Shown here in pieces: positions 1 through 64,000 of a stretch of DNA of 64,000 bases. Origin of the DNA: Phoronis australis (lineage: Eukaryota > Animalia > Phoronida); contig NMRA01000109.1 in the NCBI GenBank assembly GCA_002633005.1, positions 164,858-228,857 on the forward strand, in the 5' to 3' direction. Each line of letters begins with the position of its first letter. Position 1 is the stretch's first letter. Under the pieces are notes generated by a model. The model was not told where the DNA came from and made no database searches. It was given only the letters and a program-made list of their open reading frames with translations. The translations under genes were made by a program, and so were the position numbers.

Positions 1-2829
1 CAAGTATTTCACAGATAATAAATGCCTGCCGCATTCTCCTCTGGCCATAACGTTACTTGTTTTCTTTGGGACACCAGCAACCCATTTACAGAAATCATTG
101 TGAACACTTTCTATGTCTTTCGAATATACTGTACCCCATATCTCAGCACCATATAACAATATAGGAGCTACCATACTATCAAACAATTTAAAACATACAT
201 GCGGGGATTTACAATTCACTTTGGTTAAACATGCTTTTAACATGTTCATTGCTTTTCTAGCTTGTAAAGCTGATATTCTACAATTTTCATTCCATTTTAA
301 TCTGCAAGAAAATGTCACACCAAGGTACTTGTAATAAGATTTCGTTTCTACCGATTTCTTATTGTAGAACCACCGTTCTTGTGCCGACAGAGTCCCACCT
401 CGCTTGAAGACAACAATATTTGTCTTATCAAGATTAACACAAAGACTCCAATCCACACAGTAGTTGTGCAATACATTTAATTTCCTCTGGAGACCAGGCA
501 CTGTGTCCGCCACAAGCACCAAATCGTCCGCAAACAATAACGAACTTAATTCACAATCATCACACTTGATACCTCGTCCTCCATTTTCTTTGACCTCTGA
601 CACCAGTCCGCTAACAAAAACAGAGAATAACCAAGGACTCAGTATACACCCTTGTTTCACACCTCTCGTACAATCAAAATAGGGTGTGATTTGACTCTGT
701 ATTCTCACGCACGATTTCACTTCAGCATAAATATTCCTCAGGAGATTGAACACTTTCCCGTGGAGATTATTTTTTAACAAACAATAAAACAGACGTGTAG
801 TTTCTAGGCTGTCAAACGCCTTGCTAAAGTCCACAAAGGCACAGTATATTTTTCCACCTCTTTTTGATAAATTTATGTGGGCCAAAGCTTGTAGAACAAA
901 AATGTTATCCACGGTCGAATAACCCGCCCTAAATCCGGCTTGTTCCTCAGGGATACATTGCATTGCATCCGACCACTCAATCAGCCTTCTGTTTAATATT
1001 GATGTAAATAGCTTGCTTATGCTATCAATTAAAGAAATTCCCCTGTAATTATTTGGGTTATTTTTGTCTCCTTTCTTGTAAATTGGAACGATTATACTCT
1101 TTCTCCAGTTCTCCGGGAATTTTCCTGTCGCCAGTACCTTGTTGAATAGTTTGCATAACACTTCAAGGATCTCACCAGTCAGTGCTTTGAAGAGTTCATT
1201 TGGAATACCGTCTTCTCCAGGGGTTTTGTTGCTTTTAAGTTTATTTATTTCCTGATTGATTTCGGACATGTCAATTTCTTTATTAAGTTGTACCAGGATT
1301 TCATCACCAGGTGTGTTGGCACAGTCATTGCAGCTTTCGTCGTGCTCTCGCATTTCGTCCAGCAAATTATTAAGGAATTCTCTGTTTTCCCGTACAGGCT
1401 CAGTGTTCAAGAGTTTTTCAAAATAGTTATACCATTCCTTCGACGAAATATCCGCTTGTTGAATATTGTTCGGATTTATGATTGACTTCACGTTTGCCCA
1501 GAATATTCTTGGATCTCTCACTGAATCACATAATTTCTTTTCCATTTGTTCGTTATAATTCTTCTTTTTTTCACGACAGGTTTCCTTAAATTGACTTTTC
1601 GTATCAATATAATTACGTAGTGTATCCACACACTTTGTGGATCTGAAAAGTTTCAATAAATTATGTTTTTCTATTTTCTTTTGCTCGCAAACGTTGTCGA
1701 ACCACCTTGGCTGCTGCCTGTTCACTGCGGGTTTATTGCTTATTTTCATGTCAGCGCCGCAAGCGTGGAATAATTCATTTATTAAATTAACTGCTTTGTT
1801 AATATCCATATCGATGGCTGAAGATATTTGGGATAATTTCTCGGTGGTGTCAACGCTGCCCAGTCTATCCTTAAAACTTGAAGATTTGTGTGGCTGCCAC
1901 TTGAGTCGGTGCAATGGGGTTGTTCTGACACTAGTGTTCGATCCGTCTGTATCAGCTTCCGTATGTTCTAGATAACGTAGAGTACACATGATAGGGAAAT
2001 GGTCTGACTGGTCGTAGTTTAATACTTCAAAGTCATTAATATATTCGAACAGAGATGCCTCGGCAATAACATAGTCAATAGTGCTGCATCCTCGAGTGGA
2101 GACGAACGAATAGTTTCCTTCTCTGTCTGAGGGGTATCTACCGTTAACTATGTGCGTACCATATACTGCACAAAATTTGGCAAGTTCTTTGCCAAAGTAA
2201 TTAGATTTCGCATCTTGGTTGTTTCTTGGTTTTTCAAAATTATTTTGAACATAACAACAATCGCTATTGGCAAGGACATTGATATGCGTGATATCGTCAT
2301 CTGGGATGTAGTCTCTGAGTGTAGCTGTCCTTGAGTTAAAGTCACCTGTCAAAATAACCCGTGAGTGGTTAAATTTCCCATTACTCTTTAAGCAGGTAAA
2401 GTCATCCTCGAGACGATCAACACCGCAGTCAGAAATGTCGTGGCTGTAGTATGCTGACCCTTCGGGAGGGAGATAAATAAAACCTATTATTACATCTGGC
2501 TTGTCTGAGCCAGCAAATAAATCTTTCAGATGCAAATATACTCTGTCTTCCAAATTCTCACAGATGCGAGTTATTTTGGTTCCTAAATTGTTCTTTACCA
2601 TTACTGTCACTCCACCAGATACTTTGCCGTTATGTATGTTTCGTACTGATGTGAACGTGGAATAATTTTCTAAGAGATCGCCAAATTCATGCTCTGCTCT
2701 TGCGTGTGATTCAATGAATCCTATGAGGTCGTAGTTTCTAATTATTTTTTTAATTTCTCCTTTGTTTTGTCGTAGCTTACTTTCTAGCCCCCCTATGTTC
2801 CATGATCCTATTTTCATTTCTCTTGTCAT
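1..2829 (-). CDS. LINE ORF2: apurinic-type endonuclease + reverse transcriptase (partial, runs off window)
   Basis: ATG at 2829: MTREMKIGSWNIGGL... (EN motif I). Downstream motifs GDFN, SDHFP, QAGFR, VDFSKAFD, GVKQGCILSP; LLFADDLVL (near 514-540) is in the same frame as the ATG. Absence from the ORF track is consistent with no stop inside the window. Confidence 0.9.
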   Translation of the reverse strand, partial: MTREMKIGSWNIGGLESKLRQNKGEIKKIIRNYDLIGFIESHARAEHEFGDLLENYSTFTSVRNIHNGKVSGGVTVMVKNNLGTKITRICENLEDRVYLHLKDLFAGSDKPDVIIGFIYLPPEGSAYYSHDISDCGVDRLEDDFTCLKSNGKFNHSRVILTGDFNSRTATLRDYIPDDDITHINVLANSDCCYVQNNFEKPRNNQDAKSNYFGKELAKFCAVYGTHIVNGRYPSDREGNYSFVSTRGCSTIDYVIAEASLFEYINDFEVLNYDQSDHFPIMCTLRYLEHTEADTDGSNTSVRTTPLHRLKWQPHKSSSFKDRLGSVDTTEKLSQISSAIDMDINKAVNLINELFHACGADMKISNKPAVNRQQPRWFDNVCEQKKIEKHNLLKLFRSTKCVDTLRNYIDTKSQFKETCREKKKNYNEQMEKKLCDSVRDPRIFWANVKSIINPNNIQQADISSKEWYNYFEKLLNTEPVRENREFLNNLLDEMREHDESCNDCANTPGDEILVQLNKEIDMSEINQEINKLKSNKTPGEDGIPNELFKALTGEILEVLCKLFNKVLATGKFPENWRKSIIVPIYKKGDKNNPNNYRGISLIDSISKLFTSILNRRLIEWSDAMQCIPEEQAGFRAGYSTVDNIFVLQALAHINLSKRGGKIYCAFVDFSKAFDSLETTRLFYCLLKNNLHGKVFNLLRNIYAEVKSCVRIQSQITPYFDCTRGVKQGCILSPWLFSVFVSGLVSEVKENGGRGIKCDDCELSSLLFADDLVLVADTVPGLQRKLNVLHNYCVDWSLCVNLDKTNIVVFKRGGTLSAQERWFYNKKSVETKSYYKYLGVTFSCRLKWNENCRISALQARKAMNMLKACLTKVNCKSPHVCFKLFDSMVAPILLYGAEIWGTVYSKDIESVHNDFCKWVAGVPKKTSNVMARGECGRHLLSVKYL

Positions 2830-2835
2830 TGTTTG

Positions 2836-3591
2836 CTATTGACTGTCGTCCTCTTCATTTGTATCCGTTCTATCTCTGAAGATGTATCTATCCTCGTTGC
2901 AGACAACTTTGTCTATATGATCGTCATACAGGTACATTTTCCTGTTGTTATAAAGCTTATCGAATTTTATTGTGGCTTCTATAAAATTATTGTCTCTTGA
3001 GAACTGCCATAACTTTGATCTAGCGATACGAACCTTCTTGCTGAAGTCTTCAGCCACCGAGTATTGAGTTTCACTCCTTAATTTTCTTTTGCCTTTTAAG
3101 ATCTGCATCTTGTCCTTGAACGAACTCAACTTTGCGATGATTGGTCGAGGTTTGCTAGGGTTCTTGCGACCAATCCTATGGGCCCGCTCAATCTTTACCT
3201 CTGATATGTCGAGGTGGTTATTGACTAGTTCCTTTACTGCAGTTTCCGCTTCTTCCCATGTTTCCGAATTCCCCTCGGGAATGCCGTGAAATATTAGGTT
3301 GTCCCGTCTAGACCTATTCTCTAAATCATCCACCTTGCTTTCCAAGTGCGCCACCTGTTGTCTCAAACCGACATTTTCCTTCTTCATTTCCTTGCATTGA
3401 CGACTTAAGGATTCTATTTTACCAGACAAATCTTCTCTCATTTTCTCAAATTTTGTATTCATTTGTTCCAGTAGTTCTCTATTCGATATATCAGGTGGGT
3501 TACTTTCAGGTTGAGTCATATATGAAGGTAAGGTCCGGTTGCGCAATCCGGTCGCAGGTCCTGCATTAGGTGTGCCTTTACCTCCTGGCAT
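2836..3591 (-). CDS. LINE ORF1 protein (coiled coil + L1-type RRM / Transposase_22-like)
   Basis: 251 aa; DDLENRSRRDNLIFHGIPE, IERAHRIG, RPIIAKL, VAEDFS motifs typical of L1-type ORF1p. Confidence 0.9.
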   Translation of the reverse strand: MPGGKGTPNAGPATGLRNRTLPSYMTQPESNPPDISNRELLEQMNTKFEKMREDLSGKIESLSRQCKEMKKENVGLRQQVAHLESKVDDLENRSRRDNLIFHGIPEGNSETWEEAETAVKELVNNHLDISEVKIERAHRIGRKNPSKPRPIIAKLSSFKDKMQILKGKRKLRSETQYSVAEDFSKKVRIARSKLWQFSRDNNFIEATIKFDKLYNNRKMYLYDDHIDKVVCNEDRYIFRDRTDTNEEDDSQ

Positions 3592-4262
3592 GATTTGCTA
3601 TTGTTACGTAACCTGTATATACACTGTAAACTGAAACAGAGCTCTGACACCTCAGTGTAGGTAACCCTATAGCAGGTTATGGAACTGTCTCAAAGTCGGT
3701 TTTCACTCAGTCTAATGAAGTTTGACCAACCTTCAAGCGTTCTGTAGATGTTGAGTATCACCTTCTTCTGACTGAAGTACACACTTTTACGTATTACCGT
3801 AGTAATTTCTCGTTTTAGTATGAGCGATGTAGATATGCGTTCACAAAAATAGCGCCACCTATCGTCAATAATGTATACACCATAACACTTTGTGAACTTA
3901 GGAATCACAAAAAAGTACATGTAACAAGAAAATTTAAAATTTTCCTTGTGTTCAACTTTTAAACAATACCTCAATCTACAGATTTCTGGAAATGTGCGGT
4001 ACTGCAGACATCTCTTTCAAACATGAGCACAGCGTTCTAGTAGCCTACGCTATCAGATGAATCGCATTTGAATCAGTAGTATATTACACATGTAATATTT
4101 ACAAATCCTTAGCAAACTTTGTTAAAACACGACTAGACTTTGTGTTAGCAAGCTTGATACTGACACGCTAATGATTTCGGAACCGTCTCCTTTCTTCGGG
4201 TTTGCAGGTATGAAGTAAACATCTTTAGCAAAATAATTCAATTATTAATCTATAATCTACAG

Positions 4263-4286
4263 TTGGTCAAAAAGGAGCTTCCATGG
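4263..4286 (+). CDS. Microexon, 24 nt, phase 1-1 (VGQKGASM)
   Basis: ctacag|TTGGTCAAAAAGGAGCTTCCATGG|gtgaat within the conserved cassette. Confidence 0.65.
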
Positions 4287-7200
4287 GTGAATAGTTAGTA
4301 AACCGCTACTTCCCACTAAGAGGGAGAATTTATCAATATCAAGTTGAATTATTATAACCAAATTTAATCGTTTTCAGCAGAATACATCATACACTTTGGA
4401 ATCTCAAAAAGTACAATGTAATTGTGAAATTTTGTCTTTTATTAAAAATACTTAAGCCTACACTTTACTTGCTGAAATTACTGAACGTAACACTAGTCAC
4501 TATAACAAATGTACTCAACTTTTAATACACATGAAATATTTACAAACCCTTAAATTAGCTATTAATCTATGATTTACAGATACACAAACAATTACTGCCA
4601 AGGGTCAGTATTTAGTGCCATATTTTTTGAATAAAAACGAATAAATGCAAAGAGAGAATTCACCAAAATAAACTTGAATATTTGTAACTAAATTCAACTT
4701 ATTTCTAAATAACGGTTACTAAACTTAGCAATCACAAACAGTACATGTACCAGCTTGACGCTTTCGTTGGATTGACCTTTTGAAAGATATTTCAAGCTTC
4801 TGGAAATGTGCAGTACTGCAACTATATCTTCTAAACATGGGCCAAGCGTTCTAGTAGCCTACGCTACCAGATAAAACACTACCCATATCAGTCTTGGGTA
4901 CTCTACTAAGTTACGCACATTCTCATACCGACTACAAGTTGTGGCCTCTACTGACCCATAAACGACACGATCACAAGTCGATATTTAATCATTATCTGAC
5001 TTAGAGGGTGACTGGTATCTCCGTGTGGCTCATCTTACCGTACGTTTCCGTTCTCCTACATGTACGTGCCAACGGGTGTTAAATATTATGTCTCATTCTG
5101 AAAGTAGAGAATCGGTCCAGTTCGGGCTTGGTAAGGATTGTCATTACAGTGTACGTGTCATTATAAGACATGTTCTTTCCTGTTAACACACATGTAATGT
5201 TTACAAATCCTTTACAGAATAATTTAGCTCTTAATCTACATGTATGATTTACAGGTACATGCGCGAAAATTATTTTACCACTGCTTCACACCACGTTCAT
5301 CCAACTGAAATGAGAAAATTCATTAATGAAAAGTTGACTTATTATTGGCAAATTCAACTAATTTCTAAATACTTTCACAACTCAGGAATCACAAAAATTA
5401 GGAAGTAGTCTTGAAGTCGTCTTGTTATTAAATTTTAAGAAAAAAATACCCGAAGCGGCAAATTACTGGAAATTTACGATACTACATTTAAGGGCATCCC
5501 GTTTAAATGTAATGAATACGTTTTTGTAGCGTAAGATAAAACACACTTTAATCACCGAAATACGAGTGTGGGGAGAACTCAGTTTTTCATCTGCTTCTTG
5601 AGGATTAAAAACGAACCAAAAATTACGCCCCGTAAATAACTGTGGAGTATATAAATTGTGCACGTAAAAATTGCGACACTTCTTTTCGTCACTATTAAAA
5701 TTTACTCTACCATAGATACACATGTTTACAAGTCATTGACAGAACAATTTAGTTCTGAATGTTTTATTTACAGGTACTCAAAAAGGTACTCCAAAGGGTG
5801 AGTATTTGAAATACCCAAGTTTTTCACTGAAAACGACCAAATGCAAGGAGAACTTTCATCAGTTTAAACTTGATTAATTCTAGCCAAATTCATCTACTTT
5901 CTAAATACGGTAACACTTTCTGAGCATAGGAGTTACAAAAAGTACATGTTGGCAAGTAAACTTCATATTTTCTTTGTATTGAGTTTTAAACAAATATTTT
6001 AAGTTACAAGTTACTGAAAATGATCTTCTAAATGTGAGCAAAAGGTTTTAGTATAATAAGCAAGCTGTGGCAGAAACACTTCTTCAATCTCCTCCATGAG
6101 GCTGAAATAAGAACAAGTAACACACCTTATATACACTGTAGTAGTGATACGTTTTGCACACACTATACACGTGAAACAGAGTGAATCACACTGACAATAC
6201 ACCTTTCCTTTTCTTCTCAGCTTCGATACTTTCAATGCTAAGGTTTCTGAAAATTTATTGTAATGAATGTTATAGATTCATTAATACCACGAGTATCAAT
6301 AAATGCTACTTTTTAATGGCTGACTAGAACATTGAGAGAATGCAGTGTGTGTAATTTACAGTCATAACGCAACATTATGAAAAGAAGGTGCCACCAGAGT
6401 TAAGACTCTCAATTAGGAAACTGATAATATGTGCTTCATTATTCAATGTAGATGTGTAAAAACACTGAATCTCCTCAGTGAGCCGTGTTGATTTACGTCA
6501 CTCTTTGATAATTCTCATTACCTCCTGTGGTTGGACAACTGGTGGTTCAGTAGATGGTGTATGAGTTGGTTATTCGGACGACGGATCATCTAGTCTATGA
6601 GATGGAAGTTCAGAAGACAGAACACCTGGTTGCTCAGATGGCAGCTTCTGGCAGTTGCTCGATTCCTTCTCACAGTGCCATTGGTTGCCTCAAATTGGAG
6701 CAAACGTGGAGTGTGGTTACAGACCATGCGACCATGTGTATGCAGTTCAGACGATTCTCAGCACTCATGCACTCGTGTTCTGTGACCTGGTGTTGTCTGT
6801 TGCAGTTGTCAGCCATCTCCTCCCGATAACAGGCGTGTGTTCAGTAACGCTAGGACCTACGATAGGACCTAGCTGAAATCTAGCTAAACCTACGTGTTTT
6901 CACTTAAAATACACGGCAATATCTCACCTAATCTCGCGAAGACGTGTTTCTAGCAAGGTCCTAGCGTTATTGAACGGGAGGCTGGTCTCTCTTTTTGTAA
7001 CAACGTCTGGGTCTAGGACATATGGATTTAAAAGGTCTGGGCGGCAAGGCACACTTTGTTTTCAATATGTCACAAATGCTACAATGTCTAGGGATGTATC
7101 CATTTGCCAGTGGATTGTTCACTTATGTTGAGAGTTCCAAGCATACATTTTTGCACTTGTTGAGGATCAAGTTAATAGTCTCGACTGCTCTTTTATGTTC

Positions 7201-10200
7201 ACCACTTTGATTGACGATATCTCGGCGATGATGTCATGTGCTGTCGGTAAAACTCGTGAACTGTTGAACTGAGGCCCATTATCAGAAAACAAGACAAGCT
7301 TGTTGACTGTCTCAGTGTTGTTCACATTGCGTGTCACAATGCAAACCCCAAAATATCTCACCACTAGATGTCAAGTTTGTTGCTTGTAGTGGAAGAAGTC
7401 AAAGCCAGCACTTGACCACGCTCTGTCTGGAAACTGTGTCCCAGCTGCTGCGTAATGCTGCTTCTCTGAAGTATGTGTTTGGTGAAAAAAACAAGCGTGC
7501 ATAAGAAAGCGCAATTTGACTTTTTTGGGGTATACGTATTATTTTTCACTATAGTCGCCGTTTTGCCTTGATCCAAGCCACGTAGTGTTGACCCTCGAAA
7601 CGACAATACATATATGACTTTATACGAGTGGAAGCGAACCGCCTATGTCGGGTAATTTCAACTTGCTGCCACCATCGCATACGAAAATGAATGTCTCTCA
7701 ATGGTTGTTGTGGGAATTCGTGTGGGAATTCAGTGGCATTATTCTTGACTGCAGTCACCCATGAATCAAACAATTGATCTGTATCTCTCCTCCTGTGACA
7801 CCAGAATTCGTCTCGTAGCATGAGTTGAGGATCTCATGTCCCGAAGTTCTCATCAAATTGCTACAAATTTAGTTTTAAGTTAATTGGATCTCCCTCTACT
7901 TTGATTTGAAAGCAGTGAAATATTTCACGCCTTGGTCCCACTGTGATTGAGAAGCATTCTCATCTTCATTTCATCTGAGTTCTTGAACGCCCGATAGCTT
8001 TCAAGTATATTTGGAAGAGTTATTTCCACTTCTCCCAGGTGTGTGACGGGTTTCCATGATTTAAGTTAATCGGGCGGTTCCACACTTGGGACGTTCATTT
8101 GAGGTACAGTTTATACTTGTTTTTATTTTTTCACAAACACGTGTATACACAGGAACAGCACAGTCAGATCCTAATTCCTAACACCATGAAGTGATGGGTT
8201 AAGGTTCTATTAAAACCGCTGGTAACAGTTACTGTTGCTTTACTAATGGGTGACTAGAACTCGAGAGGATACAGTCAGTGTAATTTACAGTTATAACCTA
8301 ACACTTCTAAATAAAAGTGCTAGCACATTCATTGAATCTATTGACAAGCCAAGAACCGAAAAAGAGCATCATGAATTACCACACTAATCCATACATTTAT
8401 TTCAGCCACTTAGAAAACCAGGTAAAAGATATCGTGCATGTTGTTTGTATGGGACTTATTTCTTTTCGGTAGAGTTTCAAAGTATACATTCTTTATACAC
8501 ACTTGTAAATTAGACGAAGTCTAGATATGAACAAATTCCACACACCCTTGTAATTTTTGTATTAATTGAAGCGTTAACGTAACTTGCTGTAATACAGGTT
8601 ATGATGAACTCACTCCGTTTCAGGTACAATCAACTTCGTATTTTTGCTTGGACTGTCAAATTACATGTACACTCAGTTCTGCACACTTCCCAATGACCTA
8701 GAGCGAACCAATGTAACGTAGGTGAAATCCGTATTAATGCCGCACAGAATTTTTCAATTTTTGATGTTTACCTGGTCCAGCTTGAACATGTGTATAGACA
8801 TTCTAGTCGGACTAGTTTCGTTAACATTAGGTAGAAACCAGTAGTGCTTCCTAAACTTTAGTAAACGATGTTAGGCAAAAAACTCAAATGACGTCACCAT
8901 GCTTTGGCCATTGGTGCAGGTGTTTTTCTTCGACATGAAAATTATTACGGTCATATTGTTTCCATAATCAACTTGCAGTCAATTCCCAAAATTTCTCCTT
9001 TTTTCATATATTGTGTCTCATGTCTTTCATTTTGTAGTAAGAACGGTTCTACATAGGGATTGTTAGAGGATGCTTATGTTATACGTAGGTTGATGGATTT
9101 ACTGAAAATTGCACTTATCACAATGACAAATGTATACGGCACTTAATACACATGCAATCTTTAGATATTTTTAACAAAACAATTCTGAATCTATGATTTA
9201 CAGGTACTCAAAGAGGTACTACCAAGGGTGAGTGCTTAATACCAATTGTTTCTTAATAAAAACGACCAAACTCTAAGAGAGAACGCATCAATATAAACTT
9301 AAATAATCCATGCCAAATTCAACGTTTTTCTAAATAATTCTGTCTGAACTTATTTGTAAGTATCACAAAAAGATCATATAGCAAGTCAACATGAAATTGT
9401 GTTACAATGAACTTTTATAAAATACTTTCAACTACGAATTACGATACTGCTAAGTGCGAAGGAAACGTGTACTCAATCTACTCCCTGGAGATGAAAGAAA
9501 AAACACGACTTTACGCACCGTATATAATTGTGACTTTCTGTACACACGAAAATCAACGCAAGTCCAGCAGAAATTTCCTCTTTTCGTTTCTTCTCAGTCA
9601 CTGTGCACTCTCAATGTTAACATTTTTGCACATGTTTAATCATATTGGCAAGCCTGGAACAGAAAAAGAAGTATCATACTTTACCACACCAATCCACATG
9701 TTTTTGTCGGTCATTGAGAGAAACACGTGAAAAATAGCGTGCATCCCGTTTATATGGCACTAATTTCAGTTCGGTAGAGTTTCAAATCGTTCATTATTTA
9801 TATGCACTTTTGACTTAGACACAGTCTAGGTATGGACAAATTCTACACTTTATGGTAGTTTTGGTAGTAACCGAATCGTTAACGTAGTTGTTGTAACGTT
9901 GGTGATGATCAGTTCACTGAGTTTTAGATTCAGTCAACTATGTGTCTTTGCTTGGACTTTATTTTACAGTTTGAAATATGACTCAGTTCTTCACAGTTCC
10001 CTATGACGAGGGGCGATACAGTGTAACGTACGGGATATTCAGATCAATTATTCACAGAATATTATCATTTTCTCAATGTTTACTTCGTCCAGCTTGAACA
10101 TGCACGTAGACAATCACGTTGGACTGGATTCGTTAACTTGAGCTCGGAACCAACACTGGGTCCTAGATATGAATGACGATGTTGGACAGAAAAATCCAAA

Positions 10201-13200
10201 TGACGTCACTATCCTTTGGTCACTCTTACAGGTGTTTTTGTTCTCCACGAAACGTATTGCGGCATCGTTGTTTTCATAACTGATTTGGAATAATTTCCCT
10301 GCATGACACCTCTTTTCATATGATGTGTCACATTCTGCAGTGTAAACTGAGTTCACATTGGGATTGGTAGAGATTGCTAACACCACCGTGGGTTGCTGGA
10401 ATTACTCAACAGTCCACTTGTCACAATGACAAATTATACACCACAATTACTAAAAATGCAATGTTTAGAAATATTTAACAGAACAATTAATTCTTTATCT
10501 ATGATTTACAGGTACTCAAATAGATCCTGCCACGGGTGAGTATTTAATATTGCACTGTCTCTCAATTAAAACGACCAAATAGAAAATGAGAATTCATCAA
10601 TAAAATCTTGAATAATTCTTATCAGATTCAACTTATTTCTGGATAATACTGTCTGCACTCAGGTATCACAAAAAGTACATGACACAACACAACTTGAAAT
10701 TTTCTTTGCATTGAGGTTTCAGAAAATTCCTCAGCTACCAATTACTGGTAATATACAGTACTGCTAAAGTCTCTTCCAAATGTTATCTTACGCACTTCAT
10801 GAAGCGCCTTCGAATCAACAAAATTAGAGTGAAGTTGTTCAATCTCCTCCTTTCGAATGAAAGAAAAACAGGAAGTTACACACGGTATATAATTCTACAC
10901 ACTACACACTGCACAAATAAAACAGGACGAGTTCCGCGGACGCTTCCTCGTTTCTTTCCTTTTAAATCTTCGTACACAGTCTATGCTGACATTCCTTAAC
11001 ATCTCTTAAATGAATTGACAAGCCTGGTACAAAAAGGTTGCCATATTTAACCACAGCAATTGATACATTTTGTTTGCCAGTTAGAAATTCAAGTGAAATA
11101 TAACGTAAAGTCCGCATGTATGGCACTTATTTCTGTTGGGTAGAGTTTCAAAATGTGCGTTTGTATCCTAAATAAAGTCTAAGTATGGACAAAATCTACA
11201 TTCTGTAGTAGTTTCCATAGTAATTGAAGCTTTAATGTTAATAGTGAAACGCAGGATCTGAGTGACATCAGTGCCAAATTTTAAAGAACATGGGGTTGTT
11301 TTTACGCTCCCTCGACCGCCACGACTACTTCGACCCACGACCCCTCAACCCACGATCCCATCGACCCAAGGCCCACAACCCCATCGACCTTGTCCACACA
11401 AGCTAGACTAGATTTGAAGACAGAACAAGTACTGACTGGCAACGAGTCTTTTTCTGATTTATTACAATTGAGAGTCGAATCTGCAAGTTTGAGATTCAAA
11501 AACATAAAAAACGCGACAAAATATTATCAAAGACCTACCAACGTAATAGATGACGTTCCCGGCTAGGTGTAATAGTCTCGTCTGCTGTTCAGTGGTTTTC
11601 AGGCTCAAGCTTTTTTGGAGAGTGCGAGGAACTGGCGGATATGTAATTTCTTCAGAAAATACAGTTTGAAAAAATAAACGGTTAACTAAAAGTATGTCAA
11701 CGTTACATGGCGTATGTTGTAAACCAGCACAAAACAGAGAAATTATGCCCTCTCACGTTAACGTGATCTCTTCCTAAGTGTAGTAGAACAGGGTCATTGG
11801 TAGCCGCTAGTGGACCTATTTCCGTGACAACAGTGGCACACCCACAACTCTTTATTTCAGAGTTCTCAAGCAATTTTCTGTTTTAAAGCACCTGGCTTAA
11901 GCCAGAGCAGATTCGCGTATAAGTAAGTGTTATGCTAAAGTCATTCAGCTACGTAACATGATTATGAAATGTGTAAAAAGCGCAAAACCAACCTATTGCC
12001 ACAGATAATGGGTCAAAGGGGGGTTGTTGGTCCTGGTAGGCGAAGTGGGTCGAGGGGGTCTTGGAGTGTGGGGGTCTACGGGGCTTTGGAGCAATTGAAA
12101 CTTTTGTGCTGATATACCTTCATCTATTGTCTGCAAAATTCCCAGTGTAAGCACTGGAACCTCTACTTTCCCATCTATTTGGAAGCGTGCCAGAGTCATT
12201 CATCTCTTTAAGAAGGGAGTCTTAATGACTGTCATACTGATCTCAATTCTTCCTTCACTCTCTAAAAGTCTGTTGAGGAACATGCACAATCACATTTTGT
12301 ACCTTTTGCTGACCTCAATTTTATTCTAGACTCTGAGTCTGGATATAGTGTCAGACAGCTCTGTTTTCAATATCTAACAACTGGTATCACCGGTTGGATT
12401 GTGGCAATTTTGTGTGGAGTCTTATACCTTGATTTTCGTAAAGCATTAGACCCCGAAGTCCCGACACTGATTTAACCGAACTTTATGGCTGCTCTGACAG
12501 ATGGTGTGGAGATTAATGACTGTCTCTCCTGGAGCTGCCAAATCTTACATGTCTGTTAACAGCTGCGGTATCATTTTTTTAGTCGCGAAGACTTCGACCA
12601 TTTTAGACACATCATGCTCATTAACATTTAATGAATTTTATATTAATCCTACTTTAACTTATTGTTTTCCAATACCGTGTAATATTCCTCATGAAAATAT
12701 TGATCAAATTGTTAACTTACAAAAGAGCTGCAAATTTTCTAACTCCATCATTAGATATGTTTAAAGATCTAAGGTGGTTACCATCCCAAAGTTTTCATTT
12801 ACCATCGGGTACTTTTCATGTATTTAACTCAATAATTTCAGACATGTCCCTGATGTCCATCAAAGAAATACCCGTGCACCAACCTTTACGAGCTACTATT
12901 TACGTATTATTAAAACTAAATCTTGTCAAACTAATTGAGTTCCGTACCAATCACCATTCAAAATTGTACGTCATTATCCCTTATAAAACCAGTTAAATCT
13001 TTTCCTAGTATGTAAATTTCAATACATTTTAATTTTAATCTAATTTAACAGAACAAATTACTCCTTAATCCATGATTTACAAGCACTCGCACAGGTGCTA
13101 CCTGAGGTGTGTATTTAAGAGAATTCGTCAAAATCAATTTGAATAAATCAAGCCAAATTCAGCTAATTTCTAAATAATTATTTCTGAATTTAGGAATCAC

Positions 13201-16200
13201 AAATAGTACATGTAGCATGTTAACTTGAAATTTTCTTTGCATTGAAGTTTCAAAATTACCTTCAAACTTCTGGAAATGTACGGTACTGCGGACATCCTTT
13301 AGAGAACAATTTGATTCTTATTCTATTATTCAGGTGGAACTCCCAAAGGTTGGTATATAATATAAATCAATCTTCCGTTCCTTAATAAGTTTGACCACAT
13401 CGAAATAGAGAATTTGTTTATATGCACTTTTATTACTATTGCCAAATTAAAAAAAATTCTAAATAATATTCTGTGAAACGAGTTATTACAAAAGTAGGAA
13501 GTAGTCTTGATGTTTTCTTTTTATTGAACTTTAAGAGACGAAATGCCTATCAACCTACAAACTGGTGGAAACTAATCTCAATGTGCACACAATGTTTTAA
13601 CAGCATAAACTAGCAGACAAAACACATTTTAATCAGAAAATTATCAATGTGGGAAAAACTCACTCAATTACGAGCCTTGTATACATGTAAATGTGACAAA
13701 TTTTAGGATTATTCTAGAACCCCCCGCTCCCACACCACACAACCCCTTCGACCCAGTCTTTACCTGTTCGACGTGAGCGCAGACTTGCACGACCAACGGG
13801 TATATCCGTACCCATGACTAGGTTTTCCATGTTTTTTCGAATTAAAGCAGTCCACCCGACAAGTTTGAATGCCAAAAACAGAAAGAATGCGACACAGTCA
13901 AATCAAAGACTCACCAACGTTACAAATGTCGTTCAGGCCAGAGTGTAATCACTTCGTCTGCTGCAAAGTGAATCACAGGTGGTGGACGATTGTGAGGAAC
14001 CGACGAATATGTAATTTCTTCAGTAGAGTTTGAAAAGCGATATATGAAGTATATCTTAAAATGTTAAACAATAGAAAGTAAATAATACAAATGTGAATAT
14101 TGTGTACGTTTAGGTTAACGTGATCTCTTCCTAAGTGTAGTAGAACAGGGTCATTGGTAGCCGCTAGTGGACCTATTTCCGTGACAACAGTGGCACACCC
14201 ACAACTCTTTATTTCAGAGTTCTAAAGCAATTTTCTGTTTTAAAGCACCTGGCTTAAGCCAGAGCAGATTCGCGTGTAAGTAAGTGCTATGCTAAAGTCA
14301 TTCAGCTACGTATCATGATTATGAAATGTGTAAAAAGCGCAAAACCAACCTATTGCCACAGATAATGGGTCAAAGGGGGGGTTGTTGGTCCTGGTAGGCG
14401 TCGTGGGTCGAGGGGGTATTGGAGTGTGGGGGTCTACGGGGCTTTGGAACAATTCAAACTTTTGTGCTGATATACCTTCATCTATTGTCTGCAAAATTCC
14501 CAGTGTAAGCACTGAAACCTCTACTTTCCCATCTATTTGGAAGCGTGCCAGAGTCATTCATCTCTTTAAGAAGGGAGTCTCAATGACTGTCATACTGATC
14601 TCAATTCTTCCTTCACTCTCTAAAAGTCTGTTGAGGAACATGCACAATCACATTTTGTACCTTTTGCTGACCTCAATTTTATTCTAGACTCTGAGTCTGG
14701 ATATAGTGTCAGACAGCTCTGACTTCAATATCTAACAACTGGTATCACCGGTTGGATTGTGGCAATTTTGTGTGGAGTCTTATACCTTGATTTTCGTAAA
14801 GCATTAGACCCCGAAGTCCCGACACTGATTTAACCGAACTTTATGGCTGCTCTGACAGATGGTGTGGAGATTAGTGACTGTCTCTCCTGGACTGCCAAAT
14901 CTTACATGTCTGTTAACAGCTGCAGTATCATTTTTTTAGTCGAGAAGACTTCGACCATTTTAGACACATCATCCTCATTAACATTTAATGAATTTTATAT
15001 TAATCCTACTTTAACTTATTGTTGTCCAATACCGTGTAATATTCCTCATGAAACTATTGATCAAATTGTTAACTTACAAAAGAGCTGCAAATTTTCTAAC
15101 TCCATCATTAGATATGTTTAAAGATCTAAGGTGGTTACCATCCCAAAGTTTTCATTTACCATCGGGTACTTTTCATGTATTTAACTCAATAATTTCAGAC
15201 ATGTCCCTGATGTCCATCAAAGAAATACCCGTGCACCAACCTTTACGAGCTACTATTTACGTACTATTAAAACTAAATCTTGTCAAACTAATTGAGTTCC
15301 GTACCAATCACCATTCAAAATTGTACGTCATTATCCCTTATAAAACCAGTTAAATCTTTTCCTAGTATGTAAATTTCAACACATTTTAATTTTAATCTAA
15401 TTTAACAGAACAAATTACTCCTTAATCCATGATTTACAAGCACTCGCACAGGTGCTACCTGAGGTGTGTATTTAAGAGAATTCGTCAAAATCAATTTGAA
15501 TAAATCTAGCCAAATTCAGCTAATTTCTAAATAATTATTTCTGAATTTAGGAATCACAAATAGTACATGTAGCATGTTAACTTGAAATTTTCTTTGCATT
15601 GAAGTTTCAAAATTACCTTCAAACTTCTGGAAATGTACGGTACTGCGGACATCCTTTGCAGAATAATTTGATTCTTATTCTATGATTTTCAGGTGGAACT
15701 CCCAAAGGTTGGTATATAATATAAATCAATCTTCCGTTCCTTAATAAGTTTGACCACAACGAAATAGAGAATTTGTTATTATGTACTTTTATTACTATTG
15801 CCAAATTCAACAAAATTCTAAATAATATTCTGTGAAACGAGTTATTACAAAAGTAGGAAGTAGTCTTGATGTTTTCTTTTTATTGAACTTTAAGAGACGA
15901 AATGCCTATCAACCTACAAACTGGTGGAAACTAATCTCAATGTGAACACAATGTTTTAACAGCATAAACTATCAGACAAAACACAGAAAATTATCAATGT
16001 GGGAAAAACTCACTCAATTACGAGCCTTGTATACATGTAAATGTGACAAATTTTAGGATTGTTCTAGAACCCCCCCCCCGCTCCCACACCACACGACCCC
16101 TTCGACCCAGTCTTTACCTGTTCGACGTGAGCGCTGACTTGCACGACCAACGGGTAGATCCGTACCCATGACTAGGTTTTCCATGTTTTTTCCAATTAAA

Positions 16201-19200
16201 GCAGTCCATCCGACAAGTTTGAACGCCAAAAACAGAAAGATTGCGACCCAGTTAAATCAAAGACCCACCACCGTTACAAATGTCGTTCCGGCCAGAGTGT
16301 AATCACTTCGTCTGCTGCAAAGTGAATCACAGGTGGTGGACGATTGTGAGGAACCGACGAATATGTAATTTCTTCAGTAGAGTTTGAAAAGCGATATATG
16401 AAGTATATTTTAAAGTGTTAAACAATAGAAAGCAAATAATACAAATGTGAATATTGTGTACGTTCAGGTTAACGTGATCTCTTCCTAAGTCTAGTAGAAC
16501 AGGGCCATCGGTAACAGCTCGTGGAACTATTTCAGTGACAACGATAGCAGGCTAACAATCCACTATCTCAGATCACGATATCACGCCATTTTCTGTTTTA
16601 ACCACCAGAATGAAGCAGATTTGTGTTTAGGAATGTCTTATGGGGAAGTCATTCAGCGACGTAATGTGATTGTGCAATGTGTAGATAGCGCCAAGATACA
16701 TCTATTGGCACCGGTCGTTTGTCGAGGGGTTTATGGGTCATGAGGGTTGTGGGTGGAGGGGATCTGGGGTGGAGGGGATCATGGGGTGTTGGGATCAAGG
16801 GGATTTTAGAACAATCTCAAATTAAATTTAACATGCATTGTGAACGTAAAGAGCGTGACAGTTCCTCTTTTCGTCTGATCTCAGCCCTGTGCATTTTAAA
16901 GGAGAATGCCACCCGATTAAATTAGTTTTGTTACCGTCTTAATCGGTCTGTATCCACCTTACATTCGCATGCCGTCGATCTCACCTCGCCCAAAATTATC
17001 GCGACGTCAGGGGTTCTTCAGTTGCCTGTGTGCCACTATGGTGTGGTGTGTCGTTCCCGCTTGTGCAAACCTTGAAGTTGCGAAGAAAGCGGTATATCAT
17101 TTTTGATTTCCTCGGGAATAAAGATGCTTCAGACGTAGCACTGGGCTATAAAGAACGAAACGTACATATGCGATGTATGATGCCGTGAAATAGATTCTTT
17201 GTTTTCGTCCAGCATTGTTGTGTTTGAAAATGATTTTTTCTACCCAAACCAAAGTTTTTTATCAAACTGAAACAAAAAATGTAAATTAATTATTAATTAT
17301 TTCGTATTGCTTCAGGATTGTTCGTGAGTGCAAATGTTATTAAGAAATCAACAATGAATAGATCATACTGCGTTACCGGGCTTCAGATACAATAAAACTG
17401 ATTGACCGCCGTGTTAGCGCATGCTAGTTCAGTGTTTGCTGACAGAAAGCTGCTGTGAAAGTAGAACTCGATTTTACATGCTATGATCAGATGTTAGAGA
17501 AATATATATATGGGTGTATATATATATAATCCTTTTCCCTGTAAGGGTCTGTGGAAGTGGATCTTGACTTCGTGGCCCCCGGCGAGTAGGAAGATTTGTA
17601 ATTTCGCGGCGAATTCACCACAGTAATCACGCAAACATTACTTCTTTGGTTCACTAGTCTAGTCTTTTCGTGACTGAAAGTTTAGTTTTCAAATGTCACA
17701 GCCGAGAAATCCAACTGCTTTATGTTCGTAATGTCTCCAGTCCAACTGCGACGAGCCTGCTAGGTACATGTATACAGATGTATGAGCCACTGGGTTATAA
17801 CGAGCGTTTTGTGTTTATCACAGAAAAATAATACGCGCGGCTATGTTTTTCTTTCTGTATTTCACGGAAGATTCCTATTGTTAATGTTTATATATATTTA
17901 TTCAATAACTAGGACCCCATCCTTGTTACAATCAAATCATCACATAAAATAAAGGTAAGTGTCAAACACTAGAAGTAAATCGAGTTCTTCGTTTGAATGC
18001 GAAATGAACATATTTACATGTTGACCATATAAGATCTTTTTCCTCCATAGTCATGAGCTGGTTGAATTTTGTAACATTGGGATTGTTGTAGCTCCATGCA
18101 GGCAAATATCGTTTCCTAAGGTCATCGTAGAATGGGCATTCGATAACAAAATAATATTCTGACTCGACATATGTCCTAACACAGAGAGGGCATAACCTTT
18201 ATGTTCTGCAAAGTTTCAGGTGTGTACCCTTTTCAATCATTAGTGCATGCGCTGAACATCTTAATCTTACCATATCAGAGATCTGACATTTACATTGTCA
18301 ATTACATCTAAATAGTTTTCAAAACACATATTTAACTTAAAAGTTCTGTAAGTTTCCAGCTTAATCGAATTTCTTACCATTTTTGATGATCAATATCTTT
18401 ACATCTTTGTTTAAAAAGTGATATGAAGCTTGTCTCGGAACCTACACCCTGATTGTACCATGCTTCTCCAAAACCAAACTGAAATAGCAAATTCTTAACG
18501 TCATTAACCCAGCACGGTTTACTAACATTTTCCGTCATATTATACTGCCATTCATAGCAATGATATGTAATTTTTGAGGCATAGGTTTTTAATAGTTTTC
18601 ACCAATATTTCATAATTCTAGGAAGTTGGTAAGCAACCAAGGAGTAACGACTCATTTCACCACTAACAGTCGATGAAATTGCGGTGCTCGGCAAATTTAA
18701 AATTTCTTTACAAAATTTTGTGTGGACTATTTCAGTACATTCGCAGTCACTAAAACCCCAGATCTCACAGCAATAAGGAAGTATCGGCAATAGTTTACAA
18801 TCCAATAATTTCAAACTAACTTTAACTCATTAAATTCATTGTCTTAGTAGCGTGTAATGATAGAGTTTTCTGTGCGCAAGACCACGAACCTTTGGTAGTA
18901 AACATTAATCCTAAATATTTATATGCATTTACAATAATAACAGTATTTCCATCATACGTCCATTTTTCATACGATCGTAACAGTCACCCTTTCTGAAAAC
19001 AATTATCTTAGTCTTCGACATGTTAACAATCAATTTCCATTTCTGACAATACGCATATAAAATGTTCAATTTTTTCTGCAGTCCTTTCACACTATAAGAA
19101 GATAAAGCCAAATCATCAGCAAACAGCACATGCAATAATTTAGGTGATCCCATGGAATTTTTTTCACCGCCACCGGATTCTAATTCTTGCTCGAGATCGT

Positions 19201-22200
19201 TTATAAATGAAATTAACAAAAAACGGTGATAGCTGAGAGCCTTGTTTTAGGCCATTATGACAATCAAAGAACTCCGTATAGCTTCCGTTACTCAATCTAA
19301 CGAACGCTTTTACTTCAGCGTACATTGCTTTGGTTATCTTATACATCTTACCTTCTATGCAATTGTTTCTTAATTTAAAATACAATGCGGTTCTATATAT
19401 ACTGTCATAAGCTGCTTTAAAATCCACGAAAGCACAATAGAATATACCGTTCTCTCTTGTCAAATATTTAATTATTAACATATAGAAAGCAAACATTTGA
19501 TCCACCGTGCTGTGCCCTTTCCTAAACGCAGCTTGAGACATACTAATTACGTTTTCTCTTACCTACCACTTTTGAAGTCGCTGGCACAATATTTTTTCGA
19601 AATTTTGGCTGTGCCTTACATGAGGGAAATTCCTCTGAAATTTTCAGGAATTTTGGCACCGCCCTTAAGTATCGATACTATAATGGATTTTGTCAGTTCT
19701 TTTGGAAACACACCATTTTTAAAAAAGTAGTTGTATAGATGGAACAGTGAATCAACCAACTTTTTATCAGCATACTTGTAGAACTCAATGCTAATTTTAT
19801 CATATCCTGGCGAAGTTCGGTCTTTCATACTACCGATAGTTTGTATAATTTCGTCTCTTATGATCTCAGCGTCCAGCTCCATATCAACAACTGCATTACT
19901 TGAATTGATGTTTTTACTGAGTTCTCAATAAAAGCATGAAATTCAGCCAACTCCGGATTAGTAACAAAATAGTGGCCTTCAAACAGAGAGCTGAAATAAT
20001 TTATCCATTCGTCCGGTTTAATATTCGTCGATATACATTTCTTCTTAATATTAAATGCGCGCCAGAATTTTTTACTGTCTTTACTCTCCACAGCTGATTT
20101 CAATTTTTTGTAATGTTTTCTGTTACACTCTATCAGTTTTACTTTTCTAAATGTCCATAATCCTTTCTAGCTTGTACATATAGATTTCGGTAACTGTTTT
20201 TTCTCTCAGTGTTCCAATACTGAAACTAAAATTACTTAATTTTTGCCTAACTACAACTCTTATTTCCCTACAATCAGCGTCAAACCATTTGGACAAACTA
20301 GTCGGTTATAAGATATGTTCACTTTTGGTTTTAACATGTCGGCAGCACATACATGTAATTTAATGGCTTCCATTAAAGTTTCTACACTTGAATTTATGGT
20401 CGAGAGTGAATAACTCTGTACGTCAGCGAGGAACTGATCCACCTCCGGTCTCGACCATTTTTTCTGCATATCTTAGGCTCAACCCCTCGTTCCATTTATG
20501 AACATTTTCAATCTGTTCACCTCGAGCCCAGTTGTTTTGCTGCGTCTTACACATACTTCACATATTTCACCGATTTCAAAACCGCCCACACAATACAATA
20601 AATCCTTGCTCATCATGATACAACACTAGATCCATTATAAGTTACACATGTTACACTACCAATGTCTGCATCTTTCCCTATTCTTCTATTCAGAATTCTT
20701 ATCTCATTTCTTTGGCAAAACTCTTAATAATTCTGTACCAAACTCATTTACCTCACCATTATATTGTGAGCACCTACATCACAGACTATCTTCTACATAA
20801 ACATCACAATCAAACATAGCACTTGATTCATCCATATACTTAATACTGTCATCTGCAAAGAAGTCTGGCCTGTTACGCGTACGAGCATTAAAATCGCCCA
20901 TTATTTATAGGTGACAATCCCCCCTCATTTCAGCAGTATAACCTTGTACCTCCCGCTCAACTATTTTCATTATTTCCAAAATTTTACTTGACATTTTTGG
21001 AGACTGATACAGAACTGCAACTAAAACAAGATACAGATAATCGGGTAGGTCATTTTTTATCCGTAAAACGTCACACGAACTTGAAGGAAGCCTAATAGCC
21101 CCCAATACATCCTTACAAAATAACACTACATGTACACCACCAGAATTCCGAAATGCTTGAGGGTGTTTATTTCTCACCAAAACACTGCTACCCTTCCAAT
21201 TTAAACTCATCTTCATTCATTCCCCATAGTTCAACAAAAGCGATAATATCATGTGCACATATCATATTTACAAAATCAGTTATCTGTATTTTATGCTATA
21301 GCCCTTCGATATTCCAACACATAAATTTCCATGACGAGTTTTATTGCTGGCCTTGGCCCAACCTCTAGTGCTGGTCCGACTGAGCTTCAGACGAGCTGGC
21401 CATGTGGAAAACCTGATCTTCATGTTGAACAGCGGCTTCCGTTCGGGTTAATGGGTGGCGTGGATCAGCGTTAGTCGTGCGGTGTTTGATTTTTACCATA
21501 TCGTTCTGTTCGTCGTACAAAAACACCTTGCCATTATGGATCAGCTTGTTAAAGCTGATTTTGGCGTTTTCCATTCTCTTTGATTGTGAGAATTCGTACA
21601 GCTTTCTCCTTGCCTTTATAACCCGGATTGAGAAGTCTTCTGTTAGGAATATCTTGGGGTCCCTCACTTCTCTTCGTTTAATCATTATTTGTTGGTTATC
21701 TTTTGAATTCAGGTTTGCTATGATGGGCCGCACTTTCCCTTGGGTTCTACGGCCCAGTTTGTGAACTCGCTCGATGTTTATATCTTCAATGTTCAGCTGC
21801 TCCTTGAGAAACTCTTCAAGTTGATTTCCCGATTCTTCCCAGGTTTCATTACCATTTTCAACATTGCCATGGAATATAAGGTTATCTCGTCTGGATCGAT
21901 TCTCTAAATCATGTACCTTTTCTTCCAGTGATTTGACCTGATCACGAAAGATAGAGTTCTCTTCCCTTGACTTGGCATACTCACGTCTGAGAGACTCAAA
22001 ATCGTTGGACAGTTTTTCGAACTTGTCGTTTATTTTCTCAAATAGTTGACGAGTACTCTTCGGGCTCGTCTCACTTCTAGGCATTTAGGACGAAATGCTG
22101 AGAATCACTGACCTGTCACTGGCTAAAGGTGTTGTTGTCTTCCTAGACCCAAGCATTATCGCTAATATTACGTAAGTAGGCCAATTAATGGCGGACAGGG

Positions 22201-25200
22201 TGCAATTATTCATTCTGCCTCAGGTGCTCTACACACATACTAAATATTCACTTCTGAAGTGAGTATCACACAATTTGTCAGCCTCCACGAGGTCACTGTG
22301 TTTATCTCTCTCAACCACACCACAAATTTGATGAAAATAGTTTTACTTGTTCAGTCAAAAGAATCAATTTTCGAGACACAATTCTCACCTGGAGGCCTAT
22401 AATGCGACACCTACCGGTTCATTTATGATCGAGCAGAATCCAATCTTCCCGCGACTGAACATTCAAAATTTATAAATCCGTAACCACGAAATAAAACAAC
22501 TAATTTCTTTGTAAACTCTGTTCAGTTGTCGGGTTTTTACATTGATGATGAATTTAAGCGATAAGGTGACACCACTAAGCGCCTTTTGAAGTGCTGAGCA
22601 GAGTGTTAGAACCTGTGACGCCATTAGTTTATTTCAGCATCTCCGTCTGCCGTCTGGTGTCAGGTCAAAGAAATTAACTTGCTGTTATCGAGTGAAGCTA
22701 CTTAATCTAAATTGATACAAACCCGCTGTTTTTGGTGGCATTCTACTTTAAAGTTAACACTGCTTCACAATTCTCGATTTTAGAACTTAAAGGGTTTATC
22801 GTCCGTGATATTTAAATTAATGACTCAGAATGTCTAATTGGTCCAGCTCAAACAAGCGCATGGACATTCCGGTTGGACAAGCTTTGTTAAGTTGAGTGAG
22901 GATGTTGGACTAATGGACTCAACATATTTTGACAACTGGAACAGGTGATATTTATTGCGGTTTCATTGTTTCCATAATCGAGTTGAAGTAATTACCCTAC
23001 ATGCCACCGGTTGTCATACAATGTGTCTTTTTCTGACGTGAAGAATGTGTCCAATGTTGATTCGGTACACATTCTTATTACAAACAGGAGGTTCCTGGAA
23101 TTACCGAACAGCGCACTTGTCGTTATGCCAATACTACAGTCCCATATTACACCTATATATTTACAGATCCTTAGCAGAATAATTTATTGTTAACCTGTTA
23201 TTTACAGTTGATCAAAAGGGATCTTCCGCGGGTGAGTACATAGTAAACAACTGATTCTCACTAAAAACCCCAAATGCAAAGAGAGATTTTATCAATGTCA
23301 ACTTGCATTATTATCAAATTCAACTGATTTCCGCATAATACTTTCTGAGCTTAGGAATCACAACATACCAACATTTTCAAATTATTGAAATCATACAATT
23401 CTAAGCGTGAGCATTGTGAATAAAACAATTAACCAGAGCAAACATATTTTACTTAGCGAAACATCAGTGTGGAAAAATATTTACTTAATCAGCACCTCGA
23501 GGGTGAACGAGAAAGAAGTAATTACACGCAGTATGTACATGTAAACATGTGTACATGTATTCTTCTTTTCGTTCCTTCCCAGTCGATGCACACTCTCAAT
23601 GTTACCACATTTCTTCCATCTGTTGACAAGAAGTCTAAAACTGAAGAAGTGCACTTGGTCACAACAATATAGTTGTTTATTTTATATGTTCTATGTTTGT
23701 CGTTTGTTCCATTTACATATACACTTTGCTTTATTGATGATAAGAACATGTATAAGAAACTAGTACCCTTTTTCCGGATTTAAATCTTGGAATATTTATA
23801 GGTAAGACTGTAGCCCGGTGTGCAAGCGACTGCACAATGATGACTGTGCTTATGTGTTGCTTTTGTGCTATTTTGTATCGATTTCTGTCTTTTCACTTGT
23901 TTTTAGAAACATTAATTGTTTTAAGAGATAGCCCAATCGGTTTGGGAGATTTGTGGGTCATTACCTTGGTGTTGAATATTTGACTTTGGGTGTATTTCTT
24001 CAGTATTCATCATTATGTGGTAGAGGAAGTGTTTCGGTCTGTCTCAGGTTAGTTTGCATTTACTCTACATTATCGTGTTTTAACTCGTAGTCTCGATATA
24101 GTCGTGTAGTATGGTTGATAATCGCGAGTGTATGTAGCCTAGTACGTGTTATTATAGAAAGTCAGCGACCATTCATTGTGACTATGCTTTGCCATGTTGT
24201 ATTCCGCCATATTTATAGTCGTTGGTGGCTCTCTTGTGTATTGTAATGTTTTTCGTTTTCTTCTATTACGGTGTCAAACAGTTGCATTGATAGTACATGT
24301 ATCTTCAGTCCAATAGTCATATTGAACTGGTACGTGTGATATAAAAAGTTATTCATTTTGTGTACATATTTGTCTAGATATTACATAAGTTAAATGTAAT
24401 TAACGTAATGAAAAATTATAGATTGTGACATTGTATTGCAATAATTGCACTGTGTTGTTTGCGTATTATGTTTTAAATTTATTAGTAGGGTGTTTAAATC
24501 TACCACAGCAGAACCTGTTACACCTTTCGAAGAAGGAGATAGAAAACATGGTCGCTGGTTTCGAAGATATGGGAATGAAGCCAAAGGCCGCATCAACATG
24601 TGACATTACATCATGGTTTACTGACTTGCTTAAAGTGGACAGGTATTTCTTAACCAGAGTCATGAGCATTTCTCCAGTTTCTCTGGGGAGAAGAAACAAA
24701 ATTCTACTTACAATTTTTGCTGTTTTCAAGTCGGTTATCTTAGGAAATTATCAAAAGTGGAGCAAGTAATGCTTGTAGTACGTCGATCGTTACGGGGCAA
24801 AGCGAAGAGAGTGATGATGAAACTGCCTCCGGCCCTGAAAGAACTTTAAGTGGATCTTGCGTACTAATTCAAACTAGAAACACAATATATAGCAATAGAT
24901 ATTGAATGTGCAGACGTTATTAAGGTTCCTTAGCTATGATATCCTGAAGTTACGATTGGTGTCAAATGTCTACGTGAGTTAATGTGCTTACTGTTTCTTG
25001 TTCCCGGTACGTCATATAATACTGCATTTCCCATTTTGATAGGAAATAATCGCCTTATAAACTGATGCATGATTGTCTTAAGTGGTTTGGGTACGCTTCT
25101 TGCACAAAACATTTCCAGTGCACGCTGTTTACCCCTGAAAGGTCATCAGCTCGAAATGAATGTTTACCGTTTTGGACTCGTCAGATGTGGAGAATGCAAG

Positions 25201-28200
25201 ACTGCCATCGTGCTCTCCAACCAACAAGTGGCCGTAAAGTGTTATGTCGACGGGTAAACTCCCGCCATGCTACTACGGCCAACATGCAAGCGTTGGAAAG
25301 ATCTTTGTTGAGCTCTGACTTGGAAGTTACTCCGGCGCTAGTTGATCGCTCTTGTGATAAATGTAGAAGTTTTGTCGACTTTGATATATATAACCTTACT
25401 GAGACACCAATATTTGATAGCCTCAAGCCTGAGCTGCAACCAGTTGCTGTGGAGAACGTGCTCAACTCTAGTTTGGTTTACAGAGATAGAGGTGGTTGGT
25501 TAGATAAATTAGCATTTATGACAAATGTTCATCTGAACTACGCCATTGTGTGTGCAGACGTTGGATCGTTGGGAAGTTGAATTTTTACATAACGACAAGG
25601 ATGTACTGATAAAGGCCGAACATCAGCAGTGAAACATAACTTATTTGATAAATCTCTTTTTAAGTGGCAGTGTCGTAGATTTATGATAAATGAAGAGTCG
25701 TCCTCTTCAGCTCTTGGGGAGAGGGGAGGGAGGGGAGAGGGGGGAGGGAGGGGGGAGGGGAATGGGGGTTTGCTGGTTATTTTCGCAAATTTGACAGGAA
25801 CTTCGCGCAGATTACTCGCAACTCTATGATCTCATGACAGCTGAAAAATAGAAGTCGACGGTGAAGTCCAGCGAAACAAAAATTAGAAAACGGGAACAGG
25901 ATCAGGAAGAGTCTTTTGAAATTGAAAGAGGAATTGTGTTCACCTGCCGTGTTTGGTTATCCGAACATTTGAGTTCCACACTCATGCTAGCCGGTTACTA
26001 CCTTTGTGTAGCAAGTTCACCATGGTTAATAACAATAAAAAATTAACCATTTAACATGCGTTCACTTAGTAGTGTCAAGAGAGACACTACAGGGCATCTG
26101 TGGTGGATGTTATGGCTGTGTGCCTTTGAAATCGTTTACCGTCAAGACAGGCAGAATACAGTTGCTGTTGTCAAGACGGCCCGGTGTGTGTAGAGAGTCA
26201 TAGGTTATCCACTGGGTCAATCAAACTTGTTTGAAATCAATGTTCATTTTATCCCGCAGCTGAGTGTGTCTGTCTGCTTGTGGCTTGGGGAGAAACTGCT
26301 GTCGACAGCAACACGGCAGATGGGATTGAGGGTACATGTATGTCTGCTCGAGATTCGCAACAAGCTCAAATCAATGAAAAAATAGATGGGGCTGATGAGA
26401 ATTGGTTACAAGCCTCGACGAAGTCAGCTTGCAGTTGTTGAACATGATTTGACGTGTTTTGGTAGCCTGATTTGTCTCCAAGTAATTCGCTAGAGGTTGC
26501 AGTTATTGTCACCTAGATAGTTGCAGTTTCTAAACAATGAATGTGGTAATTCAGACTGAGATCGTACTTTGACATTGATAAAAAGGTAGATCTTACCTTC
26601 TAGCACTGACTCGACCTGTTGATAATTATGCTGTAGTTGGTATGTATATGCCATCTTACATTGGAATCGTCGAAGGGTGGATTTCAAAACATTCTAATGG
26701 TTACGGATCATGTCACCAGCCGAAGCGACACCAACATTAAATCAAACATAAACAATGATGAAGCGTTCTTTAATAACTTTGTGATGCATTATTGGTTGCC
26801 TAAATGGATGCACTCTGATCAAGGCGCTAAATTTGAGAACACTTTGACAAGGATGTATGTCATTTTAGTTTTATTCTTAAATCTGGTTCTTTTAATAAGC
26901 CGGTTCCTTCCAGTGGTTTCAGTAGCATTTGTATAGTCTAACAGTAGCTTGACCAGCCGGCTATTATTACGTATTAGCCTCTGTATGTTACGCGGGTGTT
27001 TGGCGACGAGCCTTTCACGAGTTTACAGACATTCGTTGACAAGATCTGTAAAGGGAATCATGTGTTTTCCTCGGATGCTGGAATTTTTAGATCAAGCACA
27101 GACTATCGGCCAAACTGATGTAAGTTCTGAGTATTACGGCATAGCATGTTGTACTCGTGTGTATCTACTAGCTAAGTTTAGAGCGTACTTGTGTATGGTG
27201 TGGGTCAACGTGTAGTTTAATTCAGCTGCTTGTTTGGTGTATATGTTGCGCGGTACCCGGTGCCCCGGTGCATAGGATTAATAGTTACGGGTAGCAGTTA
27301 GGCAGTTGTTGTGTATGGTAATGGTTCCCAGTTGTAGAATAGATAGTATGGGTTCCAGTGCATTGTGTATTGTTAGCGAGGTAGTATTTGTTAGGCCTGT
27401 AATCTGGAGTCATTATTGCGAGTCTTTCTAACGATCTGATGTATAGTGCTTGTTAATTAATTACGCTTGCTTGCAGATAACCGCTTGTTCGGTTTCTCCT
27501 TTTCAACGCTTGTTCGGTTTCATATTTTCAACGCTTCTTCAGTATCTATTCTTCAACGCTTCTTTGGTATCACTTTCAACGCATGTTCGGACACTTTTCT
27601 GCATTGTCTGTAACCATATCGTTTGCCAATGCTGCACTGAATAAAGTGTGTTATGCAAACGGCGTCTCCAGTTATATTTTCAACTCATCCCTGTAGCCAG
27701 AAGCGGCTACACGGCGTGTGCTCCATTTTATTTAATGATGGGTACATAGCATGGATTGCCAATAGACTTAGCATTTGGCTTGGTCAGAACGAAGTATGTG
27801 AACCCCATGAAAACACGTTTCTGGAGGTTTGTGACCTAGCGCGAAACAAAATTGTGAAGATCCGTCGGAGAATGAAGGGTCACTATGATTTGTCAGTTCA
27901 TGTGGCTGTGCTTGAGCCTGGCGATCCTGTTCTCGTGCTGGTAGTAGCTTTTGATGGTAAGCATAAAACTGATGATAGATGGAATTAATGTGTTTATGCT
28001 GTAAAAATCAGCCAAATGGCGATATTCCAGTGTTTGTTGTGTTCAGAGAAGGTTTGCCGGTTGTGAGCGAACTCGACGTCGTGACCTTTTGCTTCATGTT
28101 GGTTCACTGATAACGGATCGCGGCGAAGCTAGTCGCAGTCTCCGACCAAAGCCAACTCCAACGTGGAGTCGTTGATATTTGGTGTAGAACGAGGTTGTCA

Positions 28201-31200
28201 GGAATCGTCAAAGAACCCCTGGAAGGAACCTATGTAAGTGGGGTGTGTTATGGGAACTGGTGCTATAGTCTCGAACTGTGAAGTTCAGACGTCTGACAGT
28301 GATGTTCTGGAAGGGCCCAATTCTTTGTGTGAATGACAAGCCTGTTTCTAATGTCGAGGATCCTGCTTTTGGTTCTCCAAATACATTGCCTTAGTCCATG
28401 TTGTGCAGTGTCGGAGATGTCCGCGTATTAGAAGGAAAGTAATCTGGCAGACAAATTATGATCATAGATAAGACTGCTGTTTCGACTTGGCTTCTCAAAT
28501 TTGGGTTTTATAGTCTGTGGTACAACCGCGTTTTAAGAAAAATGGAGTGGTGTGGAGGTGTGCTCTACATCTTAGAAATTGATCGATGACGAAGATGTCA
28601 TTTCAGTCGAACGGGAGTATGTGAAAGTCGTATGTTCTTTGTCCTATGCTCTATGTGTTCTTTGTTTGTATTGTGTTCTATTTATAACGTTTGGTTTGCT
28701 TTAATGATAAAAATTATGAAAAGCATTTCTGTTTTTCCAGATTAAAATCTTGATTGATTGTTTATGGGTACGGCTGTAGCTTGGTGTACTAGCCACTCCA
28801 CCACGAAGACTGTGTGCTTCTGTACTGTTTCTGTGATATTATATGTAACTACTTTGGTCTTTTCGCTTGTTACTGGACACAGCAATTGCTTTGAGAGGTG
28901 AACCAGTGAGTTTGGAAGACAAGCAGGAAGATTGCCTTTCAATTCAAGAGTTGACCTGGGATAAATTAATTTAGTATTCATTAGTAGTTGTTGTAGGAAG
29001 TGTTTCAGTCTGCCTCAGCTTAGTCTGCATTTATTCTATATCACTACGTTTTTACTCGTACAGTAGCCTTGACACAGTCTTGTACTGGGTTTGATAATCG
29101 TTCAGGTATGCATTTTTTGTGGAACATTCACCGCCGGCTAGCATTTAGTATGAACATGCTTTGTCGTGTTGTTTATCGCGATGTTTTTCGGCGTTGGCTG
29201 GTCTGTTATGTATGTATTGCAATGTTCTTCTTTTCCTTTTGTTACAGTTTCATTTATAGTACATGTAGATTCAATCCAGTGTTTATCCTTACTCAAGTCA
29301 AATTGAGCTGGTACATGTGATTAGGTTTCATGATATAAATTGTTATTCATGTTGTATGCATGTTTATTTAGATAACACATAAGTTAAATGTAATTAACTT
29401 AATGTAAAAGTTTAGAATGTGTTATTCATGTATTGCAATAACTGTACTGTACTGTCTGTGCGTGTTAATGTGTTTAACTTTAATTGCAGGGTGTTTAATT
29501 TCTTCAACGAGGATAAACATTCTAACCTTAACATCGAATTTGCCTCGCCCGAATAAATTCATACTCAAAACGTACCCAGAGTGACATGCATGAAGTAATA
29601 TCCCACAAGACATTATTCCGCGTATCGACCGAGACCGAACGAATTCCTAAGTTTCTAACATTTTTTCGCAGATTTTTAAATACTTCACCAAGACTGTTCA
29701 CACGGCCGATCACATCCTATATGTGTGTACTTGCTCGTTAGGTTGCAAGTTTTCTCTAGTAAAAGAAACAATTTTAAAACTAGGGATTTATTTCTTGAAA
29801 AGAGGTAACAAAGATGAAAACACTGGCAAATGCGCGGTGAAATTGTAACACCTTCTGGATATAGTTAAAAAACAACAATATTTGATATTGTATTTTCCTA
29901 GGAATCGGCGCCTGAGTTGCAGACGATATAGTATTCAGCAATTGAAAACTGAGATTTTACGCCTAGGGACTAATTGCATGTCGAATGCTAGTTACACTGC
30001 TGCAACTGTATTACTTTAAATTATATTTGGAAAGTTTGATGATCGAACCGGCTGAAGAAGTCGAGTCGACATTGACCTACCTTTTGAACTTTCCCTGTCA
30101 GAGGTCATTGTTGAGGTAGTGCGGAGGTGAAAACGGAAAACTTTATTGCATGGCAGTATTTCCTCGACAGATTCAACGCGTATGGGATAAAAATACATAC
30201 ATTTGCGATAGCCCCTTAGACAACGAGTTGAAATGAACCGTACTTGTCGATTTTTCTGCACTTGATGAAGGGCGAATCTCTGTAAGGCACACGATATTTG
30301 CGTTAATGTCTCGCAATGTTTTTCCATTTCGTGAATGTCTACTTGGTTCAGCTTGAACATGGATATGGACATTACTGTTTCATTGGCTGTGCATCAGAGG
30401 GGGCTGGGGTATACCCCCAATTTTTCAGCGCTGCACGGCCCATGGACATGTGCGGCGCGTACCATAGCGGCTGGGGGCTGTAGCCCCTCCGCCCCACTTA
30501 TTTCAGTGCTGTGCTGCCCATGCGTTGCGATTTTTTTGGGATATGTCTCTTGTCAATTTTTCAAATGTCAATAAGCATTACCCCAATAATCTTAAAAAAT
30601 AACGCAAATAGTACGTGTTAGATCTGGCTGCTTGAAGCCGCAAATGTCAACGCTTTATATAGTAAACGTGATCAAATTTTACCGTTTACATCGGAATTTC
30701 CTCTAGTTCTACGCAAATATAGGACAAGGCCACGTGTCAGGTCAAGGCAAATCCAAATGTAGCAGAACTTTGAGCGTTGGTATTAACGAATCTTGAACTA
30801 CCAACCGAGGCGCTAAAATCGACAATGCCCTCAAAGTCGTTAAGTCCAGCGACATCTAGCGTTTAAGTTTTCAGCGTTAGTCTGCTTACGATTGTCAAAA
30901 GAGTATCGGGACACGTAGCTATTCAAAATGCAAACAGACGCAGTAAGTTAAGAGTTTGTTTCCAAAAACGATACTTCCAACAGCATATTTTACTAATGCA
31001 GCTTTTGCGTATTTTTAAAGCATATATTCGAACCCAACAATCGTTCAGATTGGATAGAAAACGCAATGCAAGAATTGCTTAAGCAATGTATCAAAATGTT
31101 CCAGGGTCGACCGACTTGTAAGGCCAAAGGAACAAAGCACAGGGGCATACTTCATTCTAGTTCCTTAACGTTTTTTAAAGTACGCTAACTGACAAAAGAT

Positions 31201-34200
31201 GTTCTGTACACATACATGTATGTCCTTCGAAACTCAAAAATGTACAATTTCCACAAATCCTTATGCATTTCTACTCTGTATTTTTTACTTGCTAATGGAG
31301 AAACATGGAAAAAACAAACTATGCAAGCAAATATGAACACAAAATAAGAATGAAACAGATCGCAATAACATTTATTCATCATAAAAAACTTTAAAATCCA
31401 CCACAGAAAGCTGAGACAGTATGATGTAGGTAATTTACTTGAGGCATACAATAAAATAGGTGAGGATGGCATGTCTTTGTCATTTCAGCATCAGCCATTT
31501 AAGACAATGATATTTTAATGTTTGGAAGAAATTTTAATCAAAGCAAAGTGAGATCAATGTTTTTGAGATCTTGTTGCACACTTGTCGTTTGATATCTCAC
31601 AAGTTGTACTTAGTAGTAAAAGGCCTTATTTCCTTTGAAGAGGTTGCACATTACCGTTACATTCTTAACCATGCGCCTTCAATTTTGGTATTTAAATGAC
31701 TCTTACAAATAATTATTGTTAAGTTGTCACCATGTCGTAGATTTTAAGTCTGCTTTGCTTTCCTAGATCTCCGGAGATCTCTCGCTGGAACGTTGACTGT
31801 GATGAGTCTCGGAAACTCTGGTAATGTGAAATCCCGAAACTGCCTCTATAATGTCGTTCCAGAACGGGAGTTAACACCATGACCCTGTATCCCAAAAATG
31901 TTATGAATACATCTTAATAGATTTAATAGCCTTTAGTATACTTGTTGCTAAGAAAAAAATATTTTTCTGTTATCGGGGTTGTACATGTACGTATTGGGTG
32001 GAAGACCGTTTCCGCCGATGTTGTTTTTACCATTGCGATACTGAGGAGCTGTGACAAAAGTCCGCAAAGTGCCGCCTTTTTCAGACACGAAAAGGTGCGT
32101 GTTTGGAGGATGTAGTAACACCAACTTGACTGAGAACGTCTTTTTGTTCAAAGTTCCAAAATACGTGAAAGTTACACAGAAGTGGTATCGGTTTATGCCG
32201 CACCGGAGTGACGTGGAATGTCATAGTGTGGAACATGAGAGTCGGGAGCCAATTTTTAGTCGGCACATGTCACGGAATCGTGTTTCTACCAAACACAAAA
32301 AGGGCGTTGCGATGAAGGACTTGTCACCTTGTTTGTAAATTTTATAAATAACGATCAAACTGCTTCCATTCTAGGCCAATTGATGCCAGGTCTTCGACCC
32401 CGGCCACCATCGAGTGATGCGACACGTAGGCCTTGTGTTTACACCGTGCCCCAGGTTTACTGTAGCCTTTGTTACTGATTATTAGGTTCTATTCTGTGAA
32501 TATTGGTCGCCCTTTCATTCAGTTGGTTGTGGCTTACATATGTTTGCAGCATTTCTGGTACAAGTGGGCCTAGTTCATACGGCCTCAAAGCTGACGAAAG
32601 TTCGCCAATTGGCAAATCGAATTCATTGTTTGATTCCTAAAGTACTTCAGTGTGATGCCCGTATCCGCTCTCCTCTATGTCTAGATAATTACTGTCCAGT
32701 TATTGCTCAAAATGGTCCTCGTATTCTGATCTGCTATATTCCGCCATTGCAATTGATTTTCAAGTGACCAAACGTCTTCCAACCATTACATCATTTTGCT
32801 GAAAACTTGGAACTAACTAAGTTTTCTTCACAATTTAAACAATCGCGTCTATTTGGAAAAAATATTTTGTTTATTTTGTGGTACTCGTATCAAATCAGCT
32901 AACTGAAACCTCAAAAACTAAGAAAATGCATGGTGGGAGCTCTTTAAATGTGGCGCCACCTAGTTTGTTGAGAGAAGGCTGTAGACCTGCGATAGGGTGC
33001 AATGTATATCACAGCCTTAGTCTTTTCCCAACAAACTAGTTGGCGTCAAATTTAAATTGTCCTCGTCCTGGAACGAAGGGATAGGTTCATTTTCGAGATC
33101 CCACGTGATCTGAGTTCACGGGACTCATCACCGTCAACATCCAATCGAAGTAGACGGGAGATCTATGAAGATCTAGGAAAGCAACAAAGTAGTCCAGCAG
33201 ACCAGTTTTAAATTTATTATCGAGAACATTCCTGGATGGCTCAAGGTTTACACTTTATTTATACTATCTTAACCAAATTTGCAAATTTCAGTACCAAGTA
33301 TCAATTCAATATCAATTAACAAACAACGTACATGTAAACTACAATGTATGGACAGGGAGCGGCTTTTATTTACTCGGCTTGTATTACTCGGGGCATTATT
33401 ATGGGTGACACGTTTCGAATTGTAAAAGCCAAAATATACGCGAAACTCGTGCACATGACTAACATTACGTTTGACTCATATAAGGAGGATTTTTTTATAA
33501 ATGACGAAAAGGTCAGACTTACATATTTATACATCGTGCTTGCAAAGATAATAATGTTGACAACTTGAAGCGCGTCTTTTTGCGAATGAGCGACCGGGTA
33601 AAGAAGTAACTCAACATTCTTGGCCTTATCACCGACCGATCCGCTTTGGAATGCACGAATGCTTGCAGACAAAATAATTTACATAGACTGAGTAACAACT
33701 AATTCACAAAATTCACCATACAGTCTGATAAGTCCCTAGCGGGCACATGCGGTAAGACGTAAGGTGTATCTAATTAAGCATGTGATGTTAACATCTTGTG
33801 AACGTTATACAGGTACTGACAAGGGTAAATATTTGTTACTTGTCGAAATGCAGTTTCTCCAAGTTTGTTGTTTTGTCGTTTTTGCTTATTGTTGCGTTTC
33901 TTTATTTGCACGCTACAGGTTGCATTCGGTCAACATGAAATTTCCCAAAACACGTGTGGTGCCCTTTCAATTATTTACCAACTGGCTTACTGGGTTTCCT
34001 ATCTGTATTTGATATACTCTGGAAAGCCTTGCAATTTCATCCACTTGCATAATGCAAGTTTTATTTGACCGTTTGAGAAGTATTTGCATGTACCGACCAA
34101 AAATTCGAGCCCAGGATATCCCGGATTCTATCCAGACACTGCAGGCTAATGACCTACATGATTCGAGACGAACTCCGGGACATTTCACATGATTTTCATA

Positions 34201-37200
34201 TGGTCTAAAGATCTGTTAACACTCACAAATCTGACATCTATAGATCAGTGCAGTTGGGATATTTGATTGAAATGGTGATTTCTCAAGTGTGTGTTTGCTC
34301 GTTTTCCCGAGGCAGGCTGTAATCTCTTTGTAACCGGTCTGCAGTTAACCGATGGAGTGGTTGTCGGGTAAACTCTATTTTGAAATGTAGCGGCATTCAC
34401 ACTTATTCAATGGGAACTTCTTAAGTGAACTTCTTACCTGAATCTGGACACTTTAAAACTGTTTCATCAATTATATGTAAATGTATTAATTATCGACACT
34501 ATTATACTGTTACTGATTGTATTAAACGGGTTTTGAGAACCGATGATTTTACACTGCACGTAGTATAGAAGATTACAACATTCAAGTGCATTTACGGCAA
34601 AAATGTTAGATCATTATCGTCAGTAATGGTCAATAGAAATTGTCAACGGTAACTTAAAACTTATTTTTTATCTCTTCGTTTAATGTTCGTTTCTATTAAA
34701 AATAAATATATTACTGAACAAAATTCAAGGTGACAGTTCCAGTGGAGAGGGTACCAAGGACATCGGCGATGGCACTTCATCTAATCCTGGAGACCAAGGC
34801 GTGGGCGGTGGTAATTATACTACGGACGGTGGTGATTATACTACGGATGGTGGTGAGGACATAGAAGGCAGTGAAGAAGATGGTGAGAAAAAGTCCGTTC
34901 TGGAAACTCTTTCCAAACATTAAGTAAAAATCAGTGGAGATTTATCCAGGATTGTGATCAAACCCTCTCGACTCCCACAACCCTCGACCCCCCAACTCCG
35001 TCGACCCACGACCTGTGACAATAGATGTATCTGTGGGTTTTTTACATATTTCATAATCTTATCGTCGGGATATCAATGGTTGTCAGGCTCCAATGGTCGT
35101 CCGCCATCTTCTTTCGTGTGCAGGGCCGCCACGAGGGACTTAACGTTCCAATTTCGAGTGATCGTCTGGTTGTTAGGTACTAAACTCTCGGGAGAAAAAC
35201 GCATCGACGAGATGAGATGAAAATCGGTGCATTTACCGACTGTTTTTTGAAACCACTTAAAAACTTGTAGATTTTATTAATAGAATTTTTGTTCGTTTTC
35301 ATAAGATATTTTCAAATTAAATTGCTCTACAAGTAAACATTTCACAGCAGGAACCAGATGGATTCCTTAATTACAAGAGAAAACACACACACTTACGATA
35401 CCCAATGTGTAATTGAGTATCGGATACTAAGTGGCACAGGTTAGCACAATACCAAATGGGTACATAATACCAAATGGGTATTGGCCGATGGCCTACCAAC
35501 TGGGTCGAGCAAAACGGCAAATTCAATAACAAGTACGAAATAGGTACAAACTGCCAAATGGGAAAATATCATATAATGTACGAAGTGGGTACACCAAACA
35601 GCCAACTGGCAGGTTCCGGAGAAACTTAGTGAGCAGACCAGCCGGGGTGATAAAAAGAGATATTGTAAAGAACGTGGTGTTGTGGCTGAAGAACGGGAAG
35701 GAGTCTACTACGTATAAATTTTTTTAATTGGGAAAACTTGCGAGTGAATGTACTGTTGCTTGAGGCTGGGCCAACAGGAAGCTGGAGAGAAAGAACAAAC
35801 AGCGTTACCATCGGACTTGGTAGGAACTAAGTAGGAGTTGGATATAAAGCATGAAGTGCTGTATGATGGTATTTGTCCAAATAATAGAATTTATGTCATT
35901 GTGCCATTAATCTCATTATTTATGATTAAAGAATCCTGTTAAAGGTGAGAAAAAAATTCAAACAATGTGACACTGAATATTTATTAGAGCAACTGTACTG
36001 ATGTCTAATGATCTTTAACCAAGTCTCCATAGGCTACAGTTCTGTTTTGGCTGGCAAGGTGTTAACAGGAAGTGAAGAAATACTGGAAAGAAAAAGAAAG
36101 ATAGCAAAGTTACAAGAAGAGTAATTATTTAGCGCAAAAAATTTAGATTGTTGTAAACGTGTTTGTATGTTACCTCAAATTTTCTTATCCTCGTTATTTT
36201 ATTGGTTAAATTTTAAACATATTTGAAATTCTGGTCCAACTTTAATCGATTTAAAATCAATGTTATACCAGCAAAACAGTCTGTGGTTGAACTAAAATTG
36301 TTGTAAACCTTTTCCCTCTATATTCTTGGTCTTTTCCTGCATGTTTTCTGTTCTTGCAAATGACGAAGATAAGAGTCATTGTAAAATGACTGCCAAAAAG
36401 CAATGTATAGTTCAAACAACTCGGCATAAATCAATGAAACTTTCGAATCAACGAATACTACATGTTTGTGAGAGTTCAATTAAATCCTATTCAGGGCATA
36501 ACTTTGAAGTGGAATAATTCTGTGAGAACGACAAGCCGGTTTTATGTTTAGGCGGACGGCCACTGGTTTCCCGAGAACTCGTCGCAGGGCGACTTTCCCA
36601 TACGCGAGTCTGCTCTGGCTGACCTCTGGAAAGGAGCGTGAGAAAGCTGGTGGTCTCGAATACCGCATTGTGAGCGCGGTATCGTTGTCGCGGAAATAAT
36701 TCCACGAGCGTCTATCAATGGCCCAGTTCTAAAAAAACTTAGGGAGAGAGAACGTTAACGTGAATGAACATAATTTCATATTTTTATTATTTGCTTTATA
36801 TTGTATACTCGTTTACAATATGCTCCGTGTGACGTTGAAATCTTTTAGTTTACAGTTTGTTTTTTCAAACTGTATTTACTATTAAAATTACAATTTTGTC
36901 GGTTCCTCGCACTCTGCAATTCACTGAAGTGCAGACGAGACGATTACTCTCTGCTGGGAACGACATTCGTAAGGTTGGTACATGTAGGTCTATGAACTCA
37001 TTTGGTCGCGTTGTTTTTTTCTGTCTTTGGCTTTCAAACTTGCCGCATCGACTGTCTTAATTGCCAAAAACAGGGAAAAGCCAACGGAGCTCAAGGCCCA
37101 ACTCTTTGATCCTACAAGTCAGCGCTTGTTTTATGTTCAGATCGATTCGAGTTTGTGTATAGTCTAGGTCGAGGGAGTTGTGGGTCGTGGGGGTTGGGGA

Positions 37201-40200
37201 TCGTGGGGGCCGTGGGTTGAGGGGGTTTCAAAACCATCCATTCCTCCATTTACCCTGGGAATAACAGACCAACCATCACCGTGTTTCCTAGTAACATACT
37301 TATTCCCGAAATATCCATTGACAACAACCTACATTTGAATGAGACTTAACTCTTTTGAAACGGATATTTAATGCGCAGAAAGAGTTTTGTAGCATACTGC
37401 AGGAAGTTTTCAATTTAAACTAGACAGAATCGACTGAACTCCGTCAAACCTTTGACGAACATTAGTTTTAAGCTAGAATCGATGTTCATCTCCAGTCTGA
37501 GTTGAAGCGGGATTGCTTTGTGTCGGGTGTCGACCGTTGGTAATTTATTCTCAATGAGTACATTAAACACGCTGCATACTGCTCACGGTTTCATTCCATA
37601 TGAATACGAAAGCCGTCTCCGTTAAAAGTGGGTCTGCAAAACTGTTCAGGTGAAGTCAAATTTAGTTTGATGCTTGCGATTGGTTCATTGATATTTGCCA
37701 TGAAAATTACCATTATCGTGCTTGGTGCAGGGGCGAATCCAGGATTTTGAGTTAGGGGGACCAGGGTAGAGTATTAGCACCCACGAACTGCCAAATGGAA
37801 TCTTAGGGGGGGCATGGCCTCGTTGGCCCCCTTCTAAATTTGCCACTCTGGTGTGCTTTGTGATGGCACGGTTCGAAGAAGAGATGTATGTTTTCAGTCA
37901 GAAAACGAAAATCGGAAAGTGGTTGCGTTATTTAGTTCAGAATGCAAAATGTGTATTTCATTTCCAAATTACAACCAAAAATAAAAATTACTAAATTATT
38001 CTCACGAAATTGCTTCGAAGTTTGCCGCCACTAGTGTGTATGATTTGAATGAATTGAAGTAGGTGCTTGTCACACAAGCCGACGATTGTTGGGAACATCT
38101 TCTTCTGTCAGTAGCGTGTTCAGATCATCTTGTGTCCCAAGAAAAACTATCATAAACTTCCATCATTATCGACTCTGTCATTCCGACGAGTCCCTCATAA
38201 AGTCTTCCAAAGCATGGGCGGTTTGGTTTTAGATGCTGCGTGACGTGTTTGATAGTCTTCTGTGATAGGAATTTGTCATTTTTAAGCAAATTCCTGTTAC
38301 TGCCAGCCGCGAACAGGCACGTTTTGGCGCTGTCCAAAATCAAATTTACAGGTATCGTTTACTTGTGGAGCGGTTGAAAGCATTGGTGAATGCTGCATTC
38401 ACAGGTCACTCAAAATGCCTGGGGGCACCTCTAGTGACAAATGATTTGTCGAGATTGAGTGAGTTGTAGTATAGTATTTCTGTAAAATCTCCAGTAGTGG
38501 TGATTGGTGGAGGTTCCTCTGATCCATAGGTATGCAGTAAGATTTTCCACTCACTTCCAAGCAGGTAATACACTGATGAATAACAATCTTGACAATCTGG
38601 CCTGTGCGTGGTGTCTAGCATTTCTTGTCCGTATGTGTTGTATTTAAAAGAACTCCGCCACCTAACATGGCTTAACGCTCAGAGTCCCAAATTACTTGAT
38701 GAACACGCCCTTGGCTGAAAGAAGTATCAGGCGTCTAGTTTCAACTGGGATTTTAGCAATCAGCGTCGTGCACCAGTGCGGATTAGTTGTTGATCATCCA
38801 GGAATAAATTGAGGTGGTGCAAGCGGGTGCAACTTTCCTTGTAGCCTTGCAGTACTCTCATTTGGAAGATGGTAGACAATGAACCCATAGATGCTCGAAG
38901 GGGCAGATACCATCATCAGACGTATTTGTTGTTTTTCGTTTTCTGTACAGATGGTCAACAAACTGCAGGACTTGGAAAATTACTACTAGGTTTATTCTCC
39001 ACTAAAGTGTGCAACTGGAAAAGTTGTGTGAAAAAATAAAGTTGTCAGTATTGCTTAAAAGTGTGTTGGAATAAGATTGTTAATTTAAGTAGCAGAAGAG
39101 CACAAAAGGGTTGATTCATAACCTTTCTGCTTCTGCTTTTGATGGTGTGAGTGGACAAAGAAGGGGACTCATTAAACATTAAACAATGTATCATAAGTTT
39201 TTATAAAGTATACACCTGTGGGTTATGATAGAAAAACATCACTGGTTTGCAGCAAAGAGATCTTTAATGTTATCGTTGTACTTTTGATTTGTACCTTAAT
39301 GTCAACACTGCGAAAAAATGAAATGCATGACAATAGATGCTACTTTGGAAAAGGCCGTGTGTATTTTATGTGAGCCAAAATAAGGCGACTTGCAGGCAAT
39401 GACGATACTGTAAAGGTAATTCACAGACAGTAAGCGAGAGAAAATTGTCAGTGGCATGACTTAAACAAAGCCATACCTATCGATGAAGAATTTACGATCA
39501 CATTAAAAAACAACCTGGAATGGTTTCATGCCCTTTTTTATCGAACAACAGTGTTGGAAGCTTTACTTGAAGTTAAGTTGTGTTATTTAACAATATTTTT
39601 GATAATATGTATCTTTTGTGCTCATATTTTGTACACTAGCTTTTATTTCTAGTACTCGCATCCGCGAACTTCTTCAAGAAAACCTTAAGTTGATTCTTTG
39701 CTCAATCGCATGGGAGAAGCATCACTAACTAACGAAATCGCAGCGTTTTACCAACATATTATTAAGAGAAAACGTATGGGTCCGTTGTCTCCAAACCACT
39801 ACGTTGAATTTTGACTTCCCTTTCTTCAAGTTCCATTTTCTGTGTTCTGTAACTCGCATGTCTGAGAACTTAAGACGTCCCTCTTTTTCTATCTTAAATG
39901 ATCAGCTTTACGCAAAGCTTTTCATTTCATCTCGTTGATGTCCCAAGACCTTCATTTTCTGTTGAAATGGACACCTGGTTGCTCTGTGCACCATTACCAA
40001 CACTTGTTTTCAGATCTAGGACTTGAAACGACGTCCCCGTGGCAGATACTTGCTTCTTCTTTCTGTGGTATCTCCTGTTGTAAATTCGAGCCTTGGAGTT
40101 GTCCATTTCCTTTTGGGTGTTTCATTCCTGGGAAGCGTCAACCCTGTATCTGTTTTGCCTTTCTTTTTCCTTTCTCAGGAAATCAGGATCGTTGCGTTTT

Positions 40201-43200
40201 TTCTTTCTCGATATGTTTTTTGAATCTTTGCTTGCGTTTTACTGATAATGTCTGAAACAGATAAGTTCCAATAAAAATGCCACGCCTGCACGAGAGAAAA
40301 AGGCCAATGAATCAAAGAAAACACTTCAATTATTCATTTTTATATATATGGAGCCGCTTCTCAATTCACTAAATCTATTTCGCACTTAAATATACATTCC
40401 GTTTAAATATGCTTGATTTGAATCGTCACTACCATGTTTGAAGGAGATTCATTGATAGATACATGTACGTTATATAGCGTGACATAGACACGTTTTTACA
40501 GAAAGCCTTTGTCGGTTGGACCTGTAGAATTTTATTTATTTTCCCTAAATATGGCACTGTTTCTTAACGCTATGAAAGCTACATCGCTTCGGAAAAAATT
40601 GTCCATTTTAAAGGCGAAGGCAACCTCTTTTCATGTCACTTTTAGCAAAAACAAGGTCTTTGATTATCCCAGACATATTTTTTACTTAATTACAGCTTTT
40701 TGTAATTTAATTAATTACTCGTCATCTACTCCGGAAGTCACGTTTTGGGAGGCAAGAATTTCGCGCCAATTTCTTTTCATACAGTCTGACAGTGAGAGCA
40801 GTCTAGTCAGTCATTGTTCTACCTCGGTTGTGATAAGTTTGGTGGTCGTTTGCTTTTGTTTACGAGTCAGTTAACATGCCACACTGTTGCTGCGCACCAG
40901 GATGTACTCATTATCGTCTCACACGCGCTTTGGGAACCTTGCATCGCTTTCCGAAGGGTGACACACTTCGTCGTACTTGGCTAGCTCCCTCGTGTAAAGA
41001 ACGCAGCACTACCCGTTCACGCAACGTACAAAGAAGTGGGAAGCATTTTCAGCCGTCAGATTACGACAGAGATATGTACGCTGAATTGATGAAGGTCCCT
41101 GCGAAACAACGCCTGAAGAAGGGTTCAATACCGTCGCTGTTGATTCCCGGCAGTGCCCCGTCGCCACACCCGAGAAATGCGTTTTTTTGAAGCGAGAATC
41201 CTCGCGAGCTGTGTTCCACTATATACAGTGACTGGAGGCACTTCATCTACTGTCATGCCTCCGAACGTACCCCATAGCGTGCAATTTCAGGAACTAGTAG
41301 TGATTCCCCTTGTGCTGTTGTCTCTAGCCCATAGCCTGTAAGCAGCCCTGCAGCGATGTTCAGCAGTGGGAGTGAATACAGGCCCAGTTTGACACCCAGT
41401 GAAAAGGACAGTTCGACATCCAATGAACAGATCGGTGAGCCTATGTTTGATAAGTTTATTGTGGACTTGTAGAAGGTGCCACGTGTGTGACGAGGGAGTC
41501 GCACGGCGGGATGTAAGCAGTTTGGGTGCTCAAGTCACCACCCACTGAGAGTGTGTCGCAGGACACTCGGGCAAGTGCGACAGTTCTTCCTTTGTACGTG
41601 AGACGATAGTGAGTACATCTCGGTAGGCAGCAACAGCGTGGCATGTTGACTGGCTCGTAAACAAAAGCAAACGACCGAACTTATCACAACCGAGGTAGAA
41701 CAATGACTGACTCGACTGCTCTCACAGTCAGACTGTATGAAAAAAAAATTGGCGCGAAATTCTTGCCTCCCAAAACGTCATTTCCGCAGTAGACGACGAG
41801 GAATTAATTAAATTACGAAAAGCTGCAAATAAGTGAAAAATATGTCTGGGATAATCAACAAACCCTATTTTTGCTAAAAATGACATGAAAAAAGGTTGCC
41901 TTCGCCTTTAAATCTGACAACTTTTTACCTACCTCGTCAAAGATGTAACTGATCACGCTTTGAACCATTCGGGTTTGTCTTCGGGTTGTCGATTCTGGCG
42001 CAATCAGACAATATACATGTATGTCTGTTCGTCCAAAATGGAACACGACCGCATGGGAAGATTATGTAACTCCTGTTGTACATCGCATTAAGCTAACCAA
42101 TAACGTATCTATCACATAACGTATCGTTGAAACCAAAAACAAAACTGACGACGCAGGACACAATTTTGAGGAAAGGAATTAAACAACCATTTCAATACAC
42201 TCTTACAGTAACCCCAACAACATTAAAAGCATTTACATTCCCAGGATACCTCCCAGTTTCACGTAATAACGTATCTTTGAAAACAATTGAAGACGATTTC
42301 ATAAAAGTGGTTTAACAAAACCAGGTTTAAGACTTAAACCTGGTCTTCCTAAACCTGGTCAAATTTAAGACTTAACTTGCATTTCACCAACGTGGTTTAA
42401 AAGTCTGAAAGTCTGGTTTTGTTAGACAGGGAAGCCGGTTTAGTAAAACAAAGCTTTAAGTATCTAAGCCACCCTGCTGCGTCGATCTGGATTAACCCAA
42501 AGAAGACCCTATTGAAGTGCTTCAATGAAACCTTGATCACGTGGGTATGCAATGGCACACACTAGTAGAATCAGTGCAGACACTTTTCTCTTGAGGGAAA
42601 ATGTAATGTCTGTGCCCAACACACGTGCACACATTAAAACATACTCACGATTAGCAGCAACATGATAAATGTCCAAATTTATTTCCGTGCCATTTTAGTG
42701 TTTATTTTTCGCGGCCAAAGGGGGTCCGGGACCCCTTTCCGGCAACATTAAATCGGAGACCAATGGAGGTGGAACTCAGAAGCGCTTAGGTCAACGACGC
42801 CCTACTCGACCTGTCGTACTCTGAGGAATCCGCAGGACACCGTCCAGCACGTACTGGTCTACACATAGGCGGCTCCAAGTGATCCGGACTCCCTTTTTCC
42901 ATTGATTTTAGTGATATCAAATCTATATTTTTTTTATTGTTGACTTGGTCCCCCCTTTAAAAAGTACTTGACCGACCCTCCCCCTTAAAAATCGTAGATC
43001 TGTCCCTGCTACGTTTGATCTTGTGTCGTCGTAACACTGAATATTGAAAATAGTCCATTTTCGCAATTGCACACTGCGGCATCATTCAGTTGCACCTACA
43101 TCATGCAAGTCTGTCATATTTAACAGTTAAACCTGGGTCTGACCAAGTCTAAAGTAAAACCTGATTTAAGATCTTAATACAGGTCTCAGGAATATAACCC

Positions 43201-46200
43201 TCGTTGGTGAAATTAAAACTGTCTTAGACCAGGTCTAAACTGGAGTTAAACCAGGTTTTACTAGACCACTGGTCTAAAAGTTAAACCACCTTTATGAGAT
43301 GCAGATTATCTTTAAACCTGGTCTGAGTTCAGTTTAAACCAGCTTTAACTTTAAACCACCTTTACGAAATCGGCTGTTGGGTAACTACTTTCTGTGTCAG
43401 AGACCCGGGGTTGGAGGTCTTGACCTTTTTAGAAAAGCAAAGTTATTTTTGTCAAATATTACCTTTACTCAAATCCAATTCAAAATCTAAACGAAATAGA
43501 AAAAGTGCGTCTATAGATTAAGGTTTAGCAACTATTATACCTTACTACACATTTTATCACGTTAAGCTGCGAGTGGGAAAAATCGTCTGCTGAAGTAGGT
43601 TACCACTGGTAACAGAATTATGCTCAAACCAAAGGATTCTGACGACACGATATCTGCATTCAAATTGAAGATCGGTGATTTTCTTAAATGAGCACGCGCA
43701 ACAATCGCATGTTCAACAAAGGGCATTGTACTGACATTTATACGCTATGAAACAGAAGAAACAAAATTTCCATAAAAACAATATTTTGATTCAGTGAAAA
43801 TTATCTCTCTTTTTCTCTCACTTGTAAATCACCCATCTCCAAAGTGAATGCGTGTATTATGACGTCGGGATCCTTCGACTTGAGCATTATACTCCGTTAC
43901 CAGTGGCAACCTACTTTAGCAGAAGATATTTTCTTGGCCGAAGCTTAGCTTGTTGAAATGTGTAGTAAGCTATAATAGTTGCTAAACCTTAATTTATATA
44001 TTCACTTTATTTCTGTTTGTTTAGATTTTCAGTTGGTTTTGAGTAACAGCATTATTTGACATAAATAGCTCGGCTTTTCTAAAAGGTCACGACCTCCGAC
44101 CCTGGGCTTCTAAAATAGAAAGTAGTTACAAAGCCGAGGCTTGTCGAGAAAGGTAGAACAATTCACTGCATTGTTTCTCGTTCAGTATGGGCGATAATTC
44201 TCCGAAATCCACTCGGGCTATAGATAAGGGGTATAATGACTAAGAACATGTAATAATCTATATCAACTGGAAAAATTCCCGTCCATATGTTGACATCGTT
44301 TCAGCGCCAAAACATGAGCAAATCACATTGAGTAGTTTGGCATCAATTACAACTGCTTTCAACAACTCTTTTTTGTTAAAAGAGGTTATCGTTTTAGGTG
44401 CTGTATTTTATTCTCATCCCTATTTTTGTACTTGTTTTTGTCACAACGACATTGTGACACGCGTGTCTTTCATAGGTGAAACACATGTCGATCATGAATG
44501 TATTTATCAATATGTTCGAAGCGTGAGTGGGTTACTTAATAAAACCATGCTACATGTGTTTTCATGCTCTTTTGGTTGAAAGGAAATTGGCTAAAATTGG
44601 CAGGGCAAAAATTTTCCTCTCCAAGCAGTTAGGCGCACTGCGGATTCCCCTATGGGTCTGAAGGAACTCCAAACAATGTGGAAACACCTTTCTGTGTTAC
44701 ATGTGTCGAGCTACTCTACAGTTCTGTCACAATCCCAAGCAGAATAACCATACGTGATTTTGAGGCTGGACAGACTCATACCTTAACCATGTCAACATTA
44801 AACAATGTGGAAATACCAGCCAATGTTTCATATGTTGAAAACTACCGTTATGTCACACTTCCTGAAGCACAACATTCGAACAGGTTTTTTCAAACTTGTC
44901 CTGCTCGTACCTCAGACACTGGACAGCCTCAGAGTAACATATTTTCTTGACTGCCTGTTCAAAGAGCTGATTCACTGACCTTTCCTTTTCTATCCTTACC
45001 CTGCCTTTAGCTACTTCTTCCCATTATAACAAGTGCTAATAGTTTCTCATAAAGATGAATTTTTGCAGGTGAAGTGATGTAATAATACAAGAAATACTTG
45101 GTATATGTTCCTAAGTGTTTCGACAGTTCTTTCTTTCATCAAATCAAAATGACGGTCCAATAGTGTCACGTCATGCGATTAAAAGGAATTGGAAGTTCTT
45201 TCAAATACACTGTGTTAAAATACATCAATGCAATCACTTCTTAGAACTATATTTTGTTGATTTTTAGTTTTAAAACAGATAAAACTGAAGTTTTGCAATT
45301 GATGACATGTTTGATTTAGGAGTGATTATTTGTTTGAAATTTTCTTCGTATAATTATTTACAGTTTACTCCTTTTTTGGAATTCAGGCATAGTTGGAAAA
45401 AAGGATTGAACTTGGAATAACGATAATGGCAATGGACATTGATTTAAACATGGTCTACTAGATGCATCAGCACCTATAGCTCAGCCATGGTTTAAACCAA
45501 GGTCAAAAGCACACTTTAAAAATAAACCATGGTTGGAAATGGGTTTAACCATTGTTGATCACTGTTAACTATAGTTAACCATGATCACATTTCTCAGGGG
45601 AAACCAAGAGGGCTGGATTCTACCCTAGCAGCATTTGGAATGGAAATTGTGTAGCTATGGTTCCATCTGTCGTTAAAAGATAAAACTGATTGAAGAAAAT
45701 GATTTTGTTTACACCAAAATTGAAATAATTTACTTGTTTCGTTTCACTAACTCTAAAGTTACATGAAACGTTAGGCGCTTAACGCAATTTGCATTCACGA
45801 ATGTACCATCTCTTTCTTGTATACATGCAATTTATTAAATTTCGATCGTAAACATTATGTCGCTTCTTGGTTTAGTGGAGCCTGTCAAAACTACACTCGC
45901 GATAAAAGACATTGATTGGGATGATGATATGCTCAACCCTATGTCGATTGTGTACCAGGAGACGGCAGAAAGGATAGAAGAGAACATCGCTAAAATCATG
46001 GAATCTGCAAATGTTGAATCGTTTGAAATTACTGTCAACAAACTAAGGTAGTGTGTTGAAAATGTATGCTGAAGAGAAACGGTAACCTACATGAAAAGTA
46101 AATAATTCAAGTTAGTCAGTAAATTTCTGTGGCTGATAGCAAACGGGCGATGTTTCTGTGTTGTGGTTATTAAATGTGTCTGGGGAACTTCCCACTCTTA

Positions 46201-49200
46201 ACTATAAAACTTCTAAGGAGCTCTTGTCTTTGAATTACAGTTCAAAATCAAATTTACTACTCAACTTTTCGGAACTTTGAAACCATGTGATGTCCTCCGA
46301 AAGCATTATTGATTTAAACTTAAAATACAAGGACATTATTGGAAAGCTTCTAGTCAATGAGACGTCATACAAAACAGTGGCATCGCTCAGCTGAACACCA
46401 TAACAAATGCAATTGCAAATGATTCAATATTTTTGAAATAGCCTTCTTCATTGAGGGAATACTGTTTTAAATACTTCCAATCACGAGCTCAGAGTAACAA
46501 TTTTTAATGAGTGTTTAGAGCCCTTAGTGCAAAGTTTATCATCCACACTGCCATAATATATAGTTGTTCAAGTACTGGCAAAAACAAGCAAATACCCGTG
46601 ACCTAAGGTTTGTATATTTTCACCTTGTTTACCATTAACCATTAACCAACTCAGCTGTTGGTCACAACTATGGGGAACTAATTTTAAACCAGAAAAAGCA
46701 TTGACCAAATATAATAACCCTTTCTCGATTATAGACTCATTCTATGACCTTAAACTTAATGATGAAATCTTTCCTAGAAAACAATCCCCACACATCTTGT
46801 TAAACTGTTAGATGGAGAATTTTCGTTCACAAATCACGTTCGGGATCTCGAACAAAAAATCAGAAACAATTATAATACACTCAAGATTGACTGTGATCAT
46901 CTGAATTCTACATATTTAGAAGTCCTGTTGAAATCTTTTATACTTCCACACATCGATTACTGTGATATTACGTATGAGTCTGCCAACACTGGTGTATTCC
47001 AGCTTTTGAGAAATCACACTATCAAGCTGCCTTACTCATAATTGGAGCGTGCAGGGGATCCAAAACACCGTATTCACGCAGTCGTCATTTTAAAAATGAC
47101 CCTGTTTTTAGGTTTTGAAAATAATGTATTTTGCGCTTAAATGCAGCGCAAAGTGTGATTTTTTTCGCATGCCTCGTTATATTCGTATCTCAAATGCATT
47201 GCTTTTAAGCGTAAGATAGGCTTTCTACTAGCATGGTAACTGCTAGCCTTGGTACAAAGCTGTATACTAAATATACAGCTTTGCGTTGATGTGGGGAAAC
47301 ATGACCAGGTAACATAGACACAAATAAGATAGTGTCATTAAAAACTACACACTTATTTGAGTAAACAAAGCTATATTATGGTTTTGGAAAATTGGCGTTC
47401 TACCGTTTTCCTGCTACTAAATTTTTGGAGTGATCTTCTGCATGGCTTTCGGCACCATGAAATATTGCGTCACCTGTTGGCCAGTTTCCTTTTTCGCCGA
47501 TTCTTCAATCAACTGTTTTTCTTTCACGAGGTTGCGTACACGTCACAACAAATTATCGGAAATGGGTTAACTGCATTATAAGTTTTTAGAATTTTGATAC
47601 CGAAAAATCGTATTTCAGAAGAATTTTTGCTGCTGCCAAGCTATCATTACCTCTCAAGAGGTGTCGCAACATTTAGGAAATGGCGCGTGCATGTGTCACT
47701 AGTGTACTGTTTTCAATACGACGACATCACTTTTCTTTGTTAGAAAATGCGGAGGATTACGCAAGAAAATGACGTTTATTAGATTTTTTCCACCTAAACG
47801 GGCAAGGTGAGTGCCAATTGATTCCCAGATTTTGCATGCACCCCGTCCGGTCTTTAGCACTACATGTTGATACAGGTATCACGGCTCGTTGACGAACAGA
47901 ACTACACCGGCTATGTGCAATTTAGGGGTCTACGGAAGAAAAATCCACTGTGGTATTTAGCTGTATTTTACGATAGTCTTCATACAACTAGCTGGCTGGC
48001 TAGGCAACTGCATGAATAAGGCCTATAACGTTAAGGTTTTGAATAGTCTCAAGTGGCCCAATCTGTCTACTCGACGCAATCTTCACCTGGCCACATTCTA
48101 TTTCAAAAGTACTAAACAATCTCAACAATGCGTCTCCCAACACATTATTTGATCCACATACTAGACAAGGCCTTCGTAGTGGTTTGAGATCTTCCGCCCC
48201 ATATGTAATTCCTCCGTCTTTCAGTCAGGCATTCAGAAGGTCTACAGTTATGACGTGGACTAACAATTGAAATTCTCTTCTAGTCTCTGTTAAGGAAAGC
48301 GACTCTTTACGAGTATAAAAATCAATTCTATTTTTCATAATGTTGAGGGCTCAATAGCCCTGACAGAGTCCTCGCTTCTCAGTGAAAACGAAATGCATTG
48401 TACCAATCGAGATGCTGTTTTCTGTCAACTCCGACAAGTGTACGCACCACTTCAGTAGTGTCTCTCCAAACTGTGCATGAGGTGACCATCAATCTTATCA
48501 TCATGTTTTTTCAAATGTCCCGTCATTGATTAGCTGATAAACTAAATCTTTAGTGCACTCAATAAAAACCAATTAATTGTAATGGTTTCAATTTATGTAA
48601 TAATACCTCTACTAAAGTTACATTATTATTTAACGGTAGCTCAGACTTGACCTTTATTTCAATGTTCGTAATTTTTGCATCGCTTTTAAATATTGTTGCA
48701 CCTGATTTCCATATCTGTACATGTTATTTTAAATATGTTCGAAATAGCATATCTAAATATTTGAATACTAATTTGTTACAACTGACATATAAATAGCTCT
48801 ATGTATACCCCTTTATTTATGTACTGTCTACTACCCAGATATGATATTTCGTGATTTCTGGGCTTGTCATCATTTCCCTTGTAAGTTCTGTGTGTTCTGC
48901 GATAAATATATATCACCTTGAAAAAAACATTAACCAAACGTCAATAATAGTTTGTGTTTTGCGACTGATTTCCAAAATAATATTAATAGAGAAATGAAAA
49001 AATGGCAGAAAGTTGTTAATTATACAGAAAAAATGTCATAGAATGTAAAGTCACGGTGTGACTTGAAGTTGCATGAGGTTGGTCTAAAGAAATAACGCGA
49101 TTCTCGAGCCCTGAGGTCACTTCTTCTAAAACTGAGTATGGAAAAAGACCAGACCATTTATTTCATAACAGTAGGTGGCCTAAATGAAAACTCTATTTTC

Positions 49201-52200
49201 ACATAAAACACGGCCACGAAGTATTTGGTTGGACGCACTTTGAGACAAGGCTTGGAATTTTCCGCGGAACGCGGATTTCCGCTTTTTTTCTCCAATTCCC
49301 TCTGCGCATTTTTGTTATATTTCTTCGGAAAAATCGAATTTGCCATAAAATTTTCGCCGTACATTGGTTTCTAACGGCAGCGTTGCCGACGACTCGAAAA
49401 GGAGAAACTGCTCTTTATGTTTTGGAGGATCGAAAAACGTAATTGCCGGGGCACCTGGACTATTGCGTGCTTCATCAATGGCGTCTGCATATAGACCCTA
49501 TTCAGGCGGCGGTCATTAAGATCCAAAGCGAGGCTCACTGCGATAAACAAAGCGAAAGTAGACATTAAAGTTAAATAGCCGGTCTTTCGAGTCCAACCTG
49601 GATATTAAATTTTAATGATGTGTCGACAATTAACCACAGAGACGTAGAAAATTACATTAGAGAATAAGTTAAGGCGCCAAAGAGTTGTCTGACGAAAGGG
49701 TTTAATTTTTTTCGGAAAACTAGGTTCGAAACATGAAAAGTAAATTTGTCCAAATTGCGGCGATCGTAGTGTTACGGATTAGGTACTATGCTGAATGCAG
49801 GGTTACGTTTTTTCTTGTAAATTCTTGATCAAAATACTTTCTAATCGGACCAGGTCATCTGCCCGTATTGTTGACGAGCTGAAGACATATTCGACAGTGG
49901 TGTCTGTCATGCGCAATTAGTCACATCTGGTTTAAATTGTTGATCAAGAATATTAACATCAAGCATAGCCTGATCCTATGTACACACTGGGACTAACAGT
50001 TGATTTGTCATTGGTCTGAAAGAATGATTGATGTTATTAAGTATATTTTTATTAAAATAAAAAACCAGGCTCGTAATTGAAAATAAAAATTATTTGACCA
50101 TCAATGCTTTCTTGGTTGTAATAATTCTTACGTCTATTTCATGTGTTAGATTTCAAATATCAATATGGACCAAGTTGAATTTTAAAATTAAAACACCTAA
50201 TTCGTTCGTCCAAAACATAACATCGTTTTAGAACTCAATTCAGTTAACTCAGTAATCATAGTTATCATGTTTCTGCAGGAGCCTCTTTCATCCGAGGGGA
50301 ACGGTGCCAGTGCCTACTGAGAGGCGATTTTTTCGCTGAGTGAGGGCGGGAACAATCTACCTCCCGATCACCATCAATAGCACCCCCGCACCCCGCTGTT
50401 GCAAGATCTCATAGGCTCTGCCTCAATTTAAAGTAACCTTTTGTGCTCTTAAAAATTGTCACCAGTGTGGTTACAGGTGATTTGAACTCAGAGAGATTTT
50501 TCACTAGGGGAATTTTTATGCCTCGTTGGGGGAATTTCCCGTGATATTTCAATATGTTTGAGAGGGGAATAGGGCAGATATTGGGCCCCAAATTTGAGGG
50601 ATTGAGGGCCCTGTCCTTTTTGGAAAGAAAAATTATAATGTTTCAACCCGTAGCAGGAGCGGATCCAGGTTTTTTAGTTAGGGGGGCAGGGCACAGGAAT
50701 AAGCAGCATTTCGACAGATGTGCGCGCCCAGCCTAAACTCTGGGGATGCAGGGGTCTTGAATTCTTGGGTTTCCGGACCTGTTGACTAAAGAAAAACGGT
50801 AAACGGGGTTCATTCAGCGCCTATGCGTTGTTTATTCACCCCCTGTTGCGCACGTGTGCCAGTCAGCAATTCGCACCCGAACTCAAAAATGGGATCTGAT
50901 ACAATTTTAGGGGTGGCCATGCCCCCCTCCCCCTAAATCCGTAGTCATGAAAACACAGCCTGCCTGGCCAATTCTCCGGTCGTTACTATGATGCTTAACA
51001 ACTGACCGACATGCGACAAAATATGATCTAACTTTTCGAAAACATTTATAAATTTTACACTGGCATATTCTGCTTCGTCGCGGCAACGACCCAACGCTTC
51101 CGAATCTCAACGTCTTTAGAGATTGTGAAGCAGACAGTTGCGTGTCCGTATTTTTTCTAGCCGTTCGCGGAACAACACGGTCTGAAACACATAACTATGC
51201 CGATAAGCGAACAGAGCTATCGTAGCGAGCCTCGTTTTGGAATGCGCCTCCTGTCGGCGTGAATAGCGTCTATGGTATTAATCGTGGTGACAAATAGTGC
51301 GATTCTGCGGCTAAAAATACGTGGAGCTTTGGGTTGGCAGATTCGTGGAAAATAGAATGAAAGAAACCGTCAATGTGTTCGCAAACAACAATGGTCTTGG
51401 TTTGCGCCCTGTAAACGTTTACAAAGGGACACTTACGGCGTGCGTAGCCGAATCGCGAAGAACCACCTGAAAACGATGAAACACAAGGAAAACGCTTTCT
51501 GAAATAAAAATCAACCGTAACCAGTAATTCGTTGGACTGGAATCGTGAGATGCGAGGGATGTATGAAATTCTTCTGTTTAAGCCTACGTGCAAGCCATTG
51601 CTGGCAGTTGCCAAGTTGGCTGCTACTTGCTAGGCCCGCCGACTCCGCCGATTTTCCACGTGCCGCCGAAACGAGACACAAAGTGCTATTTTTGAAACTG
51701 CAAATGTGTTCTAAGTTGCCGTTGATGTATTGCAATTTTTTGACAGTTTTCGTGTTTTATTTTGTTAAAAAAATCTTATTTTGACGGAATCGAGTTTCGC
51801 AGTTCAAGAGAGATGTGGTCACGAGACAGGTTCTGAATTATCTGATTGGTCCAAGCCATTGTTTACAAATTCTGCCAGCCTACTCTGAGTGTCCTTGTAG
51901 TTATTTCTTATGTCACATAGTTACATGTAGTTCTACACCAGCGTGGCTTGTGAACAATTATATCCTGTAAGTGCTGTTTTCAACAGAAAAGTTTGACCAA
52001 CTTAGGATTGTGATCGATGTGTTCTATAGTTTAAAGTATGTCGTTTTTGACTATCATTTTCCATGATAATTACTTGGGGTATGAGCCACATGATTTCGTC
52101 TTGACTTATTTCCATTGCGTTGGAATTAAATTTTTTATTGGAATTAAATGTGTATGTATTTCAGACTTTCCAGATAATCTGGGCCGATTTTCAAAATTTC

Positions 52201-55200
52201 GTATCGTAATTATAAGATCTTAAAATAATAAAAACAATTTAATTGTTAATGGTCTCCCTTGAGCAAATCAAGAATAACCTTTTGTCACTCACACTGCAAA
52301 TTTTGCATCATTATTAGTTTAATTAAAAAAACTATATTTTGTTGCATCTAAGTGCCTTCATTATTGTTACTGAAATAGATATCAGGTACTGCTTAAAATA
52401 AGTGCATTTTGGCGACACGACACAGTTACAAGGCATCTTGTGACAATAATGTTTAGTTTCGATCTGTTGAGGTATGGTTTTTAAGATTGCAAAGTGTATT
52501 TAGGGAAGTAAAAATGTTCCTCTTTTTTGTCACGGGTCATCCGAAGTTATAATACGAGATGAAGAACTACTACAATGATTCTGCAATAAACGGTTTCCCA
52601 TTACTGGTGGGGAAGAAATCCAAGACAAACATGTCCAAATACTTTCACTGAAACTTGCTGAGAGGCGTGTATTGTTTCAGTCCTGGATCAGTGGTGGCGG
52701 ATGCCGATATTCGTTCTTGGCCAAGACAAGATCAAACCCCACAGGACGCTTCCAATGCTGTCGCTGACTTACTAACAAGAGCGATATCTACCGAACAAGT
52801 AGGATCTCTGCAAGTGTCCAAAGATGAGTCGGTTGTGCAAAAACCTAAAAGTAACCGTTCACCTTATACTTTTTCCTGTAAAATGATACCGAAATAAACT
52901 GTTGGCTCTTGTGCAATTGGGTGTAAAAACGGCGGAATTGCAAAAAGTTTTAATGACAGCAAATTCCATAGCAAGTACCCAAACGGGAATTAATGGAAAC
53001 AACTCTAACGCATCCGCGGCGAAACCTAAGCGTTGGTATTCCAAGGCTAAGGTCCTATGGTATTAGTAGTATTATTGGAGCCAGCACGTTTTGGATATGG
53101 TGTCCCCCCACGTCCTTGTAAGCGGCTCATCTCCCCCAGGCAGCAAAATCCTTGTACTGAGATGTGTGAAAATTGACCTCACAACGTATGACATGAAATT
53201 CCGGAATGTTGATGATTATCATTGCAAAGGAAGCTATGTTTGACCAATTTGAAACATAGACGAACAAAGGTTTCCTTTAGTGGGGCTAAGGACACTCTTT
53301 ACCCCAGTATCACTTTTAGACCTACTTACGTAACATGGTCACACGTTTAGGAAATGTTTTTTTCCTCTGGTGGGGCATATATTATGAATTTCACTTTGTT
53401 GGGATTCCAGAAAGATGCACTCCCAAAACTTTGTTGGCGTTATCAAAGTGACGTAAAAAGCCCGTCCAAGGGTTGCAAAATACAAGAAGTTGTAAGGAGA
53501 AACATCTTCACCAGAGTATTAGTAGATAGAACATTGCGTGGGAAACTTGGGTCAAGGTTTCGTTCGTCTGTTTCCGATAGTGAAAATGAGACCCAAGATC
53601 GAGAATTACTCATTATGGCTCATTGGTAGTATCGCGAAGAGATACATTTTGGAAAACTGTGGCTCTGTGTTCACTAATACACTGCCTGAGGGGTTCTATA
53701 ATCCCATATTGAAGAAAAGTATTGGGGTTTCCAGCACCTGCTCCCGGGTAGCCCAAAATTCCGTCATCACGGAAACACTAAATTCTTGAAGAGGAACTTG
53801 CACGGTAATTCCTTATCTCAATGATTACTTGGTCACAACATATAGCGATATGAAGTAGGTTGAAAATTGCCAATTGTTTTTAAGAACGAGTTTGGTGTCG
53901 AAAACGATCCGCCGTAACTCATACAATTGTGTGCACTAAGCATTCCAACGTCGTGCATGATGGGGGTTATGTGAGCCCTCAGGGTACGTCATCAGTGCAA
54001 AATTCACCCTTTTGCTGATTTTTTTGTTTTCACATGTACAACTTGTCAGTGGATACATCTGCACTTTGTTTAGCGTAGATGGCATTCAAACAGAAGTGAG
54101 TTTTAATTCCTGCATAATTAAAGGCATGTAAATGCATTTTACAACAATATTTCAGACCGCAACTTGCTAATCGAGGTTTAATGATAGAAATGAATCCGAA
54201 TGTCAGCCTAAATCAAACTTGATGACTGAAGTTTCACCGATTTCATACAAGGGTGCGCTGAGTGACCATCTCCGACGTATCTTGCTGATAGACTATTAGT
54301 ACATGTAGATATAAAATTGGGAACGGAGTTTCATCGACATTACCGTCCTGGATTACACATAGTAAGAGTGCTAGGAGTAGACTGACACTGTTCTCAGTTT
54401 AATTGTTATATTCTATTGCACTTCATTGACATTACCCATGGAATCAGGATAGTGATGGTGTAATTCGTTTACAATAGTATGGTAGGGAATATTCTAGATT
54501 ATTCTAACTTGTTAGAGATTCTAAGTTCGTTGCCTTCCCGACATCAATCAAAGACAATAAAATGCGGGACGAGATGACAAAGAAAGTTTTCGGGTTAATT
54601 TCAACGGAATAAGAACCTCTTTCCTCAAGATACCTTTCCATACTGGTACTATTAATTCGTTGATATCGGAGCACCTCCACGTCCATACACCTCGACGGTT
54701 TCGGGTATCACCTGCGAAAATGTGCCCGGCATTCCAAAACCAGGTCAATGAAAACAACGCATTTTCATATCTGCGGGATGAAAACAGAATTCTGTCGCTG
54801 TATCATTAAGGAACGGCCCTATTGAATGAAATTAAATTTAGCGTTGCGTCTGTGATTATCAAGCGCCTGTCGTGAACATGAAGTCATTAGAATCTTTGTC
54901 TAAATCATTACTATTTCTCTATTTCAGGTGCAATGAAATCAAATGTTACAGGTAAGTTGAGTTCCTTAAGTTATGAAACTGGCACTAAATACCCGCTCAC
55001 CTTAAACACTTTAAGCTGGTTGTTTTGTACGATGAAGGAACAGTAAGTTACGTTTCTTCGCCATAACGTTCATAACCTGGCGATTATGTGAAGCCCTACT
55101 GAGTATACGTGAAATTAGAATGCCAAAGGCGTTTTATTTTTAAAATAGTCATGAACAGCTCGTGCAGTTGAATTCTTCATTTTTACACTACTAGTATGCA

Positions 55201-58200
55201 ACTTGAAGGTTTGTAAAGATTTAATCATAACGCATATATATGTTGAATATGTCTTTTGTCAGAAAGAAAAGTCTGGTAAAACGTCAATGAGTGCAAGTCA
55301 AAGAAGCTGGAAAATTCAATTGTTTTGAGAACATGGTCTCTCGCTAATGAGTTTGGGGTAGAATGAGCACGTTGGGATTAATGCACCCTTCTTGTTCTTT
55401 CCGCTGTATATCTATGTTTTTATGGCACTTTCCAATTTCGGTGGCAGTTTTCCAGAAATTCAGACGAGATTCAGCAATGTTGTATATGTTATTTTGTGTT
55501 TGTACGTTAAAAGACATCGGCAGAGTTAAATAGATCCCATTTCCAAGATTACTGTCATCGAAAACTTGGCAAATTTCAACACTTTAAGTGCTGGATATCA
55601 CCGTCTCTTTTGTTTAAAATAACACGGCTTTTAATCAACTGCTTTCTATTTTTAATGTACTGTGGGTCATTCTCCACCAGCAAGTACGTGTTCGACTACA
55701 TCACAATAAGCAAAAGAGGGCGATGTACAAACATATGAATTGTTATGAAGTTTTAAATTTCAATCACATGCATTCGCGGTTAAGAATTTTGTAACTGGTT
55801 AAGGTGGAATGCCTTGTCCTACGTTGCTCTAACTCAGTGTTCGGGGGAATGGTTAGTGGATTAAGCAAAGGCAATGCTTGCCTTTTAATGCAATTTGTCC
55901 TCTTTTCTGAAAACTTTTATGAGCCTGCGAAATTGCTATTAAATAGTTTTCAGGACGAAGATGAAGCCGTATGGCGGAAATACGGTCAGATGTGTGTCAT
56001 GGTGGAAGTACGTTCTTCTACCTCTCACATGAAGATTTTGGCGGTCGATCCACAACTTTTTTAAAATTATTAGAAGTAACAATAATTTCACATCTCTTAA
56101 TCGGTAAAATTGGCCAAACGGACAAAACTGTACTCCCATTCCAACAACGCATATGTAAATTTCAACTGTTTTCCTGTTCGAGACCTCCACACAGTAAATC
56201 AACTCATCCATAATGCGGAGTGTTTGGTATCTCCCGCTTATACCATCGTTATACAGTTGTTTTATTGAACCGTACTTTTTGCTTCGACTTGGTGGTTTTT
56301 TAACGCGAAGTCAGTTAACTCTTGCTCACTCGAAACACACGGTCTTGTTAACGAGCTTGTCCACTGGTCAGTGACTATGCTCTCAGCAAATTCAACCAAT
56401 CACTTACTGACATTAATAAAATCGATTAAAAATTATCCACCTGCCAAAAAGTGGAAAGGCTGTGGCTAAATTTAAATTATGTGATGTATTCGAAATAATC
56501 TGAAATCTTTTTCATACATTTTTACAAAAATAATAAAAATAGCAGTTCCTCAAATCAGAAGTCGTGGCGCAGTGAACAAGGCGGTTAACTGTGATTCTTG
56601 TAGTGACGTGGAGAGGGGGAGGCACAGACCTGGGGCCCGTGTCAGTCAGGAGAGCCCGTTGGCGAGTTAAAAAATAATAAGAGACCGATGCAATAAAAAC
56701 TTATTTCTTAAGGCTTGGACCACTCGGTTGCTGTTAGATCCCCCCAAATTTAGAATCTGAAGACACAAAAAGAATCTTTCTTTTCTATTTCATGACTCTA
56801 TCCAATTGCCTTGCTGTCAGTAATGGTACAAAGGTCGACACAAAATGTTTCTCCTTCGAAAATTCACTTCTAGAACTTAAATACCGTAATTTTCGGTCAC
56901 ATTTGAAATATTGAAAACCTGGTATTTTCAGCAGTTTTCTGTAACTGATTTTTTGCAGAATTGCATATTAATAATCAGGGATTTTAGGCTGAATATTGTG
57001 GATAATAAGCACTCCGCATTATAAATTTTAAGCACCAGTTCGCGTAATCATAGACAGTGGAGACAAGAGACTGTGATTTTGACATAGGAACTATGACAAT
57101 GGAAACGCTTAGGCAGTGCAAGCGGTGCGTCACGGCCTAGTCCATGCATTTCCTAAGAAAGGCCATTTCCAGCTTCCATACTGAATACTTCAAGTGACAA
57201 GTGGTGAACCATTTTCCACGAGACTTGATAGCTTGGAGGAAGAGTTGGTAATCAGTGTTTTGTTTTTGGTTTCCATGTCGACTGTTCAGTAAGCCTCCCA
57301 CAAATGCCCAATTTTCAATTGCCTGTTCACTAGGGTACGTATCAATCCCAGTGTAAATTATTACAGTACAAGACAACATACTGGAATATAAAAACAGCAC
57401 TAACTACAACATGTGTTCAGTCACATGGCGCTCTATGGAATAGCGGATCCTAGTTTGTCATTCAACCAAAGACCAAATGCTTGAGCAAAATATAAAGAAT
57501 GTAAAGAAGTTCTGCACATAATACTGGACACGACATTCTTTCTATAGCAGAAAGGTTTGACTTTTAGGGGCCATAACCTGATCCAAGGAATGTCGGTTTC
57601 TTGGGCCTTCTGGGTCTCATAACTTGTTATAATTTCACAGCTTGGTGATCATATAGAGATAGTCATACCTGATCCATAACACGAAAACCGAAGACTGCAC
57701 GTACACTGTTTGTGCCATGAAAGTCAAAACGAGTTAATGCAATGTTCCGCTGCAGTGAAAGCCGTTCTGAATGAGCGGGCCACCGATAACTATTACGGCA
57801 GAGTTTTTGGTGCTACGCCTGACGCTGCCCGTGTGGAACCAACTTTGTTCATTTTCATTACATGTATGTAATATTCAACAGTAAAGCAAACCAATAAGAA
57901 GTCAAAAAGAGAAGTCTAGAATTCAAAAATTCAACCAGAAACAAGTAAAGTTATACCTGCAAAGATCTTTGAGACGTTGTAGAAGCACAGTGTACCAGTT
58001 GAAGAGTGTCGTGGTCAGGATTATGGCAATGGCAGGAAAATGAGTGGTGTATGAAGTTTAGAATGCAGGAGTCCGAAGGTCCACTAGTCCAATGGTGCAG
58101 TTGTCCGAAGGTGCATTAGTCCAAAATATATAAGATTTAGGACTCGGGTGTATTTTTCATTTTTTCTACATGCAATAATACACAACGTCGGTTGTTAGTC

Positions 58201-61200
58201 GCAGTGGCGTAGGTACACCAGCTACCGATACGTGCACGTCGAAATCGGTCTTCCAAGCACGACTGGAGTGGTTGCTGCCCACAATTCCGAAAACAAGAGC
58301 GATTCAAGTGCAGCGCTACATTTGTTATAATGCATCGTTGAGTTTCGCACAACATCCACAAAAATGCATTTTTATCCTTCGTGGCTCCGTTCCGACGTAT
58401 TAGTGAGTTGACCTTTGAGCTAGTGCACCTTCGAAATAATGAGCTGGTCCCGAGTATAAAGCTAACTTAATGACAAGACGTCTTTTGACCACAATCTAGT
58501 CCTGTGCCTGCCATAACATTAACTTGCGCGGAGTTCATGGTGGCGACATTTGTCCAGTTTTAGAAGAGTTAGGGTATTTTTCAGCGTGTTCAGTCCCATC
58601 GAACAGGGCTGAAAAACTCAAAAGAATCACGTGGGCATTACTCCTACTCCAGACTAGACACAGGTTGGTCAGAGAGAGTGGACTATATGTGCTCAAACAC
58701 CACCTAAACTTGTTTGGGCGTGTAGTCTTTGTTCAACAACGTCTTGTAAGCTAGGGATGCCACCTACAATTTCACCATAGACAAATAAATAAACACAATC
58801 TTTGAGGACCTCAGTGACTTGTAAGACAACTGGGGACTTACTGTTATCAAATTACAGGCTTATTAATGTGAGAAAAAGAAGGAACATATTTTTCCGACGC
58901 ATCTAGGGAGGACTTGCCTGAGGAAAATGCAACGGATGTTTTTTGTTGCACTTTGGCCTCTTCACTTTGCGAATTTAACCACCCATTATCTGCTATTCAT
59001 GCAATGATAGTAGACGTTTGGTGTGTTGTGGACTTGTCCAAGCCTAGATTTACAAAATTTGAGGTAATATTGTTCAAAGAATGTACTGCATTTAATTAGT
59101 TGCTGTGCTTCAGGAATTTGTACGACGTAAACTATTATTTGACGGCGTTGCAAGGAACCAACCTGGGAGAAACATTGTTGGTTGTCTCCGCTTAACCTGT
59201 TTAGCAGGATATACGAGATAAAAGCTTTTCTTTTTGTTGCCTGCCGAGTTTCACATAGGGTTTCTGCAAGTTTAGGTTGAAGCATGTTCTCCTTCCCAGC
59301 ATGTGCCGAAATCGACTAAAATGTATGGGAACTGCTGAAGCCGCCCTTGCATGTACGTGGCTCTTTATCTCAGTCGTTGGGTTTTTGGTGCTTTGACAGC
59401 CTGCAATGCTCCACTTAATGTGTGGTACAGGTGTGCAGAAAACCTGAACAGTGAATTGACGTTCTACAAAAGTAAAGAATCAAAAACAAAAATACTTGTA
59501 TATTTTTAATTATTGAGGACAAATAAAACAACAAGAATAAAATATATTTCAAGTTGTATTGGAAATTTCAGGGGCACAGCTCAACAAAGAAATATTTCCA
59601 AGAAGGAACCAGATGGGTTCCTTAATTACAAGAAATAACACACACATTTACGAGTCCCAATGTGTGATTGAGTATCGGATGCTAAGTGGCACAGGTTAGC
59701 ATGGTACCAAATGTGTACATAATATCAAATGGGTATTAGCTGATTGCCTACCAAGTGGGTCGAGAAAAACGTCAAATTCAATAACAAGTACCAAATGGGT
59801 ACAAACTGCCAAATTGGCAAATGTCATATAAAGTACCGAGTGGGTACACCAAACAGTCAACTCGGCTACAAAAACCTGCCAATCAGGTTTCGGAAAAGCT
59901 GAGTGAGCAGAACAGCCGGAGTACATTGTAAGGAACGTGGTGTTGTGGCTTAGTATGTGCCACATGGGCAGGGCTGTTCATGGATGAACAATCCTGTCCA
60001 CCGCCACAACCCGGAGAGGGCCCGTGACCCTGGTACGAGAGTGCCCGGGGATGTGGGAAAAAGGTAGTCGCAACAAATGGATCGATGCCTTTCTCAAATG
60101 TGCCTCCGTAAATTGAAGCTCAACCCCCCCTCAGGAGAGCGGGCACGATGTTCGACTTGGTGCGCAGAACACTGTGACTGGTTGGATACCTCACGATGAG
60201 CAGTACCGCTCCCGCAAAGTCACAGCCTGGTCGGCGATAGAGCTGGCTGTGGTTGATGTACCTGGGAGGCCCCTCTACTGACACCATACCGCACCCACCT
60301 ACCAGACACTGCTATGCCTTAACTGCAAAGGAAATTGCACTACAGGGCAGCGCAATCCTTTTTATTTGGTGCTGCGTTTAAGGTGAAAACTGACAGTTCA
60401 TGTGGCACAATATTCAAAAACAAAGTTAACCCTTTAGTCTAAAGAACAAAGGCGGTAGCATTGCGTGTGGTTCATTTGAGTCGCATAGGCTGGTTTGGAG
60501 ATACCATTTGGCAAATTTTCGAATGTTTCATCCTCATAACCATAAAGTAAGACTTCAACATTAACCTGTAGGTAAATGTATATATCGAAATTCAGTACAG
60601 CATGAACAGCGGAACCATTGACGGGCAGGCAAACATGGATTTAAGTATACCGCGTAAGAATCAAAGTGGTGTGGCATGAGATTTTCAGTCACAATAGAAA
60701 CACACAAGGTTGTTAGTTTTAAAATGTTTTATTGAAAGTAAAACGTTTTTACAAACATAACAAACCTCTGGAGCAAAAGGGAGGTTTATAATTAACATAG
60801 TCACAGCAACACTTTCCAAATCACTGTGAAAACGACTATATTTAGTTGTAAGTCTGCAAGAACATCTAAAATGGGTGTGTGGCGGGTCAAGGGACCTGGT
60901 GTCGTGTAGCCTCGAAGCCCGCAAGGTGTAATGAAACTACTTCAAATTCAGTCCTGCTGTACTTGCTTTGTCGGACTTAGTCACAGCGTCACGTTAATAT
61001 CGTTTTATAAAAATTGACTCAAGTAACGTATTATGTCAGACTTCCTAAAAACTCTTTGTTGTGGATAATTTACCAATATGAAAACTTTTTTATGATTTCC
61101 AGGTGTCTAAAAACTAACAATTCGTTATTTTTTCAGATCCAGGTCACATAATTGCAGTTTTTGACGTCGTGACCTGAAATTTTGTTACCTTGGTTTGACG

Positions 61201-61689
61201 AAATGTCAAAAATATCAAACTGATGCTTCCCAAGTTCAGAGGTCACTTCTTTATTGAATCGGAAAGAGACAAGACCACGTTTGTAATGGTGATTTGCCTA
61301 AATTGAAATGGCTGTTTTGACGAGAAACATGGATTAAGTGCTGATTTAACTGAATAAGAAAGCCTGACAAAATCTATTTGACTGGGAGCTTAGAGAGAAA
61401 CGTGTTTCACACAAACAGTGAAATGTAAACGACGACCATATTGTTGCATCCCAGGAAATCGCTATCATTAATCTTAGTTATGCTGTAGGTTTTTGCTTGG
61501 ATAATAATGCGACAATGAATTTTAACATGCTTCCATTATGCTGCATTTATATTTTCAGTGTTCATAGTAATTGGAGCATGTGGGGGGTTCGTCCTTATCG
61601 TGATATTCATCTTCGCACTTTCGCGCAAGCAAACCAACGATGACGACAGCGATAGCGGTGTGACATCCGAACAGTCGGAAAGTCAGTAG
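4263..61689 (+). CDS. Multi-exon gene (5' partial): SEA-domain type I transmembrane mucin/proteoglycan-like protein with microexon-encoded N-terminal repeats
   Basis: Exons 4263-4286, 4580-4603, 5774-5797, 9204-9227, 10512-10535, 13334-13348, 15693-15707, 23208-23231, 33813-33824, 34730-34882, 45876-46047, 52681-52850, 54928-54951, 61559-61689, all AG/GT bounded with compatible phases, join into one 836-nt open frame ending TM + stop. Confidence 0.8.
4580..4603 (+). CDS. Microexon, 24 nt, phase 1-1 (DTQTITAK)
   Basis: gatttacag|ATACACAAACAATTACTGCCAAGG|gtcagt. Confidence 0.65.
5774..5797 (+). CDS. Microexon, 24 nt, phase 1-1 (GTQKGTPK)
   Basis: tatttacag|GTACTCAAAAAGGTACTCCAAAGG|gtgagt. Confidence 0.75.
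6259..8303 (-). mobile_element. Decayed, internally deleted Gypsy-type LTR retrotransposon with ~116-bp LTRs
   Basis: Diverged direct repeats 6259-6374 and 8187-8303 (TG...CA); PBS-like TGGTGTTAGGAATTAGG on the minus strand next to the right LTR; integrase remnant SDNGPQFNS (ORF 7167-7364). Confidence 0.75.
6840..6974. mobile_element. Small MITE nested in the Gypsy relic
   Basis: Inverted repeats TTCAGTAACGCTAGGACCT ... AGGTCCTAGCGTTATTGAA. Confidence 0.6.
9204..9227 (+). CDS. Microexon, 24 nt, phase 1-1 (GTQRGTTK)
   Basis: gatttacag|GTACTCAAAGAGGTACTACCAAGG|gtgagt. Confidence 0.75.
10512..10535 (+). CDS. Microexon, 24 nt, phase 1-1 (GTQIDPAT)
   Basis: gatttacag|GTACTCAAATAGATCCTGCCACGG|gtgagt. 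Confidence 0.75.
11293..12097. mobile_element. MITE family A copy 1 (C-rich left end, G-rich right end; Mutator-like)
   Basis: Left subterminal CGACCC-type repeats, right GGGTCG-type repeats; ends resemble the GGATTGTTCTAGAACCCC terminus of the other copies. Confidence 0.65.
12098..13000 (+). pseudogene. Decayed CR1/L2-type LINE RT fragments (second copy about 14456-15355)
   Basis: FPSIWKRARVIHLFKKG, ISILPSLSK, LDFRKA and LRWLP remnants with frameshifts. Confidence 0.65.
13083..13106 (+). pseudogene. Dead 24-nt microexon copy (acceptor AG>AA, in-frame TGA)
   Basis: gatttacaa|GCACTCGCACAGGTGCTACCTGAG|gtgtgt aligns with the live exons; reads GTRTGAT*. Confidence 0.7.
13334..13348 (+). CDS. 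Microexon, 15 nt, phase 1-1 (GGTPK)
   Basis: tattcag|GTGGAACTCCCAAAG|gttggt within the cassette. Confidence 0.6.
13706..14455. mobile_element. MITE family A chimeric copy at the duplication junction
   Basis: Left half matches copy 16056-16467, right half matches copy 11757-12097. Confidence 0.75.
15440..15463 (+). pseudogene. Duplicate of the dead 24-nt microexon
   Basis: Identical to 13083-13106. Confidence 0.7.
15693..15707 (+). CDS. Microexon, 15 nt, phase 1-1 (GGTPK), duplicate
   Basis: gattttcag|GTGGAACTCCCAAAG|gttggt. Confidence 0.6.
16056..16817. mobile_element. MITE family A copy 3
   Basis: TIR GGATTGTTCTAGAACCCC ... GGGGATTTTAGAACAATCT; imperfect 9-bp flanks CAAATTTTA / CAAATTAAA. 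Confidence 0.7.
17885..22430 (-). mobile_element. Full-length but decayed RTEX-like LINE
   Basis: ORF1 21365-22084; ORF2 broken into pieces (QAAFRKG, VDFKAAYD, GLKQGSQLSP, LFADDL, LPILPYCCEIWG) with a C-terminal Cys/His remnant near 18130-18200. Confidence 0.9.
21365..22084 (-). CDS. LINE ORF1 protein (L1-type RRM), element otherwise decayed
   Basis: 239 aa; DLENRSRRDNLIFHG, IERVHKLG, RPIIANL, LTEDFS; homologous to 2836-3591. Confidence 0.8.
   Translation of the reverse strand: MPRSETSPKSTRQLFEKINDKFEKLSNDFESLRREYAKSREENSIFRDQVKSLEEKVHDLENRSRRDNLIFHGNVENGNETWEESGNQLEEFLKEQLNIEDINIERVHKLGRRTQGKVRPIIANLNSKDNQQIMIKRREVRDPKIFLTEDFSIRVIKARRKLYEFSQSKRMENAKISFNKLIHNGKVFLYDEQNDMVKIKHRTTNADPRHPLTRTEAAVQHEDQVFHMASSSEAQSDQH
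23208..23231 (+). CDS. Microexon, 24 nt, phase 1-1 (VDQKGSSA)
   Basis: tatttacag|TTGATCAAAAGGGATCTTCCGCGG|gtgagt with cassette flanks; closest to the 4263 exon. Confidence 0.75.
23665..29500 (+). mobile_element. Decayed Gypsy LTR retrotransposon
   Basis: Diverged direct repeats about 23665-24500 and 28620-29500; purine-rich stretch before TG at 28620; integrase remnants GFQNILMVTDH, HSDQGAKFE, LEPGDPVLV..FDGKHKTDDRW; protease-like PILIG near 25030. Confidence 0.8.
26854..27711 (+). mobile_element. Possible solo-LTR-like insertion interrupting the Gypsy integrase
   Basis: Begins TG, ends CA, AATAAA near 27640; integrase similarity stops and resumes around it; no TSD found. Confidence 0.35.
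31866..32943 (+). mobile_element. Non-autonomous Kolobok-like element with THAP-domain remnant
   Basis: KRCVFGGCSNT..LFKVPK...W in ORF 32051; right end CATGGTGGGAGCTCT|TTAA; homologous over its length to 61947-62859. Confidence 0.7.
32943..33056. repeat. Short palindromic MITE
   Basis: TTTAAATGTGGCGCCACCTAGTTTGTTG ... CAACAAACTAGTTGGCGTCAAATTTAAA. Confidence 0.65.
33813..33824 (+). CDS. Microexon, 12 nt, phase 1-1 (GTDK)
   Basis: ttatacag|GTACTGACAAGG|gtaaat; same GTACT...AAGG ends as the 24-nt exons, but without the cassette flanks. Confidence 0.5.
34730..34882 (+). CDS. Acidic Gly/Asp/Ser/Thr-rich exon, 153 nt, phase 1-1
   Basis: ttcaag|GTGACAG...GAAGATG|gtgaga; GDSSSGEGTKDIGDGTSSNPGDQGVGGGNYTTDGGDYTTDGGEDIEGSEED; GC-rich against AT-rich flanks. 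Confidence 0.8.
34949..37239. mobile_element. MITE family A-related element with nested insertions
   Basis: GGATTGTGATCAAACCC ... GGGGTTTCAAAACCATCC; flanks ATTTATCCA / ATTCCTCCA (7/9 match). Confidence 0.65.
35350..35690 (+). repeat. Dispersed repeat with internal (T)ACCAAATGGGTA subrepeats; second copy about 59605-59950
   Basis: Both start GGAACCAGATGG.TTCCTTAATTACAAGA and end AACGTGGTGTTGTGGCT. Confidence 0.8.
37728..37850. mobile_element. hAT-like MITE (related copy about 50654-50949)
   Basis: CAGGGGCGAATCCAGGA ... TCTAAATTTGCCACTCTG ends with G/C runs. Confidence 0.5.
40612..41907. mobile_element. Foldback Kolobok-like element with ~330-bp inverted arms, each carrying a THAP start
   Basis: TTAA|AGGCGAAGGCAACC ... 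GGTTGCCTTCGCCT|TTAA; ORFs MPHCCCAPGCTHYRLT (+, 40876) and MPRCCCLPRCTHYRLT (-, 41644). Confidence 0.85.
40876..41190 (+). pseudogene. THAP zinc-finger ORF of transposon origin, likely degenerate
   Basis: C-x4-C, LHRFPK, W, KHF, RLKKGSIPSL; the third Cys expected before KHF is missing. Confidence 0.7.
42292..43374. mobile_element. MITE with tandem AAACCAGGT/ACCTGGT subterminal repeats (Harbinger-like), nested insertion in the middle
   Basis: GACGATTTCATAAAAGTGGTTTAA ... TTAAACCACCTTTACGAAATCGGC. Confidence 0.65.
43381..44129. mobile_element. Foldback MITE with ~270-bp inverted arms
   Basis: GTAACTACTTTCT...AAGGTTTAGCAACTATTATA...CCACTGGTAAC mirrored by GTTACCAGTGG...TATAATAGTTGCTAAACCTT...AGAAAGTAGTTAC. 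Confidence 0.85.
45876..46047 (+). CDS. SEA domain exon 1 (phase 1-2)
   Basis: ggtttag|TGGAGCC...CTAAG|gtagtg; VEPVKTTLAIKDIDWDDDMLNPMSIVYQETAERIEENIAKIMESANVESFEITVNKL matches the SEA pattern W..dL.np.S..y. Confidence 0.85.
46600..48560 (+). pseudogene. Decayed CR1-like LINE 3' fragment split by a MITE
   Basis: KSFILPHIDYCDITY..HYQAALLIIGACRG before and KVLNSLKWPNLSTRRNLH after the 47068-48021 insertion. Confidence 0.7.
47068..48021. mobile_element. TIR DNA element inserted in the CR1 relic
   Basis: CCGTATTCACGCAGTCGTC ... GGCAACTGCATGAATAAGG inverted ends. Confidence 0.6.
52681..52850 (+). CDS. SEA domain exon 2 (phase 2-1) with GSVV motif
   Basis: gtttcag|TCCTGGATCAGTGGTG...CCTAAAA|gtaacc; (S)PGSVVADADI...QVGSLQVSKDESVVQKPK; phase matches the previous exon. 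Confidence 0.85.
54928..54951 (+). CDS. Juxtamembrane 24-nt exon, phase 1-1 (SAMKSNVT)
   Basis: tttctctatttcag|GTGCAATGAAATCAAATGTTACAG|gtaagt, consensus splice sites. Confidence 0.75.
57760..58055 (+). pseudogene. hAT transposase relic
   Basis: TPDAARVE and CRGQDYGNGRKMSG resemble the hAT motifs TPDxSHxEQ and CRGQxYDNAxNMSG. Confidence 0.6.
58062..58450. mobile_element. MITE with GTCCGAAGGT subterminal repeats
   Basis: Tandem GTCCGAAGGT(C/G)CA.TAGTCC on the left, inverted TAGTGCACCTTCG on the right. Confidence 0.5.
61559..61689 (+). CDS. Terminal coding exon: transmembrane helix + short acidic cytoplasmic tail
   Basis: attttcag|TGTTCATAG...; VFIVIGACGGFVLIVIFIFALS-RK-QTNDDDSDSGVTSEQSESQ*. 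Confidence 0.85.
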
Positions 61690-61824
61690 CCAGAGTTTTG
61701 CAGAATTTCAAGTACAATAGGTTAAACCCCGAGCGTGGAAGCTAGCAAGTCTATGGACATCAGTAAAGTATTTGATTCACAGCCTACACATTTTATTATC
61801 ACTTTTATTAAGTATATAAAGTAA

Positions 61825-61830
61825 AATAAA
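61825..61830 (+). promoter_or_regulatory. Candidate polyadenylation signal
   Basis: AATAAA 135 nt after the stop codon; AT-rich context lowers specificity. Confidence 0.45.
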
Positions 61831-61946
61831 GTATGTGAACCTGCAGAAATGGTTGTTCAAACTTTTTCATCAAGCATTTAAATGGTGCGAATTTGCATTT
61901 GACGAGCTCAAAAACATTACATGACATGCAGCTGTTTGTCCCTTAA

Positions 61947-62859
61947 TGAGTTCCCACCATGACCCGGTGTCTAAAAAGAATTTTTTTTAATACACCATAA
62001 GAGATTTATTAGCCTTTAGTATACCTTTTGCTAAGAAACATGCCAACAATTAAAAAATATATTTTTTTTTCTACCGGCGTCGGTTGCACGTAAAGGGTGG
62101 AAGACCGTCTTCGCGGTTGATTTTACAGGTGCGATAGTGACGAGTTGCGAGTAAAGCTGCCTTTTCATACATGGAAAGGTGCGTTTGTTCAGGCTGTAGT
62201 AACTGCAACTTGTCTGAGTACGTCTCTGCTCAAATTTCGTAATAACCTGAAAGTTGCAGTTTGCGCGCCGCACAAGAATGTGGAAAGTCACTGAATTATA
62301 CGATTCAGTCGGGAGCCTCACCTTGTGCAGCACTTTTCTAGGAATCGTGTTTCGATCAAACATAAAAGCGGCGTTACAATGAAGGACTCACCACCTTGCA
62401 AGTCTATTTGCAACGAACAAACTACTTAGATTCTGTGGCGGGTGGTGCCAGGCCTCGATCCCGCCCCAGATGAAGTGCTACGACACGTAGGCATATTACA
62501 TTCGTGCTTAGACCGTGTAGTGCTCATTCCATCATGGCAATGTGACCCAGGTTTACTGTGGCCCTTATCAGTGATTATTAAGTGTCTATTTTTTAATATT
62601 GACTACCCATTGCTTCAGGTAATTGTGGCTGACACATGTCTGCAGCATTTCTCATGCAAGTGGGTCGAGTTCATACGCTAAGTGGGAAATCGAATTCATT
62701 GTGTGATGCCCGTATCCACTCTCCTAATTTTTTTTAAATTAAAAACAATCGCTACTACTTGGCATCAAAATGCCAACGTAGTTCAATTTTTGACACTCAT
62801 TTCATAATTATTAGCTAACTGAAACCTCAAAAACTAAGATTGTTAATGACGGGAACTCT
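61947..62859 (+). mobile_element. Kolobok-like THAP element, second copy
   Basis: TTAA|TGAGTTCCCACCATGACC ... ATGACGGGAACTCT|GTAA; collinear with 31866-32943. Confidence 0.7.
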
Positions 62860-63492
62860 GTAAAACCTCATATTCCTAAATTGGCACCAACCTGGTCAGT
62901 TTCGACATATTAATTAATTTGAATCGTTGGACTCAAGACAACTTCCATTTGGGGCCAGTGAGGTAGCGCCGCGCTTGCGTGGCATTTGTTGGCATTTGTT
63001 TGTTTTAGGGTGAGTTATTTGTAATGAATTCACTGTTAATAAAACTGTCGTGAATAAAAGTCATATCGTTAAGAAGCCCTTCTTCAATTGTTGATCGCTT
63101 ATGATTATACTAAAAGCAAAAGATCAAGAATTTAATTGGTAATTAATTATTATTTCGCATATGTGACAGTTTTAAAAAATATTGTTTTAGTTGTAAACAC
63201 CAAGAGTAATAGTTATATGAAAAAGTAAATGAACCAGAGAATCAATGACTTATTAATCCAGGAGGGAAATAATCTCAATCAAAATGCCTACCTTATCAAG
63301 ACAAAATAAGCTTCTAGCATACGGATCCCTCACAGTTTCTGTGACGAATTGAGTCTGGCTCCATCCAAACTTGTACATGTAGGTCTTTATATTGGACCTT
63401 TAGTGCAGCTTGATACAGTTCTTCAAGAAGCGTTCAGGATACTGTGACATTAACAAGTAAATGTGAAACTAATTACTCCAAGTAACTATATG

Positions 63493-64000
63493 AAATTCAA
63501 ATTCAAATTCAAATTCATGTATTTCAACATTTAAGGCCTTGGCCCACATGTTACATAAAGTTTACAGGATAACGCTGAGCAGCTTTTCCCTGAGAGCAGT
63601 GGCGTGAAATACAAATTTCATTAGATTAATCTTAGCAATGGGCTCCGACATTTTCATAAGTTTTACAAATTTATGTTTATTTGGTTCACGCCAGCACCAC
63701 TCAGGTATAAATGCAGTTCTCAGAGAGCAGTACATTTTACAAACACATATAAAATGGTATTCATCTTCAATTAAGGACACACAGAAACAACACACACGGT
63801 ATTTTTGGTCCACGAGAGTATGTCCACCTTTCTCTATCATCAAGTTGTGGTTGGAGCAACGTAATTTAGCCATAGCTGCTAAAAAGATATATGGAATATC
63901 ACGCAACAGATAGGATTCCATTTCAAAATCAATTTTAAATGAGAAATATGTATTAAGTTTTGAGCTATTCTCCACAGCAAAGCTCCAGTCTTGTAAAAAA
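63493..64000 (-). mobile_element. 3' end of an RTEX-like LINE with (GAATTT)4 tail
   Basis: ORF 63562-63975: KLNTY..FK, AKLRCSNHNLMIEKG, CxxC..IEDEYHFICVC; AAATTC x4 at 63493-63516. Confidence 0.85.

Follow-up and report, generated by a model that had tools for sequence, protein, structure and literature searches.

In the polymorphic mucins of Schistosoma mansoni (SmPoMuc), as far as the published account goes (PMC2576457), each peptide repeat is encoded by a 27-bp exon that was duplicated in tandem together with its flanking intron. The units described there measure ~1 kb, occur in up to ~20 copies and are >93% identical, and the secreted proteins vary in repeat number in transcripts (PMC2576457). 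Micro-exon genes (MEGs) are described as platyhelminth-restricted and consist of runs of symmetric exons <36 bp separated by long introns, with a low-complexity product; some are membrane-anchored and have been likened to cell-associated mucins, and Group 2 VAL-6 combines a known domain with a MEG-like part (PMC4350168, PMC4671649, 10.1101/2023.06.21.545858). In a typical MEG, microexons make up most of the coding region, a long 5' exon encodes the signal peptide, and dN/dS is raised in the mature protein. SEA mucins of the MUC1, MUC12, MUC13 and MUC17 type combine a repeat-rich ectodomain, a membrane-proximal SEA domain with a GSVVV site, a transmembrane helix and a short tail (PMC4456727), and the variable region of TNNT3 (fast skeletal troponin T) is a combinatorially spliced run of small exons (PMC2447309).

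Here, we analysed a 64-kb stretch of DNA (the window) from an animal, probably not a schistosome, that holds an array of microexon candidates followed by SEA and transmembrane exons. Its closest architecture is that of SmPoMuc and MEGs, and it is a member of neither. As in the SmPoMuc account, one short exon encodes one peptide repeat (27 bp there, 24 nt here) and was copied along with adjacent intron sequence, a signature of the unequal crossing-over which that account proposes is seen here, and truncating aberrant splice forms occur in both; this comparison concerns gene design, not protein sequence alignment. Unlike those of SmPoMuc, the units here are ~70% identical, are unevenly spaced by repeats and are succeeded by SEA and transmembrane exons. 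The >93% repeat identity of SmPoMuc is reached by the recent duplicate pair alone (96-98%), and the older cassettes are 70% identical in their flanks and 67% in their exons (15 pairs). With MEGs the locus shares a row of symmetric exons <36 bp, long introns and a low-complexity product. It differs in that microexons make up 25% of the coding nucleotides in the window (210 of 836, or 43% without the SEA exons; the 5' part, with any signal peptide, lies outside the window) and in that no skipping was seen in the two read-covered exons. The source is also probably not a schistosome, given that the protein searches gave no close match and that no flatworm is among the named matches of the LINE-like ORFs. 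Read from the DNA, the repeat ectodomain, the single membrane-proximal SEA domain with GSVVA, the transmembrane helix and the short tail recall the SEA mucins, to which no orthology is shown; each repeat here has a microexon of its own, in contrast to MUC1, whose repeat region lies within one large exon. Pro/Thr/Ser-rich mucin repeat domains contain ~40% Ser+Thr; the microexon part encodes 62 residues in the window, of which 16 are Ser or Thr (26%) and 4 are Pro, low for such a domain, and was not assigned to this class. With Ser+Thr at just 16 of 62, glycosylation of the microexon part is unproven. The likeness to TNNT3 is a run of small exons; TNNT3 differs in being a cytosolic muscle protein for which skipping is demonstrated, as it is not here. 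No microexon-array SEA protein was found in the literature searched (main texts, with few subscription journals). A case outside flatworms of the exon-per-repeat design previously described for schistosome SmPoMuc and MEGs would allow such arrays to be tested as generators of splice variants versus a frame-safe way of lengthening a stalk, and our data lean towards the latter.

Nine candidate segments of 24, 15 or 12 nt, all bounded by AG and GT, form the array; every exon, acceptor, poly(A) signal and cassette copy reported here lies on the + strand. A check of the sequence returned them with the lengths, borders, peptides and positions of the original prediction, all of them phase 1-1 and divisible by 3. 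They are VGQKGASM (4263..4286, donor GTGAAT), DTQTITAK (4580..4603, donor GTCAGT), GTQKGTPK (5774..5797), GTQRGTTK (9204..9227) and GTQIDPAT (10512..10535), the last three with consensus sites; two 15-nt copies of GGTPK (13334..13348 and 15693..15707, both with donor GTTGGT); the 24-nt VDQKGSSA (23208..23231); and the 12-nt GTDK (33813..33824). A tenth microexon, GAMKSNVT (54928..54951), had been missed; it has consensus sites and an N-V-T sequon and would fit a contig, and symmetry in phase 1-1 thus holds for 10 of 10. Five of the nine donors are non-consensus (GTGAAT, GTCAGT, GTTGGT twice and GTAAAT). A strict pattern admitting consensus donors only matched five times on the + strand (four of the nine microexons and 54928) and never on the - strand, against a chance mean of 0.25 and maximum of 1 in 60 Markov simulations. 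A looser pattern matched 10 times on + and once on - (mean 0.37 in 30 simulations), an enrichment that is inflated because its donor list was tuned on the observed exons. Neural Srrm4/eMIC-type microexons carry UGC immediately before the 3' splice site; TGC is found between -20 and -3 in 0 of the 9 microexons, which rules against that type.

Downstream of the array, a 153-nt phase 1-1 exon (34730..34882) supported by reads and a contig encodes an acidic, Gly-rich segment (14 D/E) with one Ser-Gly and one N-Y-T sequon. The first half of an SEA domain lies at 45876..46047 (172 nt; Pfam PF01390, E 1e-4), where 22.8 bits were scored against a cut-off of 26.4 by a query that is half a domain. The putative second half, at 52681..52850 (170 nt), starts with S-P-G-S-V-V-A when read through the junction and had no Pfam match; an Atlas SEA cluster (0.83) serves as a lead only. 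Both exons are open, their phases match and they sum to 342 nt, and the SEA domain would be cleavable at the GSVVV-like site G-S-V-V-A in the 52681 exon. A last exon (61559..61689) encodes a predicted transmembrane helix (hydropathy 3.02 over 19 residues) and a 22-residue acidic tail with the stop, and an AATAAA poly(A) signal stands at 61825..61830. HMMER over cluster representatives gave five matches, with SEA in three of the four scanned; match P0125, which carries no SEA, was taken as chance. None of the five is an orthologue, and BLASTP did not align the SEA second half with one of the HMMER relatives (P0123). Among longer proteins, neither the SEA first half (16 candidates) nor exon 34730 (79 candidates) found a match, which is weak evidence, and the two matches of a PDB sequence search were both chance. 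Pfam, HMMER and hydropathy thereby bear out the predicted presence of an SEA domain and a transmembrane exon in the locus.

On balance, we consider it somewhat probable that these exons belong to one gene for a single-pass membrane protein, whose stalk receives one short repeat from each microexon; all the exons would enter the mRNA jointly, and exon number would vary through duplication and loss in the DNA and not through free skipping. Two of the exons are read-proven and seven predicted; an ancestral 24-nt phase 1-1 exon would have been duplicated along with ~300 nt of flanking intron, and Gly/Thr/Lys/Gln repeats, each encoded by its own microexon, would build the outer stalk. The predicted order runs from the basic repeat segment through the acidic segment and the SEA domain to the transmembrane helix, and the stalk may be a spacer, disordered and possibly glycosylated, whose length determines the reach from the membrane. 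Alternative splicing would likely act on larger units, namely the 342-nt SEA pair (as one contig suggests) and the minor acceptor at 24004.

RNA reads from two libraries of one study cover exons 23208 and 33813 of the array, and prove these two of the nine exon calls as well as the link of the array to exon 34730; the other seven calls remain sequence-based. Exon 23208-23231 is joined to the 153-nt exon in 62 reads (37 in run X1 and 25 in run X2), and the exact 12 nt of 33813-33824 sit between the joined sides in 60 of them (35/37 and 25/25). A joint that skips the 12-nt exon directly is absent among the 15 joints listed of 27, and the 95% upper bound of its skip fraction is 5% with zero hidden skip reads and 13% with four. 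Under the assumption of even coverage, the observed joints amount to 0.98-1.98 times those expected from constant inclusion of 23208 (18 parameter settings). Both exons therefore look near-constitutive in the two libraries. In addition, the matched part of the reads on the 23208 side is 28 nt long, which points to an upstream exon ending in AG, for example the 15693 candidate; this indirect support is common to 13334. Expression differs between samples, as run X3 shows a depth of 0 across exon 34730. Ordinary annotation would miss this read-supported gene.

The original prediction proposed that any subset of the nine exons can be skipped, giving up to 2^9 combinations. This is unsupported, since the 12-nt exon is retained as above and the joint counts (37 + 25) are at least those expected under constant inclusion; with the near-constitutive pair, at most 2^7 combinations are open. 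It is possible, if doubtful, that splicing omits the upstream microexons in differing combinations, perhaps in other tissues or stages, and yields ectodomain variants, which is how MEGs are described to operate (PMC4350168). The symmetry of all ten microexons suits such skipping, but tandem duplication likewise needs symmetry, and exon symmetry does not prove combinatorial splicing. Weak donors in five of nine also suit it, yet the 12-nt exon has a weak donor and is near-constitutive, as is the other read-covered exon. Other alternative splicing is present at the locus, and the repeats form a diverse set, with 1-6 of 8 residues in common; residue change, however, is not above the intron rate. 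A wider version, which we regard as tentative, holds that the locus is an independent, non-flatworm, MEG/SmPoMuc-like diversifying surface protein with a fixed proximal core (23208 and 33813), combinatorial skipping of distal exons, a switchable SEA domain, a transposon-derived acceptor leading to a soluble microexon-only form, and allelic variation in exon number.

Substitutions were compared among the six paralogous 24-nt exons, a set that includes no orthologues. The N/S ratio of 1.85 (21 N, 4 S; P 0.36) favours variant generation as far as it goes and leaves diversifying selection compatible with the data. The intron rate predicts 20.2 amino-acid-changing substitutions, and 21 were counted; the AG/GT sites show 1 change versus 7-10 expected (P 0.0005-0.006). 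Selection appears to hold the splice sites and the frame and to leave the residues free. Residues that change at the intron rate while splice sites are conserved fit a length-setting spacer, as the stalk proposal has it; at this locus the splice sites are kept while the residues drift freely.

Eight of the nine microexons do sit in a repeated intron cassette, as had been claimed, 33813 being the exception. An nhmmer search of the window found the ~300-nt cassette 12 times, every copy on + and within 3.9-23.4 kb, and none in the remaining 40 kb; the cassette matches no known RNA family (0 Rfam matches in the window). A working exon is absent from four of the 12 copies (~3880-3971, 5255, 13083 and 15440), which the original prediction had missed. 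The first is a 3' fragment (3880..3971, E 8.8e-12) that adjoins a LINE-like insertion and suggests one further copy, upstream or destroyed. In the copy at 5180..5443, the acceptor AG (5253-5254) is followed at once by GT, and its exon was likely deleted. The 24-nt pseudo-exon at 13083..13106 has AA in place of the acceptor AG and an in-frame TGA, and is duplicated at 15440..15463. These two lie in a recent tandem duplication (11484..16761) whose period is ~2357 nt and which lies between three copies of a dispersed repeat. Of these, the middle copy is chimeric: as far as 14080 it is 92-100% identical to the third, and beyond 14140 it is 95-100% identical to the first, with the switch at ~14100-14140, which is the signature of an unequal crossover; an assembly error could also be the source of this 2.36-kb duplication. 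The two 15-nt exons (13334 and 15693) represent one recent duplication, a point overlooked before. Because the frame is kept upon any exon gain or loss, the array turns over, and at the DNA level turnover is seen as the duplication, two pseudo-exons and one empty cassette. A microexon life cycle can thus be read in a single locus, with exons born by unequal crossover and dying when the acceptor is lost or the exon is cleanly deleted.

The copies without a working exon and the mere ~70% likeness between copies would agree with a small dispersed mobile element or its relic, most upstream 'exons' being unused copies. We consider this unlikely, as the 12 copies are confined to one strand and one 20-kb stretch of the 64-kb window, splice-site conservation exceeds drift, and one cassette exon is spliced; a dispersed transposable element would be expected to have unlinked copies in both orientations. 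Equal length and phase, tandem origin and conserved flanks would also suit mutually exclusive choice among the 24-nt exons, as in a Dscam-type cluster; this is quite unlikely, since 23208 is apparently present in most transcripts that reach 34730, after another spliced exon, and RNAalifold found 0 consensus pairs in the cassette, thus no docking-site structure.

The fusion of the array to an SEA protein, claimed in the original prediction, stands as far as SEA exons are present in the DNA, but the only contig leaving exon 34730 (X4) best fits an mRNA without SEA (1+153+24+290 = 468 nt, with its end 18 nt after AATAAA). An extra exon starting with GTG between 34883 and 45876 would have to be one of six candidates, all poor, and of 16 downstream acceptors 54928 alone is strong. 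In addition, 7 of the 69 reads leaving 23208 (5 + 2) splice into an old LTR-like repeat, recognised as a repeat pair, at a minor acceptor (24004..24023) where the frame reads V-F-I-I-M-W-stop, so that the short form produced would lack the membrane anchor. That the microexons serve a short secreted or SEA-less product, with the SEA exons rarely or never used, would fit this contig and these reads but is very unlikely, because both SEA exons are open with matching phases over 342 nt and the first half is still SEA-like, which would be unexpected had it long been dead. Separately, the named matches of the LINE-like ORFs, none of them from a flatworm, come from ticks, Hydra, brittle star and abalone at identities of up to 50%.

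The window has the character of animal DNA, with spliceosomal introns and LINE-like and THAP-bearing repeats. Nine segments predicted on its + strand as symmetric microexons (4263-4286, 4580-4603, 5774-5797, 9204-9227, 10512-10535, 13334-13348, 15693-15707, 23208-23231 and 33813-33824) were all borne out in position, AG/GT borders, final G, length (24, 15 or 12 nt) and peptide, with non-consensus donors in 5/9. A strict scan for open phase 1-1 segments with consensus donors returned five on the + strand, four of these nine plus a tenth microexon (54928-54951, GAMKSNVT), and none on the - strand; in simulated sequences (n = 60), the same scan gave a mean of 0.25 and a maximum of 1. The microexon array is real and in part validated by reads, and annotation would overlook it.

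Four runs were aligned to 23100-35000, with 18-19% of each raw-read run sampled. In X1, 37 reads connected 23233 to 34729, 35 of them with ACTGACAAG between, and all 25 connecting reads in X2 carried ACTGACAAG. After bases fitting both sides were accounted for, the splice order, in the expected orientation, was 23208-23231, 33813-33824 and then the 153-nt exon 34730-34882. No direct 23231-34730 skip joint was among the best 15 of 27 joints, one of which had only 4 reads, the other 12 being weaker; at the 95% upper bound, the 12-nt exon would be skipped at a rate of 5% to 13%. Constant inclusion of exon 23208-23231 predicts, from the depth on exon 34730-34882, 23.5-37.6 joint reads in X1 (37 observed) and 12.6-21.6 in X2 (25 observed); the estimate presupposes even coverage and sets no more than a loose limit on skipping. 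X3 had depth 0 on exon 34730-34882. These results demonstrate that the last two microexons are genuine exons and are included together. The original prediction of combinatorial skipping is weakened, since the two of nine exons covered by reads were joined near-constantly and alternative microexon splicing, the key feature of schistosome micro-exon genes (MEGs), was not found in them; that the distal microexons are skipped combinatorially is possible but doubtful. Furthermore, the read match on the 23208 side extends to 28 nt and therefore points to an upstream exon ending in AG, that is, a 15-nt exon or a pseudo-exon and not a working 24-nt exon. The X2 bin on this side held 734 letters (734 expected with an AG-ending exon upstream, 710 otherwise), which is indirect evidence for such splicing.

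As had been claimed, eight candidate exons lie within a repeated intron cassette. A profile derived from intron sequence on the 3' side of seven exons found 12 significant copies, all on the + strand between 3880 and 23421 and 8/12 carrying a candidate exon, while the rest of the window (40 kb) had none; the 12-nt exon 33813-33824 lies outside the cassette. Eleven copies aligned over ~300 nt with a mean column identity of 63%. Rfam gave no match for the cassette, and no consensus RNA structure was found for it. Two + strand copies (13083 and 15440) hold pseudo-exons, with the acceptor AG replaced by AA and an in-frame TGA, and a + strand fragment at 3880 adjoins a LINE-like insertion. In the + strand copy at 5255, the acceptor AG is immediately followed by GT (5253-5260), and the conserved block downstream lies 15 nt nearer than it does in the 15-nt copies; this is likely a clean exon deletion, and its AG-GT could be usable as a recursive splice site. 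Across a flank tree of 11 copies, the four AG/GT positions showed 1 change versus 7-10 expected (P 0.0005-0.006), an approximate figure as the tree includes those columns and has four open forks. It is improbable that the upstream copies are unused or mobile.

Exons 9204-9227 and 10512-10535 have in common a larger duplicated unit (~1.3 kb, 72% identity). A single recent duplication (period ~2357 nt), located amid three copies of a dispersed repeat, produced both 15-nt exons and both pseudo-exons. Between 13660 and 14080 the middle repeat copy agrees at 92-100% with the third, and from 14140 on it agrees at 95-100% with the first; this switch gives the pattern of an unequal crossover, though the duplication could still be an assembly error. 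Tandem origin of the array and turnover of its copies are evident. Mutually exclusive choice among the duplicated exons is a quite improbable reading.

Parsimony over the six intact 24-nt exons gave 21 amino-acid-changing and 4 silent changes. The intron rate, 178 changes over 150 columns free of gaps, predicts 20.2 and 7.1, and the N/S ratio (1.85) was not significant (P 0.36). Mean identity over 15 pairs was 67% for exons and 70% for flanks. Taken together, the splice-site and substitution rates suggest that exon presence and frame are constrained and residues are not. This pattern fits a spacer and not a conserved binding motif; it is compatible with diversifying selection without showing it. 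We somewhat favor the array as a spacer with its copy number changed at the DNA level: upstream microexons would be included in transcripts, the array would be linked to the transmembrane exon (61559-61689) and the repeats would serve as spacer.

The protein predicted in the window starts with 62 residues of Gly/Thr/Lys/Gln repeats, followed by 51 acidic Gly-rich residues with one N-Y-T sequon and one Ser-Gly, which, in acidic surroundings near the SEA domain, could presumably carry glycosaminoglycan. The SEA domain is split over two exons (45876-46047, 172 nt; 52681-52850, 170 nt); beyond it come eight residues that include N-V-T, then a hydrophobic stretch scoring 3.02 across 19 residues, and last a short tail. 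The first SEA half had a match below the cut-off to the Pfam SEA model (E 1e-4), and three of the four HMMER hits scanned were SEA proteins (lungfish mucin-16-like, soft-coral and Schistosoma japonicum proteins; 22-41% identity), with no orthologue among the hits. The GSVVA in the second SEA exon resembles the GSVVV site described for MUC1 (PMC4456727). The proposed fusion to a membrane SEA protein stands insofar as the DNA encodes both SEA exons and the hydrophobic stretch, with the caution that a 468-nt contig from X4, tentatively taken to be RNA, best fits an mRNA lacking SEA. This contig begins exactly at 34729, the last base before exon 34730-34882; in that sample two upstream forms may diverge at this base, through retention of the intron or through skipping of the two final microexons. 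Its alignment to 34729-34885 is free of mismatches and runs three bases (GTG) beyond the donor. The first SEA exon starts with TGG and is incompatible with this GTG; microexon 54928-54951 starts with GTGC and is the sole strong acceptor among 16 able to explain the contig. With the remainder inferred by length, the sum 1+153+24+290 = 468 ends at 61848, 18 nt past AATAAA. Base match and length sum therefore make a SEA-less mRNA likely. A SEA-independent product, which the contig would also suit, is very unlikely; under the spacer reading, the SEA exons would be skipped in some mRNA.

A minor acceptor at 24003/24004 was taken by 7/69 reads leaving exon 23208-23231. It lies inside one of two 0.8-kb direct repeats, 68% alike (23683-24497 and 28652-29498), which enclose ~4 kb of decayed sequence and are likely an old LTR retrotransposon in sense orientation. 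The frame from 24004 reads V-F-I-I-M-W and then stops. Sense coverage was near zero over 23497-23893 (0.07 in X1, 0 in X2) and rose to ~2-3 in the bin that follows, as would be expected if the form continued unspliced. No poly(A) signal was found within 24004-26000; the form may therefore be a decay substrate.

In genomic design, the locus is closest to the Schistosoma mansoni polymorphic mucins (SmPoMuc), in which 27-bp exons are described as repeating together with introns in 1-kb units, but the SmPoMuc units are reported as >93% identical and the proteins as secreted (PMC2576457). MEGs are described with similar small symmetric exons and some membrane-anchored forms (PMC4671649), are said to be restricted to platyhelminths (PMC4350168), and reportedly form variants mainly by alternative splicing (bioRxiv 10.1101/2023.06.21.545858). 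The locus is built like SmPoMuc and MEGs, yet it is assigned to neither, nor to classical mucins. Searches of open-licence main texts turned up no microexon-array SEA protein, and the locus presents a variant form of the exon-per-repeat surface-protein design.

Two LINE-like insertions lie in introns on the - strand (1-3800 and 18000-22100). Both keep one ORF1-like frame open (2836-3597, 253 aa; 21365-22084, 239 aa), while their second frame is broken; for the first insertion, animal relatives reach up to 50% identity. A ~1.3-kb element with long inverted arms ~89% alike (40593-41926) contains a THAP-domain frame (40876-41187, Pfam E 4e-10), and a second, MITE-like inverted-repeat element (43381-44129) has arms of ~300 nt at 80%. 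Dispersed repeat pairs were found at 35324-35687 and 59579-59950 (81% alike) and at 31868-32581 and 61948-62677 (66% alike). All three raw-read runs had reads within 27035-27640 that were joined from 27117 to 27477 and from 27517 to 27640, with other letters at the joints; they probably stem from transcription of related repeats located elsewhere. Over the whole window, the octamer TACATGTA is present 27 times, versus ~2 expected from base content.
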